A stretch of 64,000 bases of DNA from Methanotrichaceae archaeon (GCA_963748825.1 CAVVKN010000006.1:96001-160000); one strand, 5' to 3'. Positions 1 through 64,000 are shown, numbered from the stretch's first letter. The notes: generated by a model from the sequence alone, not told the origin. Program-made: numbers and translations.

Positions 1-8
1 CCAGTAAT

Positions 9-112
9 TCATTTCATACTATTCTCGCAGATCCTCAATGTTTCAAATGTGGCAGTCCCAATGTCTTTTGGTCCGCTTTTCATCCAGCCAACGAATTCCT
101 TGGCGATCTGGC
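9..112 (-). pseudogene. ADP-ribosylglycohydrolase-like fragment
   Basis: Translates IAKEFVGWMKSGPKDIGTATFETL, resembling the IA..F..W....P.DIG..T motif of ADP-ribosylglycohydrolases; joined directly to an unrelated fragment. Confidence 0.45.
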
Positions 113-234
113 TTGGCGGGAAGTCGCTGCAGGAGATCCAGGAGATCACCTTCGAGATCGGCATGCCGGGCAAGTACGGGCTGGATATCAATGATCCCCA
201 GGAGAGCCACGTCCTGCGAGCACTGCCGGGAAGT
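113..234 (+). pseudogene. Internal fragment of a TPR-protein family (C-terminal domain)
   Basis: GKSLQEIQEITFEIGMPGKYGLDINDPQESHVLRALPG; GC-rich, no own start or stop; appears to be the segment missing from 2230-2707 (recalled family sequence). Confidence 0.5.
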
Positions 235-236
235 GG

Positions 237-332
237 CTGTTCAGGGCATCGGCCAGCAGCTCCACGGGGGCGACCAGGACGCTGAAGGTTTCGGGGAGCA
301 GGGAGACGGTCGGGTGGAGATCGATATCCATG
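237..332 (-). pseudogene. 5' fragment of RadA-like PolB2-operon gene (paralog of 10490-11002)
   Basis: MDIDLHPTVSLLPETFSVLVAPVELLADALN aligns with MDFELLPTVSLRSRSFNALTAPREMFIQALN; upstream 352-390 matches 11022-11058. Confidence 0.8.
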
Positions 333-351
333 ATAGGATATGGGTGGCTCT

Positions 352-390
352 GGGGATATGAGGGCGAGGCAAGGGGGCGGGGCGAAAGTG
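352..390 (-). promoter_or_regulatory. Conserved promoter of the RadA-like/PolB2 operon (CACTTTCG-N20-CTCATATC)
   Basis: GGGGATATGAGGGCGAG...GCGGGGCGAAAGTG shared with 11022-11058. Confidence 0.6.
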
Positions 391-469
391 AACGGGACGC
401 TGTTAGTTATTCTTGTCTCAATACTACGATAAAAAGAGCCAGCTCATCGCTGGCGTTTTCAAATATCTA

Positions 470-2161
470 TCAATCAGACTTAAGATTTGCAGCTTGATTC
501 ACCTGCCTCCCGCCTATATAAGTCGCTAAGACCTTTGGGTTGTCTTTGGAAAATTTATCCAATGGCACAGAATAAAGATCCTGGTCGTACACAACTATAT
601 CGGCTTTATAGCCAGGATATAGAACGCCGGTATCGTTTCTCGATGTGGTGGCCGTGCTGCCGATAGTGAAGCCGTGAACGACCTCTCTGACACTGAGGGG
701 CAAGTGCATTTTCGGATCTCCTCCGCCAGTTACTGCAACACTGATCACCATCGTGGCTGGAGAATATTCGGGAGGAGAAACGCTAAAATCTGTGCTGATT
801 CCGACTGGGATTCCGCTATCGATAAGTTTTTTTATGGGATACGCCTGTTCATTGTGTTTTCCGTAATAATAGGCAGTATCGTCTTCTACAGACCAAAACG
901 CAGGCTGGACAGTCATAGCGACATGGCCATCGAATTTTTTGATCCTTTCGATTTGCTCATCGTTAGGGAATCCCATATGTATCAGGGTATGAACTCCTGT
1001 GAGCTTACCTTTTTCGGCTACTACTTTATCGAGCGCGTCAAGTACCGCCTCGATAGCCAGGTCTCCCTGCACATGGTAGTGCATGTTCATCCCGTACTCT
1101 TCAACTTTCTCGACTATGCGTGTGAGGTTCTTCTCCGGTCCGCCTGTATCATTGGTATAAATTTCCTGAATACCATGGTTGCCCTGAAGATTTTGCCAGC
1201 TGGTCCAGGCTTGGCCTCCGGCAAAAGCTCCATCCACAAAGATCTTGCAGCCCAGAAATCGTACCATGTCGGTATCATTGCCTCTGTATTTTGCAGCGTC
1301 ATCTACATCACTCAAGTTAAATATCGTATAGCAGTAGTTGATCCGCAACGGCAGAGTTCCTTCTTTTTCCATCTCATAAAAAAGCTCGGGTCTCATAAAC
1401 CGCACGCCAGTTGCACCCATCAGGTCTACTGCCCCCGTATAACCGAGGGAGGACCAGCGTTTTAGCAGAAGAAGCGTACCTTTCTTTATGTCTTCACCAT
1501 CGAACATGGCGAACATTTTATTCCACGGCAGTATCATGGAAGATTCCCGTAGCATACCTGTAAGCCTGCCATCTTCTACACCCATCTTTCCTCCAATCGG
1601 CACGTTGGTAGCCGGAGTGAGCCCGATCAAGTTCATCGCAGCAGTATTAATGACCGCGTTATGTCCGAGTTTATCACCCAGGAATGCTGGCCGGTTGCCG
1701 GTCACTTTATCTATTTTAGCGAGATCTTCAAGAGACCAATTATCGTAATCTTGGAGAGAGAAGCCTGCCCCAAGGATCGTTCTGTTTCCCGGAATGGATT
1801 TGACTTTATCCGCCAGGACCTTTGCTATAGAATTCGAATCGTTGCAGCCTATCAGGTTCGCTCCCACATAGAAGAAGTACCCCGTTTCCATCAAGTGCAC
1901 GTGGCTATCAATAAAACCGGGATACGCAGCGGACCCATTTAGATCAATGATTGAAGCATCTTTATGCTGCTCTGCGCTGGCATTTATTGCTTTGACCACG
2001 CCGTTTATCACTAGAAGATTATCTACTTTTTTTTCTTCATCAATATAAATTGATCCGTTGGTGAAAAGCTGAACACTGTCATGCTCTGCGGCATTTCCGA
2101 GAAAAGGCCACAAGAAAAACAGGACTAAAATAATACTAAGAAAGCTCTCAATTTTTTTCAT
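470..2161 (-). CDS. Secreted amidohydrolase (YtcJ/amidohydro_3 family)
   Basis: 563 aa; signal peptide, PGFIDSHVH, KIFVDG, HVQGD, STDF metal-binding motifs. Confidence 0.9.
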   Translation of the reverse strand: MKKIESFLSIILVLFFLWPFLGNAAEHDSVQLFTNGSIYIDEEKKVDNLLVINGVVKAINASAEQHKDASIIDLNGSAAYPGFIDSHVHLMETGYFFYVGANLIGCNDSNSIAKVLADKVKSIPGNRTILGAGFSLQDYDNWSLEDLAKIDKVTGNRPAFLGDKLGHNAVINTAAMNLIGLTPATNVPIGGKMGVEDGRLTGMLRESSMILPWNKMFAMFDGEDIKKGTLLLLKRWSSLGYTGAVDLMGATGVRFMRPELFYEMEKEGTLPLRINYCYTIFNLSDVDDAAKYRGNDTDMVRFLGCKIFVDGAFAGGQAWTSWQNLQGNHGIQEIYTNDTGGPEKNLTRIVEKVEEYGMNMHYHVQGDLAIEAVLDALDKVVAEKGKLTGVHTLIHMGFPNDEQIERIKKFDGHVAMTVQPAFWSVEDDTAYYYGKHNEQAYPIKKLIDSGIPVGISTDFSVSPPEYSPATMVISVAVTGGGDPKMHLPLSVREVVHGFTIGSTATTSRNDTGVLYPGYKADIVVYDQDLYSVPLDKFSKDNPKVLATYIGGRQVNQAANLKSD

Positions 2162-2229
2162 GTTTTAAGTTTTCCCTCCTTGCTTAACTTAATTAATTTG
2201 TGGTTAATGTATTTAACTTTATCAGATCA

Positions 2230-2707
2230 GACCAATCCTTGAAAAATCTACCCGAAACCATCCAGCTCGTCCCCGTACCACGTAGCCCTGGCGCTCGGCT
2301 ACCTGCGGGCGGGCGACCTGCTGCGGGCCAAGGAGTACACCATGCAGGCTCTTGCCGCCGATCCCAGGAATCCCGTGGCCCTCAAAAACCTGGGCGCCAT
2401 CCTCGGCAAGGAAGGCAACAGCCTGCGGGCTCTCTACTATCTGCGCCGCTCCTACGAGATCGATCCCCTGGACCCGCAGACCGTGTACGGCCTCGCCTTC
2501 GCCCGTTGAACCGGAGACATGGAGCCGGCCCAGAAGCATTTCCAAAAGGTGCTGGAGATGGAGGCACCCGAGGAGCTGCGCGTTCTGGCCAGAGATGCAC
2601 TGCGCAAGATTGCGGCGCGAGAGTTCAAGGCCAGGGGGCCACGCATGGATATCGGGGTGGATCTGGGCGAGGAATGGGGGATGGCGGAGAGGCTGTTGCC
2701 GAAATAG
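2230..2707 (+). pseudogene. TPR-repeat protein remnant
   Basis: HVALALGYLRAGDLLRAKEYTMQALAADPRNPVALKNLGAILGKEG... TPR motifs, stop/frameshift near 2507, resumes MEPAQKHFQKVLEME; no 5' end. Confidence 0.75.
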
Positions 2708-2779
2708 TTGCATCTTGCTTACGGGTATCCGCTGAAGTGCCGAAAGTTATATCTGCTTTACAATCTTTACAAGATCACC

Positions 2780-2965
2780 ATGCTTGCCACAAAGCGAGTA
2801 GCAGTTACTGAGCCTGTATGGGCCGAGCTATCCGATCTCAGGAAACCGGGGGAGACCTTCAACCAGCTCCTCGCAGAGATGATCGAACGAGAAAAGAAGG
2901 CTCGTTTGATCGAGCGTCTGTTGCAGATTGCCGATGAAGGCGACTATGTGGAGTTGCCTCCTTGA
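2780..2965 (+). CDS. Putative antitoxin (RHH-like small DNA-binding protein)
   Basis: 61 aa MLATKRVAVTEPVWAELSDLRKPGETFNQLL; overlaps the toxin start (TTGA). Confidence 0.75.
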   Translation: MLATKRVAVTEPVWAELSDLRKPGETFNQLLAEMIEREKKARLIERLLQIADEGDYVELPP

Positions 2966-3252
2966 GCCGCAAGGTGGTTATCGATAGAAAGACTCTGTTA
3001 TATCTATCAGAGCTCCCAGAGAAGAGCCAGCGGCTTATTAAAGAGAAGTGCCACGCCCTTGCCGAAGATCCCTTCCCAGGCCAGGGAGGTGATAAGGAGC
3101 TGCTGCATCTCGAATTCAAATTCTATCGATTGCATATTGGTCGATCGTTCACTGTGTTTTATCAAATCTGCGAGGAGGAGGAGCTTGTCAAGATCCTAGA
3201 GATCGTGACTATCGACAAAGCACACAAGCTTTACAAGCATTTCGAGGGGTGA
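2962..3252 (+). CDS. RelE/ParE family toxin
   Basis: 96 aa; LAEDPFPG...FYRLHIGRSFTVFYQI RelE-like pattern. Confidence 0.8.
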   Translation: MSRKVVIDRKTLLYLSELPEKSQRLIKEKCHALAEDPFPGQGGDKELLHLEFKFYRLHIGRSFTVFYQICEEEELVKILEIVTIDKAHKLYKHFEG

Positions 3253-3358
3253 TGCATGCGCATAGACGCCGCTTATTCTCTTCAATCCGGGTGCGCCTTT
3301 TATCTACCTTTTTAATATTCTATTTCCTGTGGAAACCGGAATCAGACGGCTCAAAGCA

Positions 3359-3402
3359 GTTCTATGATATTATTAAGAGTCTTAAGTAAGATGCCATAGA
3401 AC
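3359..3402. promoter_or_regulatory. Imperfect 12-bp inverted repeat (12-20-12) spanning the TATA box of the 3411 gene
   Basis: GTTCTATGATAT-N20-ATGCCATAGAAC; second copy at 18218-18261 with identical spacing. Confidence 0.6.
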
Positions 3403-3410
3403 TATATTGC

Positions 3411-3791
3411 ATGCACCGTACCCCCTCCGGCGATCGCCGCCAGGCCCTCCAGAAGGAAGCCCGGGAGCTGGCCAGGGACGCCCGAATCCTGCAGAAGGTC
3501 GCCCGTGCACCCGCGGCCCGCAGGGAGGCAGAGAGGCTGCAAGGAGAGGCGGAGGCGGCCCTGGCAGAGGCCGAGGCCCTCAAGCACCAGGCCAGGCTGG
3601 AGGATCTCACAGTATGGAAGATGGAGAAGGTCAAGCAGAGCCGAAAGGGCTCCAAGACCTACACCTACTGGATGGCCTCCTGGCGCGAGGACGGCAAGAC
3701 GCGCAATGTGCACCTGGGGAGCGCCAGGAAGATGGATGCCGAGGCGGCAAGGCAGAAGGCCAGGAAGATGAAGGCGGAAGCATTAGGATAG
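3411..3791 (+). CDS. Hypothetical coiled-coil plus beta-hairpin DNA-binding-like protein
   Basis: 126 aa; KTYTYWMASWREDGKTRNVHLGS motif; decayed copies at 18270-18315 and 51654-51790. Confidence 0.75.
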   Translation: MHRTPSGDRRQALQKEARELARDARILQKVARAPAARREAERLQGEAEAALAEAEALKHQARLEDLTVWKMEKVKQSRKGSKTYTYWMASWREDGKTRNVHLGSARKMDAEAARQKARKMKAEALG

Positions 3792-3831
3792 CAAGCCAAA
3801 GAATAGACAGCGGGATAGATTCAAGAAGAGG

Positions 3832-4383
3832 TTAAAGCAGTCCCATGTTCTCAAGCTGCATCCTGACGATCCGTGCCCCTTCTTCGCACTCCTCCGGCGA
3901 TTTGCCGCCCGTGATCACCAGTTTGCCGGAGCTGAAGATGAGCACTACCACTTTGGGCACCTTGATCCTGTAGACCAGCCCAGGAAACTGCTCCGGCTCG
4001 TACTCGATGTTCTCCAGGCCCAGGCCCAGGGCGACGGCGTTTAAGTTCAAGTCCGACTTCAGGTCTGCGGAGGCCACAATATTCTGAACGTGGATCTCAG
4101 GCTCCATATCGATCTTCTCGAAGCCCATGGACTTGAGCGTCTTGGCCAGGGTGGCGATGACCATGCGAACATCCTCGACGTTCTTGGATCCGGTGCATAC
4201 TACCTTGCCGGAAGTGAATATGAGAAAAGCAGCTTTAGGGGCCTTGACTCTGTAGATGAGACCGGGAAACTTCTCCTTGTTATAATCGGCGCCCTCCAGC
4301 TCGGCTTCGATCTTGGGCAGATCGAACGCATCCGCCAGCTTGGTGGATGCCACCACGTTCACGATATCTATTGTGGACTTCAT
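3832..4383 (-). CDS. tbp: TATA-box-binding protein (additional paralog)
   Basis: Two TBP repeats: NVVAS...[12 protein letters not shown]...[11 protein letters not shown] and NIVAS...[12 protein letters not shown]...[11 protein letters not shown]; start taken at MKSTIDI. Confidence 0.95.
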
Positions 4384-4474
4384 ATGCACGTATGTCTCTA
4401 AACCTCTCTTTATATAGTCCGGCATTGGGCCTGTGGTGGGCCCTGAAAAATGCCGCCGGCATCAAACGGAGGAT

Positions 4475-4609
4475 TCATTTCGCAAATCTGGCCAACGTCG
4501 CTTTCCTGCGCGTCCATTTCTGCGACTCACGCTGTAGATCTTCTTGCTCTATTGCTTGCCGGCCCGCCCTGCCAACCAAGTTGTCTCTGTTTTTCCTGGG
4601 ACGCCCCAT
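4475..4609 (-). CDS. Small basic protein, 44 aa (below the ORF-track cutoff)
   Basis: MGRPRKNRDNLVGRAGRQAIEQEDLQRESQKWTRRKATLARFAK; GGGGATGAG RBS-like element and AT-rich promoter upstream. Confidence 0.4.
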   Translation of the reverse strand: MGRPRKNRDNLVGRAGRQAIEQEDLQRESQKWTRRKATLARFAK

Positions 4610-4775
4610 ACTCATCCCCACTGATATAATATACTCTAATTTGATTTCTACATTTGAATTCAGAACTATACACTTGCATTATGTTAATATTATATAAATC
4701 TAATGGTTTGGTCTACATTGCACGATTTGTTCCGGTTCCGTTTAACGATAACTTGGTTTTTAAGAAATTATTTAT

Positions 4776-5192
4776 ATGATTATGATATTTGTCAGAAGCG
4801 TAGGAGGAAGCATCATCAGAGAAGTTACTATCAAGGTCGCAGACAAAAAGGACTTGGAGTTCATGCTGGGCCTGGAGAGCCTGGGCATGAAAAGAACCGT
4901 GGCCTGCGTCATAGCATTTCTCAAGGATCAGAAAGAGAGATCTGCCAGGGATATCGAGGTGGCCACCGGCCTGAGGCAGCCGGAAGTCAGCATTGCCATG
5001 CAAACCCTGAGGGAAAGGGACTGGCTCACTGAGCATGAGATCAAGAGCAGCGGAAAAGGCAGACCCTTGAAAATCTATGCTTTACGAGCGACCATCGATG
5101 AAATCATAAATTATTGCGAAGCTGAGAAAAGCAGGGAATCTGCCAGGTTCTCTGAGGCCATCCAGAGGCTGAAGGAACTGAGCTCGGCATAA
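4776..5192 (+). CDS. wHTH transcriptional regulator (ArsR/TrmB-like), copy 1
   Basis: SARDIEVATGLRQPEVSIAMQTLRERDWL...GKGRPLKIY; true start may be ATC at 4812/4815. Confidence 0.85.
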   Translation: MIMIFVRSVGGSIIREVTIKVADKKDLEFMLGLESLGMKRTVACVIAFLKDQKERSARDIEVATGLRQPEVSIAMQTLRERDWLTEHEIKSSGKGRPLKIYALRATIDEIINYCEAEKSRESARFSEAIQRLKELSSA

Positions 5193-5194
5193 GC

Positions 5195-5271
5195 TCAGAA
5201 GGAGATCACTCCTTCGTGGATCTTCGCGCCCAGGCCCACCGCCTCCTCGACTGCTGCCAGGTCCTTCATCA
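5195..5271 (-). repeat. Duplicated 3' end of the 5861-6268 gene
   Basis: Near-identical to 5861-5937. Confidence 0.85.
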
Positions 5272-5289
5272 AAAGTAAAAGAGATGACT

Positions 5290-5388
5290 GGAGCCAGCCA
5301 TAAAGGGAGTATACGGGGTGACTGCCTCCAATTAACAAGTAGTAGTAATAGTTAAAAAGGATCATCCGCGCGCCGCGAAAGTGATTTC
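5290..5388 (-). repeat. About 100-bp promoter-like repeat (CACTTTCG-N17-TTTTTAA), copy 1
   Basis: Matches 7204-7304. Confidence 0.75.
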
Positions 5389-5445
5389 AATGCTCACATT
5401 TGATTCTGCTCATGCAGATTACTTGGTCTTTAAGAAATTATTTAT

Positions 5446-5859
5446 ATGATTGTAATATTTATCAGATATATAGGAGGAAGCATCATCAAAGAAGTTACTA
5501 TCAGGGTTGCTGAAAAGGACATGGAGTTCGTGCAAGGACTGGAGAGCCTGGGCATGAAAAGAACCGTGGCCTGCGTCATAACATTCCTCAAAGATCAAAA
5601 CGAGAGATTTTTCAAAGAAATCGAAACGGCTACGAGACTGAGACAGCCGGAAATCAGCAGAGCCATGCAAATCTTGCGAGAAAATGGCTGGCTTACTGAG
5701 CATTATATTAAGGGCAACGGAAATGGCAGACCCTTGAAAATCTATGCATTACAAGCTACCATCGATGAGATCATAAATTATTACGAAGCTGAGAAAAGCA
5801 GGGAATCTACCATAACCTCTGAGGCAATCCAGAGGCTGAAGGAACTAAGCTCTGCATAA
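5446..5859 (+). CDS. wHTH transcriptional regulator, copy 2
   Basis: Close paralog of 4776-5192, including the upstream promoter. Confidence 0.85.
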   Translation: MIVIFIRYIGGSIIKEVTIRVAEKDMEFVQGLESLGMKRTVACVITFLKDQNERFFKEIETATRLRQPEISRAMQILRENGWLTEHYIKGNGNGRPLKIYALQATIDEIINYYEAEKSRESTITSEAIQRLKELSSA

Positions 5860-5860
5860 A

Positions 5861-6268
5861 TCAGAAGGAGATCTCTCCTTCGTGGATCTTCGCGCCCAGG
5901 CCCACCGCCTCCTCGACTGCTGCCAGGTCCTTCATCAGGAATATCCTCTCGTTCGCAGCCTCCTTGAAGGCCACGGAGTTTTTCAGGATCTGCGCATACT
6001 TGGCGTGTTTGGGGAGCTGGACAACGTAGCCCTTCAGATCCTCCACCAGGTCGTAGTCGAAGCCATTTCGCTCCAGGAGCTTGAGAGCATTGTTCCTTGC
6101 GCCGATGGATTTGAACTCGAAGCGGTATAGGTTTTTGTTGTAATAGTCCAGCAACGCATTGAATAGCTCATGGTTATCGAAGAACTGCTTGAAGACCCAG
6201 AGCTTGCCGAGCTTGAAAAATGTGATAAGCTTACGCCTCTCTATCAAGTCGAAGGTATTGGCCTGCAT
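5861..6268 (-). CDS. Conserved hypothetical protein
   Basis: 135-aa ORF with GC-rich codon usage; ITFFKLGKLWVFKQFFD. Confidence 0.75.
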   Translation of the reverse strand: MQANTFDLIERRKLITFFKLGKLWVFKQFFDNHELFNALLDYYNKNLYRFEFKSIGARNNALKLLERNGFDYDLVEDLKGYVVQLPKHAKYAQILKNSVAFKEAANERIFLMKDLAAVEEAVGLGAKIHEGEISF

Positions 6269-6494
6269 GGGGAGCTCTCCTCGGCGTAATTATCACATTA
6301 ATTCGCGATAAATCTATGGGTAACTCATTGCCTATTGATTAGTACTATTACACCCCAGAAGCGAATCTTCGTGGACCAGCCTGCAAAAGTACTGATAAAT
6401 GGTAAGTAAAATAGTTTCGATAGGATCTGTCCAGTATTATTGTCAGATCTATACGTAATCGTCTATATGATTCTTAAAGGGTGTATTATGTTCT

Positions 6495-6767
6495 ATGAGA
6501 TATCTGCTCCCAATCATGGCCGCTTGCATCCTGATGGCCTTCATGAACACGGCCTTTGCCATGGGCGAAGATATTTCGGATTTGGAGAAACTTATCTCCG
6601 GCAATGAAGATACGCGCATGAATGCCCAGGATCTGGCTTTCTTCCTTGCCACTCATAATTACAACGCTATGCCAAGGGATGGCTATGTGGAGCTGAATCT
6701 GAACTGCATAATCTACAAACTCATCCCCAACAGCGAAAAACCAGGATTATGTGACATAGAATACTGA
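6495..6767 (+). CDS. Small secreted hypothetical protein, copy 1
   Basis: Signal peptide; paralog of 7505-7789. Confidence 0.75.
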   Translation: MRYLLPIMAACILMAFMNTAFAMGEDISDLEKLISGNEDTRMNAQDLAFFLATHNYNAMPRDGYVELNLNCIIYKLIPNSEKPGLCDIEY

Positions 6768-6788
6768 ACTGGCAATTTGGAGGGATAT

Positions 6789-7064
6789 ATGATGACATCA
6801 AAAAGAAGGACTAACGACTTAATTGTATCGCAAATTTTGAAACTATGCGTGCCTGGTGCGAGCAAAACAAGGGTTGTGTATCAGGCCAATCTGAACTTCT
6901 TGACGGTAAATCCATATTTAAATAATTTGATAAAAAATGAATGCATTGAGGCAGTGCATGAGGGCTCCAGGGTTGTCTATAAAACTACGCCAAAAGGGAT
7001 GGATCTGAAAGAGAGATTTGAGCAGTTTCAGAGCGCGATAGGTGAGCTGTATGCATGTGTTTGA
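6789..7064 (+). CDS. Winged-helix regulator (COG3432-like), copy 1
   Basis: GASKTRVVYQANLNF...YKTTPKG. Confidence 0.85.
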   Translation: MMTSKRRTNDLIVSQILKLCVPGASKTRVVYQANLNFLTVNPYLNNLIKNECIEAVHEGSRVVYKTTPKGMDLKERFEQFQSAIGELYACV

Positions 7065-7203
7065 AGCCTGAGACCCTATGGAGCGAGAGTGCTGGTATAA
7101 TAGCAGTAACCAGCCGTTCTTGAGCTCCAATCCAAACCCACCTTCTTTTCTCCAACAGCTTACTTCATCAGGAATACCCTACGCCAGTGTAAAAAGAATA
7201 GCA

Positions 7204-7304
7204 GGAGCCAGCCGCAAAGGGAGTACGAGGGGGAGGCTGTCTCCATTCGAACAAATAGTAGTAATAGTTAAAAAGGATCACCCGTGCGTAGCGAAAGTGA
7301 TTTC
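7204..7304 (-). repeat. About 100-bp promoter-like repeat, copy 2
   Basis: Matches 5290-5388. Confidence 0.75.
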
Positions 7305-7504
7305 TAGCATCTTCCGCCGCCTTCTCCTCCAATGGGATGCCACGAAAGCCCGCCAGAAGTTCCCTAACAGAAAAATCTTTCCTTAATCCTATATAAAAAT
7401 ACTAATCAATGTTAAGGATAATTGTTTCGATAGGATCTGTCTATTATCCTGATCAGATCTAGACGTAATCATCTATATGATCCTCAAAGAGTACATTGTA
7501 CTCT

Positions 7505-7789
7505 ATGAGAGGGAACACGAAATATCTGCTGGCAATCATGGCCGCTTGCATCCTAATGGCCTTCATGAACACGGCCTTCGCCATGAATGAAGATATTTCG
7601 GATTTGAAGAAACTTATCTCTGTCAACGAAGATATTCGCATGAATTCCCAGGACCTGGCCTTCTTCCTTGCTACCCATAATTACAGCACCGTTCCCAAAG
7701 ATGGTTATGTAAATGTAGATCTGAACGGCAAGATCTGTAGACTCGTTCCCAATGGCGATAAGCCGGGATTATGCGATACATCATTCTAG
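7505..7789 (+). CDS. Small secreted hypothetical protein, copy 2
   Basis: Paralog of 6495-6767 (RMNSQDLAFFLATHNY). Confidence 0.75.
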   Translation: MRGNTKYLLAIMAACILMAFMNTAFAMNEDISDLKKLISVNEDIRMNSQDLAFFLATHNYSTVPKDGYVNVDLNGKICRLVPNGDKPGLCDTSF

Positions 7790-7805
7790 TCCAAGGAGCG
7801 GAATA

Positions 7806-8054
7806 ATGAAGAGAAACCGACAGGAAATAATCTCGCAAATACTGGAAATATGCATTAATGGAGCCAGTAAGACCAGAATTGTGTATCAGGCTAACCTCAA
7901 CTTCAAAATGGTAAATCCCTATCTGGATCTTCTGATTAAAAATGAGATGATACAGGTCAACGAAAAACAGGTTACGCTATACGAAACTACGCTGAAGGGC
8001 AAAAGTCTGCTGGAAAAAATGCAAAAAGTCCATGGTGAGCTATCTGAGTTGTGA
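7806..8054 (+). CDS. Winged-helix regulator (COG3432-like), copy 2
   Basis: MKRNRQEIISQILEICINGASKTRIVYQANLNF...YETTLKG. Confidence 0.85.
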   Translation: MKRNRQEIISQILEICINGASKTRIVYQANLNFKMVNPYLDLLIKNEMIQVNEKQVTLYETTLKGKSLLEKMQKVHGELSEL

Positions 8055-8087
8055 AGACCGGATCACTCACCAACCCACGCCGTCTCC

Positions 8088-10034
8088 CTATCCCGCTCCG
8101 AAAACAAACCCCACTTCCTTCCACGCCTTCTCCAGCAGCTTCCCGTAATACCCGGCATCGAACACCGACGCCGTCCTCTCCGGCTCCACCTCCCACTTTT
8201 TGGCATCCTTTATCACGTAGCCTATCTCCATTCCCGGTGCCAGGGGAATCCCTTGCTTCAGGTGAGCCTGCACCGCCGAGGCTTCAGCACACCTGCGAGA
8301 ATAGCTCAGCCTGCTAACCCTGCGATGAATGGCCAGCTCCCGGACGTCAGCCTCTCCCAGTTCCGCCATGTACCTTCTGGCAACGCCTCGGGCCCTGGGC
8401 TCTATCCACTTCAGCTCCTCCCGGCTCCTCGCTTCACCCAGGACCTCGAACAGCTCTTTCTGCATGCGGAGCACATATTCGGGCGTGTCTCCCTTGCGGG
8501 CCATCACGCCCCGGATCTTCATCTTGCCCGTGTCCAGCCGCCCAAAGTAGCGGTTGTAGGCACCCGAACCGTCAGCCATGGGCAGGAAGGCGATCCAGTC
8601 GTAGGAGTCCACCTCCGTCAGGATGCCTGTCTCCCTCTCCACGGTCTCCTTGAAGCTCGCTATGGGCTCGCCTATAACCCATAAACAGTCCACAATGCCA
8701 TGCAGAACCTCAAAGTTAATGTCCTCAGCCAGTTCCTTGATCTGCATGAGCAGCTCCCTGGAGATGCCTGTGATCCTCTCATGCACCTGTATCTGGCCGA
8801 ACTTGGCGTTCCTGTAGCCGGTGTAGCCGAAACAGGTTACCAGCATCCATTTCAGGACCGAGTCTATGCCGGCGTAATCCGGGTTGGTCTTCTTCAGCCT
8901 CTTGGTCTCAATGCGCAAATTGAGCAGCGAGGAGAGCACGGTGCTGAGAAAGCCCTTCAGCTCCGGGTGTTCGATGGTTTCTGGGGAGAGGTTGTACTTC
9001 ACGATGATCGAGGGGTACAGGGAGGTGAAGTCGATCTGGTGGACCTTCTCGTACACGCCCGGTTCAGGCTGGAAGATCATGCCTCCCTTGTCGCAGGCCC
9101 TCAGCTCGGAGATATTCCTCAGGCCCTCTGCGTCCCGTTTCCGAAAGGGCACGGCCACGCCCCGACGCAGCGCCTCGAAGACCTCGTAGCTGGAGATGAG
9201 CGTGCCTGGAGTGAAGCGGGAGGTGAGATTCGGGGAGAGGCCGGAGAGCCGGGAGGCCATGAGGACGCCCTTCAGGCCGCTCTCGGCATAGACGAAGCTC
9301 TTGGAGGTGTCTATCAGCACCCTGCCCTCGGGGATGAGAGCGCCGTCCTTATGGTTGACTTTTCCATAGCTCCAATAGGATTTGGAGGCCATCGGCTTGA
9401 AGAAGCCAGTGCGGCTGATGGTCGGCTCCAGGCCGTACCTCCTGGCCTTGCGAACTATGAGCGGAATCCAGGTATCGGCATTGGGGCAGAGAATCAAATC
9501 CGGATCATGGGCCTTGATCAGCTCCAGGAGATCGGAGAGGACCTGTCTCTCAGATCCTTCCAGCCTCCGCTTGCGGCCATTGAGGACCTCGACACGGGAG
9601 ATCTCTCTAGGCATAGAAGGATCTCCGGCCACCTTAAGCTCAAGGCTGGTCAGAGGGATCTCAAAATCTGGCGAGAACCGGGACTCGTCTCTGTCTCCAC
9701 AGGGGAAGAGGTCGTGCTCGGCCATGTAGCGCTGGTCCTGGCGGACGTCCACGTTATAGAGCTCGACCTGATGGTGGGTTTGGATCTCGATCTTCTCGGC
9801 TACTTTGCGGCTGGCGTAGATTCTGTGGCCCTGGAAGGTGCCGAAGATGGTTCTGAAGCTGCACTCCTCCGCCTTGAAGCGGTTCTCCAGGGCCTCGATC
9901 ATCTCCCTGTGAGCAGAAGGGTCCTTGAGGTGCATGTAGAACGAGGGAGGATAGGCGGCGCTGGCTTTGGTTAGTCCTCTCTCCCGGCCCCACAGCTCCA
10001 CACAGCCCTTGTAGTAAGAGTCGAAAATCCACAT
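8088..10034 (-). CDS. polB2: Family B DNA polymerase, PolB2 group
   Basis: 648 aa; motif A DFTSLYPSII, motif B KWMLVTCFGY, altered motif C HGIVDCL (vs YGDTDS); no recognisable Exo motifs. Confidence 0.9.
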   Translation of the reverse strand: MWIFDSYYKGCVELWGRERGLTKASAAYPPSFYMHLKDPSAHREMIEALENRFKAEECSFRTIFGTFQGHRIYASRKVAEKIEIQTHHQVELYNVDVRQDQRYMAEHDLFPCGDRDESRFSPDFEIPLTSLELKVAGDPSMPREISRVEVLNGRKRRLEGSERQVLSDLLELIKAHDPDLILCPNADTWIPLIVRKARRYGLEPTISRTGFFKPMASKSYWSYGKVNHKDGALIPEGRVLIDTSKSFVYAESGLKGVLMASRLSGLSPNLTSRFTPGTLISSYEVFEALRRGVAVPFRKRDAEGLRNISELRACDKGGMIFQPEPGVYEKVHQIDFTSLYPSIIVKYNLSPETIEHPELKGFLSTVLSSLLNLRIETKRLKKTNPDYAGIDSVLKWMLVTCFGYTGYRNAKFGQIQVHERITGISRELLMQIKELAEDINFEVLHGIVDCLWVIGEPIASFKETVERETGILTEVDSYDWIAFLPMADGSGAYNRYFGRLDTGKMKIRGVMARKGDTPEYVLRMQKELFEVLGEARSREELKWIEPRARGVARRYMAELGEADVRELAIHRRVSRLSYSRRCAEASAVQAHLKQGIPLAPGMEIGYVIKDAKKWEVEPERTASVFDAGYYGKLLEKAWKEVGFVFGAG

Positions 10035-10038
10035 ATGT

Positions 10039-10272
10039 CTATTTTTCTCGCCCCATCTCTAGCTCCCTCAACAGCTCCACCAGCACCGAAAACACAGCCG
10101 CCTCCAGCGGGTCATCAAGTGCATAGAAAGCCTCACTGGAGTGCTTCTTGGCCATCTCTGCCACCTTTTGCCCGTAAACCTGGTCCTCCTTCTTCAGGGC
10201 CCGGCTGGCCTTCAGCCATCTGGCAGAGACATCCTTCACGCCCATCCTCACGCTCTCGAAACTTCGTCCCAT
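10039..10272 (-). CDS. Small helical PolB2-associated protein
   Basis: 77 aa MGRSFESVRMG...ALKKEDQ...AKKHSSEAF...DPLEAAVFSVLVE, directly upstream of polB2. Confidence 0.8.
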   Translation of the reverse strand: MGRSFESVRMGVKDVSARWLKASRALKKEDQVYGQKVAEMAKKHSSEAFYALDDPLEAAVFSVLVELLRELEMGREK

Positions 10273-10274
10273 AG

Positions 10275-10493
10275 CTACTCCCCCAGGCAGAACGTCGCCG
10301 GCCACCGCCCTTCCTCGCGCGCCTCGTGCCCGCTCTCCTCCAGCCTGCTTTTTATCATCTCTTCCACCTCTCCTGGCCGAGCGTGGAAGACCTCCGCCAG
10401 TATCTCCTTGGCCGTCTCCAGCTCCTGGGCTCTGACACTGATCGCCCGCCTGGGCTCAATCGGCCGGGCCTGCTGCTTCCAGGGCCACCTCAT
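10275..10493 (-). CDS. 72-aa hypothetical protein of the PolB2 operon
   Basis: ATGA overlap with the upstream gene; homologs at 18614-18853, 21008-21059, 41563-41608 and 43038-43171. Confidence 0.75.
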   Translation of the reverse strand: MRWPWKQQARPIEPRRAISVRAQELETAKEILAEVFHARPGEVEEMIKSRLEESGHEAREEGRWPATFCLGE

Positions 10494-11002
10494 GAGTAAG
10501 CCTCCAGCGTTCTCTGGTTCTCCCTCGCCCGCGGGTGGGCTTTGGCCACCAGCCGTGGAGTTTCACGGGGGCCTTCTTCAAAGTAGAACACCCGGTCGGC
10601 ATTCTGCACCAGGTCCTCGAAGAAAGGGTCAATCCCCGGGGCGTAGAGCAGCACGGCGGCCTCTTTTGCGGCATCGCTCAGTGCATGGGAGACGTACTCG
10701 GTCATCTCTCGGGCATCCTCGTAGAGGAGAGGGTCATGCTCGATGAGAATCAACGAATGATGGGCCTCCTCCAGGATGGTCATGAGCTGGAAGACGGTAA
10801 ATCCCCGGCGGATTTCCAGGACCTCAAACCTGCGGTCCAGCCTGGAAAGGATGGCGGAGGAGTTGCCGGTGACGTAGAGCACCTTGAACCGTTGCAGGTT
10901 AAGGTTGCGATTCAGGGCCTGGATGAACATCTCCCTGGGAGCCGTCAGGGCATTGAAGGACCGGGACCGGAGGGAGACCGTGGGAAGAAGCTCGAAGTCC
11001 AT
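10490..11002 (-). CDS. Inactivated RadA/RecA-like protein of the PolB2 operon
   Basis: 170 aa; IRRGFTVFQLMTILE resembles the RadA RAF..Q region; no Walker A; first gene of the operon. Confidence 0.7.
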   Translation of the reverse strand: MDFELLPTVSLRSRSFNALTAPREMFIQALNRNLNLQRFKVLYVTGNSSAILSRLDRRFEVLEIRRGFTVFQLMTILEEAHHSLILIEHDPLLYEDAREMTEYVSHALSDAAKEAAVLLYAPGIDPFFEDLVQNADRVFYFEEGPRETPRLVAKAHPRARENQRTLEAYS

Positions 11003-11021
11003 GCTTAAAGGCTGGAGCTAC

Positions 11022-11058
11022 GGGGATATGAGGGCGAGCCGGGAGCGGGGCGAAAGTG
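11022..11058 (-). promoter_or_regulatory. PolB2 operon promoter (CACTTTCG-N18-CTCATATC), probably leaderless
   Basis: Conserved with 352-390; weak TATA-like box about 22 nt before the ATG. Confidence 0.55.
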
Positions 11059-11215
11059 TATATGAATGCAGGTGGGGAAATATCAATTCACGCTCGGGGA
11101 GTTTTAGCCGTGTTGAGGCGTTAGGAGCGAAGAGAAAGATCACCTAAACACAAACGCCACACCCTATCATGCCTTCTCCAGTATAACAGTCGAAAAACCT
11201 CTTTTCACTAGATTC

Positions 11216-12604
11216 CTAAAGTGTGCCCTTTGGTGGCCCTGAGTCCTTCGTCTTCAGGACCAGCATGGCCTCTTTGATTGATTCCAGGTCCCTTTGCGCC
11301 TGCTCATGATAGAGCGGGTAGCTCTCCTCGGTGTAAATCTGAAGAGCATCCTGGCAGGACGAAAGCGCCATTTCCAAGTTTTTCTCCCCATCCAGAACGG
11401 CGGCCAAAGCCTGGTAGGCTTTCGCCAGGTTAATCTTCAGATTGGCATAGTCCAATGGGTACTCTTCCAGGTTGTACACCTGAAGCGCCTCCAAAGAAGC
11501 GGCGATTGACTTTTCCAGGCTCTCCTCGGGATCAATAATCTCAGATTGCAGCAGGTAGACATAGCCCAGATTGACCTGGACGGTGGCCCGAGCGAGAGGG
11601 TACTTGTCCGAATCGAAAATCTTGAGGGCCTCCGTGTAGGAGATAAGTGCCCTGTTCAGGTTCGCCTCCCGATCCCTGGCCTCGGAGAGGTAGGTGTATG
11701 AGATGCCCAGGTTGATTTGGATATCGGCATAATCGCGAGGATATGTCTCCAGGGTTCTAATCTCCAGGGCCTTCTGGTAGGCCAGGATAGACAGGTTCAG
11801 GTTCGCCTCCCGATCTCTGACCTCCGAGAGAATCTGATAGGCGCTGCCGAGGTTATACTGAATGTTCGCAAAATCCTCAGGGTATCTCTCCAGAGTGTAT
11901 ATTTTAAGCGCCTCGCCATAGGCCTGCACGGATCTGTTGAGGTTATGCTCCTTGTTCCTCACCTCAGAAAGGAGCTGGTAGGCGCTTCCCAGGTTGTTCT
12001 GAACAGAGGCATGTTCTATTGGATGACTTTTTGGATCGAGAGCTGAAAGGGCATGCAGGAAATGATCAATGGCAAGGTCCAGGTTCGCCTGCTTTTCCCT
12101 CACATCTGCTAGGTACATGTAGGCTTTCCCGAGGTCGTTTTCACAATTCGCATGCTCTGCAGACATTACCTTCTGCCCATGGCCTGAGAAGGCATCAAGC
12201 GCATCCTCATAGCAGAATATGGATTTCCGCATATTTAGTTCAGTATCGCGAATGCTGGACAGAAAGCAGTAGGCGTTTCCCATTGTCTGGTACAATTTGC
12301 CATATCCTATAGGTGCTCTGGATTTCAGGTTTGGCTCCTGTTTAAGTGCCTCTTCGCAAAATTTTATGGATTCCTCATACTCTCCAGATTCAAGAAGGAA
12401 GTTCGCACGCTCTATAAGAGAAGCCATCTGTTCCTCTAGCTTCTGTTTATCTGCATCCTGCGAGTTCATGATCATCGTCTGATTTAGCAAGATGCCGCCT
12501 ATCAACGAAGTGATTAGGCCTATCCAGAAAGCGTTGCCCGCAACCTTTCTTCTGGTCTGGAGCAGATATGATGAAAGCTTAAGGATCTCTTCCCAGGCAA
12601 GCAT
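11216..12604 (-). CDS. Membrane-anchored TPR-repeat protein
   Basis: N-terminal TM helix; about 47-aa repeats YPxDyAxIQxNLGxAYxxLSEvRDrEaNLnxaixaYxeAL. Confidence 0.9.
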   Translation of the reverse strand: MLAWEEILKLSSYLLQTRRKVAGNAFWIGLITSLIGGILLNQTMIMNSQDADKQKLEEQMASLIERANFLLESGEYEESIKFCEEALKQEPNLKSRAPIGYGKLYQTMGNAYCFLSSIRDTELNMRKSIFCYEDALDAFSGHGQKVMSAEHANCENDLGKAYMYLADVREKQANLDLAIDHFLHALSALDPKSHPIEHASVQNNLGSAYQLLSEVRNKEHNLNRSVQAYGEALKIYTLERYPEDFANIQYNLGSAYQILSEVRDREANLNLSILAYQKALEIRTLETYPRDYADIQINLGISYTYLSEARDREANLNRALISYTEALKIFDSDKYPLARATVQVNLGYVYLLQSEIIDPEESLEKSIAASLEALQVYNLEEYPLDYANLKINLAKAYQALAAVLDGEKNLEMALSSCQDALQIYTEESYPLYHEQAQRDLESIKEAMLVLKTKDSGPPKGTL

Positions 12605-12814
12605 GGTTTCCTACAGGCACATTTTTATTATCATGATCATTCTTGATGAAACTATATAATTTTTAGCTTGAGGAGGAGGCAAAATATTAAATACATTTAA
12701 TCAAAAAAATTGCAAGATATCACTTTATACTTTGGGGCAGCCCATTTCAGAGGATTCCAATTAACTTCTAATTTTACTACATCTTTATAAATTATATATA
12801 TGATATACTCTGAT

Positions 12815-13171
12815 TTAGCCCATTTTGGATGGATTTTTGGAAGGCTTCTTCGTAGTTCCCTTCAATGGTCGCTTCTTGCAAGGCCGTCCTGCTAAACCGA
12901 ACATCAGCGTCAAAACTCCTTCTTCAGAATATTCCCACTTAAAACTCTCATCCCCCAGATCTGTCTCCACAGGAAACGACATATCCCAAGGCTCCAATCC
13001 TGGCCCGCTAATGCAGAGGCCAGTAGGATATTGCATGAGTTCAAGATCTTCCAAATTAAAGCCTGGAAGGTCCAGTTGGACTATGTATTCCCCCTCCGTG
13101 CAATATTTTCTGATAATCTTTATTTTCTTGAGCTTTTTAACAATCCTTTTCACTTTTTCAGCCTCGGCCAT
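12815..13171 (-). CDS. Hsp20/alpha-crystallin-like protein
   Basis: YIVQLDLPGFNLEDLEL...YSEEGVLTL. Confidence 0.65.
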   Translation of the reverse strand: MAEAEKVKRIVKKLKKIKIIRKYCTEGEYIVQLDLPGFNLEDLELMQYPTGLCISGPGLEPWDMSFPVETDLGDESFKWEYSEEGVLTLMFGLAGRPCKKRPLKGTTKKPSKNPSKMG

Positions 13172-13224
13172 AGAAACACCATGATTGTATATGATATTCC
13201 CTTTAAAGCTTTTTTGTCTTAGAA

Positions 13225-15282
13225 CCCATCTTCGTCAGATTCAAACCAAAAACGCTAGCTATAAAACCTACGCTTTTTTAAGGTCTGTTCTACATCCCCT
13301 CCGCACCGATTGATCTCAAGTAGCTACTCTGTGCTAGATAGCTACAATTAAATAGTTCCATTATTCTCTTTTGATCAGATGTTAGAGGCATGAGTCTTAT
13401 TCCGCTGCGGTTTGTACCATTTATACTCACTTTCCCCAGTTCGCATCTACTCAGTGTTTTGTGAACTTTTCTCGCGCTGCCAACCTCATCGATCGGTCTT
13501 TCTCTGAGCTTGTTTGTGATGGTCATATCCAACAAATAGGATAGGATGCATATCGTGTAGTGAGCGCGAACATGCTCGTCGGTGTAGACAAAAGTCGGCT
13601 GGAACTTAAGAAATGATTTAACTTCTTTAAACGCCTCTTCGATTTGATTCTTGCCCCGATAAGCAGAAATGAGTTCCTCCGGACCAAGCCGACACTCTTC
13701 AGGTCCTACAGTGTCGGAGATGTTTGTAACGATCATCCAGATTCCATCCCTCAGTTGAGCCTTTTGAATATCGTTTGTCTTTCTCCAGTATTCGAGGTTA
13801 AAACTCGATACTTGTGAGTTATTTTTCCCATCAAGATTTTCATTTTCAAGGCTGTATCCCACATAACTTCTCATCTTTAGCTTCTCAAGTTTTTCATCGA
13901 TCCTCTGTTCGGTAGGCTTCAGCCTCCTGCTTTTCTTTGCGTTCAGAAGTTCTTCTTTTTCCTTCTTCAGATCCTCAAACGCTATTTCGATGAGCTTTTG
14001 CCTTGTCTTTCGCTGCGCCCTAAGAAGATCCAAATTGAAGACCAATACATGGCGCCTGCCACTGCAATCCACTCCCAGATCTTCATAGTATGTGGAATCG
14101 TCATATCTGGACAGACCCTTCGAAACAATCTCCTCTTTTGTAGTATCCTCTGAAAAACTCTCGAACCTCCCCAGGTTGGCGCCATCGATTCCAGCAAGCT
14201 GGTCCTTGTCCAACGCGGTGATGTAAAGATAATTGTCGCTCTCCTCTAGATACCGGAGATTTTCGTCAGAGACCATTCCGCGATCAAAAACCATGATGAG
14301 TCTCGGAAACTTGAACCGTTGCATCCACCGGATGGCGTTTCCCTTTAGCGTTCTGACATCGGATGTGTAATCCTCAAGGATGTCCCAGGAAAACGGATAT
14401 CCTTCAGAGTTGACGAGCAGGGAAAGAATAATCCGCTTTTCCTTGAATCCATGGGCCTTAGTTCGACCTGGTTTCGCAAGCGAACACTCTTGCCCCTCAA
14501 AATATGAGTCAGAGAGATCGAAAAAGATAATTCGCATGCTTTCTTCGGATCGGTCCATCAGCTTCTGGTAAAGCCACTGCTCAATCGCTTCCTTTTGCTG
14601 CTCAATCGCGGTGAGTTCTCGATAAATCCGGGATTCGTTGAAATACCCCCCATCTATCCCGATAATGCTGTCACAAGCAGTTGTTCCAAGCCATTCCACT
14701 GCAGATAAATAACTTCCAGGGTCTAGGCATCTGTAAATAGTGAGAATTTTGGCTACATCGGCAGTAGAAATTCCCTTCCTCCGGGTTTTGCTTGTCTCTT
14801 CGGGTAACGGGAATATACTCGATAGACCCCATTCTTTATCCCATAAATGGTTCAGAAAAGCCACATCAAGATAACGCCAATGGTCTTCGAAGAGCAGTTC
14901 ATCAAGTGAGACAACAAATGTGTCTGCGGATTGTGTAATTTTTAGGGCATTGCGTATCTGCTGAGCTTGCTGCGGTGTGAGACATCCAAGATAAGATAGC
15001 ACTTTCTTTTTATTCTTTCCATCCTCTCGATAGGACTCTGCAATGGAATAGTACGTGTAAGTTTTTTCGTCCTTCTTCCGTGAGTGTGATTGTAGGTACA
15101 TGGTCTGTTCTCACTTATTGGTTTGTAACAGCATGTATAAATGCTTTTCTGTTAAAAGTCTGTTCTACAAAATTTTTTTTAATGATTATTTTTTAAAAGA
15201 GAATTCGATAGCTTCAAAGACATTGGGCGGCTATTAAAACACAAAAAATTAGTAATCTACGCGGGAATCTGGAGAACATGGG
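13225..15282 (-). mobile_element. IS1634-family insertion sequence
   Basis: TIRs CCCATCTTCGTCAGATTC / CCCATGTTCTCCAGATTC (15/18); 6-bp target duplication TTAGAA at 13219-13224 and 15283-15288. Confidence 0.9.
13290..15101 (-). CDS. IS1634-family DDE transposase
   Basis: 603 aa; FFDLSDSYFEG, VFDRGM, YRGKNQIEEAFKEVKS, HVRAHYTICILSY. Confidence 0.92.
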   Translation of the reverse strand: MYLQSHSRKKDEKTYTYYSIAESYREDGKNKKKVLSYLGCLTPQQAQQIRNALKITQSADTFVVSLDELLFEDHWRYLDVAFLNHLWDKEWGLSSIFPLPEETSKTRRKGISTADVAKILTIYRCLDPGSYLSAVEWLGTTACDSIIGIDGGYFNESRIYRELTAIEQQKEAIEQWLYQKLMDRSEESMRIIFFDLSDSYFEGQECSLAKPGRTKAHGFKEKRIILSLLVNSEGYPFSWDILEDYTSDVRTLKGNAIRWMQRFKFPRLIMVFDRGMVSDENLRYLEESDNYLYITALDKDQLAGIDGANLGRFESFSEDTTKEEIVSKGLSRYDDSTYYEDLGVDCSGRRHVLVFNLDLLRAQRKTRQKLIEIAFEDLKKEKEELLNAKKSRRLKPTEQRIDEKLEKLKMRSYVGYSLENENLDGKNNSQVSSFNLEYWRKTNDIQKAQLRDGIWMIVTNISDTVGPEECRLGPEELISAYRGKNQIEEAFKEVKSFLKFQPTFVYTDEHVRAHYTICILSYLLDMTITNKLRERPIDEVGSARKVHKTLSRCELGKVSINGTNRSGIRLMPLTSDQKRIMELFNCSYLAQSSYLRSIGAEGM

Positions 15283-15288
15283 TTAGAA

Positions 15289-16017
15289 GGACGAGCTTGT
15301 GGCGAGAGGCTGACTATGGAGTACGGGAAGGGCTTTCGCCGCAGCAATGTGTTTCACATGATCCGTTTTGCCGAGGTCTTCGATGATGCCAGGATAGTCC
15401 AGACACTGTCTGGACTGTTGCCTTGGTCCCATTTCATCGAAATCATTTATCAGAAGGACCCTCTGCAGCGCCAGTTTTACGCCGAGATGGCCGGGGTGGA
15501 ACGCTGGAGCGTGCGAACGCTGCGCCAGAAGATCCAGGGCATGCTTTACGAGCGCACTGCCATCTCCCGCAAGCCGGAGGTGCTGGCCAGGCAGGAGCTG
15601 GAGAGGTTCCTGCTGGAGCTGGGCACAGACTTCTCCTTCATAGCCCGTCAGAAGCGCATGACCATGGGCGACCGGGACTTCTACCTCGACCTGCTTTTCT
15701 ACCACCGCAGCCTGCGCCGATTGGTGGCCATTGAGCTGAAGCTGGGCAGCTTCGATCCAGCCAACAAGGGCCAGATGGAGCTCTATTTGCGCTGGCTGGA
15801 CAGGTATGAGCGCCGGCCGGGAGAGGATATGCCCATAGGACTGATCCTGTGTGGCGAGAAGAACCGGGAGCAGATAGAGCTGTTGCAGCTTGATCGGGGC
15901 GAGATCAGGGTGGCCGAGTACCTGGTGGAGCTGCCGCCCAGGGAGATGCTGGAGGCGAAGCTGCATGAGGCCATACGGCTGGCGAGAGGGCAGGTGGAAA
16001 GGGGCGTAGAGAGCTGA
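15289..16017 (+). pseudogene. YhcG/DUF1016 PD-(D/E)XK nuclease, 5'-truncated with an internal deletion
   Basis: LPWSHFIEI, FYLDLLFYHRSLRRLVAIELK, GQMELYL, PIGLILC; lacks the DPY.LDFL segment between ARQEL and ERFLLELG. Confidence 0.75.
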
Positions 16018-16571
16018 AGGAGGATGCCTGAGCCCTGTAGTCAAGGCCAGGCTGTGCGATGGAAACGCCCTTCAGGAGGTTCTTGCAGTTTCCTGGCCTG
16101 CGCCCCCTCAGGATTACTGACGGCATCGGTCTCCCGCCGCCGGGTGTCATGTTTTTGGGAACTACTGAACCCGTTTCTAAGAGACGCCACGTGAGTTCTA
16201 CTTAGAGTAACTCAATAATCAGGTCTATAAAGATGAACATGAATTGAGTACTAGAAGTAATTGAGGAGGAACGCAATTGATTAACAAATTTGTTTTAACC
16301 GGAATATTGTTTTGCCTTCTACTACTGCCTTGCGCTTACGGTTTAAGTGAAAGGATGAATTTAAATTATTATATTGACCATCTAAATGATGATAATCTAA
16401 CTCGAATAGAAGCTATAACCCATATAGGCGACCTAGGTGACGTTCGAGGTACAGATGCATTAATTATTTCTCTTCGATCGGACGGAGATTGGAGGGTTAG
16501 GTCTGCCGCTGCAAGAACTCTTGGGAAGATTAGCGATAAAAACGCAGTTGAGCCTTTGATCTATTCACTTA

Positions 16572-17878
16572 GGGGTTGACGCAAAATAATTTACCTAAAA
16601 GTTCTTGATTCCGGCAAGGTTACACGCGGCTTAATTGAATAATTCCAATTAGGATGTAATTCATGAAATATAATTTTTAGTTCTGCCATATCTTCATCCG
16701 AGATCCTTTTTCCTTTTTCATAGTCTCTTTCATCCAAGCGAGCCTCTACTTTAAGTCCTTTCTTTGTCTTGGTTGCACCGATTAGCTTGATAATCGTTTC
16801 ATAGCTGGCCAACGGCTTTCCACGCCAATTCATGCTTATGAATGAGAACATGCAATGCTCAATCTTATTCCATTTGCTTGTTCCCGGCGGAAAATGACAG
16901 ACTGTTATTGTCACTCCAATTTTGTCCGCCAAATCCTGCAAAAAGAATTTCCAGCTTCTGTTTCGGCTTCCATTGCTTCCCCCTCCATCCGCACAGATAA
17001 GCAAATTTTTACATTCTACATAATTGTATTTTCCAATCATATTCCACCATTGTCGGATGCTTTCAACGGCGAACTCCGCAGTGTTATAGCTCTTGCCCAC
17101 ATTAACCAAGCCATCATTTCGTTTGAGATCATAAATTCCATAAGGTATCGCAGAGCCTATCGCTAACGATGGAAAATCATACACATTTACCTCTTCGGGA
17201 TCGCCTATTTGCCTCCAAGTTCTACCTGAGTTCTTAAAATCGCCAATGCTCTCTTTTTTCTTTGCGTCTACAGAAATTACAGGATCGCCATTATCTATGA
17301 ATTTGGCTGCCTGTGTATTAATATAACGAAACTGACTATCTCTCTCAGGAACTGATTTGCCTTCTAATGTTTTTTTATTGGCTTGAAGCGAATAGCCACT
17401 TTCTTTCAAGAGACGTCCTACCGTATCGTGGCTCACATCATGCCCTTTTAACTGTAGCTCTTCGGCTATGGCATAGGTCGATTTATATGTCCATTTAAGA
17501 AGGCTCATTGGATCGCCTGCCGTGCTTTCTTTCATGAGATCTTCCAGGTCACTCATAAGAGATGGGTCCGTGTTTTTAGCCTTCTTCCGTCCGCCACCTG
17601 GCTTGCGGAGCCTCTCCGGCGGCTTCAATTCATCTTCGTTCTCAAGCTCTTGAACGCCCTTATCGATGGTCTTTCTGGATAATCCAGTTATGGCAGAGAC
17701 TTTTGAGACACCACCCCGACCGATCTCAAGGGCTTTGGCCGCTGCAAATCGCCTTGCTTGGACGGAATCAGCACCTGACATAGCTTTTAAAAAGGGTCCA
17801 TATTTAGCATCGTCATCCATAATTATAAAGACAACGTTCTACAATATAAGTTTGTGCATTTTATTCTGCGTCAACTCC
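16572..17878 (-). mobile_element. ISAzo13-family insertion sequence
   Basis: TIRs GGGGTTGACGCAAAATAA / GGAGTTGACGCAGAATAA (16/18); 3-bp TTA duplication at 16569-16571 and 17879-17881. Confidence 0.9.
16591..17820 (-). CDS. ISAzo13-family transposase
   Basis: GGGRK, PVISVDAKKKE, ADGGGSNG, HFPPGTSKWNKIEH. Confidence 0.95.
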   Translation of the reverse strand: MDDDAKYGPFLKAMSGADSVQARRFAAAKALEIGRGGVSKVSAITGLSRKTIDKGVQELENEDELKPPERLRKPGGGRKKAKNTDPSLMSDLEDLMKESTAGDPMSLLKWTYKSTYAIAEELQLKGHDVSHDTVGRLLKESGYSLQANKKTLEGKSVPERDSQFRYINTQAAKFIDNGDPVISVDAKKKESIGDFKNSGRTWRQIGDPEEVNVYDFPSLAIGSAIPYGIYDLKRNDGLVNVGKSYNTAEFAVESIRQWWNMIGKYNYVECKNLLICADGGGSNGSRNRSWKFFLQDLADKIGVTITVCHFPPGTSKWNKIEHCMFSFISMNWRGKPLASYETIIKLIGATKTKKGLKVEARLDERDYEKGKRISDEDMAELKIIFHELHPNWNYSIKPRVTLPESRTFR

Positions 17879-18217
17879 TTAGTTCGGATACGAACGAATA
17901 TGTCAGATCGGATGCCGCTTGGGCTCTTGGGGCTCTTAATAGTACCAAAGCCATAGGTCCCTTGACAGAAGCACTTAAGGATGTAGATCCCAGCGTTAGA
18001 TCTTCGGCCGCATATGCATTGGGAAAATTCAGCGCTGGAAGAGAAGCTTTGCTTAATTCTCTCAACGACGAAGATGCTAACGTGCGACTTGCTGCCAATT
18101 GGTCTTTAGAGAGAGTTAATCAAACATCCAGCTCAGAATAACTTTCACCTCTGTCAAGGGGAGCTTATGCCCCCTCTTTTTAGTTTCACCATTGCAGCGA
18201 AAGCACATCCTAGCTTG

Positions 18218-18315
18218 GTTCTATGACATTATAAAAAGTTCTAAGTAAAATGCCATAGAACTATCTCCCATTCACCGAACCACCGCAAGCGAGTGCAAGA
18301 AGGCCCTGCTGAGGA
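18218..18315 (+). pseudogene. Palindromic operator plus decayed 5' end of a 3411-family gene
   Basis: GTTCTATGACAT-N20-ATGCCATAGAAC followed by ATT CAC CGA ACC (cf. ATG CAC CGT ACC). Confidence 0.65.
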
Positions 18316-18613
18316 TTTGCCAGTGCGCATCTCCACAGGCCCCACTATCAATTTTAAGCCACGATCTCAGCCCAAAAGATAATAGGACCCCTATAAGATC
18401 ACAAAGATCAAACTATCGTAGCCATAGAATATGATCTTAAGGGTGCTGTAAGGGAATAGAAGGGAGGGAGAGCCAACAAGTCACAGAAAAGGTAGGAGGG
18501 AACATGCTCTTATCGACTCTCACCAATATTCATGTAGACATGTAACGAAATAAACGAGTTTGGATTATGTGAGGGCTATGTAACCTAAAGATGAATCTAG
18601 GAGCTTGGGTAGG

Positions 18614-18853
18614 CTAATCGAATCTCCGCCTCACAGCTGCCCCTCCCAGGCAGAACGTCGCCGGCCACCGCCCCACCTCGCGCGCCTCGTGCCCGCTCTC
18701 CTCCAGCCTCCTCTTTATCATCTCCTCCACCTCGCCGGGCCGGGTGTGGAAGACCTCTGCCAGGATCTCCTTGGCGGTCTGCAGCTCGATGACCCTGCTT
18801 ACCATCGGCCTGGGCTCGATTGGCCTGGCCTGCCGTCTCCAGGGCCACCTCAT
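18614..18853 (-). CDS. Paralog of the 72-aa PolB2-operon protein (79 aa)
   Basis: MRWPWRRQARPIEPR...AKEILAEVFHTRPGEVEEMIKRRLEESG...RWPATFCLG. Confidence 0.65.
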   Translation of the reverse strand: MRWPWRRQARPIEPRPMVSRVIELQTAKEILAEVFHTRPGEVEEMIKRRLEESGHEAREVGRWPATFCLGGAAVRRRFD

Positions 18854-19150
18854 GAGTATGCCTCCAGCGTCCTCTGCGCTCCCGGCATCCTCGCCTCGGC
18901 CTTCCTGACTTTGGCCGGAGCCTGCTCGCCGTAGATGCAGAACACCAGGGTCGGCCAGCTCGGTCAGCTTCTGCAGGTGGGGGTCCAGCACCGGCGCGTA
19001 GAGCAGGATGGTGGCCTCCCTGGAGGTCTGCCTGAAGGCCTGGGCCAGGTACTCGACCATTCTCCGCCGGCATCCTCGTAGAGCAGGGGGTCGTGCTCCA
19101 CGATCGGGAAGCTGTGGTGGTTCTCCTGTAGGAATGGTCATGAGCTGGTA
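18850..19150 (-). pseudogene. Decayed 3' half of a RadA-like PolB2-operon gene
   Basis: Frameshifted QLMTI...EHDPLLYEDA...EATILLYAP...QRTLEAYS. Confidence 0.8.
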
Positions 19151-19277
19151 GACTGAGGGAGAACATGTAAAAGTATTTATTTATGTAAGATGACTAGAAC
19201 AAGCAAAGATACAGGACCAGGATGAATTTATAGAAAATTCGGCACACTACCTGGATGATTAACGATGGAGGGGTTTT

Positions 19278-20972
19278 GTGAAACCATTATGTTTAGTCTT
19301 TTTAATAGGCATGCTGATTTTATCTTCATCAGGATGCTCAAAAAGTATCGACAAAAATCAAAGTCAGCTCGAAGGATACCCGATTGCTTCCGATGTTTTT
19401 ACGACGCTCCAGATGACGGTCGTGCCTGACTTAATACCTTCGGGTTCGGAGACGGTTCTTCCTTATGAGATTTCAAAATACAAGCAAAACGGCTATGCTA
19501 ACTGGAGTTATGGACCCGGCATCGATTCTGTAAAGCGGCTCGACATTATGCCGACTAATTATAGTGGTGCATCAGCCACTAATTCTACAAGACTTTTGAG
19601 TTTCTTTGCCATAACCGACATCCATATCACCGACAAAGAATCTCCTGCTCAAGCGATCTACGAGGGCTACAAAGGCGGTTCTTCTTCGGCATATTCACCG
19701 GTCATGCTGTATACAACTCAGGTTCTCAACGCAGCCGTCCAGACGATAAACGCCATTCACAAACAAAATCCTTTTGATTTCGGTATATCTCTGGGCGATA
19801 CATGCAACAGCATTCAGTACAACGAACTAAGATGGTATATCGATGTCCTTGACGGCAAGAATATAAATCCTGATTCCGGTGCCAAGGATGATCCAATCCC
19901 GGGACCTTATAACGATTATCAGGACGAATACAAGGCAGCAGGGCTTAATAAGACGATCAATTGGTATCAGACTCTCGGCAACCACGATCATTTCTGGATG
20001 GGCTTTTTGCCGCCCAATGATTATCTCCGACAGAATGTAACCGGTAAAGATATACTCAACCTAGGTAATCCGTTCATCGACCCTCTCGGCCTGGATAGTC
20101 GAGGCTTTTACATGGGCTCAATAGACGGCCGGTCGCCTTACGGTGACATTATTGGTATTGGGCCTGCCAAAGACTTCACAATACCTCCGAAGGTACTTGT
20201 GGCCGATCCGAACCGCCGTTCACTATCGAGAGAAGAGTGGATAAGCGAATTTTTTAATACTTCTTCAAGTCCGAAGGGACATGGATTCAATCAATCTAAC
20301 GTAAAAACGGGATTCGCATGCTATACTTTTGAGCCGAACTCGACGAATTTACCGATCAAGGTTATCGTGCTCGACGATACCCAAAGGAACGATGACCCCA
20401 ACGATCCCGATACGCTCGGCTATGGAAATGGCTCTCTCGGCTATGGGCACGGTTCTCTTGACAGTGAGCGCTATAACTGGCTCGTAAGTGAACTTGATAA
20501 GGGTCAGACTGAAGGTAAGCTTATGATCATCGCTGCGCACATACCTATAGGCGTCGAACCAGCAGGTTCCATGATGGGTTGGAACCCAGCCGCTGAAGCA
20601 GAGCTGATTGCCAAACTGCATACATATCCGAATCTAATCATGTGGATCGCAGGACATCGTCATCTCAATACTGTTACCGCATTTAAATCACCGGATGATG
20701 CCCGTCCTGAACTCGGATTCTGGGAGATTGAAACCTCATCATTAAGGGATTTCCCTCAGCAGTTGCGCACTTTCGAGATTGTCCGCAACAGCGATAATAC
20801 GGTTTCAATCTTTACGACAGACGTTGATCCAGCGGTCAAAGACGGGTCGCTTGCTGCGATATCGCGTTCTTATGCTGTCGCGGCTCAGCAGCTATTCAAC
20901 AATTCGATAGGTCTGCTGCCTACTGGTTCGTACAATGCAGAGCTTGTCAAGCAATTGCCTCCGGAAATATAA
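19278..20972 (+). CDS. Exported metallophosphoesterase (TIGR03768/RPA4764-like)
   Basis: Signal/lipoprotein-like N-terminus; DIH, GD, GNHD, AHIP, GHRH motifs. Confidence 0.88.
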   Translation: MKPLCLVFLIGMLILSSSGCSKSIDKNQSQLEGYPIASDVFTTLQMTVVPDLIPSGSETVLPYEISKYKQNGYANWSYGPGIDSVKRLDIMPTNYSGASATNSTRLLSFFAITDIHITDKESPAQAIYEGYKGGSSSAYSPVMLYTTQVLNAAVQTINAIHKQNPFDFGISLGDTCNSIQYNELRWYIDVLDGKNINPDSGAKDDPIPGPYNDYQDEYKAAGLNKTINWYQTLGNHDHFWMGFLPPNDYLRQNVTGKDILNLGNPFIDPLGLDSRGFYMGSIDGRSPYGDIIGIGPAKDFTIPPKVLVADPNRRSLSREEWISEFFNTSSSPKGHGFNQSNVKTGFACYTFEPNSTNLPIKVIVLDDTQRNDDPNDPDTLGYGNGSLGYGHGSLDSERYNWLVSELDKGQTEGKLMIIAAHIPIGVEPAGSMMGWNPAAEAELIAKLHTYPNLIMWIAGHRHLNTVTAFKSPDDARPELGFWEIETSSLRDFPQQLRTFEIVRNSDNTVSIFTTDVDPAVKDGSLAAISRSYAVAAQQLFNNSIGLLPTGSYNAELVKQLPPEI

Positions 20973-21007
20973 GAAAAATTTAGGTGAGGAACAAGTCAAT
21001 AGGCTGA

Positions 21008-21350
21008 CCACCGCCCGGCCGGGCTCGATCGCTCTCCGCAGCCTCCAGGGCCACCTCATGAGTATGCCTCCAGCGTCCTCTGCGCTCCCGGCATCCTCGC
21101 CTCGGCCTTCCGGGCTTTGGCCGGCTCACTGTAGATGCAGAACACCAGGGTTAGCCAGCTCCATCATCTTCTGCAGGTGAGGGTCCAGCGCCGGCGCGTA
21201 GAGCGGGATGGTCGCCTCCCTGGAGGTCTGATTCAGATCCTGGGCCACGTACGCATCATCTCTCCGGCATCCTCGTAGAGCAACGGGTCATGCCCCACGA
21301 CCAGGAAGCTGTGGTGGTTCTCCTCCTAGATAGTCATGAGCTGGAAGAGG
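21008..21350 (-). pseudogene. Second decayed RadA-like 3' half plus 5' end of the 72-aa gene
   Basis: 69 bp identical to 18837-18905 at 21043-21111; remainder colinear with 18800-19150. Confidence 0.8.
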
Positions 21351-21489
21351 GTGTTGGCGCGGCGCAATGAAAGTGCTGGTATCCAGAAACCATGCGCCTG
21401 TGATCAAACGCACAACTAGAAACAAGTCCTTTAATCCCATTTCAACCGAAAACTGTATTATCTATAACGATCAGATAGATAGATTGCTG

Positions 21490-21805
21490 CGAGATAAGGC
21501 TGTAGCCGATTAAGCTCCGAGAATTGGGCACCTCGCTTAAATGCGAAGTCTTCGGTGAATGCGAGAATCTGTGGTACCTCGATCAGTTCTTATATGAGCG
21601 CGGCAAGAATCGAAATGTGTGCAGGCGAAGCGGGAGCAGGCTCTTCATCTCTGATGACGTGTCCCTGTAAGAAGGGCGCTGTGTCAAAATCCAGTGCTGC
21701 CTCGTCGTTGCCTGTGTGATGGCGCAGGGCGGGCTCAAGGCCGCCACTACGGTGGTTGGTCCCTTTGAGAAGGGCATTGTGGATCGGTGCTTGACTCGCC
21801 TAAAA
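21490..21805 (+). ncRNA. Candidate structured non-coding RNA
   Basis: BRE/TATA-like CGAAAA...TATTATCTATAA at 21447-21467; several G-U-containing hairpins, a cUACGg tetraloop, a repeated 17-mer hairpin and 5'/3' complementarity; no credible ORF. Confidence 0.4.
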
Positions 21806-21846
21806 CATCACTGTATTATCGCACTATTCTTTGGCTCCGAGGTGCG

Positions 21847-22785
21847 CTATTTGAAAACCATGCTCTTCAGCTCTTCTTCGATTGCCTCGTTCATCTCCGG
21901 GCAGTATCCGTGCACTTTGCATCCCACCGTGTGCAATCTCTTCGGCTGCATTCCCCGGGCATAGGTCTGCTCTGCCAACTGGTAAGGTATGATGGTATCA
22001 TTGCGGGAATGAATCATGACCAGCGGTCGAGGTGCGATCCAGCGGAGATAAGTCTCAGGGTCGACGGATCGATAGAATCGGACCATATTCTTATCCACTA
22101 CACCAGCCGAAGCGATGGCAGCATCAGTTCCGTAGCCGCAGGTGCTGATGGCCAAAACGCCCTTGGCAGCAATGTCTAGGGCACAGGCCATGATGGCAAA
22201 GCGGCCTCCATTGCTCTCCCCGGCATAGATGATGCGTTTAGGGTCGATCTCGGGCCGGCTGCGCAGTATCTCGGCTGCGGCCATGGCATCATAAACCATC
22301 TTGTGCTCCGTCGGCTCTTCTCCCCTTAAAAACATCTGCAGATCACCTTGTGCATCGACTCCCCCCAGATTTCTCTGGTCAAGGGTGATGCTGGCAAATC
22401 CCAGATCTGCCAGATGTTTGGCCAGCTTCTGCTCCCGCTCTTTGCTGACGGTGGCTCCGGGCAAGAGCACAATGCCGGGAATGCTTCCATTCTTGCCATC
22501 TGCATCTGGCACGGGGATTCTCAGAAGCGCTGTGATTTTCGCATCACGGCTTTGGAACTGGACTGCAGAAAGGGTGCTGTTGCCGTCATCCTCAGGCGGG
22601 CTCAGATTGTATTGGGGCATGGAGACTTTGTACTCTAAAATTCCCTCATCGGATACTTTCCAGTCCCTGTCGTTTACTGCGGATGTGCTATCCGAAAAAA
22701 AATGCCATCCCAAGAGCAGAGCGATGACTCCAACCAGAACCATCAATCCAGTGCCCTTCCTGCGCTCCAGCATTTTTAAATGCAC
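21847..22785 (-). CDS. Membrane-anchored alpha/beta hydrolase
   Basis: GESNGG nucleophile elbow, HSRNDTII, C-terminal His. Confidence 0.85.
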   Translation of the reverse strand: MHLKMLERRKGTGLMVLVGVIALLLGWHFFSDSTSAVNDRDWKVSDEGILEYKVSMPQYNLSPPEDDGNSTLSAVQFQSRDAKITALLRIPVPDADGKNGSIPGIVLLPGATVSKEREQKLAKHLADLGFASITLDQRNLGGVDAQGDLQMFLRGEEPTEHKMVYDAMAAAEILRSRPEIDPKRIIYAGESNGGRFAIMACALDIAAKGVLAISTCGYGTDAAIASAGVVDKNMVRFYRSVDPETYLRWIAPRPLVMIHSRNDTIIPYQLAEQTYARGMQPKRLHTVGCKVHGYCPEMNEAIEEELKSMVFK

Positions 22786-22789
22786 CTCT

Positions 22790-23098
22790 TCAGATGCTTG
22801 GCTCCCATTGTTGATCTGCCAATTTGGTCAGGCTGCCGTTTTTATTCAATTCATAGCCTATGGGAATTTTTCCCCAGCTCCACAGGCCCGTTGTAGCATC
22901 ATTGGTTGAGTTATTAGTCTGTGTCTGGTTGGTTTGATTCTGGGTGATCGTGGCGTTCTCTGATTGATTGGCTGAACTGCTTGTGAAGTTGGCCAGGATT
23001 GTCATACCGCTTTCCTGGCTGATCTTAATAGGCTCCAGTGACTGAGAGCTGCATGCCAGCGCAAAAAGGATTAGAGCTGAAATTATCAATTTTCTCAT
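22790..23098 (-). CDS. Secreted hypothetical protein (N/Q/T-rich)
   Basis: Signal peptide MRKLIISALIL; LWSWGKIP motif; multiple N-x-T sequons. Confidence 0.7.
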   Translation of the reverse strand: MRKLIISALILFALACSSQSLEPIKISQESGMTILANFTSSSANQSENATITQNQTNQTQTNNSTNDATTGLWSWGKIPIGYELNKNGSLTKLADQQWEPSI

Positions 23099-23353
23099 AC
23101 CATATTCTCCTATTAGCCTTTTCAAACCCTTGTGTCAGCATTCGTAATTTTGCCCGCTCATTCTCGAACTAGGGCGTTTTCTGTTTTAGGCTGATCATTT
23201 CCTATGATAGTATCCTATTTCTATACCTTTCCTTTCTGACTAAAAGAATGATTCGCAGGGTGGTGCAAAAAAAACTGGGCTTAACAGTTTTCGCCAGCCT
23301 GCAGGGTTCTTGAGTTTTCTTTATATTATTTGCGTTCAAAGGAGATCATCGCA

Positions 23354-23644
23354 ATGAAGATTAACGAAAGAGCCCCGGTTATTGCATCTGGTGAGATCGA
23401 GGTCGCAGCCGATGCCAGTATTATTTGGGAGCTGATGTCCTCCATCGACCACTGGCCGGAATGGAATGCAGATGTGTTGTCCGCCTCTTTGCAGGGAGAA
23501 TTGGCTCCCGGATCGAAGTTCATCTGGAGGGCAGGACACACAACAATCACCTCCACAATCTCGCAGGTGGAGTCTCTCTTTGAGATCTTCCTGGAAAAGC
23601 TAAACACAGATCAAATAAGCATCAGGCTTCTCTTTTCCAGATAG
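23354..23644 (+). pseudogene. SRPBCC/polyketide-cyclase family protein, 3'-truncated
   Basis: IEVAADASIIWELMSSIDHWPEWN...GSKFIW; runs into the convergent gene. Confidence 0.65.
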
Positions 23645-24402
23645 GCCTGCAAGGAGTCTCTCACATGGATAATTTCCGGTTCCAAAGAGAGGTCGGCCAG
23701 CAGCCTTTCCAGGTAGCCTCTCTCTTTTACGCAGGCAAGTGTGATGGGAAAGTTGATGTCAAAGATCCAGCTCGAGTACATCAAACGCATGTCGCCCAAG
23801 GTTTTTAATGTGGCAATCCTCACCATCTTTCCCTGCAAAATGTCCGCGACCGCTTCATCAGTTAGCCCCAGCTCATCGGTCTGACCGAAGTCGAGTGCCT
23901 GGTTAGGATTCTGATCTCTTGTCTCAAAATGCTCAGTGACAATTCTCAGTATGTCCAGCTTGTCGGCATCCCTGATCAATTTCGAGAAGAGAGTAACGTC
24001 GGCCTTTTCAGTAACCGGTATCTTGTACTTGTTGTGATGCCAGATGCTCTTTCTAATTATGTTTCTCTCTCTTTTCGGCAGGCAGGAAAGGACCCCTGAT
24101 CTGTTGATAACCTTGAGGCCGAGAAGGGCATGATCCACAGTCAGGCTGTCATTGAAGGAGCCAAAGCCCCGCAGCTGCTCGAATCGGCCCACATCGTGAA
24201 AAAGGGCTAGCGCCTTCGCAAGGGCCACATCCTCTTCCTTCATGCTCAGAGATCTGGCGATTACTGTGATGTTCTCGCAGACTCGGTAGGTATGTCGAAG
24301 CTTGAGAATTATGTTCTGTTCAATTTCTGCATCCTGGCAATGGAAGCGGCTGGTATAATCTTCAAACCATTTGTGGCAGGAAAAAAGGTGTTTTCTATCC
24401 AT
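23611..24402 (-). CDS. HD-domain phosphohydrolase
   Basis: HTYRV...ALFHDVGRFEQ...DHA...HH...IRDADKLDI. Confidence 0.9.
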   Translation of the reverse strand: MDRKHLFSCHKWFEDYTSRFHCQDAEIEQNIILKLRHTYRVCENITVIARSLSMKEEDVALAKALALFHDVGRFEQLRGFGSFNDSLTVDHALLGLKVINRSGVLSCLPKRERNIIRKSIWHHNKYKIPVTEKADVTLFSKLIRDADKLDILRIVTEHFETRDQNPNQALDFGQTDELGLTDEAVADILQGKMVRIATLKTLGDMRLMYSSWIFDINFPITLACVKERGYLERLLADLSLEPEIIHVRDSLQAYLEKRSLMLI

Positions 24403-24403
24403 G

Positions 24404-24739
24404 TCAGGCTTTTAGGCACGAATCGTTCTTGAACGCGAATTTCATATCCGAGCTGTCCACTTGCCATGCTCCCATACTCTCGTCCTTTAGAAAGCCCATG
24501 GAAAGCCATAGCCCTCCCGGAAATGTACTCTCTCCTGGGTGCTCTTCATTGAACAGGCAGAAGAGATCATAGATGGCATGCCATCCCTCTGCTCCCATGT
24601 GCGGCCTGCCCTCCAGAACATATTCCACCTCATCCCAGTTGGGGACGACGATTTTTAAGAGAGCAATGAGTACATCGCATTCATTCTGGCAGGAGGAGAA
24701 GACGGCTCTTACCTGTTCTTCGCTTAAGATCGATTTCAT
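24404..24739 (-). CDS. Hypothetical protein
   Basis: 111-aa ORF within an operon-like run. Confidence 0.7.
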   Translation of the reverse strand: MKSILSEEQVRAVFSSCQNECDVLIALLKIVVPNWDEVEYVLEGRPHMGAEGWHAIYDLFCLFNEEHPGESTFPGGLWLSMGFLKDESMGAWQVDSSDMKFAFKNDSCLKA

Positions 24740-24760
24740 AAGAAAATTGAATTTAGGATT

Positions 24761-24979
24761 TCAGTGATGCGCTCCATGCGCATCCCCGTGCGCGCCGTGG
24801 GGCGCGGCATCGGATCCCGCTTTGACAGCCAGGAAATCCTTATCGATATAAGCTTGATGGGCCAGATCCAGGCACTCCTTGCACAGATTGAACATTTCAT
24901 CCTTGGGGCCGTGAATAGTAGCCAAATTGAGCTTGATAGGTACAGTCTCCTTCTCAACAAGACACAGCGCGCACTTCAT
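24761..24979 (-). CDS. Small Zn-binding (2x CxxC) protein with His-rich tail
   Basis: MKCALC...LCKEC...HGAHGDAHGAHH; GGTGA RBS. Confidence 0.6.
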   Translation of the reverse strand: MKCALCLVEKETVPIKLNLATIHGPKDEMFNLCKECLDLAHQAYIDKDFLAVKAGSDAAPHGAHGDAHGAHH

Positions 24980-25014
24980 TTAATTCACCTTGTCTGCTGC
25001 TCTGATTCAAACGG

Positions 25015-25590
25015 TTATAAGCATTTCCTTTCAAGCGTTCCTTTCCACCGGCGGTAAAGATCGTTCTCTACTCCGAGAAGATCGAGCACCCGGCCCACCA
25101 GCACATCCACCAGATCATCCAGGCTCCGGGGCCGGGAGTAGAAGGCAGGGCAGGCCGGCAGGACAACCGCCCCCGCCTCGGCAGCAGCAACCATGTTGCG
25201 CAGCCCTACCAGGCTCAAGGGAGTTTCTCTGGGAACTATTATCAGCCTCCTTTTCTCTTTGAGGCAGACGTCCGCGGCCCGAGTGATGAGGGTGTCCGAG
25301 GAGCCGCAAGCAATTGCCGAGAGCGTTCCCATGCTGCAGGGGATGACAACCATGGCATGGAAGAGATGCGAGCCGCTGGCTATGGGCGCGGCAAAGTCGC
25401 GGGGCGCGTAAACGTGGTCTGCCAGATCCTGCACATCCTTTAGCAGATAATTCGTCTCAATTTCAATGATCTTTGCAGCCGAATCGGTTATTACCAGATG
25501 GGTAATGCAGCCCTTCTCCCGCAGGACTTGCAGGAGACGAATGCCATACGCCGCCCCCGATGCCCCGCTTATACCCACAACGATTTCCAC
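25015..25590 (-). CDS. ubiX: Flavin prenyltransferase UbiX
   Basis: GISGASG, PIASGS, PCSMGTL, RAADVCLKE, RETP, PAFY. Confidence 0.95.
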   Translation of the reverse strand: MEIVVGISGASGAAYGIRLLQVLREKGCITHLVITDSAAKIIEIETNYLLKDVQDLADHVYAPRDFAAPIASGSHLFHAMVVIPCSMGTLSAIACGSSDTLITRAADVCLKEKRRLIIVPRETPLSLVGLRNMVAAAEAGAVVLPACPAFYSRPRSLDDLVDVLVGRVLDLLGVENDLYRRWKGTLERKCL

Positions 25591-25663
25591 ATAGATCTCC
25601 TCATTTATTATCGTATATCAATTTCTGTTCTATTTAATATCAAGCCTCTCTCGCGCAAGGCTC

Positions 25664-26344
25664 TCATCCACTTGCCATCTCCTCCATCCGCAGCCGCAAT
25701 AGAAGCTCACGAAAAGCATTCTCGTCGGGCCTGTCCGGCAAGGGGCTGGCCTCATATGCCTTTTCCAGTTGGCGCATCTTTTCCATGACTTCTTCGGCTC
25801 CAGGGTTATGCAAAACCGGCGCAAAGCAAATCCTGCCCTCCGAGAGGAGCTTTATTCCAAAATTGATCGTCCTCAAAGCCGTCCTGTAGCCTTTGCCCGC
25901 TATTTTGGCCGGCTTTTCTTCGGATTTGATCTGGCTTTCCGCCATCCCTTTTATGGAGTGATATGTCTGCCGGCAGAGGTTGGCCTGCACCAGGGCCGAT
26001 AGCTCCTCCTGGATAGAAGAGGGCTTAATGACGAGCGGGCTTGTGACATACCAGATAGCATTGACGTTTCCCTTGATGAGCTGATTTATGAGGTGGCCGA
26101 TCTCCCAGCCGAGGGTGTCATAAATCTCTCCTCCTCGGGCCGTTATCTCCTGGCGAACCGTGGGCGAAATCCTCTCGCCTCGCAGGAGGGCCCTGGTGGG
26201 TGCGACATAGATCATAACCAGGTCTATATCGCTCTCCTCGTTTTGCATGCCCCACATGTGCGAGCCGACGCAACTGATAAACATGGTTTTCATCCTGTTG
26301 TTGCTTATTTCTGCCAATTCTTGCAGATCAACGCACAGTTTCAT
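25664..26344 (-). CDS. Predicted nucleotidyltransferase (YcgL-like)
   Basis: GSHMWG...SDID...WEIG...KGNVN. Confidence 0.8.
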   Translation of the reverse strand: MKLCVDLQELAEISNNRMKTMFISCVGSHMWGMQNEESDIDLVMIYVAPTRALLRGERISPTVRQEITARGGEIYDTLGWEIGHLINQLIKGNVNAIWYVTSPLVIKPSSIQEELSALVQANLCRQTYHSIKGMAESQIKSEEKPAKIAGKGYRTALRTINFGIKLLSEGRICFAPVLHNPGAEEVMEKMRQLEKAYEASPLPDRPDENAFRELLLRLRMEEMASG

Positions 26345-26370
26345 CTTCTTGCACCAAGCAGAATCATCTG

Positions 26371-27282
26371 CTATTTCTTTAGCCGCTCCATCGTCGCCGC
26401 CACCATCATGGGCAAGGTAATAGTTGCATCGCCGTAAACTGTAACGAATTTCGCGTTTTCCGATATCTTTCCCCAGGAGACTGCCTCGGAGAGGGTGGCA
26501 CCGGATAGACCCCCGTTCTCAGGTGTGTCTGTAGTGAGCTGGATCGCGAGGTCAAAGCTATTAGGGGTGACGAGCATGGACTGCAGAGCGAAGTTCTTGG
26601 GAGCGCCCCCGCCAACTATTACTATTCCTGATCTCTCGCATCCATAGCAGATGTCCACAATCTCCTTGATATCAGCAAAAGCATCTACAGTAAGCTTTTT
26701 TGTCTGGCTGAACATCCAGGCCTGCAGGCCGATCATGGAGTCGGGAAGCGCCGGGCAGAAGACGGGCACTTTCATCTCGTAGGCCGAGCGCAGGATGGAT
26801 CTTTCGTCATTTATTTGACTGCCTAAAATGCTCATCAGCTCTCTTCCGGAAAGAGTCTCCTCTCTATCGGGCATGATTCTTTGCATCAGCTCCTCAAATG
26901 CGGCAAAGTCCTCATCCCTCAGAAATACATCATAAATGCGGCTTTTTCCTTCCGCCCGCAGCGCCGCATCATCAGACTCGGCCTTCCCTAGGCAGTGGCA
27001 GCCGAAGGACTCAATTATGTCATGGACAAGATTGGCTCCTGTGATTACCAGCACATCCACATGGCCTTTTCTGATCAGATCGGAGACGACAATTCTCATG
27101 CCCGCCGGAACCATCGCGCCGGAGAGGGTCAAGAATTTGGTGAAATCTCCAGAAAGCATTTTTTCATAAATAGCCGTAGCTTCTGCCAGTCTTCTGGCTC
27201 CAAAGCCGCAATGGCTCATTCTCTCTACCAGGGCATTTACACTCATCCCCGGCTCGATCTCCAGTTGGTGCACTACATCCAT
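26371..27282 (-). CDS. dys: Deoxyhypusine synthase
   Basis: SGAMVPAG, TGANLVHD, GGGAPKN, GGLSGATLSEAVSWGK, GDATI. Confidence 0.95.
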   Translation of the reverse strand: MDVVHQLEIEPGMSVNALVERMSHCGFGARRLAEATAIYEKMLSGDFTKFLTLSGAMVPAGMRIVVSDLIRKGHVDVLVITGANLVHDIIESFGCHCLGKAESDDAALRAEGKSRIYDVFLRDEDFAAFEELMQRIMPDREETLSGRELMSILGSQINDERSILRSAYEMKVPVFCPALPDSMIGLQAWMFSQTKKLTVDAFADIKEIVDICYGCERSGIVIVGGGAPKNFALQSMLVTPNSFDLAIQLTTDTPENGGLSGATLSEAVSWGKISENAKFVTVYGDATITLPMMVAATMERLKK

Positions 27283-27414
27283 TTAATCACCTTAATGATG
27301 ATAATATTCTTCAGATAGTCCCCGAAAATTGTGATTGAACTTATGCAACGCGAAATTTTTTCTCATAAACCTTTTATACCAGGCCTTATGTTTAGCTTTT
27401 ACGGAGGGTAAACA

Positions 27415-27819
27415 ATGGCCGGCGAACCGATGGCAGTGGTTAATTATATACCACTTATTATATTCTTGATAATGGGAGCTATAGTGCCCATTGCGGCTTT
27501 GGCTGCTATTAAGGTAATAGCGCCCAATAGGCCAAAGCGCCAAAAGCTATCGACATACGAAGGTGGGCTGAAGCCTATCCGCGACGCCAAGATCCAGTAT
27601 AGCGTTCAATATTACCTTTTCGCAATCGTTTTTGTTATATTCGATGTTGAGGTTTTATTCTTATATCCCTGGATCTATGTCTACGCGAATAAGGCAATGC
27701 AGCAGTTCATGATCTTCGGACTCATGAACTACGCCGTCTTCGAGATGCTCCTATTCATCGTTGTACTGCTGGTAGGACTTATCTATGCTATCAAGAAGGA
27801 GGCTTTGCGTTGGGTATAA
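27415..27819 (+). CDS. fpoA: Fpo complex subunit A
   Basis: TYEGG, QYYLFAIVFVIFDVEVLFLYPW. Confidence 0.93.
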   Translation: MAGEPMAVVNYIPLIIFLIMGAIVPIAALAAIKVIAPNRPKRQKLSTYEGGLKPIRDAKIQYSVQYYLFAIVFVIFDVEVLFLYPWIYVYANKAMQQFMIFGLMNYAVFEMLLFIVVLLVGLIYAIKKEALRWV

Positions 27820-28382
27820 GCGATGTCATACCCGTACCCGTAGCAATCGATGAGGAGATTGAGAAGTGGACCGTATTCGGCCGACCTGTGGCTGAGGTCT
27901 GGTTCACAACTACGGAGAAGATCCATCAAATAATCGAGATGGGACCTATTAAGAATATCTTCAACTGGGGCAGAAAAAATTCGGTATACTTTTTGATGCA
28001 GCCCATGGGGTGCTGTGGTGTGGAGATGTTCGTTTTTGGAGCTGCGCCCTATGACAGCGACAGATTTGGGTGCATTCCGAGAAACACACCCCGTCAAACG
28101 GATGTAATGATCATCTCTGGCTACTTAACCAGGAAGTACCTGCCGGTATTTAAGAATCTCTGGGAGCAGATGCCTGAGCCCAAATGGTGCATAGCCATTG
28201 GCGAGTGCGCTATTTCGGGCGGACCTTTCTATGATTCCTATAATATCATCCAAAACACAGGCGATTACTTCCCCATTGATGTCTTCATACCGGGATGTCC
28301 ACCCCGGCCCGAACAGTTCCTTGAGGGCCTCATCAATCTCCAGGAAAAGATCAAGCAACGCAAGGACAAGCGAGACTACTAA
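27810..28382 (+). CDS. fpoB: Fpo complex subunit B
   Basis: GCCGVEM, IGECAISGG, IPGCPPRPE. Confidence 0.95.
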   Translation: MGISDVIPVPVAIDEEIEKWTVFGRPVAEVWFTTTEKIHQIIEMGPIKNIFNWGRKNSVYFLMQPMGCCGVEMFVFGAAPYDSDRFGCIPRNTPRQTDVMIISGYLTRKYLPVFKNLWEQMPEPKWCIAIGECAISGGPFYDSYNIIQNTGDYFPIDVFIPGCPPRPEQFLEGLINLQEKIKQRKDKRDY

Positions 28383-28396
28383 GGAGGGATCTTTTC

Positions 28397-30109
28397 TTGA
28401 TAACAGCAAGCGAGGTCTTAAGTTCCATCCAGTCCGCATTTCCTGGAGCCGTCCAAGACTCCAGGGTGGAATCGGACCGGAGGCTTTGGGCCACAATTGA
28501 CTCTAATAAGATTTTGGATGTCTGCAAACACCTCAGTTCTAAGCATAGCTTTGATCACTACTCTGGTTCTGCAGGTGTGGACTGGATAGCCAGAAAGGAG
28601 ATGGAAGTGGTAGCGATCATGGCCAGCCACGGTGCACATCAGGTTGTGGCCATGCTGAAAATAAAGACACCCCGCGAAAATCCTTCCGTCAAGTCCTTGA
28701 CCGGGCTGTACTGGAATGCCAGCTGGTATGAGCGAGAGATCTGGGAGATGCTTGGCATCAATTTCGAGGGCCATCCCGAGCTTTATCCTTTACTCCTATC
28801 TGATGAGTTGATGGGGGCCTGGCCCTGGAGAAAGGATTACAAGGGCTATCCCGATCTTACCACGGGCGAAAGAGCGGTAGAAATCACCACTCCGGAGGGC
28901 TATACGGAATACCACATTCCTCCCACCCCTGCGGAGATCGAGGCGGGAACTGTGGTTGTAGAGCGGCCCAAGTACCCAACCTTCCGGGAGAGGGAGGAAA
29001 TGGCAATCACCTCGGACTCCGAGATGATTATGCACCTGGGTCCTCAACATGCCATGGTCCCCGGACCCTTCTTGCTGGATATACTGGTGGAAGGTGAAAG
29101 GGTAAAGAAGGCCTTCCTTGATCTAGGGTACATTCACAAAGGCATCGAAAAGATCATGGAGAACAGAACCTGGCTGCAGGGCATAACCTATACGGACAGA
29201 ATGTGCTACGTGGCCTCACTCTCCAACAACGAGTGCTACTGTGGTGCCGTGGAGAAGATCCTGGGCCTGGAAGTTCCAGAGAGGGCGCAGTACATCCGAG
29301 TCATCCTAGAAGAGCTTTCCAGAATTCAAAGCCACCTCATAGGAACAGGCGAGTTCCTGACGCTCGTCGCAGGTGTCGGTTACGCACCATGGCAGTACAT
29401 GATCATGGACAGAGAGAAGATCATCTCTCTGATTGAGAGCGTTACCGGGGCCAGGCTGACTCATACCTTCGTGCGCTTTGGAGGGGTTCGTAACGACCTT
29501 CCGGAAGGCTTCGCCGAGCAATGCCGAAAGGTTTTGCCCTACATGAAGTCCAGGACGGAGGAATTCATTGAGCTATTTGCCCAGGATCCAATTTACCATG
29601 CCAGGATGGAGAATATAGGTTGCATCTCACCTGAGACTGCCAAGCGCATGGGATGCGCAGGGCGGGTGCTGAGGGCGGCGGGCGTGGCCTATGATATGCG
29701 AAAAGAAGACCCCATACTGGTCTATCCCGATCTTGACTTCAAGGTCATAACTGGGACGAGAGGAGACTCTGCCGACAGAATCGACGTCACGCTGAGAGAG
29801 ATATTGGAGAGCATTCACATCATCGAGCAATGTCTGGACAGAATTCCATCCGGACCCATCAAGACCGAGGCAAAGATTCCCAAGAAGGTTCCGGCGGGCG
29901 AGGCCTACTACCGGGTTGAGGATCCCAGAGGCGAGATGGGAATGTATGTGATCAGTGATGGTGGAGACAAGCCCTATCGGGTAAAGGTCAGAGGGCCATT
30001 CTACGCTACCTTCCAGACTTTGACTCCGCTCTTAGAGGGTGTCTACATTGCAGATGCAGTAGCCATTGCCGGTAGCATGGACGGCTGCCCATCTGAGTCG
30101 GACAGATAG
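28397..30109 (+). CDS. fpoCD: Fpo complex fused subunit C/D
   Basis: C domain (WYEREIWEMLGINFEGHP) in frame with D domain (GPQH, GYIHKGIEK, DRMCY, PRGE). Confidence 0.93.
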   Translation: MITASEVLSSIQSAFPGAVQDSRVESDRRLWATIDSNKILDVCKHLSSKHSFDHYSGSAGVDWIARKEMEVVAIMASHGAHQVVAMLKIKTPRENPSVKSLTGLYWNASWYEREIWEMLGINFEGHPELYPLLLSDELMGAWPWRKDYKGYPDLTTGERAVEITTPEGYTEYHIPPTPAEIEAGTVVVERPKYPTFREREEMAITSDSEMIMHLGPQHAMVPGPFLLDILVEGERVKKAFLDLGYIHKGIEKIMENRTWLQGITYTDRMCYVASLSNNECYCGAVEKILGLEVPERAQYIRVILEELSRIQSHLIGTGEFLTLVAGVGYAPWQYMIMDREKIISLIESVTGARLTHTFVRFGGVRNDLPEGFAEQCRKVLPYMKSRTEEFIELFAQDPIYHARMENIGCISPETAKRMGCAGRVLRAAGVAYDMRKEDPILVYPDLDFKVITGTRGDSADRIDVTLREILESIHIIEQCLDRIPSGPIKTEAKIPKKVPAGEAYYRVEDPRGEMGMYVISDGGDKPYRVKVRGPFYATFQTLTPLLEGVYIADAVAIAGSMDGCPSESDR

Positions 30110-30121
30110 GAGGGAGAGGAT

Positions 30122-31174
30122 TTGGACGGAATAATAGAGATCATCACAAAATTCGCTGCCCAGGAGCCGGCAATATTCGCCCTGATCATCGGCATTATCG
30201 GTGCTGCGGTAATCTCTGGTGTGGTCAACGTTGGAGCCATGCTAGTGATCTGGGGCGAGAGAAAGGTACTGAGTGATTTCTGCAATAGGTATGGTCCCAA
30301 TCGTGTGGGCGGAAGATGGGGCATATTGCAGCTGGGTGCCGATGCTATTAAGCTCTTCACCAAAGAGGATATCATCCCTGGTGATGCAGATAAGGCAGTC
30401 TATGTCTGGGCACCGATAGTGGCCTCCATGGCTACCATGCTCGTGGCAGCGGCCATTCCTTTTGGGGCACTACACATCGGCGGCAAGAATGTACCGCTGG
30501 TAGTGGCCAATATGGATATCAGTGCCTTCTATGTAGAGGCAGCCTTGAGCCTGATGGCCATAGCCGTTTTCATGGCAGGCTACAGCTCCAACAATAAGTA
30601 CTCAATTCTGGGTGCCTTCCGAGGCATTGCCAGAATGATCGCTTACGAGGTTCCCATGGGTGTCTGCGTCATATCCGTAGCAGTCATGGCTCACAGCCTC
30701 AACCTGGTGGAGATCGTAGAGAGCCAAACGGTTTGGTACGCCTTCGCTCAGCCTCTGGGATTTGCCATTTTCGTTATAGCCCTGATCACAGATTTGGGAA
30801 GAATTCCCTTCGATCAGAGCGAGGCAGAAGAAGAGATCATATCCGGTTACAATACCGAGTACAGCGGAATTCGCTGGGGTCTGCTCTACTTCCAGGAATA
30901 CAATAACGCGCTCTTGGGATCCATACTGCTGACACTCTTATTCCTGGGTGGCTGGCATGGACCGATCATACCCATACCGATCCTGGACATAATCTCTCCT
31001 TTGATCTGGCTTTTCATGAAGGTAGTAATCGTACTGTGGTTCTTCATTTGGGTCAGAAGCTCGCTCTTCCGTCTGCGCATCGATCAGGTAACTGACTTCG
31101 GATGGAAGTGGATGCTGCCGCTCTCCCTGCTTAATTTGGGATGGGCAGTCCTAATCGGGTCTTACTTTGCATGA
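30122..31174 (+). CDS. fpoH: Fpo complex subunit H
   Basis: ERK...RYGPNRVG, ADAIKLFTKED, RIPFDQSEAEEE. Confidence 0.95.
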   Translation: MDGIIEIITKFAAQEPAIFALIIGIIGAAVISGVVNVGAMLVIWGERKVLSDFCNRYGPNRVGGRWGILQLGADAIKLFTKEDIIPGDADKAVYVWAPIVASMATMLVAAAIPFGALHIGGKNVPLVVANMDISAFYVEAALSLMAIAVFMAGYSSNNKYSILGAFRGIARMIAYEVPMGVCVISVAVMAHSLNLVEIVESQTVWYAFAQPLGFAIFVIALITDLGRIPFDQSEAEEEIISGYNTEYSGIRWGLLYFQEYNNALLGSILLTLLFLGGWHGPIIPIPILDIISPLIWLFMKVVIVLWFFIWVRSSLFRLRIDQVTDFGWKWMLPLSLLNLGWAVLIGSYFA

Positions 31175-31186
31175 GGTGGCATTGAG

Positions 31187-31786
31187 ATGTTGAAGATAAA
31201 GTTATTAAAGAACTTCAGCTGGCCTTTGAAGATCGCCACGCAGGAAATCGAGATTACAAGGCTCTATCCTGAAAAAATGATGGAGCTACCTGCCGCGGAG
31301 AGAGGCATTCACGAGCTGGATGCCACCATATGCATCGGTTGTGGGACCTGCGCCAGGGTCTGCCCCAATAGCTGCATTGAGATGGTCCATTACAAGTATG
31401 GAAGTCCTCTCAAGAACAAGAAGATGCAGTTTCCGCAAATTGACTTTGGAAGGTGTATGTTCTGCGGCCTATGCGTGGACGATTGCCCGGTGGAATGCTT
31501 GAAGATGGGCAAAAAGGTCATAATGGCCGGCTGGGAGCGCAAAGACATTATAAAGGGCCCTGACTTCCTGGCGACAAAGAAGTTCTCTGCCAAAGAGGTT
31601 GCAGATCTCGAGGCTGAGGCCAAGAGGATTGCCGCTGAAAAGGCTGCAGCCAAGAAAGCAGCTGATGCCAAGAAGGCGGCTGATGCCAAAAAGCCGGCGA
31701 AAGAAGGAGATGCTGCTGCCAATGGTGCAGCCAAGAAGAAAGGAGCTGCAGCAGAGGCCAAGCCTAAGGAGGGAGGTGCTGCATGA
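31187..31786 (+). CDS. fpoI: Fpo complex subunit I with Lys/Ala-rich tail
   Basis: Two CxxCxxCxxxCP motifs; C-terminal AAKKAADAKK repeats. Confidence 0.95.
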   Translation: MLKIKLLKNFSWPLKIATQEIEITRLYPEKMMELPAAERGIHELDATICIGCGTCARVCPNSCIEMVHYKYGSPLKNKKMQFPQIDFGRCMFCGLCVDDCPVECLKMGKKVIMAGWERKDIIKGPDFLATKKFSAKEVADLEAEAKRIAAEKAAAKKAADAKKAADAKKPAKEGDAAANGAAKKKGAAAEAKPKEGGAA

Positions 31787-32214
31787 TGTCGGAAAAGTCG
31801 GGCACAAATGTCATTCGGACAATCTTCGAGCTATTGGTTTTGCTCTTAGCTCTGGGTGTGATCTTCGGTGGCCTGGCGTTGGTTGTTCTTCTGTCGCCCT
31901 GGTCGCAAACGGTCTTGGATAAGCTATTGGCCTACGACATACGATTTGCCATTGAGCTTGTGGCCTTCCTGACCATTGCTGCAATCATCGTGCTTTTATC
32001 GGCTCTTATGGTCTACGCCAAAAATATAGTTCACAGCGCTCTTTACCTGCTGGGAACCTTTGCCGGAGTGGCCGCTTTATACATATCACTGAATGCCCCC
32101 TTCGTGGGTGTGGCTCAGATCCTTGTTTATATTGGAGCCGTTGGAGTTCTGATACTCTTTGCCGTGATGCTCACGAGGAAGACGATTATGGAGGAGTCCC
32201 ATGGTGAAATTTAA
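31783..32214 (+). CDS. fpoJ: Fpo complex subunit J1 (N-terminally extended)
   Basis: NIVHSALYL...QILVYIGAVGVLILFAVML. Confidence 0.9.
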   Translation: MMSEKSGTNVIRTIFELLVLLLALGVIFGGLALVVLLSPWSQTVLDKLLAYDIRFAIELVAFLTIAAIIVLLSALMVYAKNIVHSALYLLGTFAGVAALYISLNAPFVGVAQILVYIGAVGVLILFAVMLTRKTIMEESHGEI

Positions 32215-32464
32215 GATAATTATCATAACCCTGGCCTTCCTGGCTGCTCTCTTCGCCTCGTTCTCCCTTACCGATTGGGGGGCCAGCGAAAAACAGCCGC
32301 TCAGCTTTGAGCCACGGGAGGGATTGAGGTTGCCGGAGAGCGGCATTGGAGACGTGGGATTTGAGATCTTCACCTCTTACGTCTTTGCCTTTGAGATCCT
32401 GGCCCTGGTCTTGACGGCTGCCCTGGTCGGAGCGGTCTGGGTAGCACGAAAGGAGGTTGCCTGA
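32201..32464 (+). CDS. fpoJ: Fpo complex subunit J2
   Basis: [23 protein letters not shown]. Confidence 0.88.
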
Positions 32465-32502
32465 GGAGGGCGACAACAGATGACAAGGAGGGAGATTTAC
32501 CG

Positions 32503-32805
32503 ATGATACCGTTGGAGCTTTATATACTGCTGGCATCCACGATGTTCACCATCGGCTTGTACGGACTCGTTACTCAAAAGAACGGTGTCAAGCTAATGAT
32601 GTGCATCGAGCTCTTGCTCAATAGCGCCAACATCAATCTTGTCGCCTTCTCAGCGTACCAGCCTAATGTGAATGGCCAGGTCTTTGCCCTGTTCTCCATT
32701 GCGCTGGCAGCGGCTGAAGCAGGCGTTGGATTTGCCATATTGATTGCGCTGTACAGGCTATACGGAACTATTGACCTGGACAACATTAACGCCATGAGGT
32801 GGTAA
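32503..32805 (+). CDS. fpoK: Fpo complex subunit K
   Basis: [24 protein letters not shown]. Confidence 0.95.
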
Positions 32806-32808
32806 GAA

Positions 32809-34854
32809 ATGTACGCTGATTATGCTTATCTGATAGTAGCACTTCCCGTACTGGCTTTCTTGCTATGCCTTTTCCTGGGCTGGCATCTGCCCAGAGGCGG
32901 AGGCTTTATCACCGTCCTGGCAACTTTTGGCGCGCTGATAGTATCTCTGGGAATATTCTCAGAGACCTATCCAAGTGAGATCATACATCAATCCATGCCC
33001 TGGTTTGCAGATTTCAATGTAGGCATATTGATAGATCCTCTAGCGCTAGTGATGCTGCTCATGGTATCCTTTGTGGTTACACTTATCCACATCTACGGCA
33101 ATGGATACATGAATGGCGATCCAGGCGCAGCCAGATACTTCGCTGAGGCGGCATTATTTTCCGCTGCTATGCTAGGGCTGGTCTACGCCGATAACCTGCT
33201 TCAGCTCTTCATATTCTGGGAGCTGGTGGGACTGTGTTCATATCTCTTGATCGGCTTTTGGTACAGAAAGCCCTCGGCAGCTGCGGCTGCTAAGAAGGCT
33301 TTCCTGACCACGCGCATCGGCGACGTTCTTTTCCTGGCAGGCATAATTCTGCTTTACAATAACCTCGCCGACCTGCATCTCGTTCTCAAGCCCGGAGAGT
33401 ACCTCTTGCAGTTCCCGGTGATCTATGCTCATATCGCTGAGATTCCCGGCACTCAACTCACTCTCATCGCCCTGGGACTATTGGGTGGCGCAGTGGGCAA
33501 ATCAGGTCAGTTCCCCCTGCATGTTTGGCTTCCTGATGCCATGGAGGGTCCCACCACCGTCTCAGCCATGATCCATGCTGCGACCATGGTTACAGCAGGT
33601 GTCTATCTGGTGGCCAGAATGTTCCCTCTCTTCTACGCCGCTCCTTATGGACTGACGGCAGTAGCAGCAGTAGGTGCGTTCACAGCTTTATTTGCAGCAA
33701 CCATGGGCCTGACTTCCTTCGATATCAAGAGAGTTCTGGCCTTTTCAACTGTCTCGCAGCTCGGCTTCATGATGGCCGGCCTGGGTGTAGGAGCAGCAGT
33801 AGGAGCCGTTGCCGTGGGAGTTTCCATGTTCCACCTCATCGGCCATTCCTTCTTCAAATCGCTGCTCTTCCTTTGCGCCGGATCTGTTATTCACGCCGTC
33901 AATACTAATGACTTGAGGGAGATGGGAGGCGTAGGAAAGTACATGAAATGGACCATGTACACCATGCTCATAGGCTCACTATCCCTGGCAGGATTCCCCT
34001 TATTCACGGGATTCTTCTCCAAGGATGAGATCATAGTAATCGCCTATGAGTACGGCACCATGATCAACTTCCTGCCCTACATATTCCTGGTATTGGCCGC
34101 GGTTCTGACCGCTATCTATACCTTCAGAATGTGGTTCTCGGTCTTTACCGGCAAGGAAAGGTCCGACTACGCTCATCACGAATCGCCCTGGGTTATGCTC
34201 GGGCCGCTGGTGATCTTAGCTGTATTTGCCTTTGGATTCGGCTGGGCGGCGCAAGATGACTTCTATAGTTACCTTGACTCCACCTTCGAAGATGTCGACT
34301 TTGTAGAACTCAGTGTAATCGGAGGCCATGCGATGCTTGAAGGAGAGCACGGCGCTCCTGCCGCTGAGGGCGAGCACGGTGCCGTCGCTGCTGAAAGTGG
34401 GCATGGTGCTGCAGCTGAAGGAGAAGCCGGCGGAGAAGAAGCTCATGGTGAGCCCTGGTACATCCAGATACTGCCAATATTTGTTGCCATTGGCGGCATT
34501 CTCTTAGCTGGGCTCTTCTATTGGGACAAAATCAAGAAGTTTGACCCAAGCCAGGTTACTGGCGACAGGGATCCCATTCGCAAAATGTTGCTTAAGGGAT
34601 ACTACCAGCACGAAATCATGACCGGCTGGTTCGCTGAAACTGTAGTCTACGGCACGGCTTTGATCTGCAATATGATCGACATCAAGCTCGTAGACGGCTG
34701 GCTCAACTGGCTCAGTGCCTGGGTTATGGGCTTTGCACAGCATGTGAGAAAGGTTCAGACCGGCATAATTCAAAACTATGTCACGGCGCTGGTGCTGGGA
34801 GTTGTGGTGCTGGTGGTTGTAATTACTCTGGCTAGGGAGGTGGGCCTGGTATGA
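32809..34854 (+). CDS. fpoL: Fpo complex subunit L
   Basis: WELVGLCSYLLIGFW, KSGQFPLHVWLPDAMEGPT. Confidence 0.95.
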   Translation: MYADYAYLIVALPVLAFLLCLFLGWHLPRGGGFITVLATFGALIVSLGIFSETYPSEIIHQSMPWFADFNVGILIDPLALVMLLMVSFVVTLIHIYGNGYMNGDPGAARYFAEAALFSAAMLGLVYADNLLQLFIFWELVGLCSYLLIGFWYRKPSAAAAAKKAFLTTRIGDVLFLAGIILLYNNLADLHLVLKPGEYLLQFPVIYAHIAEIPGTQLTLIALGLLGGAVGKSGQFPLHVWLPDAMEGPTTVSAMIHAATMVTAGVYLVARMFPLFYAAPYGLTAVAAVGAFTALFAATMGLTSFDIKRVLAFSTVSQLGFMMAGLGVGAAVGAVAVGVSMFHLIGHSFFKSLLFLCAGSVIHAVNTNDLREMGGVGKYMKWTMYTMLIGSLSLAGFPLFTGFFSKDEIIVIAYEYGTMINFLPYIFLVLAAVLTAIYTFRMWFSVFTGKERSDYAHHESPWVMLGPLVILAVFAFGFGWAAQDDFYSYLDSTFEDVDFVELSVIGGHAMLEGEHGAPAAEGEHGAVAAESGHGAAAEGEAGGEEAHGEPWYIQILPIFVAIGGILLAGLFYWDKIKKFDPSQVTGDRDPIRKMLLKGYYQHEIMTGWFAETVVYGTALICNMIDIKLVDGWLNWLSAWVMGFAQHVRKVQTGIIQNYVTALVLGVVVLVVVITLAREVGLV

Positions 34855-36353
34855 TATCAAACGTAGTCTCGCTATTGATTGCCATTCCCCTTCTAGGGGC
34901 GGTGGTATCCTTCTTTGCGGGAACCAAGGCTAAATTCGTGGCCCTAATAGCCTCGCTTATACCTCTGGCCCTATCCCTGCAAATGTACATGGAGTTTGAC
35001 AAAACTTCGAAAGTAATGCAGTTTGTGGAGAGCTACAACTGGGTTCCTTCCCTTGGCGTCAAGTATACTGTGGGCGTCGACGGCATAGGCTTTCCCTTAG
35101 TTCTGCTTTCTACGATCGTATCCGTACTGGTAATAATATACTCCTGGGGAGAGACAAAGAAGCCCAATCAGTACTTTGCCCTGCTTCTGCTCAATGAAGT
35201 GGGCGTGCTGGGAGTCTTTACATCGCTGGACTTCTTCCTGTTCTACATCTTCTGGGAGATAGTGCTCATCCCCATGTTCTTCCTCATAGGATCGTGGGGC
35301 GGACCGAGAAAGGACTACGCTGCAGTCAAGTTCTTCATCTACACCCACGTGGCAAGCCTGGTGATGCTGCTGGCCATCTTCGCCCTGTACTTCACTTATC
35401 AGATGCCCGACGGGTCGAGAACCTTCGATATGCTGACCTTGCTAGCAGCGACAGCGGACAAGACCATATTCCCAACCGGCATGCTCAATATTATCTTCGC
35501 CGGGCTTCTTCTGGGATTTCTGGTCAAGATGCCTGCCTTTCCCTTCCATACCTGGCTGCCGGATGCTCACGTCGAAGCACCCACAGCCGGTTCGGTTGTT
35601 CTGGCAGCTCTGCTGCTTAAAATGGGCGGATACGGCCTTTTCAGGATTATCCTGCCCATGCTCCCCCACGTCGACAAGGCATTCGTGACCATCATCGCCA
35701 TCATTGCGGTGATATCCATAGTCTACGGAGCCTTCATGGCGCTGGCACAAAAGGACATCAAGAAGCTAGTGGCATACTCATCCGTCAGCCACATGGGCTT
35801 TGTAACGCTCGGAGCTGTGGCCTTTACCTGGATGTCAGTTACGGGAGCCATGTTCCAGCAGTTCTCACACGGCATCATCACCTGCGTCCTGTTCATGTCC
35901 GCTGGTACAATCCAGCACGTGGTAGGGACCAGGGTCATTGCCGATCTCGGTGGGCTGGCTGATCGCATGCCCAAGTTCGCCGTCATCATGATGGCCGGAT
36001 TCATGGCCTCTTTGGGACTGCCGGGCATGAGCGGCTTCGTGGCCGAGTTCATGGTTCTGACCGGATCGTTTGCAACGCTGCCAGTCTACACCATGATCGT
36101 AGTCTTCCTGAGCATTGTGACCACGGCCGCCTATCACCTCTGGGCCATGCAAAAGGCGATGTTCGGACCGATATTGAAGAAGTATATGAATGTGCATGAT
36201 CCGCATGCCTACGAGCTGTTCTCCATGGCCATGATCATAGTTCTCTCTTTGATCTTCGGCCTTCAGCCAGGGCTGATCACAGATATTATGGGAACAGCGG
36301 CAACTCAGGTCATGGAGCCTGTAATGACCCTTACTCAGATGGGGGTGATCTGA
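34851..36353 (+). CDS. fpoM: Fpo complex subunit M
   Basis: FPFHTWLPDAHVEAPT, LLKMGGYG, AYSSVSHMG. Confidence 0.95.
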   Translation: MISNVVSLLIAIPLLGAVVSFFAGTKAKFVALIASLIPLALSLQMYMEFDKTSKVMQFVESYNWVPSLGVKYTVGVDGIGFPLVLLSTIVSVLVIIYSWGETKKPNQYFALLLLNEVGVLGVFTSLDFFLFYIFWEIVLIPMFFLIGSWGGPRKDYAAVKFFIYTHVASLVMLLAIFALYFTYQMPDGSRTFDMLTLLAATADKTIFPTGMLNIIFAGLLLGFLVKMPAFPFHTWLPDAHVEAPTAGSVVLAALLLKMGGYGLFRIILPMLPHVDKAFVTIIAIIAVISIVYGAFMALAQKDIKKLVAYSSVSHMGFVTLGAVAFTWMSVTGAMFQQFSHGIITCVLFMSAGTIQHVVGTRVIADLGGLADRMPKFAVIMMAGFMASLGLPGMSGFVAEFMVLTGSFATLPVYTMIVVFLSIVTTAAYHLWAMQKAMFGPILKKYMNVHDPHAYELFSMAMIIVLSLIFGLQPGLITDIMGTAATQVMEPVMTLTQMGVI

Positions 36354-36354
36354 A

Positions 36355-37851
36355 GTGGAGTTTTCACACTACGCACCCCTCTGGGGAGAAGCGCTACTCA
36401 CAATCCTGGCAGTGCTGGTTGTACTGCTGGGATCCCTGATGAAGAATAGCGGCAAGCTCATGGGATACCTGAGTGCTGCTGGGCTGGTAGCAGCTCTGGG
36501 GCTGGTGGCCTCTAATTTAACCGCCAAACCCGCCCTGTTCTTCTTTGATACCATATCAGTCGACGCCCTGTCTCAGTTCTTTAAGGTCGTCTTCCTGATA
36601 GTATCGCTACTGGTAGTGATAGCCTCCATGTCCAAGTACACGGGAAAGGGCGCAGACGAGTATTATGCACTGCTGCTCTTTGCCACTGTGGGCATGATGG
36701 TCGTCTCCAGCTCCGTTGATATCGTCACCCTGTTCGTGGGCTTCGAGCTGGCCAGCCTGTCCACCTATGCCCTGGCGGCCTTTGATAGAAGCCGGAAGAA
36801 CCTGGAAGCTGCCATGAAGTACTTCATCTTCGGCTCTGTCGCTTCTGCGTTCATGCTCTTCGGCTTCTCGCTGCTCTATGGCATGGCAGGATCCACACAT
36901 CTCGTAGACATCGCCGCAGCATCCCTGGCTAACTTCGGTCCGGCAACGCTGGTGGCTCTGCTCTTCGTCATAGTTGGATTTGGCTTCAAGATGGCACTGG
37001 TGCCTTTCCATATGTGGGCTCCCGATACCTACGAGGGCGCACCGCCCCTGGTCTCGGCCCTGCTCGCTGCGGGCTCTAAGAAGATGGGCTTTGTCGCCGC
37101 CTTCAGGGTAATTCTCATTGCCCTGGTGGCTCTGCGAATGGAATGGTACATGGCCTTCGCCATCCTGGCAACCGTTACCATGACACTGGGTAACCTTGCG
37201 GCCTGCTGGCAAAACAATGTGCGGCGCATACTGGCTTACTCTTCCATCGCTCAGGCGGGCTACATCGCCATCGGCTTCGTAGTGGTAGGAGCGGCTTATG
37301 GAGCTGCACCAGTTAATGTGCTGAACCTGGGGCAGGTGCCAGCGGATCAGCTGGGTATTGCCGGCGCGCTGCTGCTCATCCTGGGACACGCTCTTATGAA
37401 GACGGGAGCTTTCATCGGCACAGCCCAGGTATCGAGCATGGTGTCCAAGGGAAGCGAAACCGACCCTGATGACATATCCAACTATGCAGGTCTGGCCAGA
37501 AGGGCGCCCATAACAGCGTTTTGCATGCTCATCTTCATGTTTGCGCTGGCAGGCATACCCCCAACGGCAGGATACATCGGCAAGTTCGTGCTCTTCAGCT
37601 CGGCCATTTACTCCGGCCTGGTCTGGCTGGCAGTAATTGCCATCCTCAACAGCGCTCTGTCGCTGGTGTACTACCTGAGGATCATCAGCTACATGTACCT
37701 CAAGGAGCCAGCTGGCCCCAAGATCACTGAGCAGAAGGGATATGTGGTAGCGCTCGTCCTGACGCTCATAGGTGTGCTTTGGATCGGCGTCTTCCCAGAG
37801 GCATTCATCAACTGGGCAATGCAGGCAGCAGCAGTTCTGCTGCCTCAATAA
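36355..37851 (+). CDS. fpoN: Fpo complex subunit N
   Basis: EAAMKYF, VPFHMWAPDTYEGAP, LAYSSIAQAGY. Confidence 0.95.
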   Translation: MEFSHYAPLWGEALLTILAVLVVLLGSLMKNSGKLMGYLSAAGLVAALGLVASNLTAKPALFFFDTISVDALSQFFKVVFLIVSLLVVIASMSKYTGKGADEYYALLLFATVGMMVVSSSVDIVTLFVGFELASLSTYALAAFDRSRKNLEAAMKYFIFGSVASAFMLFGFSLLYGMAGSTHLVDIAAASLANFGPATLVALLFVIVGFGFKMALVPFHMWAPDTYEGAPPLVSALLAAGSKKMGFVAAFRVILIALVALRMEWYMAFAILATVTMTLGNLAACWQNNVRRILAYSSIAQAGYIAIGFVVVGAAYGAAPVNVLNLGQVPADQLGIAGALLLILGHALMKTGAFIGTAQVSSMVSKGSETDPDDISNYAGLARRAPITAFCMLIFMFALAGIPPTAGYIGKFVLFSSAIYSGLVWLAVIAILNSALSLVYYLRIISYMYLKEPAGPKITEQKGYVVALVLTLIGVLWIGVFPEAFINWAMQAAAVLLPQ

Positions 37852-37898
37852 AATTTTTGCTCTTAACTTTTTTTTGGCTTTTTGGTTTTGCTATTTTC
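37852..37898 (+). terminator. Oligo-T archaeal terminator of the fpo operon
   Basis: Multiple T tracts immediately after the fpoN stop. Confidence 0.6.
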
Positions 37899-38121
37899 CG
37901 TCTCGATTTTTCCATTTGATTCAATTACTGCAGCTATTCTCGATGCTGACGGCAATATCGTCCGATTGCCAGGCCAGGCACAGTCGCACGAAGCCGCCGC
38001 CCACACACGCGCGCGGGCGGGACCGCCGACGCGAACGGCCGTACATGAAAGCAGAAGCATGAGAAAATTATTTTAACCTTGAAGAACAAGTAAACATTAA
38101 ATCTCCCGGCAGGCCCATCCC

Positions 38122-38328
38122 ATGAGCATAAAGATCATTGAATGCATTTATGAAGGAGGCATCCTCAGACCTCTTGTCAAGGTTGACCTGGAAGAGGGTA
38201 AAAAGGTCAGGCTCTTCCTGAGAGATGAACGGGAAGAGATACTCGACAAGTACGCCGGAATTGTCAAGCTTGGCAGGACGGTAAAGCTCAAAGAAATCCT
38301 GACGTTGGGGGAAGACCGCTGGCAGTAA
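38122..38328 (+). CDS. Antitoxin, DUF104/AF2212-like
   Basis: IECIYEGGILRPLVKVDLEEGKKV. Confidence 0.85.
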   Translation: MSIKIIECIYEGGILRPLVKVDLEEGKKVRLFLRDEREEILDKYAGIVKLGRTVKLKEILTLGEDRWQ

Positions 38329-38768
38329 TGATCGATGCAAACGTATTCCTTTCGTATCTCTTTCCATCAGATAAGCTCGAAGCGGCGAAGAGAGTTTTTC
38401 GGTCCGCTGATGATTCCGTTACCATTCTTGACGTCCTGGAAGAAGTAGTTTACGTTGGCCTATCTCTAAATCACGGCTCGAAGGGATTTAAGCTAAAGGG
38501 AGAGATCATGAAGAAGGGCTTTAGCGAGATGGATCGGCAATTCCTGAGCAATTTGAGAGCCTTTCTGGACGAATACGGGATACGATTGGTAGAGACGCCA
38601 AATGATCTCGAAGCTATCCTGGAAGCCATGGCCGAGGACTTGCTTCTTCCGAGCGATGCTTTGATTGTGGCCTCTTGTAGACATCACAGGATAAAATGCA
38701 TTGCCACCTTTGACAGTGATTTCAAGAGATTGAAAGACTTTGAAATCATCGGAGAGGAAAGCAGATAA
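38328..38768 (+). CDS. PIN-domain (VapC) toxin
   Basis: IDANV...EE...SDALIVA...ATFDSDF; coupled to the antitoxin. Confidence 0.9.
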   Translation: MIDANVFLSYLFPSDKLEAAKRVFRSADDSVTILDVLEEVVYVGLSLNHGSKGFKLKGEIMKKGFSEMDRQFLSNLRAFLDEYGIRLVETPNDLEAILEAMAEDLLLPSDALIVASCRHHRIKCIATFDSDFKRLKDFEIIGEESR

Positions 38769-39093
38769 AGCACTTTTGTGGCGCCATGATGATTCTGCAA
38801 TTGTATTCTTAACCTAATGGATTCAACATAGCTGCTTTCCGGTCGCATACGAGTCTTCGCGCCCATGGCCCGTTGGCCGCCGAGCGATCGCTCCCCGGCC
38901 AGGCTACGGACTTCGCAAAGATGTGGGTGATGCCGGTACCAGTCGTGGCAACAGACTCCCGAGTAACGCAAGCTGATTATCGACCTAGGCCTTGAAACCT
39001 GCAAAGAAGCTGGAAGATCTCGTAAATCCAAGAATGGTGTGCTGGCAAGAATCTGATTCAGTCAAAAGAAGTAACCACAAAGGATGGAATTTG

Positions 39094-39912
39094 ATGGAAA
39101 CCATAATCGTTGATGAGGATCTCTGCACCCGGTGCGGGATCTGCTCTTTAGTCTGCCCGGTGACAATTGTTTCCCCAGCCGATGAGAACACCCTCCCCAA
39201 AGTTGCGGATGAAAAAGCCGGCATGTGCCTCCAGTGCGGGCATTGCGAGGCTTTCTGCCCGTCCCAGGCGCTTCTCTTGAACATGCGGCCCGATGAAAGA
39301 CTGCCCCTGCCGAACGGTGCGGGAACCATTTCTCCAGGAACAATAGCGTTCTATCTCAAGAAACGCAGGTCTGTGCGGCATTTCACCAGTGATCCTGTGC
39401 CAAGGGAGAAGATCCTCGAAATGCTTGATATTGCCCGGTACGCTGCATCAGGAAGCAACGGGCAGCCAGTACAGTGGCTGGTTGTTCATGACCCCGAGGT
39501 GGTGAAAAAGATCGCTGGGCTTACCATCGAATGGATGAAGAGCCTTCTGAACACTGCCCATCCCATGAGCGGCTACGTGCCGATGTTTATTTCGGCGTGG
39601 GAGCAGGGACACGATATCATCTGCCGGGGCGCCCCACACCTGCTCTTTGCACATATTCCTGAGGGCAATCCGATTGCGTCTATCGATGCCATCATTGCGC
39701 TGACGCATTTCGATGTCGCTGCGCCTGCATTCGGTATCGGCACCTGCTGGGCGGGATTCGTCGCCATGGCGGCCATCTCCTATGAACCGCTCCAGAAGGA
39801 ACTCGGCCTGCCCGCGGGACGAAAATGCGCCTATTCGATGATGTTCGGCTACCCGCAGTACAAGGTCTATGGGATCCCTCGAAGGAAATCCCTTGAGGTG
39901 ACGTGGCAGTAA
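39094..39912 (+). CDS. Nitroreductase with N-terminal 2x[4Fe-4S] ferredoxin domain
   Basis: CTRCGICSLVCP, CLQCGHCEAFCP, RRSVRHF, GIGTCWAG. Confidence 0.9.
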   Translation: METIIVDEDLCTRCGICSLVCPVTIVSPADENTLPKVADEKAGMCLQCGHCEAFCPSQALLLNMRPDERLPLPNGAGTISPGTIAFYLKKRRSVRHFTSDPVPREKILEMLDIARYAASGSNGQPVQWLVVHDPEVVKKIAGLTIEWMKSLLNTAHPMSGYVPMFISAWEQGHDIICRGAPHLLFAHIPEGNPIASIDAIIALTHFDVAAPAFGIGTCWAGFVAMAAISYEPLQKELGLPAGRKCAYSMMFGYPQYKVYGIPRRKSLEVTWQ

Positions 39913-39956
39913 ACCAGGCCTGCCTGAAAAACGGAAAAACGGAAAGGAGCACGACA

Positions 39957-40245
39957 ATGAAAGTCCTGGCAATCAACGGGAGTCCACGAAAGAAAGAGTT
40001 ACGGGAAATGTGCCGTGCAAGACGGCTTGACACTCGTTCTTGAAAAGATCAGGGATGCCGACGCCCTCATCCTCGGCTCGCCTATCTATTTCGGCACGGT
40101 GATCGGCATGATGCGCTGCTTCATGGAGCGGATGATGTTCCCGTACCTGACGTACACGAAACCTCCAGCCTCGCTCTTCCCTAAGATTATGCCGACTGCC
40201 TTCATCTACACAATGAACGTCTCCGAACAGCAGATGAAGGAGATT
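39957..40245 (+). pseudogene. Flavodoxin-like NADPH-dependent FMN reductase, internally deleted and truncated
   Basis: MKVLAINGSPRKK joined out of frame to SYGKCAVQD...ADALILGSPIYFG. Confidence 0.8.
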
Positions 40246-40310
40246 TATGTAATCCTGGCCGGGCCTCCAGGGCTAATGATCGCGCTTTTTTTGGGAGAGG
40301 GCGGAGGATG

Positions 40311-40691
40311 CTATGCAGCATCGTCAGCCGCAGTAGTAAGATCGTTCTGCGTTGCCTGACATCTGAAGCTGAATGTATCGCCCTTTTCGTAGTTCATCGT
40401 CAAGAGAAACGTGTCCCCAGATTCAACGAGGAAAGTGCCAGAGCCGTTTACCAGATCTGTATCATCCCAGCCTTCAAAAGAGAAAATCAACTTCAGGCTT
40501 TCTTCATCCCTCTCGAATCGGCCATCGATGTAGCCGTCCTGGGTACCGAACTGATAGCTTCCCGTTACCTCGTTTTTTTCGTCCACATTTATGAGAAGAT
40601 GTGGGTCTGGTGATTGGCTGAGATAATCTTCCACCATATCCACGGCCTCGATGACTTTCCATTTACCGGCGAATTCGCTTTCTGTAACCAT
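40311..40691 (-). CDS. Hypothetical beta-rich acidic protein
   Basis: FAGKWKVIE...GSYQFG...IDGRF...FSFEGWDD...GSG. Confidence 0.7.
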   Translation of the reverse strand: MVTESEFAGKWKVIEAVDMVEDYLSQSPDPHLLINVDEKNEVTGSYQFGTQDGYIDGRFERDEESLKLIFSFEGWDDTDLVNGSGTFLVESGDTFLLTMNYEKGDTFSFRCQATQNDLTTAADDAA

Positions 40692-40785
40692 TCTGGATCC
40701 TCCATGAGAATTATCGGCGATCTTTGCAGTCAATGGGATATGGCTTTTCCGGCCAAATTTCATGTCCTATTTTAGCATTCCTTGC

Positions 40786-41370
40786 CTAAAGCAGTATCTT
40801 CCCGGTCAAGGTTATGCGCACTTCTTTGGTCTTGCCCTTCTGCACCAGATGCAGAGCGCCAAGCTCCGCCAGCCGGGCCACCTGGCGGGAGATGGTACTC
40901 TCGGAGACAGAGAGGCGCTTTGCGATATCGGTAATAGTAGTAGGCTGGCTCTCGCTTACGTCCTTCAAAATTCTCTTTTGCCGATCTTCCAGAATAGCGG
41001 TGATATTAGGCAGAGTAACCTCATGGAGGCTTCTTTCGATATCGCTGTAGTTGGTGGTCTTAAAGATCTTCCCGGACTGGGAGAGGCAGGCGATGGTGAA
41101 GGCGAGGAAGATCTCCCGCGGCCCGCCTGAGAGGTTAGCGATGACCTGGCCCTCGGCCTTCTCCAGAAGAGCTTTTAAAGAGATCACCATGCCCTCAAAA
41201 TCCCGATGATCGACGCGGTGGATCTGCAGATCAATGGAGCTGTCTATTTGGCGGGAGAGGTCCCGGATGGCCTGTACCGTCTGCTCGCCGCGCGTATTGG
41301 CAAATTACCGAACTACAAAATCAACAAGGATCGCAACGAGCGAGAAAACCCGACAGGGATTGAAACCGAT
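40786..41370 (-). pseudogene. csa3: Csa3-type CARF-wHTH regulator with degraded N-terminus
   Basis: IGF...; NTRGEQTVQAIRDL; NLSGGPRE CARF motif; C-terminal HTH SESTISRQVARL...LTGK; stop in the 5' part. Confidence 0.7.
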
Positions 41371-41429
41371 CAGCTCTCCTTACGCCAGGGCTCTCCTGTC
41401 AACGCGCTCGCGCCTGCCCATGTCCTCCA
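41367..41429 (-). repeat. Diverged 63-bp copy of an internal mtxX segment
   Basis: Matches 45433-45492 (15-bp exact start; 26/28 at the end). Confidence 0.75.
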
Positions 41430-41608
41430 CGCTGGACTCCCTACCTGCAGATGATGATGGGGCTGGCAAACCTCTGGTGTTCTGCATCTACGATGAGCAG
41501 GCTAAAGGCCGGAAGGCCTAGGAGAAGATGCCGGGAGACCAGAGAACGCTGGAGGCATACTCTTGAGATGGCCCGGGAGGCACAAGTCCAGTCCGATCGA
41601 GCCCAGCG
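41430..41608 (+). pseudogene. RadA-like 3' end plus 5' end of the 72-aa gene
   Basis: ...DQRTLEAYS then RWPGRHKSSPIEPS. Confidence 0.75.
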
Positions 41609-41660
41609 ATGACGCCGTCTCTGAACTCACTATCTTTTTCGTTAGCATGACCAAAAAACG

Positions 41661-42362
41661 CTATTTGACCTCATATGCGATGATGTCGGCAACGAATGGC
41701 CTAGTGCGGCTCACAGAATTGCCCTGTATTCTTATCTGAGCCCTTTGATCATCAATCTTCCCCTGCAAGATTGTTCCCTTTTCTATCGAAGAGAAGCTGA
41801 CCATATCGACCCCCGGAGCGATCTGCTGTTTAGTCCAGAGCATATTGCGGACGTTGGCCTCGGCAGAATGCGTGTCCGTCAGTGTGCCTTGGAAGCTGCT
41901 GGCACTGCCGTTAAGCTGCCAATACTGCAACAGAACACAGCCGCCCGACGGATGGGAGAAGCTCCCTCCCGAATAGATCGAAAAATCAGCATCCATGGGA
42001 TTTGCCGGATCCAGATCGGTATCAATTTCCAGGTGTAATGGGTTTGATTCCGAAAAAGAACCACATATTTCTGGGCGGTATACTGAAATCTTTACATTTC
42101 GTTGGTAGTTTCCGGTATTCTGATAAACGAGATTGCCGTATGCATCGTAGTCCCAATATTCGATGCTCACAGTTGCAACACCGTCGTACTCTGTTTGTGA
42201 CAAGGTCTTCGTGCCTTCATTAGCACTGTCCTTATTCAGAGCTTGCGTGACTTGCGCATTAATATTTGGATCGTTGTACGGTGTCCATATCTGCGCACTA
42301 GCTGAACAAATAATCACAAAAGCAAACGTGATTATCAAGAAAACAATCAACCTTCCATCCAT
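41661..42362 (-). CDS. Secreted hypothetical protein
   Basis: Signal peptide from MDGRLIVFLII; AT-richer codon usage. Confidence 0.7.
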   Translation of the reverse strand: MDGRLIVFLIITFAFVIICSASAQIWTPYNDPNINAQVTQALNKDSANEGTKTLSQTEYDGVATVSIEYWDYDAYGNLVYQNTGNYQRNVKISVYRPEICGSFSESNPLHLEIDTDLDPANPMDADFSIYSGGSFSHPSGGCVLLQYWQLNGSASSFQGTLTDTHSAEANVRNMLWTKQQIAPGVDMVSFSSIEKGTILQGKIDDQRAQIRIQGNSVSRTRPFVADIIAYEVK

Positions 42363-42481
42363 TTTCTCTTCCTCTATGTCGGACTCCATCTCTATGTGGG
42401 CAAGGATGCCTTTTTCCAATGCACGCATCGAATTATTTACGACAGCGCACGCTCCCCTCCAGCGTTCCACCCTGGCCACCT

Positions 42482-42979
42482 CTACTTCTTAAGCTCAATG
42501 GCATACTCACAGTATGGATCGCCGGTGCACATCCTCTTCATGTACCTCATGGTGTACCGTGGATTCAGGCTTTCGACTGAGCTTTGGCAAAAGGCCTGGC
42601 AGTGTGCAGGCGTTCCTGCAGTCGACCAGTACCCGATGTTCCGGTGAGCATTCAGCATCGGACAGCCAGTTATCTTGCCAATTACCCGTCTCTCATCGGC
42701 CTCTACGATCTCGCCCATAAGCTCAGGCCCCAGAATTATAGCAGAGATAATGTCCAAAGTGCTATCGATTTCTGTAGCATTGCTCGCGGGAAGGCCCAGG
42801 GATTCCGCCAATGCTTTTGATTCCTTGCCTCCCTCACTCATGATCACATTCCAAATTTCATCGATCTTATCGCCGATAATCTGCCTGACGAGCATGTCAT
42901 AGACTACCGATTGACTATTTGCAGCCTTGGTGGCGATCTCCCAGCGCACCTCTGCAGGAATATCTTTTATGCTGACCAT
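42482..42979 (-). CDS. V4R/ATC-hydrolase-like Cys-rich ligand-binding protein
   Basis: GCPM...HCQAFC...LNP...MCTGDPYCEY. Confidence 0.7.
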   Translation of the reverse strand: MVSIKDIPAEVRWEIATKAANSQSVVYDMLVRQIIGDKIDEIWNVIMSEGGKESKALAESLGLPASNATEIDSTLDIISAIILGPELMGEIVEADERRVIGKITGCPMLNAHRNIGYWSTAGTPAHCQAFCQSSVESLNPRYTMRYMKRMCTGDPYCEYAIELKK

Positions 42980-43037
42980 AGCAATACCTCACTGCAAATA
43001 TACTGCCGTTAATAATTATATATCTTCTTCCACAGGA

Positions 43038-43171
43038 CTAAAGGAGATCCTGGCAGAGGTCTTCGGTGCCCGGCCCAGCGAGGTGGAGGAGATGATCCAG
43101 AGGTGGCTGGAGGAGAGCGGGATAGAGGAGCGCGAGGAGGGCCGTGGCCGGCGACGTTCTGCCTGGGCGAG
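43038..43171 (+). pseudogene. 3' part of the 72-aa PolB2-operon gene
   Basis: KEILAEVFGARPSEVEEMIQRWLEESG...(frameshift)WPATFCLGE. Confidence 0.8.
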
Positions 43172-43240
43172 CAGGCAGAGATGTGAGAAGTCCGAGGTTC
43201 TGAAAATCAACCAGGCCCTGTCCTCATCATGTTGAAAATT

Positions 43241-44101
43241 CTATCCCAGCTCGAAGCTTGTTACGCCGAAGATTCCTTCCATCGGCAGGCCTGGGTCTTC
43301 CTTGGTGTACATGCGCACGGTCTCGAATACGGGATGCATGTGGTGACTTTTGGCCAGGTCCAAAGCTGCAGAGTTTGGCTCAGGTGTATCCAGGAAGACC
43401 GGCGCACCCAGTGGAGCATGGCCACAAAGAGCGCGGAACAGAGAATCAGCTACATCCTCATCATCAGCAAAAAGCGGCCCTATTTTATAGCCCTGATGGC
43501 ATTCTCTGAGGACACCATAACCCTCCAGTTCGCCATCATTCACAGCTCCGATGGCAATCCCCCCTGGTTGCCCAATCCAGGATTTGGTGAATACATGCCT
43601 GGGCACAGGGAAGTATTGATCATCATAGGCCAGAAGATCTTCCATTGGCACTTCCGAGAGGTTTTTTAAGCCCTCAGCTCTGCGCTCTTGTCCCGTCCCA
43701 ACTCCCTGGTAACGCACGCTCTTGTAGCATGGCCAAAAACCCTTGCGCTCATACAGCTTCTGCTGCTCCAAGACCGCATCAAGCCCAATGTTCCTGCCCT
43801 CCAGATACTTCATACCCGCGTTCCAGATCTCTGTGCCCAATCCCTGGCCTCTGAACGGTGGTTTGACTATGTAAAACCCCAGGAAGCCAAATGAGGCTTC
43901 GTAGGCTACTGCGGAGATACTTGCCACTGGTTTGCCTTCTAATATTCCCACGAAGAAGCCGTTTGCATCGGTTGTGTAAAAGGCTTCAGCGTCGTGAATA
44001 CCAGGATTCCATCCTTCGGAGTTGGCCCAGGATATGGTGAGATCAACTTCATGCCTTGCTGCCTTCCTGATTGCGTACCCTTCTATTGACATTATCGGCA
44101 C
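43241..44101 (-). CDS. GNAT N-acetyltransferase (two-domain, YitH-like)
   Basis: EGWNPG, FLGFYIVKPPFRGQGLG, YKIGPLFAD, GVTSFELG. Confidence 0.9.
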   Translation of the reverse strand: MPIMSIEGYAIRKAARHEVDLTISWANSEGWNPGIHDAEAFYTTDANGFFVGILEGKPVASISAVAYEASFGFLGFYIVKPPFRGQGLGTEIWNAGMKYLEGRNIGLDAVLEQQKLYERKGFWPCYKSVRYQGVGTGQERRAEGLKNLSEVPMEDLLAYDDQYFPVPRHVFTKSWIGQPGGIAIGAVNDGELEGYGVLRECHQGYKIGPLFADDEDVADSLFRALCGHAPLGAPVFLDTPEPNSAALDLAKSHHMHPVFETVRMYTKEDPGLPMEGIFGVTSFELG

Positions 44102-45025
44102 CTATGTCTCACTTTTAGTGTAGATCCCGGATCCCAGGAACCAGGTGTCGTTGACGTCTACCACATAACTGAGCTTGAGCGTGGGTGTCATATTCCTTGA
44201 AGCGTCGGGATAGATATAATAGAGAAATCCGTTCCCCATCCTAGCTGCGTCGATGGCTTGCGAGATGAAATCAACTCCGTTGGGATCTTTGACATCGATC
44301 CGGCTTGTGCCTATCAGCTCGGGCTGGTAAGGAAGGGCTAAAGTCCGACCATCGTAATCGTAGGCAAAGATATATCGTCCATCTCTGGTAAAGTTGCCTT
44401 CCGGGTCGTTGAAAGCCTCCAAAGCCTTCTCTTTGCCGTTCTCATGGGCGAACTGCAAAGCTTCCTCAACATATGCCACAAGCTCATCTCTCTCCTCCTG
44501 ACCAAAAGAGGCGGAAATGTTGGAGAGGTAGGTTCCAGAGCCCAGCCACAGGCTGTCGTCCACCTTCTTAAGGTAGGTCAACTTCAGCTCTTCCCGGTCT
44601 TCATGGATGGGATTTTGGAACACCAGATACAGGATTCCTCCCCCTCTTTTAGCCAAAGAAAGCTCGTTTTTAACCACTGCTACTTCGTTGATGTCCAACA
44701 GGCCTCTTTGGTCATGGCCTACCAGGTCAGGTCTGATGGGATGGGCGATATTGGTCCCGTTGAACTCGTAGGCGAAGATGTAGAGCTCTCCTCTGACAAA
44801 TGATCCGGAACGGTTATTGAACTCCAGGAGAGCCTTCTCCTTGCCGTTATCCTTTACGTAGGCAGCAGCCTCGTCCACGAAAGCCGTCAGCCTATTTATT
44901 TCTATAATATTAGTAGCATTGTCGTATCCAACCCCGTCCTCCGTAAGCTTAGAAGCAGCGAATGTAGTCGATACTATGATTAATATAGAAAATAGCAATG
45001 TGAATCCACTTCGATACGTCAACAT
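44102..45025 (-). CDS. Secreted tandem Cache-domain protein
   Basis: Two repeats GKEKALxxFN...YIFAY...AHP...KLxY...W.LGSG.Y. Confidence 0.88.
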   Translation of the reverse strand: MLTYRSGFTLLFSILIIVSTTFAASKLTEDGVGYDNATNIIEINRLTAFVDEAAAYVKDNGKEKALLEFNNRSGSFVRGELYIFAYEFNGTNIAHPIRPDLVGHDQRGLLDINEVAVVKNELSLAKRGGGILYLVFQNPIHEDREELKLTYLKKVDDSLWLGSGTYLSNISASFGQEERDELVAYVEEALQFAHENGKEKALEAFNDPEGNFTRDGRYIFAYDYDGRTLALPYQPELIGTSRIDVKDPNGVDFISQAIDAARMGNGFLYYIYPDASRNMTPTLKLSYVVDVNDTWFLGSGIYTKSET

Positions 45026-45163
45026 AAGAATGCTGACTGTTCTCCAAGATTAAAAAAGTTATTGGGTGTCATTTCGTTACCTTCACGCGGTTTCTAAGAT
45101 AAGACTGCTTTGGATCTGGAGTCCAGACTCACCGAAGATATTGGCAAAATTTAAAATTCAAAT

Positions 45164-45967
45164 TCAATCAATTTTCTCCCTCATCCCCGCCATGAAGCTT
45201 GCCAGCATCACCGGCCCGTCGAAGCTGCCCCTCGCCCGGCTGGAGTCTATGAAGATTTTGTCCATCAGCACAGGAGCGCCATAGGACTGTGCCCCGCATA
45301 ATAGTAATAGCGTCCGGAAGATGAGATTCCCGGAAACGCCCTCAGGAGCTATGACGATGTCGTCTCCCCGACAGCTCTCAATCAGTATCCCTTTGTGGCA
45401 AGCCAGCAGGCCGGCTTCCTGCGCCCGGGCGGCGATCAGCTCTCCTTCCAGCAGACTCCTATCCACGCGCTCGCACCGGCCCATGTCCTCCATCCGGCCG
45501 CCCGAGAGCACGGCTGCCTGGGGCACGACGCCCATGCTCTGCAGGAACTTCGCTCCACCCATCAAGAGATCCAGCCGGTCTGACATGCTCTCGCCCTCAT
45601 CGATGCCCACCGGCCCCAGCAGGAAGGCCCAGCCGGACAGCTCCAGCAGGGCCAAACGCCGCACGCGGATCTGAAACTGCTCTGCCAGGGCCCGCATGGT
45701 CCTTCCCGCGGGCAGGTTTCCCCTCACTGCGCCCTCGATCTCGCCTGCAGCCAGGAGCCGCACCAGCTCCTTCCAGGGCTCTTTGCTGGCGACGTAATCC
45801 AGAGCACAGTCACAACACGGATCGCCTACCAGGAGCAGATCGGCATACTCTGTGGCTGACTGCAAGGAGGCAATCAGCTCTGCATCTGCATTCCAGATAC
45901 CGATGCCGATTCTGGCACGCCTGGCTCTGGCCTTTTCCCGCAAAGAACGTACAAATATCGAGTCCAT
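45164..45967 (-). CDS. mtxX: Methanogenesis marker protein 4 (MtxX)
   Basis: AVRG, GPVGIDEG, SGGRMEDMGR...VDRSL, GNLIFRTL, DSSR. Confidence 0.9.
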   Translation of the reverse strand: MDSIFVRSLREKARARRARIGIGIWNADAELIASLQSATEYADLLLVGDPCCDCALDYVASKEPWKELVRLLAAGEIEGAVRGNLPAGRTMRALAEQFQIRVRRLALLELSGWAFLLGPVGIDEGESMSDRLDLLMGGAKFLQSMGVVPQAAVLSGGRMEDMGRCERVDRSLLEGELIAARAQEAGLLACHKGILIESCRGDDIVIAPEGVSGNLIFRTLLLLCGAQSYGAPVLMDKIFIDSSRARGSFDGPVMLASFMAGMREKID

Positions 45968-46228
45968 ATCAGTCCCTAAATTGCAGCCGACGTTAGTACT
46001 ACTATTTTGGCTTCTTACTGCGAAAATGCTTCTAAACTTCGCAAAGCCTCTACGAATAACAACTTAGAAAGCCTTGAAAAATTGTTCCCGAGATAATCGT
46101 AGTTCTCCGTCCGTTCGTCCTCTGTGCGCTTCTCTTGCCTCTGTGGTTAAATTCCGTAACCTTGGGTTTAATTACCATACCACCTCTTAACTTCGGCTAC
46201 TTCACATACATGAGAACTTAATTATTCT

Positions 46229-47191
46229 TCAGTGTATTCCGGTTACGCACTCCTTTTCCAGATCGAAAAGGACAATCTCTTCCACCCCATGGCGAATGAC
46301 GAGCTTCCTCTCCGCTGTCACAAGGCCGATCACCCCTGCCGTCAGGCCGCGCCGTTCGAATACCTCTAAGACCGCCTCCACATTCTCAGGCTTGGTGGTC
46401 ACGACAAAGCCCATTCCAGGATACATCTTCAGCCAGCTCGCCAGGTCCAGGTCCGCGGGAACCGGGATTGCTTCCACATCTACCACAGCGCCCACCTTGC
46501 TTGTCTCCAGCAGCATGCCCAGCGTCCCCAACAGTCCCGGATTGCTGATATCTTTGCCTGCCTTGACGAGGCCCCTCTCACCCAGCTCCTGCATACTGCC
46601 TAGCTGCGTGAGCAGGGTCTTGCTGTCCTTGAAGCTGGTGGAGTCGAAGTTTATGGCGAACCGCGGGTGCACCCTGCCATCCATGTCGGCTGCCGCTACT
46701 ACTACCTCGCCCGCCTTGGCCGTGCTGCTCAAGATCACTGCGTTCTTCTTTGCCTTGCCAAGGATTGCCACGTCCAGAGCGCTGTAGGGCGTGTCCGGAT
46801 GCAGGTGCCCGCCAATGATTGGCACATGAAATTTTTCAATTGCTTTCTTCATGCCTTGCAGGACTTTCTCTGCAATCTCCTGGTTGTCCACAGAGAGTAC
46901 ATCCACCATTGCCACCGGCCAGCCGCCCATGGCCGCGATATCGTGTACGTTGACCAGAACGGAACAGTAGCCGGACCACTCCGGATCAACCTCCATAAGC
47001 TTGGACCAGATGCCGTCCGCTGCCAGGAGCATGACCTCCTCCCCGTCGTCAATTACGGCCGCATCCTCACCAAAGGCGGCAATGATGCGCTCAGACTCAA
47101 TGGGAAAGAATTGCATGAGGCTACCTATCTGCTTTTTGCGAGTGATGCCCACAAATCCTCGCAGCTGGGATGCCAGAGACTCCAGATTCAT
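46229..47191 (-). CDS. Methanogenesis marker protein 2 (AIR synthase-related)
   Basis: GITRK, FGEDAA, LVNVHDIAAMGG, GGHLHPD, KDISNPG. Confidence 0.9.
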   Translation of the reverse strand: MNLESLASQLRGFVGITRKKQIGSLMQFFPIESERIIAAFGEDAAVIDDGEEVMLLAADGIWSKLMEVDPEWSGYCSVLVNVHDIAAMGGWPVAMVDVLSVDNQEIAEKVLQGMKKAIEKFHVPIIGGHLHPDTPYSALDVAILGKAKKNAVILSSTAKAGEVVVAAADMDGRVHPRFAINFDSTSFKDSKTLLTQLGSMQELGERGLVKAGKDISNPGLLGTLGMLLETSKVGAVVDVEAIPVPADLDLASWLKMYPGMGFVVTTKPENVEAVLEVFERRGLTAGVIGLVTAERKLVIRHGVEEIVLFDLEKECVTGIH

Positions 47192-47709
47192 CGAAGAATG
47201 TTGAGGCTTTGATCAAAAATAGATGACGCTTTGAGGGGCCGCAAGGTTCTTAAACTCCTGGCTAGGAGTGGGAAGTCCCGCTCTTTGCGGAGTTATTCCT
47301 CTGGCGAGAATGTTTCCAGTGGAAAAATGGCACAAAGAATTTTTTATAGTTTCTGCAGCTATTGAAAAAATGAAACTGGATCAATAATAATAATAAATGA
47401 ATCTGGCTTTATTCCCTGTAAACGATATATGTTGTGGCACCAGCACACGCGAAGCAGAGGGGTAGAAAGGTAATATAATTTACAAAGTAATCGAAAAAGA
47501 GCATCATGCGACCTCTTCTCGGCAATGTGACCCCGTTTTAATATAATCCTTAAAAGAAGAGAAAAGCATTCTCACTTTTTCAACATGCTTCTCTTTTGGC
47601 AATCAGTGTCTGCTCATCCTTTTCTGGAATCATCATCTGCCCATATCAGTTAAGTAAGAAATAAGAAAGTAAGAGAAGGTGAACGCGGGAAAAAAATAGC
47701 AATCCGAGT

Positions 47710-48954
47710 TTAGCCTCGCATCAAATTTGCAGCCAGATCGATCACGGTCCTGGGCCGGATGAGCGATACCATGACTCCGGAATAGGCAGCCTTTTTCAAA
47801 AATGAGCCGCTTAAGATGAGCGTTTTCCCGGAAAGGCCCCGCACAAGTCTGTCTATCTCCTCATCTTTCATCATGGCCAGTGTCTCTAGAGATGCCCTGC
47901 CCATGCGATATTGCCAGTAGAACTCCCTTTTCCAGAGCTTTTCGTACGCGAGAAGACCTTTGCGGGAGAAATCTGTTGCGGCTGCCGCCTGGCCTACCGC
48001 CTGGGCAGCCACGCTGCCGCAGATAGTTCCGGCGCGCATGCTGTAGGCGAGGCCGCTCTGGCCGGCAGCTCCACCTGTGACCATCAGGGAATTGGTCACC
48101 ATCTCGCCGGGCATAACGCAGATGGGGTCGCCCCCTCGCCGCACGGAAAGAATCTTTAGATCCTCAATATCCCTGTATTGCCCTGCTTTGTAGGCCTTAA
48201 ACCGTTTCAAGAAATCCCGGAAAAAGGGCTGCACATTTTGACCGTGGCCGCGCACGAAAACGCCAAGTGTGGCGCGATCGCCGCCCGCAGGTGAGAAGGT
48301 GGCCTTCCAGCCGGGAGCCATGCTGCCAATCCAGTACTGGAAGAACATCTCTTCACCTAGGCCCGGATGCTCGATATCGGCTTCCATGGCCCAGGCAATA
48401 TCCTCGGGATGGCGCATGGGCTGCAGGCCGGCCCCCCGTGCCAGGTGGGACAAAATTCCTGAGGCGTCCACTACCACCTTTGCCTCGATCTCATCGTCAT
48501 CCAAGGATACAGTTCTGCGATTGCCTTGCTGCCTGGATTTTTTGGCGATGCCTGCAAGCAGAGTCACCCCAGAGCTTTGCGCTAGGCCGAGGTAGCGCTC
48601 ATCGAACTTCTTTCTGTCAATGAAATAGCCTTTGGCGGGAATGGAGACCCCCTGGCCGGAAGGGGAGAGAATGCGCATGCCTTCCAGCTCTTTCTTCAGG
48701 TAGCAGTCCTCTACCTTGATCCCTGAGGCGGCGGCCATTCCCTCAAAGAGGGTATTTGCGGCATGATCCAGGCCGGCCAGATCCCTGTCCAATAATATTA
48801 CACCAGCTCCGCCTTTTGCGGCAGAGATTGCAGCCATCAGGCCGGCGGGCGAAGCGCCCACTACCAGAACATCGCACTTCACGGCGGTGATTGGGATGGC
48901 AGATGAGATTAACTTTTCCAGAGGGCAAGAGATGGATAATGATGAATGGGGCAA
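47710..48954 (-). CDS. Geranylgeranyl reductase-like FAD oxidoreductase
   Basis: DVLVVGASPAGL, IDRKKFD, APGWKATFSP, GGAAG. Confidence 0.8.
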   Translation of the reverse strand: MPHSSLSISCPLEKLISSAIPITAVKCDVLVVGASPAGLMAAISAAKGGAGVILLDRDLAGLDHAANTLFEGMAAASGIKVEDCYLKKELEGMRILSPSGQGVSIPAKGYFIDRKKFDERYLGLAQSSGVTLLAGIAKKSRQQGNRRTVSLDDDEIEAKVVVDASGILSHLARGAGLQPMRHPEDIAWAMEADIEHPGLGEEMFFQYWIGSMAPGWKATFSPAGGDRATLGVFVRGHGQNVQPFFRDFLKRFKAYKAGQYRDIEDLKILSVRRGGDPICVMPGEMVTNSLMVTGGAAGQSGLAYSMRAGTICGSVAAQAVGQAAAATDFSRKGLLAYEKLWKREFYWQYRMGRASLETLAMMKDEEIDRLVRGLSGKTLILSGSFLKKAAYSGVMVSLIRPRTVIDLAANLMRG

Positions 48955-48999
48955 GATATATAATATTAATATTTAATAAATCGAATTATTGCAGAAAAC

Positions 49000-49223
49000 T
49001 AGCCCCTGCGCGCGTCCTCACGCAGGCCTCTCTACACGAGTGGGGACGACATTTCATCAAAGAGACTGCTAGCATCGTGCATAGTTGCTTTGGCTGCAGG
49101 CCAGGGGGTGAGCAGGTGGACATACGGGCCCGGTTGCGGGAGAGGCAAAAGGCTGCGCGGGCTAAGGGTGGAGAATGCTCAGCAGCGAAGGGGGTGCTGG
49201 AGGCGATTGATGAATATGCTTGA
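49000..49223 (+). pseudogene. Remnant of a repeated hypothetical gene (homolog at 55690-55880)
   Basis: EQVDIRARLRERQKAAR vs ELADIRVRLRERRQSAR. Confidence 0.45.
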
Positions 49224-49254
49224 TAGTCCTCAGGCGATAAGACGCTGGCATATC

Positions 49255-49410
49255 TATCGCTGTAGCTTCCCGGTTTTCTCCTGCAGCAGCCCCTGGGCAT
49301 CTGCATGCATGCTGTTCAGCTTCTTTGTGATCGGGTGCTGCGGGCCGTATTCCTAGCTCCGCCAGCCCCTTGATCCGCCAGATCTCGGAAAGAAGCTTGC
49401 CGATCTCTTT
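49255..49410 (-). pseudogene. Frameshifted, 5'-truncated copy of the 56-aa gene at 51807-51977
   Basis: KEIGKLLSEIWRIKGLAE/EYGPQHPITKKLNSMHADAQGLLQE. Confidence 0.8.
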
Positions 49411-49512
49411 AAAGATCGGAGTCCGATGAAGAAAAATTATAAAATAGCGTAGAGGAGTCCATTGACTCCTCTACCATTTTTTTGTTTTGGGCAGGTCACG
49501 GCGGAGACTGAA

Positions 49513-49794
49513 TCAATTGCCGGTGGATTTGATTATGTTGCCGCACTCGTCCACCGTGACTCTGGTCACTATGGGAATCTTGGCCCCATCTTCAGCAGTT
49601 ACCATCTTTCTGTAGGTCAGTACTTTAACTTTCTTGATGCTTTTAGGAAGGGTCAGCCCTAGCTTTCTCTGTACACCTTCCGGTATATCGTAGACTTCCT
49701 CGCTAATGACAGGCTCCTCATCCGCCAGCTCCGGAGAGTCTTCTTTCATGTATTCTTTGACCAATTTCTTCAACTCTTCATTTGTAAGGGCCAT
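49513..49794 (-). CDS. Hypothetical protein coupled to the C25 peptidase
   Basis: 93 aa; start overlaps the peptidase stop (TAATG). Confidence 0.75.
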   Translation of the reverse strand: MALTNEELKKLVKEYMKEDSPELADEEPVISEEVYDIPEGVQRKLGLTLPKSIKKVKVLTYRKMVTAEDGAKIPIVTRVTVDECGNIIKSTGN

Positions 49795-51521
49795 TATTCT
49801 TCCTCCATCTTCGATGACGGATCTGCAAACATCACAAATTCGATCAAGGTCTTCTCCTCGGTTCGGTCTAACCTGTTTCTGGCAGCAATGGACTCCCTGG
49901 CAAAGTCCTGCTTTGCCTTCAGGAACGCCTCTCCGAAGGTCAAGCCTTCCTTGATGCGCTCATAGAATTTCAGCACCAGCAGGTCAGCCTCAGTGCTGGG
50001 TGGTTCGGAAGGCCCATAGGCTATTTTCGTCGAGCCTATGAAACAGGCCGCTTTTCGATCCAGGAACTTCAGGGATATAGCATCGTTCACCTCTTTGTCC
50101 ACGATGTTTGCCCCATAGCAGGCCTCACAGCAGACCACGGCATTCTCCACGTCCGCTTCCCTGATGTTTTCCGGGGTGAAGGCCACCGGGTAAGAGTTCC
50201 CCTCCTGGCCGTACCAGTTGGCAGAGTCCTCTCCGCCGTGCAGATTGAAGTAGAAGTAGCCTTTCTTGTTCAGCCATTCTAAAAACACGTCTCCATGTTT
50301 TATAGGCGGAGAGCTTTTTAGCTCTTCCACGTTCTTTATAGGGACAAACACGGCTTGAGAGGCTTCGTTCCACACGATGGCCGACAGGCCGAAGGAATAT
50401 TTCTTGGCATTTCTGACCCTGGATGTAGCGGCCTCCAGCACGGAGATGAAGAATGAGAGCTCATTGCTGGCGGCATCGGGCAATCTGCCCAGAGCCCTTT
50501 GAGGTATCAGGTAGTCGCTGTCCCCGGATGCATAGGGATTGTCGGAGTAGACCATGGTGTCGCCGTCGCCGCCAGCAGGGTTGGGGAGGCTGTGGAATGG
50601 GATGATGGAATGGCCGCCCAAGATCAGGAAGTATCGGGGGTTGAGCTTCTTGTCCAGATTGTCTATTAGCTCCTTTATCTTCGCTGGGCTGTCAGAATTG
50701 ACCGAGCTTAAGCCATAGGGAAATAGAGAGGAGGCATCATCAACGTAGACCAGTTTTGCTGATATCCCCTTTCCATCCAGGGCCTGCATGTATTCCGCCA
50801 TCTTGGCCTCTATCTGGCTGAATCCGCTCTGTCCGTATTTATTCTTGAGCTTATCCTTGCTGGTTATTATCAGCTCGCTTGCTTTCAGCTCCACTCCGGA
50901 AGATGCCGATAAAGTGAAGTCGCCGCTACCCTTGAAAGAGTGCACCAGTATGTAATAACGTCCTTTCTTGGCCACGTCTATGACTATATTCTCCTTGGAG
51001 CTGCCGCTGTAGCTCCTGTAGTCGTACTTGAAGTTAGTAGGCCGCTCATTGTAGCGAACGTAAAGATCGAAATCCGTATCCAACGGTCCGTTCAGGTCCA
51101 GTACTATCTTCTGGCCTTCTTCAGATTTTATATAATAGTATAGCGCTTCTTTGCTGGCAGGCAGGCTTCCTCTGATCTGTTGGCCGTATGTGATCTCTAC
51201 ATCTTCCAGAGGCACTTCGGTGGAAAGGTTGAACTGGCCGGAGCCCTTGTAGGCATAAACCAGGATATAGTAAGTGCCTGCGTTGGTAGGGCCGATGACG
51301 ATGGTCTCATCTGCAAGGAGTGTTATTTTCTTGAAGTCCCAATTCGACCGAGATACCTGGTCGTTGTACTTCACATAGAGATCGAAGTCCTGATCTGCCG
51401 GTCCGCGCAGGTTGATGGTCAGCTTGCGGTTGGCATCGACAGTTACCATATAGCCTTTTTCTTCTTTTTTAGAAAGACTATCGGTTATCGACTCTCCGAT
51501 AGATATCTCTTTAAAATTCAC
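49794..51521 (-). CDS. C25 (gingipain/clan CD)-like cysteine peptidase with two N-terminal PPC domains
   Basis: Two DFDLYV...E.I....G.YYILV repeats; LILGG...IPF, SDNPYA, GRLP, NLHG and EACYG dyad; GTG start after GGAGGTG. Confidence 0.8.
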   Translation of the reverse strand: MNFKEISIGESITDSLSKKEEKGYMVTVDANRKLTINLRGPADQDFDLYVKYNDQVSRSNWDFKKITLLADETIVIGPTNAGTYYILVYAYKGSGQFNLSTEVPLEDVEITYGQQIRGSLPASKEALYYYIKSEEGQKIVLDLNGPLDTDFDLYVRYNERPTNFKYDYRSYSGSSKENIVIDVAKKGRYYILVHSFKGSGDFTLSASSGVELKASELIITSKDKLKNKYGQSGFSQIEAKMAEYMQALDGKGISAKLVYVDDASSLFPYGLSSVNSDSPAKIKELIDNLDKKLNPRYFLILGGHSIIPFHSLPNPAGGDGDTMVYSDNPYASGDSDYLIPQRALGRLPDAASNELSFFISVLEAATSRVRNAKKYSFGLSAIVWNEASQAVFVPIKNVEELKSSPPIKHGDVFLEWLNKKGYFYFNLHGGEDSANWYGQEGNSYPVAFTPENIREADVENAVVCCEACYGANIVDKEVNDAISLKFLDRKAACFIGSTKIAYGPSEPPSTEADLLVLKFYERIKEGLTFGEAFLKAKQDFARESIAARNRLDRTEEKTLIEFVMFADPSSKMEEE

Positions 51522-51653
51522 GAAATACACCTCCCAGAAATACAGCTTGTATTCGAAGCCGTTACTTCCGAGTATTTGATTTAACATGATTAAAGTATTT
51601 ATAACTTACCTGAAATTTTTAATAATATAATATATAATTTGCATTAAATAGAG

Positions 51654-51790
51654 GGATGGAGTAGGTCAAGACCACAAAGATGGGCAACCAGTCCTATCAT
51701 TATTGGATGGCTATCGAAAGCATTGGGAAGATGGATGCTGAAGCTGACCAGGCAGAAGGCCAAGGCGATGAAGCGGTGGCATTCGGGATC
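51654..51790 (+). pseudogene. Decayed 3' part of a 3411-family gene
   Basis: VKTTKMGNQSYHYWMA...KMDAEA..RQKAKAMK. Confidence 0.65.
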
Positions 51791-51806
51791 AGGTCGCAAT
51801 TTTGTC

Positions 51807-51977
51807 CTATGAGTGCTCTTGCAACAAGGCCTGGGCATCCGCATGCATGCCGGCGAGCTTCTTGGTGATCGGGTGCTGCGGCCCGTATTCCTGTTCTGCC
51901 AGCCCCTTGATCCGCCAGATCTCGGAAAGAAGTTTGCCGATCTCCTTGGTTACGTACTTGCGATTTTGCTCCGTCAT
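51807..51977 (-). CDS. Small hypothetical protein, 56 aa (below the ORF-track cutoff)
   Basis: MTEQNRKYVTKEIGKLLSEIWRIKGLAEQEYGPQHPITKKLAGMHADAQALLQEHS; the paralogous remnant conserves this frame. Confidence 0.65.
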   Translation of the reverse strand: MTEQNRKYVTKEIGKLLSEIWRIKGLAEQEYGPQHPITKKLAGMHADAQALLQEHS

Positions 51978-52233
51978 TGGTCTTGCAGCTGCGTCAAGTC
52001 CTTCAATGCCATCCCCTAAAATCGCCCTCGCATTTTACCTTTTTCGTTCTGGTAATATATCCGAGCTGGCAAAGTAGGGAGGGATGAGCTGAGAGCCGGG
52101 GCCCGGCACAGGTCTTATGTGCCACTAGAATATGAGCCTATAAGAAGTTCATATAAGAAAGATGGGCACCACACAATCTTAAATAGTTGGACATAATTAT
52201 AGGTTTCTGAGAATATACTGGTTGAGGATCCCC

Positions 52234-52674
52234 ATGGGGCTGATATTTAAGATGGCTGGCTTGATGCTGGCAGCATTTGCATTGATAACAACAACCTTTG
52301 CCATTGATTATCTTAGGGGCACAACGCAATGGAGTATCGCGGAAATTAAAGGGGTAACAGTGGAGTCATTTGAGAGATCAACGGGTGGACCTTTTGTTTC
52401 ATTTGACTGGGTCAATTCCTGGGTGTTCAAATCCAATGATGCAAATGCAAACGCAGGAATTGTGTCGGGTGGTCATGGATCTCTAGAAAGTCGCCCTTGG
52501 TCAGGCACCTGGGTAGAAGTGGAGTGCAATACTATCTACTGCGAGAAGACCGAGGGAGGGGCCGACAGCTGGTACATCACTTTTGTTAATCCAAAATATT
52601 TTATTGCATATAAAAAGGAGGATGCATATTATCCCCTATATAGATTAGGCAAAGCGGTAGACGAGCCTTACTAG
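52234..52674 (+). CDS. Secreted hypothetical protein, paralog 1
   Basis: Signal peptide; AIDYL, DANANAG, FVNPKYF, YPLYRLGK shared with the next gene. Confidence 0.8.
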   Translation: MGLIFKMAGLMLAAFALITTTFAIDYLRGTTQWSIAEIKGVTVESFERSTGGPFVSFDWVNSWVFKSNDANANAGIVSGGHGSLESRPWSGTWVEVECNTIYCEKTEGGADSWYITFVNPKYFIAYKKEDAYYPLYRLGKAVDEPY

Positions 52675-52772
52675 CTTGAATGTCATCGCCTGCCAATCCA
52701 ATGCAGAGCACAACTGTATTTAAAATGGTTAAACATAAATTATAGTAATTCTAGTCTTATCTGAGGGTCACC

Positions 52773-53180
52773 ATGAGGCTGAAATTTTTGCTCGCTAGTT
52801 TGATACTGATAGCAAGTGCCTTAACAACAACAGCGCTTGCTATTGATTATCTTAAGGAAATATCATATTGGGACGTTGCGGAAATTAATGGGGTGACCGT
52901 AGGTGAATTTGGTCCTCTTCCCTGGCGCTTTCAATCCTACGATGCAAATGCCAACGCAGGAACTGTTGAAGTTCAAAATGCTTGGGTTGGTACCTGGAAG
53001 GAGGTAGGTTGTAAAACTATCCACTGCGAGATTTCGGGAGGATATGATAGCTGGGACCTCACTTTTATCAATCCAAGATATTTTTTTGCATATAAAACGC
53101 AGGGAGGACATTATCCCCTATATCGATTAGGCAAAATGAGAGGAGAGCCCTACAACTTGAATACCGTATCGGCATTCTAG
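52773..53180 (+). CDS. Secreted hypothetical protein, paralog 2
   Basis: As above. Confidence 0.8.
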   Translation: MRLKFLLASLILIASALTTTALAIDYLKEISYWDVAEINGVTVGEFGPLPWRFQSYDANANAGTVEVQNAWVGTWKEVGCKTIHCEISGGYDSWDLTFINPRYFFAYKTQGGHYPLYRLGKMRGEPYNLNTVSAF

Positions 53181-53377
53181 GACACTGCTTGAAACGAGAG
53201 CGTACCACTTCATACGATATGAGTAACAAAAGCACCTAAAAAAAGATAGATGGAGCTGTGGGCTTGGCCGGCAGAAGGGCCCGGTGAGAGCAGACGGACA
53301 TCCGGATAAGTGGAGGACCAGAGCGCCATATGCCTTATGAAAAAATTTATAATATATGCATGGACTGACAAAGATTT

Positions 53378-54211
53378 ATGAAACAAATGGGATTCATATT
53401 AATCCTCATGATCATATTGGGGACGACCTGCATAGCATGTGCATCGGAGGGGGCTAACTTTGGGCCGCAGACGACAAGCGGAGAGCCTTTGTGGAGGCTG
53501 CTCTCTGCCTCTGATGCTGTGAACTCCAATCTTTCCAAAATCGAAACTGCTCTTGCCGATGCCAGCCTCGTCCTCTCAGAATCAGGCATTGATGGGCCTG
53601 CTGCCCGGGCAGTTCTGTCAAACCTCACGATGTTGGATACTGCTGTAATCGATTGCATCACGATTGATGCCAACGGCACAGTGCGTGAGGTCGAGCCCAT
53701 GTCGTTTGAAAGCGTGAAGGGAACAAACTTGAAACGACAGAAGCATGTGAATGACACAATCAATACCAAGCTGTATTCCGGTTTCCATTTCATAAAGGCA
53801 GTCGAAGGATTGTATGCAATCGATTCAGAGATGCCCGTCTTCGACAAGAATGGAACATTTATGGGAACAGTAAGCTTAATGTTTAATAACAGCCAGTTTT
53901 TCGGAAGGATCCTTGCTCCGTTTCAGCCTTCTTCTGGAAACTCCAAGATATGGGTGAGCAAGGCAGATGATGGAACGATCCTGTACGAAACGGATCCCAC
54001 CCAGGTATTGCTCAATAAAAGCTCTTCCATGTATCTGGATTATCCAGAACTTTTGAAACTATTTAATAGGTTGGGCATTGAGAGAACAGGTTACGGAACT
54101 TATGAGTTCTTAGACCAATCTCACGGGGAGACGATAAAGAAAGGCTGCTATTGGACCACTATTCCCAATGAGGGCACTGAGATGAGGCTCGTACTCACAC
54201 TAGAGCTTTGA
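53378..54211 (+). CDS. Secreted Cache-like sensor domain protein
   Basis: Signal peptide; IDANGTV...KAVEG...PVFDKNGTFMGTVS...DGTILYETD...GYGTYEF. Confidence 0.7.
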   Translation: MKQMGFILILMIILGTTCIACASEGANFGPQTTSGEPLWRLLSASDAVNSNLSKIETALADASLVLSESGIDGPAARAVLSNLTMLDTAVIDCITIDANGTVREVEPMSFESVKGTNLKRQKHVNDTINTKLYSGFHFIKAVEGLYAIDSEMPVFDKNGTFMGTVSLMFNNSQFFGRILAPFQPSSGNSKIWVSKADDGTILYETDPTQVLLNKSSSMYLDYPELLKLFNRLGIERTGYGTYEFLDQSHGETIKKGCYWTTIPNEGTEMRLVLTLEL

Positions 54212-54325
54212 TAGAACCTGATGGGCCTGGTGGCTCTGGAGCGCAGGCGGAGAGAAGAGGGCCAGCGGTTCTGGTATAATGCCTACTGGAAGACCGATCC
54301 ACCAAATTAGGCGGGCGGGATCCTT

Positions 54326-54761
54326 TCATAATTTTTCGTGGTACTCAGACGCCAAAAGGGATATTTTGTCGCCTATGGGAATGGTCAAGTCGTTATCCTG
54401 CAGCCGGGCTACGCCTTCCTCAATGTAGTTGATCCAGATCTTCAGTTCCGCCTCGCCTGCCTTGCGGTACTGCGCCTCTATCTCCCGATAGACTGCATCG
54501 AAGTCCAGGCCTGCAATGACCAGATTGGAGCAGTCCGGAGCGTCTCCCGGCCGGTTGGCGATCAGCTTCATGATGAAGATGTCCTCCAGGGAGGCATCCC
54601 TGATCACCAGGCTGCCGAAGGACCTGATTCTTGTAGCCCTCTGCCATATGGCCTCGGAGAGGTCGAAGTCGTAAGAGATCCGCTCTGCGAAGACGTCCAG
54701 ATTGCGCCCGCCCTTCACTGCCAGCCGCTTGACAGCTCGTTAATCTCCTGTTTGATATCAT
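54326..54761 (-). pseudogene. DUF6036-like nucleotidyltransferase, catalytic N-terminus missing
   Basis: C-terminal half LDVF...SLEDIFIMKLIANRPGD; 5' MISNRR is out of frame and the G-G/DxD region is absent. Confidence 0.5.
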
Positions 54762-55623
54762 AGAGATCCGTCCTGTCCTCGATGTCTTCCAGGGTTGGAT
54801 AGCCTTTGATACTCTCGCCCTGCAGCACTGCTTTCAGATCCTTCATCATGGGATGATCGATAGCCTCTAATTTATCCCTGTTCTTCAGATAGAACAGCAC
54901 GCAAAAAAGCTTCTGGGAGAACTCCCATGCCGAGTCCAGGGAGTGGATGAAGACCTCCTGGATGGACAGCTCCCTCCTGGGCAGGGTGTAGTAGTAATCC
55001 CTCAGACCCAGCTCGATCCCGTAATCCTCGTAGGCGGAAAAGGAGGTGAATGTGGCATCCTGCGGCCTCAGGCTCTTGAAGAGCACGCTGGTCTCGTAGC
55101 TCTTGATGAGCAGGGCCTCACGGGGCACGAGGCGCAGGACCTGGAATTCCAGCAGAGCGGTTACGAAATCCTTCAGCTTCGGCCAGATGATGTAGTTGAA
55201 AGAATAGAGGTAGGCTTTGCCCTGCATGGAGTGGCTGACGATGCCCAGGCGCAAGAAGCCCTGCAGATAGTAGTAGACGGTATCGCTGGAGATGCCAGTC
55301 ACTCCGGCCAAGGTTTCCAGGCTCTTGGGCTGACTGTCCAGCCGGGAGAGGAACTCCACTCTCCGGCCGGAGAGGATCTCCTGCAGGGGAGAGGCGCGAT
55401 GTGAGTAGTAGAGGCGCTTGAAGGCCTCCGCTGGGGACGTGGGGGCCAGCAGTATCTCGCCACCCGCCCGCTCCACCAGGCCAATATCTTGCAGGCTGGT
55501 GATGATGCGGGAGATGGAACCTTTTAAGAGGCCCAGCTCCTTCTGGAGGCCACTGGGATGCACTGGCCCCTGGGAGCGGGTGATGAGGATCAGGGCGTGG
55601 ACTTCGTTCTCGCTCAGGCGCAT
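54715..55623 (-). CDS. Double wHTH regulator (partner of the DUF6036-like NTase)
   Basis: SGLQKELGLLKGSISRIITSL and SLETLAGVTGISSDTVYYYL HTHs; TSFSAYEDYGI. Confidence 0.7.
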   Translation of the reverse strand: MRLSENEVHALILITRSQGPVHPSGLQKELGLLKGSISRIITSLQDIGLVERAGGEILLAPTSPAEAFKRLYYSHRASPLQEILSGRRVEFLSRLDSQPKSLETLAGVTGISSDTVYYYLQGFLRLGIVSHSMQGKAYLYSFNYIIWPKLKDFVTALLEFQVLRLVPREALLIKSYETSVLFKSLRPQDATFTSFSAYEDYGIELGLRDYYYTLPRRELSIQEVFIHSLDSAWEFSQKLFCVLFYLKNRDKLEAIDHPMMKDLKAVLQGESIKGYPTLEDIEDRTDLYDIKQEINELSSGWQ

Positions 55624-55917
55624 TGTCTTAATAGAAAGTGAACTAAATTATATAGTATTATCCCTGCTTTAAGACATTAGCCTTCACCAAATACACTACC
55701 GTCAAGTGCATCCGGTTGCAGAGCCGGAAAGCCTGGGCGCGGGCGGCCTGCTGGCGTGGAGTGGAGCTGGCGGACATCCGGGTCCGACTGCGGGAGCGGC
55801 GACAGTCTGCGCGGGGCGAGGACGCAGCGCGGCAGATATCCAGGCGAGCTGGGGTGGGAGGAGCCGTCATCTACGTTAGGCAAAATTTATAATAGATAGA
55901 TGGACGGATAAACGTGT

Positions 55918-56337
55918 ATGAAACCGATTTGGTGTTTAGCATTATTGGTCCTGGTCTTTTTGGCCACGGGGATCAGCGCGGCGGAAGTTCCAGACCTGCT
56001 TGGGATTTGGACTGGCTCGTGGAGTGCCTATGATGAAGGAAAAGGTTACTCTAATTCGATGGAAAACGGAAGCCTCATTTTTGCTTTCTTAGAGCAGGAT
56101 GACCGTATCTTCGCTGGAAATGTAACAATCAAGCTGGAGAACGAGAACGAGACCGAGATTGGGGAAGGTTTTGCCGGAGCTATTGGTTTAGATAATAAAA
56201 CTCTCTATATCGCCGAGTTTGATAAGGGCTATGCCCTGGGGACGATCATTTCCGACGACGAGATGGAGCTGATATATCTCGCGGATGGAGAAAATGCGTC
56301 GGTGGCAATTGATAAGCTTTACCGGATAAAAACATAA
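55918..56337 (+). CDS. Secreted hypothetical protein
   Basis: Signal peptide; VPDLLGIWTG...EQDDRIFAG. Confidence 0.8.
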   Translation: MKPIWCLALLVLVFLATGISAAEVPDLLGIWTGSWSAYDEGKGYSNSMENGSLIFAFLEQDDRIFAGNVTIKLENENETEIGEGFAGAIGLDNKTLYIAEFDKGYALGTIISDDEMELIYLADGENASVAIDKLYRIKT

Positions 56338-56557
56338 ATTGATTTTATATTTTTTTATAATACTATTTTGATGCTATTGCTAACCCGAGCGGGATGGCAA
56401 GGTCGGGGAATAGAGCGGAATTTCCATGTCTATAAAAGCCAGCAAAATCTGCAATGACACAGCCTTATTTTGGAACATTATCTTACCCCTACGTATCATA
56501 TTCTAAAATCTATTTAAAAATTTTGCATAATTGCTTTAGGATTTTTTGCATCTTCCA

Positions 56558-57673
56558 TCAATTTTTCGGTTGAGCTATCGAAACGGATCTGCTGAAAATG
56601 TTTCCACTTTTCGAAGGCAGGAAGCCTGCCGCTATTGCCATAATAGGACCCATGATCATCCCTGAGCCCGCCAGCAGAGCGAGGGTACCCAGGACAGCCA
56701 GAAGGACTCTTTGCAGTATTCCCGCCTCTCCTCTGGCCAGACGAATGGCTGCTACACCCAAGAGAGCATTGAAAAGAGCAATAGCCACTGTGATGTACAC
56801 CTCCTGCCCAAATGAAGCTCGAGTGAGATTGAAGACCATCTGCGTGAAGACGGAGGCACTGGTGGCCAGGAAGAGAAATCCGGCCAACAATCCAGCCAGG
56901 CAAAATGAGGTGTGACGAGAGCCGCGCCAGAAGAATAGGAGAGCGACAATCTCGGCTACCAGATAGGGAATGAGTATAAGCCCCAGGCTCTGGCCCTCCC
57001 AGAGGTAAACGGATATGAGGCGCAGAGGCGTGGTAATCCTCTCCGAAAAACTGAACTCCTCCCGATAGCCCGCCGCCAGGCCGTAGTGCCCTAGAGTGCT
57101 ATTCTGGCCATTTGTGCTGTTGCTAGTACTATTAACATTGCTATAAACCGCTGCATAGTAGCGGTCCGATTTTGGTGCGGATATGTTTATCTCTGCCAAT
57201 TCTATGAAGCTGCTGGGCCCGAAGGGCTCGTAGACGGCATTGGCAGCGCTCTTGCCTTCCGCAGTCAGGATTTTCAGGTTTGAAGCTTCCCGAGGCAGGG
57301 CCAATTGCCCCGGTGGCAGGCTGCCCGTCTCTAATCCCGGACCCAGGAGCACAAGGGCGGGAAGAAAATCCCTTTCTTTTACATCGGATGACTTGAAAAG
57401 GGAAAGATAAATTCGCTCGCCTTCCTCCAGGTCGAAGCTGTAGTAATGCACGACATCCTTTTCAAGAGAGCCGTAAACCGCCCAGGATTTGCCCGGATCG
57501 GTGATGTGCATGGCCGAAGAGATGTTCTCATTTCCTCCAGCCATGAGGGGCACGTGGGCAGAAGCTGGAAAAGCAAGCGAAAGCATGACTAGCAGAACGA
57601 CGGGGAAGATGAGGCTCGATTTCACGCTGGTCATACACACTCGATCGGTATTCAATATTTCGGCCTTGCCCAT
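56558..57673 (-). CDS. Membrane protein with extracellular N-terminal domain
   Basis: Signal peptide-AHVP; soluble domain; several C-terminal TM helices. Confidence 0.8.
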   Translation of the reverse strand: MGKAEILNTDRVCMTSVKSSLIFPVVLLVMLSLAFPASAHVPLMAGGNENISSAMHITDPGKSWAVYGSLEKDVVHYYSFDLEEGERIYLSLFKSSDVKERDFLPALVLLGPGLETGSLPPGQLALPREASNLKILTAEGKSAANAVYEPFGPSSFIELAEINISAPKSDRYYAAVYSNVNSTSNSTNGQNSTLGHYGLAAGYREEFSFSERITTPLRLISVYLWEGQSLGLILIPYLVAEIVALLFFWRGSRHTSFCLAGLLAGFLFLATSASVFTQMVFNLTRASFGQEVYITVAIALFNALLGVAAIRLARGEAGILQRVLLAVLGTLALLAGSGMIMGPIMAIAAGFLPSKSGNIFSRSVSIAQPKN

Positions 57674-57896
57674 GACCTGATCTTAGAGTCTCAATGGGGC
57701 CACTTCTGTTCGCGCCTGGCTACCGACATTCATAATATCAAATCCATAACCTGCGAGAAATTCTGCTGCGGAGTCTCCTGTAGTGCCTCTGAGTAGCGCT
57801 TGAGCCAGACTGCCAACTATATGCCTTCATGCTGCCAATAAATTTATCTTTTATCCCGTCCATAACTTCATTAATGATTGAGTGGAGGTTAAAGTG

Positions 57897-58841
57897 ATGT
57901 TTGTAAAAAATGGAATTTTGCTATGCTTTTTGTTCATAGCAGCTGCGCTATGCACGGGCTGCAGCTTCGCCCAGGATAACGGGACGTCAACGATGGGAGT
58001 GATGGATGCGACTGCCAATCTGAGCCTAAATGAATTCTCCGCAGCGGTAGAAGGCACCGGCCTGGCGAATACTCTGAATAACCAGGGAGTTCTCACATTC
58101 ACCACCGGATCCTTCGTTATCTTCGCGCCCAGCGATGAGGCCTTTGCAGCAGTTGCTGATGCAGACATGAACGCCATCAAGGAGAACGCTACCGAGCTGA
58201 AGAGAATACTCAGCTATCACATTGTCTGGAACGACGGCAGCTTTGAAAACATCTCCGAGCTCTCCTCAGCAAAAACACTGCAGGGAGAGAATTTGACAAT
58301 CGATAATACCGAAGGCCTGAAAGTAAATGGAGCCAATGTCACAGCGTCCAAGAGCTACGACAGCGGCACCGTCTTTGTGATTGACAAAGTGCTGCTGCCA
58401 AAGACTGCTTCCAGCCTGGGTGTGGCCGAAGCGGCCAATGATCTGGGTGCAAAGAAGTTCGCAGCCGCCATAAAGTCCGCTGGGCTGGTGGAGACGCTCA
58501 ACGGCCAGGGCCTGATGGGATTTGAGAGTCTGGCAGGTGGGCCCTTTACGGTATTCGCCCCAAGCGATGCCGCGTTTGATAAAGCCAAAGCAAACCTGGA
58601 TGCCATCAGCAAGAAAGATGCAGGCATGATGAATCTTCTGTCCTACCATATCGTTGATGCCAAGGACCTGCTCAACAAGACCGACACCAATTCAGCCAAG
58701 ACAATGATGGGAGACTCCCTGGCAGTCGATCTAAACATGGGCCTGGTAGGCGGGGCCGATGTCTTGAAGTCCGAGAGGTATGCTAACGGCATTGTCTACG
58801 TCATAGACCAGGTGCTTGTTCCCATAAGGCTGAGCATGTAA
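57897..58841 (+). CDS. Tandem fasciclin (FAS1) domain protein
   Basis: FAPSDEAF...ILSYHIV...VIDKVL, twice. Confidence 0.92.
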   Translation: MFVKNGILLCFLFIAAALCTGCSFAQDNGTSTMGVMDATANLSLNEFSAAVEGTGLANTLNNQGVLTFTTGSFVIFAPSDEAFAAVADADMNAIKENATELKRILSYHIVWNDGSFENISELSSAKTLQGENLTIDNTEGLKVNGANVTASKSYDSGTVFVIDKVLLPKTASSLGVAEAANDLGAKKFAAAIKSAGLVETLNGQGLMGFESLAGGPFTVFAPSDAAFDKAKANLDAISKKDAGMMNLLSYHIVDAKDLLNKTDTNSAKTMMGDSLAVDLNMGLVGGADVLKSERYANGIVYVIDQVLVPIRLSM

Positions 58842-58932
58842 AGCAATAGATAGATTCATTCTTTTTTCGGGATCGAGGAATTTATTCTCTCGATCCAATT
58901 TTTTTGATTTTTGAGTTCAGGATTTGATACAA

Positions 58933-59720
58933 ATGGCAAACGGTTATTTAGACCTAGACCTGCAGTTAAGCTCCGCCTTTGACGGAATTTATGACACACA
59001 AAATGGAATTGCCGTCTTTAAGATGCTTATCGACGGTAACTGGCGAAGCAGCGATAGAGGAGAGCTGCTGGACGTTCATACTCCCATCGACGGCAGCATC
59101 GTGGCAAAGGCCCAGATGGCAACAGCGAGCGATGTAATTTTAGCCACGAAAGCGGCCAAAGAGAAAAGGAGCATCAATGAACTGCCGGGCAGAGGTGCGA
59201 TGCCGTGAGCGCCATCCTGGCTACGGAACCTATAGCTGAAACCTTGAGCCGCAATATCGTTTCCGAGGTTGACGGATGGAAACTGGGCGATCCCAGGGAC
59301 CCGTCGGTCACCATCGGCCCGGTCATTAGCCCTCGGGCTGCAGCCGGCATAAATGACCTGGTCACGGATGCCGTTTCCAAGGGTGCCCAGCTATTGAGGG
59401 GCGGCAAATTCCAGGGTACATACTTTGGGCCCGTGATCAGCATTATCCGCTGCAAGGACGAGCAAGAGGCTCTGAATTTTGCCCGCCAATCCAATTTCGG
59501 CCTGGAGTCGTGCGTCTTTACCAGGGACTTCTCCCGCATGTGGCGCGTGGCCAGGGCCCTGGAATGCGGCGAGGTCACCATCAACGACTATCCATCCCAT
59601 GGCGTGGGCTATTTCCCATTCGGAGGAATAAAACAATCCGGGCTGGGGCGAGAGTGCATAGGCTAAAGCATCGAGGAGATGACCAACCTCAAGACCATCG
59701 TCTTCAATTTGGCACCTGGC
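58933..59720 (+). pseudogene. Aldehyde dehydrogenase (GapN-like) with two internal deletions and a stop
   Basis: MLIDGNW...|QRCDAVS...GKFQGTY|FGPV...PFGGIKQSGLGRE*; most of the NAD-binding domain is missing. Confidence 0.85.
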
Positions 59721-59800
59721 GAAAGAGAAAGATAGGATGGGACAAACGGTGCAAAAAAAAGAGAGGGATTGAGATGAACAACGCGGCTTGAATCTGCCCA

Positions 59801-61171
59801 CTATTTTTTTATTGGACACGTCCTCGATCTCCAGCCGGCCATGCCTCCTAAAATGACGGCCAAGCTCTTCCAGCCCCTCGCCTTTAGAAAGCTTGCCGCT
59901 ACCATGGACCGCATGCCACTGCCGCAGAAGATGTACACTTCCCGGTCTTTTGGCACCTCATCCAAACTCTTGGCAATGGCAGTGATATGGATATGCTGCG
60001 CACCCTCGATTCTGCCATCTCTTTCCAGCTCACTCTCGGATCTGACATCCAAAATCCAGATAGGCTCACCCTCATCCAGCAGGCGGCAGAGCTCTTGCAC
60101 CGTAAGTGTTCTGATGGCAGCCGACTGCAGGCCGGACATATGCCAGCTCAGCATGCCTCCCGCCAAAAACCCGGCGATGTCATCGTACCCCTGGCGCAGG
60201 AGAATGGCAGCTACATTCTCGACGGAATTGCCTTCGCCAACGAGAAGAATGGGCCGGTCATAGCTGAGAAACCAGCCGGCAAAGCTGGCTAAACCCTCCA
60301 GCCAGATGGATTGGGAGCCGGGAACGTGAGCAGCACCGAAGGCCAGCTCCTGGCGAGTATCCAGGATCTGAGCATTCTGTTTCTCGGAAAGGGCAAAAAA
60401 GTCCTTGGCATCAAGGGGCCTGGGAGAAGGCAGGGCTCCCAGAATCGGTCTGCCCTCCAGATTCACCTTTTCCATGCGGCTGAAGTAGGGGGGCCTATCC
60501 GGCTGGCTCTTTAATATTGAGGCCACGAATTGCTCTTTGCTCTTTGCCTGCAGCCTTGCATTGTGCTTTTTCTCGAGACCAAGGGTAGTCCAGAGGCGCT
60601 CGGCAATTAGCTCGCCGCAAACCGAGCCTGACCCGTGCGCCGGGCAGAGTATGACCTCATCGCCCAGTGGCAGCAGCTTTGCAAAGAGGCTCTCGTAAAG
60701 CAGGCCGGCCATTTCCGCGGCCAACTCTTTTCCCAGCAGATCGATTCGGCCCACGTCTCCGGCAAAGAGAGCGTCCCCACTAAAGAGCATCCAGGGAACG
60801 CCGGCAGGATCGCGCAGCAGGTAGCTCATGCTTCCTGGTGTGTGGCCGGGCGTGGCGAGGGCCTCGACCTCCAGGCGGCCCACCTTCCATTTCTGGCCGG
60901 CAGTGACAGGCTGTCCATATTGGTATTCCCATTGACCGTCGGCATGCCAGACCTCCGCTCCCGTACGGCCAGCCAACTCCATCGATCCCACAAAATAATC
61001 CTCATTCCTGTGTGTCTCCAGGACATGAGCTATCCTCATCCCCGCTTCGGTGGCCATTTTTATATAGACATCAACGTCTCTTCTAGGATCGATTACCAGG
61101 GCCCGGGTTCTGTCGCCTACTAGATAGGAGTAATGAGCAAGGCCTGCAGAGACAATTCTTTCTAAGAGCAT
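59801..61171 (-). CDS. MBL-fold hydrolase-rhodanese fusion (persulfide dioxygenase-like)
   Basis: ETHRNEDY, TPGHT, GDALF, PAHG, two rhodanese domains, CGSGMRS. Confidence 0.9.
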   Translation of the reverse strand: MLLERIVSAGLAHYSYLVGDRTRALVIDPRRDVDVYIKMATEAGMRIAHVLETHRNEDYFVGSMELAGRTGAEVWHADGQWEYQYGQPVTAGQKWKVGRLEVEALATPGHTPGSMSYLLRDPAGVPWMLFSGDALFAGDVGRIDLLGKELAAEMAGLLYESLFAKLLPLGDEVILCPAHGSGSVCGELIAERLWTTLGLEKKHNARLQAKSKEQFVASILKSQPDRPPYFSRMEKVNLEGRPILGALPSPRPLDAKDFFALSEKQNAQILDTRQELAFGAAHVPGSQSIWLEGLASFAGWFLSYDRPILLVGEGNSVENVAAILLRQGYDDIAGFLAGGMLSWHMSGLQSAAIRTLTVQELCRLLDEGEPIWILDVRSESELERDGRIEGAQHIHITAIAKSLDEVPKDREVYIFCGSGMRSMVAASFLKARGWKSLAVILGGMAGWRSRTCPIKK

Positions 61172-61191
61172 GATATATTACACCTCGATTA

Positions 61192-62079
61192 TCAGCGAGG
61201 ATTCTCTCCGGTAACCGTTGGGTTATCAGCATGAGATGACCATTCTGTAAAGGAGCCCTCATAGATCCTGACCTTAACATGTCCCAGGTAGAACTTGAAG
61301 AAGAGGAATTCGTTGGTAGCCTCGCGTCCCGTGCCGCAATAGATGATCAGGGTCTTATCGGGTGTTATATTGAATTTGCCAACCAGTTGCTGTAGCTCTT
61401 CATCGCTTTTCATGAGCCTGGCATTGTCCTTGGTCATAAGTGTTCGCCAGGGAAAACTGTTGGCTCCCGGGATGTGTCCATTCTTGAGCCACAGCCCTCC
61501 TTCTTTGTAGGACTCGAAGGGGCGAGCGTCAAGGAGGATTACATCCTCGTGGTCCTTGATCTTCTTTAATTCCTCGTGCTCTATGAAATACTCTTTTCTC
61601 ACGGAGATTTCAAAGTCTGACGCTTTCCAAGAAGGAAATAGTTTGGTAAGCTCCCGGCCTTCTTCCTTCCATTTCTCCAGGCCGCCATCCAGAATATAGA
61701 CATTATTGTGGCCAAAGCGTACCAGGGAATAGGCCATCATGGTCTGCTCCAGACCGTCTCCGAGGCCCGCTGCGCATTTGCTGTACCGCCCGGAAGCGGA
61801 ATATATTACCACGGGCCTATTCGGCTGCAGACCTATCTGACGCAAGATCGGCTGCAAGACCTCAGGCGGAACAAAAACGGCCGGCAGCCCGTTACGCGTC
61901 GATCGAAGGAGGCCTTCGTTAAGGTATATGGCACCAGGAAGATGGCCCATGATGTAGTCATGCACATTGGGCTGTACGTCAAGGATCATGAGGTTTTCAT
62001 CGCTGATGTGATCATTAAGCCAATCAGTGGAAACCCACTTCACCGCGCTCTTGCCAGCGGGATAAGGATATGTCTTCAT
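61192..62079 (-). CDS. Two-domain sulfurtransferase (SseA/rhodanese)
   Basis: GHLPGA, LDGG, GHIPGA, YCGTGRE, YEGSFTEW. Confidence 0.92.
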   Translation of the reverse strand: MKTYPYPAGKSAVKWVSTDWLNDHISDENLMILDVQPNVHDYIMGHLPGAIYLNEGLLRSTRNGLPAVFVPPEVLQPILRQIGLQPNRPVVIYSASGRYSKCAAGLGDGLEQTMMAYSLVRFGHNNVYILDGGLEKWKEEGRELTKLFPSWKASDFEISVRKEYFIEHEELKKIKDHEDVILLDARPFESYKEGGLWLKNGHIPGANSFPWRTLMTKDNARLMKSDEELQQLVGKFNITPDKTLIIYCGTGREATNEFLFFKFYLGHVKVRIYEGSFTEWSSHADNPTVTGENPR

Positions 62080-62193
62080 AATTTCATAACTCCAATTTTC
62101 CAGCCCTACGGCCGCTTGCTTCTGCCCAGAAATCAGAAACTCTCTGCAATTCTGCAATATTAGTCGCTCATGACATATCTATTTAACGAGATC

Positions 62194-62907
62194 TTAACGA
62201 GGTCTGCAACTTTTGCAATTGAAGACATCATCCGCACTTATCAACACCGGCTCTGAGGGATATATAGCAAAACTTTCGCCACAACAGCTCAGCCAGCCAT
62301 CAGAAGCCCTCGTTTTAAAGTAGCTACTGTTAATAGCAAAATTTTTGGATATATGATATGTGCCAATGTATTCCTCTTCGATCTCTATGGCCGGATTTTT
62401 CCAGGCACTAGTCATAGGATCTGTTCCGCTATTACCGCTCTTGCCTGCAGAGCTATCGCTGCCCGAAAGCACCCCGATATGGACCCTGCCGCTCGTAACG
62501 GTTTCATCGATCTGCATATGAGTTGTGGCGGAGTTGATGGTCTCGTATTCACCCTGGCTGCTGCTGGAAGAAACCGCATATTCCGTCTTCCCTGAGACTT
62601 CCTGGGCAAAGCCTACCTCATGACTCATGGAGGTAGCTGAATTGGCATTGGCAAGTTCTGTTCGGCTGCCTATTCCTGTGCCAATGGCAATAGGATGAGA
62701 TGAATAGTAGCCGCTTCCCAGGGAAAGGTCCACGGGAGCGCTGGTAATTTTGTTTTGGCCAATAAAAGAGAGCGATGAATTATTGTAAGATGAATTGCCT
62801 TTAATAAAATCCCCAGAAGCGATATCCTGAGAGGCTATGGCAGGGACGCCTACCACTGCAAGTGCAATCAAGACTGATGATAATAATAACATAGTTCTAT
62901 TGCGCAT
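62194..62907 (-). CDS. Secreted Ser-rich hypothetical protein
   Basis: Signal peptide; EEYIGTYHISK, WLSCC, DVFNC. Confidence 0.7.
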   Translation of the reverse strand: MRNRTMLLLSSVLIALAVVGVPAIASQDIASGDFIKGNSSYNNSSLSFIGQNKITSAPVDLSLGSGYYSSHPIAIGTGIGSRTELANANSATSMSHEVGFAQEVSGKTEYAVSSSSSQGEYETINSATTHMQIDETVTSGRVHIGVLSGSDSSAGKSGNSGTDPMTSAWKNPAIEIEEEYIGTYHISKNFAINSSYFKTRASDGWLSCCGESFAIYPSEPVLISADDVFNCKSCRPR

Positions 62908-62999
62908 AGTTGTTGGCACCGTTTTTAGATCGAGTGCTATGCATATATTTGAATCGGTCGGAGAAAAATAAAGGCCACTTCTTATTCCGTCCAATCATT

Positions 63000-63488
63000 T
63001 CAGGGATTGAGCCTCCAGAGGGTGTAATTGAGAAAAGCAGCAAAGCTCACCCAGATGATGTAAGGAACGAGGAGCAGGGCCGCATCTTTGCTGATGGACC
63101 AAAACCGGATGATGTTTTGCAGTATGAGAAGCCAGAGGACCACAATCACCACGACTCCTGCCAGAGGAGACTGCAAGCCAAAGAAGGCGTAGGACCAGAG
63201 CACATTGACCAAAAGCTGGGCTGCAAATACACCTAATGCAATCTTGCTATCCGCGCCGCTTATCCCCTTCCGCCAGATCAAAAATAGAGAGAGGCCCATG
63301 AGGGCAAAGAGCGCAATCCAAACCGCAGAGATGACCGATCCTGGTGGCGTAAATCCGGGCTTGACGAGGGTCGTATACCAGGTAGTAACAGAGCTGGCTG
63401 TAAAAACCGAGCCTATAACTCCGGCTAACTGGCATATAGCTATGCATAAGATGAGCCTGGCAAGCTCCATCAAAGTTATGGATTTCAT
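63000..63488 (-). CDS. tspO: TspO/MBR family protein
   Basis: WYTTLVKPGFTPP, LNVLWS-like motif, LLVPYIIWVSFAAFLN. Confidence 0.93.
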   Translation of the reverse strand: MKSITLMELARLILCIAICQLAGVIGSVFTASSVTTWYTTLVKPGFTPPGSVISAVWIALFALMGLSLFLIWRKGISGADSKIALGVFAAQLLVNVLWSYAFFGLQSPLAGVVVIVVLWLLILQNIIRFWSISKDAALLLVPYIIWVSFAAFLNYTLWRLNP

Positions 63489-63708
63489 CAGCCACCGCCT
63501 AAATTTTTCCGCTTGGTTCTTCAGCAAGCCATGTTTCTTTTAGCATCCTTTGAATTTAATTCTTTTGTTTCACTGCTTTGCCGTGGCTGCAGTAAGGCTG
63601 GTCCTGAGGGCTATGCATCTTTATCTCATCATCCGTTGCGTACTTGAGTTTTTTTCCGCGATTTCATTTTTACTCGATAGCCCCAAAAGGTTAGTCTTTC
63701 GTTCCCAC

Positions 63709-64000
63709 CTAAATTCGATGATTTGGCCGCAAATCGTCAATCGCATCTTTCAAATCCGAATGGATGGAGAAGATCTTTGAGAGGCCCGATATCTCGAAAA
63801 TCTCCAGCACAACGGGCTGAAGCGATGTCAATCTCATGTCTCCTTTTTTTGTCTTTAGCATTCTTAGGCTTGCCAAAAGAACCCGCAAACCCAAGCTGCT
63901 TATGTACTCGGCGTCCGCTAGATCGACGACGATCATATAATTATTATCGATGGCTTTTATTAAGACGTCCTCCAAATCCTTTGAAGTATTTGAATCAATT
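63709..64000 (-). CDS. STAS domain (anti-sigma-factor-antagonist-like) protein, 5' end beyond the window
   Basis: DLADAEYISSLGLRVLL...VLEIFEISGL; frame open to the window end. Confidence 0.85.
   Translation of the reverse strand, partial: IDSNTSKDLEDVLIKAIDNNYMIVVDLADAEYISSLGLRVLLASLRMLKTKKGDMRLTSLQPVVLEIFEISGLSKIFSIHSDLKDAIDDLRPNHRI

What the first reader, a model, noticed from the sequence alone, without database searches (positions are those of the whole stretch)
237..55880. Dispersed PolB2-cassette 'scaffold' whose fragments bracket acquired genes: candidate gene-capture/shuffling system
Seen: one intact PolB2 operon (8088-11058), and pieces of its first two genes at 237-390, 18614-19150, 21008-21350, 41430-41608 and 43038-43171. 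Companion genes also recur in pieces: the 3411 family at 18218 and 51654, the 56-aa gene at 49255 and 51807, a third family at 49000 and 55690, and the TPR gene at 113 and 2230. These GC-rich pieces repeatedly sit next to AT-richer, intact cargo genes, and I saw no TIRs, target duplications or integrase at those junctions. Known: archaeal PolB2 is usually encoded with an inactivated RadA and a small helical protein, and Sulfolobales Dpo2 is linked to damage-induced mutagenesis. Inference: either an unrecognised multicopy mobile element has inserted and decayed repeatedly, or the repeats act as homology anchors through which foreign DNA is captured, possibly by PolB2-dependent template switching or end joining.
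Basis: partly seen in the sequence, partly recalled or inferred. Interest (0 to 1): 0.85.

Follow-up and report, generated by a model that had tools for sequence, protein, structure and literature searches.

The report
Decayed PolB2-operon copies in Methanothrix
The scattered pieces are real, but they look like dead, frameshifted leftovers of extra copies of a known DNA-damage polymerase operon lying in the changeable part of a repeat-rich archaeal genome, not like a machine for capturing genes.

Summary
The window holds one intact iRadA-like / B / PPB2-like / PolB2 operon (8088-11058, minus strand). All five listed pieces of its first two genes are there.

The pieces of the iRadA-like gene are pseudogenes. 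They carry frameshifts and stops, show no codon-position signal, and have indels that are mostly not multiples of three. They belong to a relic lineage marked by one shared +1 insertion, present in several copies in at least four Methanothrix species.

Such pieces are genome-wide and genus-wide:
- 23 loci on 10 contigs in this genome.
- iRadA-like matches in 38 of 41 genus genomes, PolB2 matches in 37 of 41, many partial or with stops.

One clean case of genes inserted into a relic exists: 41612-43040 splits an A'-B' copy. Contigs of three independent studies support its right junction.

I found no recombination signature: no shared end motifs, no integrase, transposase or Cas1 tied to the junctions, and no tRNA att repeats. 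The genome is repeat-rich throughout.

Best reading: passive relics of duplicated or transferred mutasome cassettes in flexible DNA. A dedicated capture system is not supported.

The parts
8088..10034 (-). PolB2 (648 aa), intact
   Evidence: NCBIfam NF004416 equivalog, 884.1 bits, cut-off 516. Pfam DNA_pol_B. Strong third-position bias of substitutions, 594/114/171.
10039..10272 (-). Gene C (77 aa), PPB2-like by position and size only
   Evidence: Reading frame shown. No Pfam, NCBIfam or PADLOC hit. Substitutions 131/36/19 by codon position. An 89% identical paralogue lies at C6:29571-29786.
10275..10493 (-). Gene B (72 aa), an extra small gene between the iRadA-like gene and C; a Methanothrix-specific family
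   Evidence: 708 clusters of about 70-80 aa hypothetical proteins, those named being from Methanothrix. Coding periodicity 248/120/122. Stand-alone paralogues on about 10 contigs. B-like genes on three IMG/VR contigs.
10490..11002 (-). Gene A (170 aa), iRadA-like; conserved upstream region runs to 11058
   Evidence: Operon position matches the published iRadA-PPB2-PolB2 order (PMC11791011, section 3.1). The AF2 model is an alpha/beta fold (pLDDT 61.8). Foldseek gives weak P-loop NTPase matches, with Rad51 at ranks 30 and 40. No family hit.
233..392 (-). Relic: upstream region plus 5' part of an A-type gene (operon positions about 10911-11058)
   Evidence: It overlaps by about 86 bp (81% identity) with the relic at C6:93503-93898, which lies 2.3 kb to the left, outside the window. 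An MFS-type transporter gene lies between them.
18618..19153 (-). Relic: frameshifted A' (from about residue 69) plus an intact B' ORF (18614-18853)
   Evidence: A' has no codon periodicity (181/250/252); B' has it (219/119/115). Groups with copies from G015, G016, G001 and G037.
21012..21366 (-). Relic: A' with an in-frame stop, a deletion and the shared +1 insertion, plus the first codons of B'
   Evidence: 93% identical to C6:93503-93722. No codon periodicity, 350/341/304. In the G000-only subclade.
41430..41611 (+). Relic: left half of a split A'-B' copy (3' end of A' and start of B')
   Evidence: Preceded by a 63-bp piece resembling the Mmp4 gene (41367-41429 against 45433-45492, 82.5%) and a single CRISPR repeat at 41330-41366. 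Absent from a variant contig form in runs X1 and X6.
41612..43040 (-). Inserted DNA of 1429 bp with two genes (41661-42479, 42482-42979); it replaces 30 bp of the relic
   Evidence: Almost no nucleotide match in 30 relatives (one 66-bp hit, G004:C53). Contigs of three studies cover it; X1 record 4 and X3 record 13 also run on into the B' piece. One paralogue at C22:183545-184036 (53%).
43041..43174 (+). Relic: right half of the same split copy (3' two-thirds of B', frameshifted near its end)
   Evidence: Lies 56 nt from the edge of the GNAT-Cache block that is conserved in G011, G013, G004 and G015, none of which has the B' piece beside it.
19278..20972 (+). Metallophosphoesterase-domain gene lying between the 18.6k and 21.0k relics
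   Evidence: Pfam Metallophos. Only fragmentary matches among the five closest relatives, at G012:C3:221347-221995; one search also places 3411 and PolB2 pieces at G012:C3:215118-216437 and 220648-220747.
3297..3791 (+). '3411 family' gene (126 aa) with about 110 bp of conserved upstream sequence; many copies
   Evidence: 1474 clusters, those named being from Methanothrix, some carrying PF20586. The Atlas finds a DUF6788 cluster at score 0.85, a lead only. Present on 8 IMG/VR contigs, beside a wHTH gene on two of them; two of them carry TerL and at least one an ArdC-like gene and a tyrosine integrase.
6335..8100 (+). Two tandem copies of a pair: a 90-aa gene plus a winged-helix (HTH_45) gene. 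This stretch is absent between gene 5861-6268 and PolB2 in G016 and G001
   Evidence: Pfam HTH_45. G016:C23 and G001:C39 have the 5861-6268 gene directly abutting the 3' end of PolB2. About 14 copies of the wHTH gene in this genome.
2261..2598 (+). Frameshifted small TPR gene, a multicopy module that lies upstream of relic-lineage A copies in G016, G001 and G037
   Evidence: TPR_17 at 2342-2509. Neighbourhoods.

Best explanation
The window carries one working copy of the known archaeal PolB2 'mutasome' operon. Its gene order is iRadA-like A, an extra small gene B, PPB2-like C, then PolB2. It also carries five short, dead leftovers of paralogous A-B modules.

Methanothrix genomes hold several lineages of this cassette:
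- An operon-I lineage, orthologous in five species.
- A second lineage. In this genome it is split into A-B-C at C6:28842-29786 and a frameshifted PolB2 at C13:7158-8940.
- A relic lineage, inactivated by an old +1 insertion.

Shown: copies of these lineages were multiplied within genomes, then eroded by deletions and interrupted by later insertions.

Inferred:
- The copies were spread by segmental duplication, by transfer between relatives, or homogenised by gene conversion.
- The pieces themselves do nothing.
- They sit beside variable genes because both accumulate in the same flexible, slightly AT-richer, recombination-prone DNA.
- Dead DNA tolerates insertions, which is why an inserted gene pair can sit inside a relic.
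- The gene pair at 41612-43040 most likely entered by illegitimate or homology-facilitated recombination.
For: - Pseudogene status of the A' pieces: frames broken; no codon periodicity and mostly non-triplet indels (77 against 10, and 80 against 18); copy-specific indels and stops.
- A shared +1 insertion in 9 of 12 A-type sequences that cover the site, from G000, G015, G016 and G037.
- Tree: an operon-I clade from five species; a relic clade with a G000-only subclade (21k, 41k, C6:93.5k, C5:47.7k) and a cross-species subclade holding 18.6k.
- Spread: 23 loci on 10 contigs. iRadA-like matches in 38 of 41 genus genomes and PolB2 matches in 37 of 41, many partial or with stops.
- The genome is repeat-rich overall: 17.1% of bases have a non-self hit against 21.4% in the window. 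There are 233 repeat families, most of whose top members are fragments.
- The relics lie outside the long syntenic block 21841-37874, in a stretch where blocks shared with five relatives are at most about 3 kb.
- No recombination hallmarks.
- Erosion is ongoing: an indel variant lacking 41233-41632 in runs of two studies.
Against: - Dead fragments that persist in several copies across species are unusual for prokaryotes, which tend to delete junk.
- Four G000 copies cluster together without shared flanks. Either dead DNA was copied or it was homogenised, and I did not identify the mechanism.
- The patch 41296-41632 strings together a CRISPR repeat, a 63-bp piece resembling Mmp4 and an A' piece. 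That looks like filler DNA from break repair.
- PolB2 fragments across the genus are biased to the C-terminal ~100 residues. I explain this only by co-duplication with the neighbouring wHTH pair, seen once at C17:57700-58650.
- No listed contig bridges the left junction A'|cargo (41611/41633).
- The flank GC test does show a modest association with AT-richer DNA.
Confidence: 0.6

Rival explanations
1. The pieces are remnants of a discrete but unrecognised integrative element (provirus- or plasmid-like). It would be a block of roughly 3-10 kb, in the order 3411 gene, wHTH pair, PolB2 operon, small TPR gene. It would have integrated many times and decayed.
For: - The same modules recur together, in the same relative order, at C9:239.6-240.7k, C17:57.7-59.2k, C5:47-51k, C18:116-124k and C25:70-77k, and in relatives such as G016:C251.
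- The 3411, wHTH and B-like genes occur on IMG/VR contigs. L024 and L026 carry TerL, L026 also an ArdC-like gene and a tyrosine integrase, and L034 carries a match to the L026 TerL.
- A fragment of that integrase type lies at C6:32480-32679, 3 kb from the second A-B-C copy.
- A tRNA-Gly sits at C6:86707-86779, where synteny breaks.
Against: - iRadA and PolB2 were not found on IMG/VR contigs (0 confirmed of 7 and of 3 candidate stretches). These single-protein scans find close relatives only.
- That TerL occurs in 4 of 41 genus genomes, not in G000, and on contigs other than the iRadA hits.
- No partial tRNA copies that could serve as att sites.
- No integrase in the window.
- In complete genomes all modules are chromosomal and dispersed, none on the second replicon of G005.
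- Operon I has a conserved neighbour on its PolB2 side in three species.
Confidence: 0.22
2. This is active gene capture. The dispersed A/B repeats serve as homology anchors (Campbell-type or double-crossover exchange) or as preferred templates or targets of a break-repair process with template switching. That process might involve the PolB2 mutasome, and it would bring in and shuffle genes.
For: - One clean insertion splits a relic.
- Two further gene-bearing segments lie between overlapping direct partial copies: 18.6k/21.0k at 84.5% identity, and C6:93.5k/window 0.2k at 81%. The 18.6k and 21.0k copies belong to different subclades, as expected if two different copies were brought together.
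- The patchwork at 41296-41632.
- A small TPR module at C21 is present as two complementary pieces in permuted order around a two-gene segment.
- Three of the five window pieces lie within about 500 bp of the edge of a block conserved in other species.
Against: - The number of cases is tiny, and the region is flexible throughout, so adjacency is confounded.
- No microhomology or motif recurs at five boundaries.
- The flanking copies are 16-19% diverged, so the events are old or unrelated.
- 'Cargo' genes such as the MFS-type transporter (GC3 0.75, 94% identical in G037) are not foreign-looking.
- The repeat density of the flanks is not above random (0.22 against 0.17, P 0.15).
- Nothing links PolB2 itself to the events.
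Confidence: 0.08
3. Part of the pattern is an assembly artefact. The genome is a 25-contig assembly, probably from a metagenome, and repeats could have caused chimeric joins or collapsed arrays.
For: - The CRISPR repeat at 41330-41366 occurs once in the whole assembly, yet in all four laid runs the same repeat forms arrays with different spacers. A collapsed array here is plausible.
- No listed contig bridges 41611/41633, and runs X1 and X6 show another join.
Against: - Contigs of independent studies reproduce the cargo: at about 98% identity X1 record 4 spans 41633-43070 and X3 record 13 spans 41633-43794, both running into the B' piece, and X6 record 19 covers 41633-42369.
- The pieces are diverged (66-93%), not identical repeats that confuse assemblers.
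- Equivalent pieces exist in complete genomes G005, G032 and G039.
Confidence: 0.07

Closest known systems
Archaeal PolB2 / Dpo2 operon (iRadA - PPB2 (arCOG07300) - PolB2), the proposed translesion 'mutasome' (PMC4104785, passages read; PMC11791011, abstract and section 3.1 read)
   Same: - A PolB2-type family B polymerase (NF004416 equivalog).
- It is preceded, in the same orientation, by a small gene of about 77 aa and a 170-aa alpha/beta protein with no detectable ATPase motifs.
- Extra stand-alone copies of the accessory genes are reported for haloarchaea (PMC4104785), as seen here at C6:28842-29786.
- Frequent transfer of PolB2 among archaea is proposed in PMC11791011.
   Different: - A fourth gene (B, 72 aa) sits between the iRadA-like and the PPB2-like gene. 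[quoted passage not shown]
- B is a large Methanothrix-only family that also occurs on viral contigs.
- Neither paper, in the parts I read, mentions many dead fragments per genome. A term search of PMC11791011 found no 'Methanothrix', 'Methanosaeta', 'paralog' or 'pseudogene'. Its supplementary files could not be seen and may list Methanothrix operons.
SSV-type 'suicidal' integrases and 'gene capture in archaeal chromosomes' (PMC7253208, abstract seen in a search listing only; She et al. 2001, recalled and not read)
   Same: Two pieces of one gene bracket foreign genes in an archaeal chromosome, and the element becomes trapped.
   Different: - There the split gene is the integrase itself, the break is at a defined att site, and a tRNA gene is the usual target.
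- Here the split genes are iRadA-like/B pseudogenes.
- There is no integrase hit in the window, no tRNA and no att-like repeat.
Mutagenic polymerase operons carried on mobile elements (rumAB, mucAB; mentioned in PMC11791011, section 3.4, passage seen)
   Same: A damage-inducible translesion polymerase cassette that exists in several copies and appears to move between genomes.
   Different: No carrier element was identified here, and most copies are dead.
Ordinary pseudogene and repeat decay in IS-rich, flexible regions of prokaryotic genomes
   Same: - Fragmented multicopy families. Of the 14 largest families in this genome, 11 have at least half of their members shorter than a third of the longest.
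- IS elements lie nearby (13290-15101, 16591-17820).
- Synteny breaks at the same places.
   Different: The family is a cellular repair operon, not a transposon. One dead lineage is shared by several species in several copies each.

Membership tests
PolB2 mutasome operon | PolB2-clade family B DNA polymerase | tested here: met
   NF004416 equivalog, E 6.1e-266, 884.1 bits, cut-off 516. The replicative PolB models score far below their cut-offs.
PolB2 mutasome operon | First aspartate of the DxD active-site motif substituted (true of most PolB2) | tested here: inconclusive
   Judged by eye on the translation: the stretch that should hold motif C lacks the first Asp. No alignment to a reference PolB was made.
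PolB2 mutasome operon | Small helical PPB2 (arCOG07300) gene next to polB2 | tested here: inconclusive
   Gene C (77 aa) has the right place, size and orientation and strong coding constraint. No profile for PPB2 was available in the libraries searched.
PolB2 mutasome operon | Inactivated RadA/Rad51-fold protein (iRadA) | tested here: inconclusive
   AF2 model from 8 sequences: mean pLDDT 61.8, a beta-alpha-beta fold. Foldseek best E 1.2e-3 (FtsY), Rad51 at ranks 30 and 40, RadA helicase at rank 50, TM about 0.4. A profile search of PDB sequences found nothing relevant. PMC4104785 says some iRadA are recognisable only by HHpred.
PolB2 mutasome operon | Genes adjacent and in the same orientation | tested here: met
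   A stop overlaps B start. The B-C gap is 2 nt and the C-PolB2 gap is 4 nt.
SSV-type integrase gene capture | Bracketing pieces are the N- and C-terminal parts of a tyrosine integrase | tested here: not met
   PF00589 search of the whole genome: 3 matches, none on contig C6. The bracketing pieces align to the A and B genes.
SSV-type integrase gene capture | att direct repeats, usually in a tRNA gene | tested here: not met
   No tRNA in the window. The nearest is tRNA-Gly at C6:86707-86779, with no partial copy on C6 between it and the window's relics. No shared motif at the junctions.
IS / MITE / DNA transposon | Terminal inverted repeats, target-site duplication, linked transposase | tested here: not met
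   Both ends of five inserted segments were compared on both strands: only matches of 8-12 nt at chance level. The two IS in the window are separate units. Fragment ends differ from copy to copy.
Casposon / self-synthesising element | Cas1 integrase beside a protein-primed PolB, with TIRs | tested here: not met
   Cas1 matches only on C24, C12 and C10. The polymerase is the PolB2 equivalog.
Tailed provirus of Methanothrix (IMG/VR contigs L024, L026, L034) | Terminase, integrase and structural genes linked to the cassette | tested here: not met
   No TerL match in G000, and TerL in 4 of 41 genus genomes. iRadA and PolB2 were not found in IMG/VR. Only the 3411, wHTH and B-like genes are shared.

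The most novel reading that the evidence does not exclude
Short stretches of dead cassette DNA and of other genes are copied into break sites, and genes are brought in with them. The process would be a repair pathway with template switching or end joining that is unusually active in Methanothrix, conceivably tied to its multicopy PolB2 mutasome modules. The relic-bracketed genes and the patchwork at 41296-41632 would then be its footprints. The other genes whose pieces are scattered are Mmp4, TPR and the 3' end of PolB2.
Probability: 0.08. Interest if true: 0.8.

Novelty: new variant of a known kind. Interest (0 to 1): 0.35.

Why it matters
The PolB2 mutasome is a recently recognised archaeal damage-tolerance system.

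This locus adds three points about Methanothrix:
- The operon carries an extra, lineage-specific small gene (B), whose relatives also occur on viral contigs.
- The cassette exists in several lineages per genome.
- One dead lineage has survived in multiple copies across species.

These points are useful for anyone annotating these globally important methanogens, because most 'iRadA', 'B' and 'PolB' hits in their genomes are fragments. They also bear on how repair operons spread.

The finding does not by itself reveal a new mechanism. The gene-capture idea remains a low-probability lead that long-read strain comparisons could test cheaply.

Tried and rejected
- Earlier notes of this scan: nothing on this genome, on these words or on this sequence.
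- Rfam over the window: only one CRISPR repeat.
- PADLOC on A, B, C, five neighbouring or inserted genes, the gene at 5861-6268 and the 3411 protein: no hit. I therefore dropped the idea of a defence island for these genes.
- Profile search of PDB sequences with the A alignment: only chance-level rows.
- Fold search of the A model: P-loop-like, but not specific.
- Viral-contig scans for A and PolB2: no confirmed relative.
- tRNA-derived att repeats: none.
- Shared motifs at cargo ends: none.
- Flank repeat density: not different from random.
- Literature search on Methanothrix pangenome, islands and mobile elements: the 12 papers listed (of 915 holding at least 3 of the 4 terms) include none on this topic.
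- Parts of the laid stretch without contig cover were not interpreted.
- I considered and rejected a programmed frameshift in the relic A' genes, because each copy carries further private indels and stops.
- I did not fold B, C or the 3411 protein, and I did not run a complex prediction.

Full report
WHAT IS THERE

The window is G000:C6:96001-160000 of a 2.88-Mb, 25-contig assembly. Database homologues of two of its gene families that carry a name are from Methanothrix.

On the minus strand at 8088-11058 lie four tightly packed genes:
- A: 10490-11002, 170 aa.
- B: 10275-10493, 72 aa.
- C: 10039-10272, 77 aa.
- A 648-aa family B polymerase: 8088-10034.

The polymerase matches the NCBIfam PolB2-type equivalog NF004416 with 884 bits against a cut-off of 516. 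This is the known arrangement of inactivated RadA, small helical PPB2 and PolB2 (PMC4104785, passages read; PMC11791011, abstract and section 3.1 read), with one extra gene, B.

The identities of A and C rest mainly on position:
- A has no family hit.
- A gives only a moderate AlphaFold model (pLDDT 61.8).
- The model's best structural matches are weak P-loop NTPases, with Rad51 at ranks 30 and 40.
- C has no family hit either.

THE PIECES ARE REAL

Identities to the operon or to each other are 66-88%.

Of the 'companion' repeats:
- The two '3411' pieces and the 56-aa gene pair are confirmed.
- The 'third family' is only weakly similar.
- The small TPR gene at about 2342-2509 is confirmed.
- The piece at about 113 is not TPR.

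THE PIECES ARE DEAD

Translation shows the A-type parts switching frame repeatedly and carrying stops.

A codon-position test on all BLASTN matches gave these substitution counts:
- PolB2: 594/114/171, strong third-position excess.
- C: 131/36/19.
- B: 248/120/122.
- B' at 18.6 kb: 219/119/115.
- A' at 18.6 kb: 181/250/252, no excess.
- A' at 21 kb: 350/341/304, no excess.

The A' indels are mostly not multiples of three: 77 against 10 at 18.6 kb, and 80 against 18 at 21 kb. So B-type sequences still evolve as genes, and the A' parts do not.

An alignment with copies fetched from relatives shows one +1 insertion shared by 9 of the 12 sequences that cover the site: four from this genome, two from G015, two from G016 and one from G037. 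Each copy also has further private indels and stops.

A tree of the shared region separates three groups:
- A tight operon-I clade from five species.
- The second lineage.
- A relic clade, which has a G000-only subclade (21k, 41k, C6:93.5k, C5:47.7k) and a cross-species subclade that holds the 18.6-kb copy.

Dead DNA has therefore either been copied within genomes or been homogenised by gene conversion. I could not tell which. The copies share no flanks, and their ends differ from copy to copy, as independent erosion would give.

HOW WIDE

- In this genome BLASTN finds 23 A/B/C loci on 10 contigs. Two are intact: the window operon and an A-B-C cluster at C6:28842-29786.
- A second PolB2 at C13:7158-8940 is broken into two frames, and shorter PolB2 pieces lie on several other contigs.
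- Across the genus, the A protein finds matches in 38 of 41 genomes searched, with up to nine matches per genome, many partial or with stops.
- PolB2 finds matches in 37 of 41, again with many short fragments. These are biased towards the C-terminal ~100 residues.
- The complete genomes G005, G032 and G039 also have dispersed pieces, all on the chromosome.

So the pattern is neither local nor an artefact of this assembly.

CONTEXT

The genome is repeat-rich:
- 17.1% of its bases have a non-self BLASTN hit, against 21.4% for the window.
- There are 233 repeat families. The A/B/C family, with 20 intervals, is the fifth largest.
- Judging from the N-terminal sequences printed, the others include transposases and a toxin-antitoxin-like module. 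Those names are my reading, not a family search.
- In 11 of the 14 largest families, at least half of the members are shorter than a third of the longest.

The window mixes core genes with variable DNA:
- Core genes: a TBP paralogue, the Fpo-type complex at 27.4-37.9 kb, deoxyhypusine synthase and Mmp4.
- Against five close relatives, 21841-37874 is one long syntenic block.
- In 1-20000, no shared block listed exceeds about 3 kb.
- Upstream, synteny breaks right after a tRNA-Gly at C6:86707-86779.

The relics lie in the non-syntenic parts or at their edges. For example, B' at 43041-43174 is 56 nt from the edge of a GNAT-Cache block that four other species have without the relic beside it.

The 2-kb flanks of the pieces are slightly AT-richer than random sites (48.8% against 50.8% GC). 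The nominal P of 0.008 is overstated because the loci are clustered.

DO THE PIECES BRACKET ACQUIRED GENES?

One case is clean. The pieces 41431-41611 and 43041-43174 are collinear halves of a single A'-B' copy. Thirty bases of that copy are replaced by 1429 bp carrying two genes. These two genes have almost no nucleotide match in 30 relatives.

Metagenome contigs bear on this case:
- Contigs from three independent studies contain the inserted segment at about 98% identity.
- Two of them (X1 record 4, X3 record 13) run on into the B' piece, and X3 record 13 continues into the next gene.
- No listed contig bridges the left junction.
- In two studies a variant joins about 41232 directly to 41633. 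It lacks a 400-bp patch made of a CRISPR repeat, a 63-bp piece resembling Mmp4 and the A' piece.
- The A' piece is at least 14% diverged from every other copy in the assembly, so a deletion in the variant is the simpler reading. The direction is not proven.

The other 'brackets' are different. They are overlapping direct partial copies:
- 18.6k and 21.0k, 84.5% identical, from different subclades, around a metallophosphoesterase-domain gene.
- C6:93.5k and window 0.2k, 81% identical over 86 bp, around an MFS-type transporter gene. That gene is 94% identical in G037 and has native-like codon composition.

Relative to G016 and G001, the two tandem pairs of a 90-aa gene and a wHTH gene at 6335-8100 are an insertion between gene 5861-6268 and PolB2.

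Comparing both ends of five such segments on both strands gave only chance matches of 8-12 nt.

MOBILE-ELEMENT TESTS

- No tRNA in the window.
- No tyrosine recombinase on contig C6 with PF00589.
- Cas1 only on other contigs.
- No partial tRNA-Gly copies.
- The two IS elements in the window are ordinary and separate.

Some of the companion genes are virus-linked. The '3411' gene is a real gene family of about 130 aa (1474 clusters, some carrying PF20586). It occurs on 8 IMG/VR contigs, followed by the wHTH gene on two of them (L024, L026). Those two carry a large terminase, and at least L026 carries an ArdC-like gene and a tyrosine integrase. B-like genes occur on three IMG/VR contigs, one of which (L034) has a match to that terminase.

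Against a viral origin of the cassette itself:
- A and PolB2 were not found on viral contigs. These scans reach close relatives only.
- G000 has no match to that terminase. It was found in only 4 of 41 genus genomes, on contigs other than those with A.

So the cassette does not map to that provirus type. Provirus relics do share the same flexible DNA, including an integrase fragment at C6:32480-32679.

MECHANISM: WHAT IS SHOWN AND WHAT IS INFERRED

Shown:
- There are several cassette lineages.
- One of them was inactivated before several species separated, or was exchanged among them.
- Copies multiplied within genomes.
- Copies are being eroded by deletion and interrupted by insertion.

Inferred:
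- The spread was by segmental duplication and/or transfer between relatives, with gene conversion among copies.
- The relics are passive.
- They co-occur with variable genes because both collect in flexible, weakly constrained DNA, where insertions into dead sequence cost nothing.

I put this reading at about 0.6. A discrete unrecognised element carrying the block (3411 gene, wHTH pair, PolB2 operon, TPR gene) is the main rival, at about 0.2. The modules do recur in the same order at several loci and in relatives.

An active capture or template-switching process is not excluded, at about 0.08. The points in its favour are the patchwork at 41296-41632, the permuted TPR pieces around two genes on C21, and the persistence and copying of dead DNA. 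Nothing ties such events to PolB2, and no junction signature recurs.

COMPARISON WITH WHAT IS KNOWN

The intact locus is a member of the PolB2 operon kind, with an interspersed extra gene. The literature I read calls such interspersion rare (PMC11791011, section 3.1).

The closest published 'gene capture' in archaea is the SSV-type integrase that splits itself on integration (PMC7253208, abstract seen in a search listing only; the 2001 paper is recalled, not read). Its defining features were tested here and not met: integrase halves, an att site and a tRNA target.

I found no paper on dispersed PolB2-cassette fragments in Methanothrix:
- Search 1, on PolB2, archaea, RadA and operon.
- Search 2, on Methanothrix, pangenome, genomic islands and mobile genetic elements.
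- A term search inside PMC11791011.

Supplementary tables could not be seen.

VERDICT

The 'capture system' half is unsupported.

This is a moderately interesting feature of Methanothrix genome plasticity and of PolB2-operon evolution. It is not a new kind of system on present evidence.

Noticed in passing
window 41330-41366: A single CRISPR repeat (Rfam CRISPR-DR60, 46.4 bits), found only once in the whole assembly. In all four metagenome runs laid, the same repeat forms arrays with different 35-40-nt spacers, so an array may be collapsed here. The repeat ends in the usual ATTGAAAC-type handle on the plus strand (recalled), which suggests that Rfam's minus-strand call is the wrong orientation. 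G011:C102 has an array of this repeat.
   Followed up: partly
window 41367-41429 against 45433-45492: A 63-bp piece 82.5% identical to the interior of the methanogenesis-marker Mmp4/MtxX gene (45164-45967). It sits between the CRISPR repeat and the A' relic. Relatives G012:C1:785-788k, G016:C183 and G013:C318 carry clusters of Mmp4 gene pieces.
   Followed up: partly
window 46059-46177: Member of a repeat family of about 100-200 bp with 64 intervals in this genome (median 197 bp) and many copies in relatives. The longest member encodes an 85-aa protein that looks like HicB to me; no family search was run.
   Followed up: no
G000 C21:78683-81283: The small TPR module of window 2261-2598 is present as two complementary pieces in permuted order (the 3' part first, the 5' part second). 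They lie around a two-gene minus-strand segment, next to a gene that looks like a GmrSD-type nuclease. A piece matching the end of the ArdC-like gene of viral contigs L024 and L026 abuts it. The gene names are read from the sequences and were not searched.
   Followed up: partly
window 16568-17884: An IS of the ISAzo13 (DDE_Tnp_ISAZ013) family, with 99% identical copies at C6:49367-50683 and C23:174255-175273. It splits a repeat-protein gene into ORFs 16277-16579 and 17854-18141.
   Followed up: partly
window 3832-4425: A TATA-binding protein gene that is one of four intact paralogues (86-94% identical at C12, C10 and C16), plus a fragment on C5. In G012 a TBP copy lies directly upstream of an A-B-C cluster.
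   Followed up: partly
G000 C13:7143-8958: The second PolB2 paralogue (84-85% identical) is split into ORFs of 527 and 107 aa that overlap in different frames. It is either a real frameshift or an assembly error. It has no A-B-C upstream and a B' piece downstream.
   Followed up: partly
window 16040-16167: A module of about 125 bp repeated in this genome and in relatives. In G015:C70 and G001:C39 it lies 45-48 bp beyond the 3' end of '3411' genes. No coding signal.
   Followed up: no
window 54220-56417: A block about 81% identical to C21:85164-86874 (a TrmB/MarR-type regulator and neighbouring genes). Its 139-aa gene (55918-56337) and the short stretch 54220-54297 also have relatives just upstream of the second A-B-C cluster, at C6:27843-28510.
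   Followed up: no
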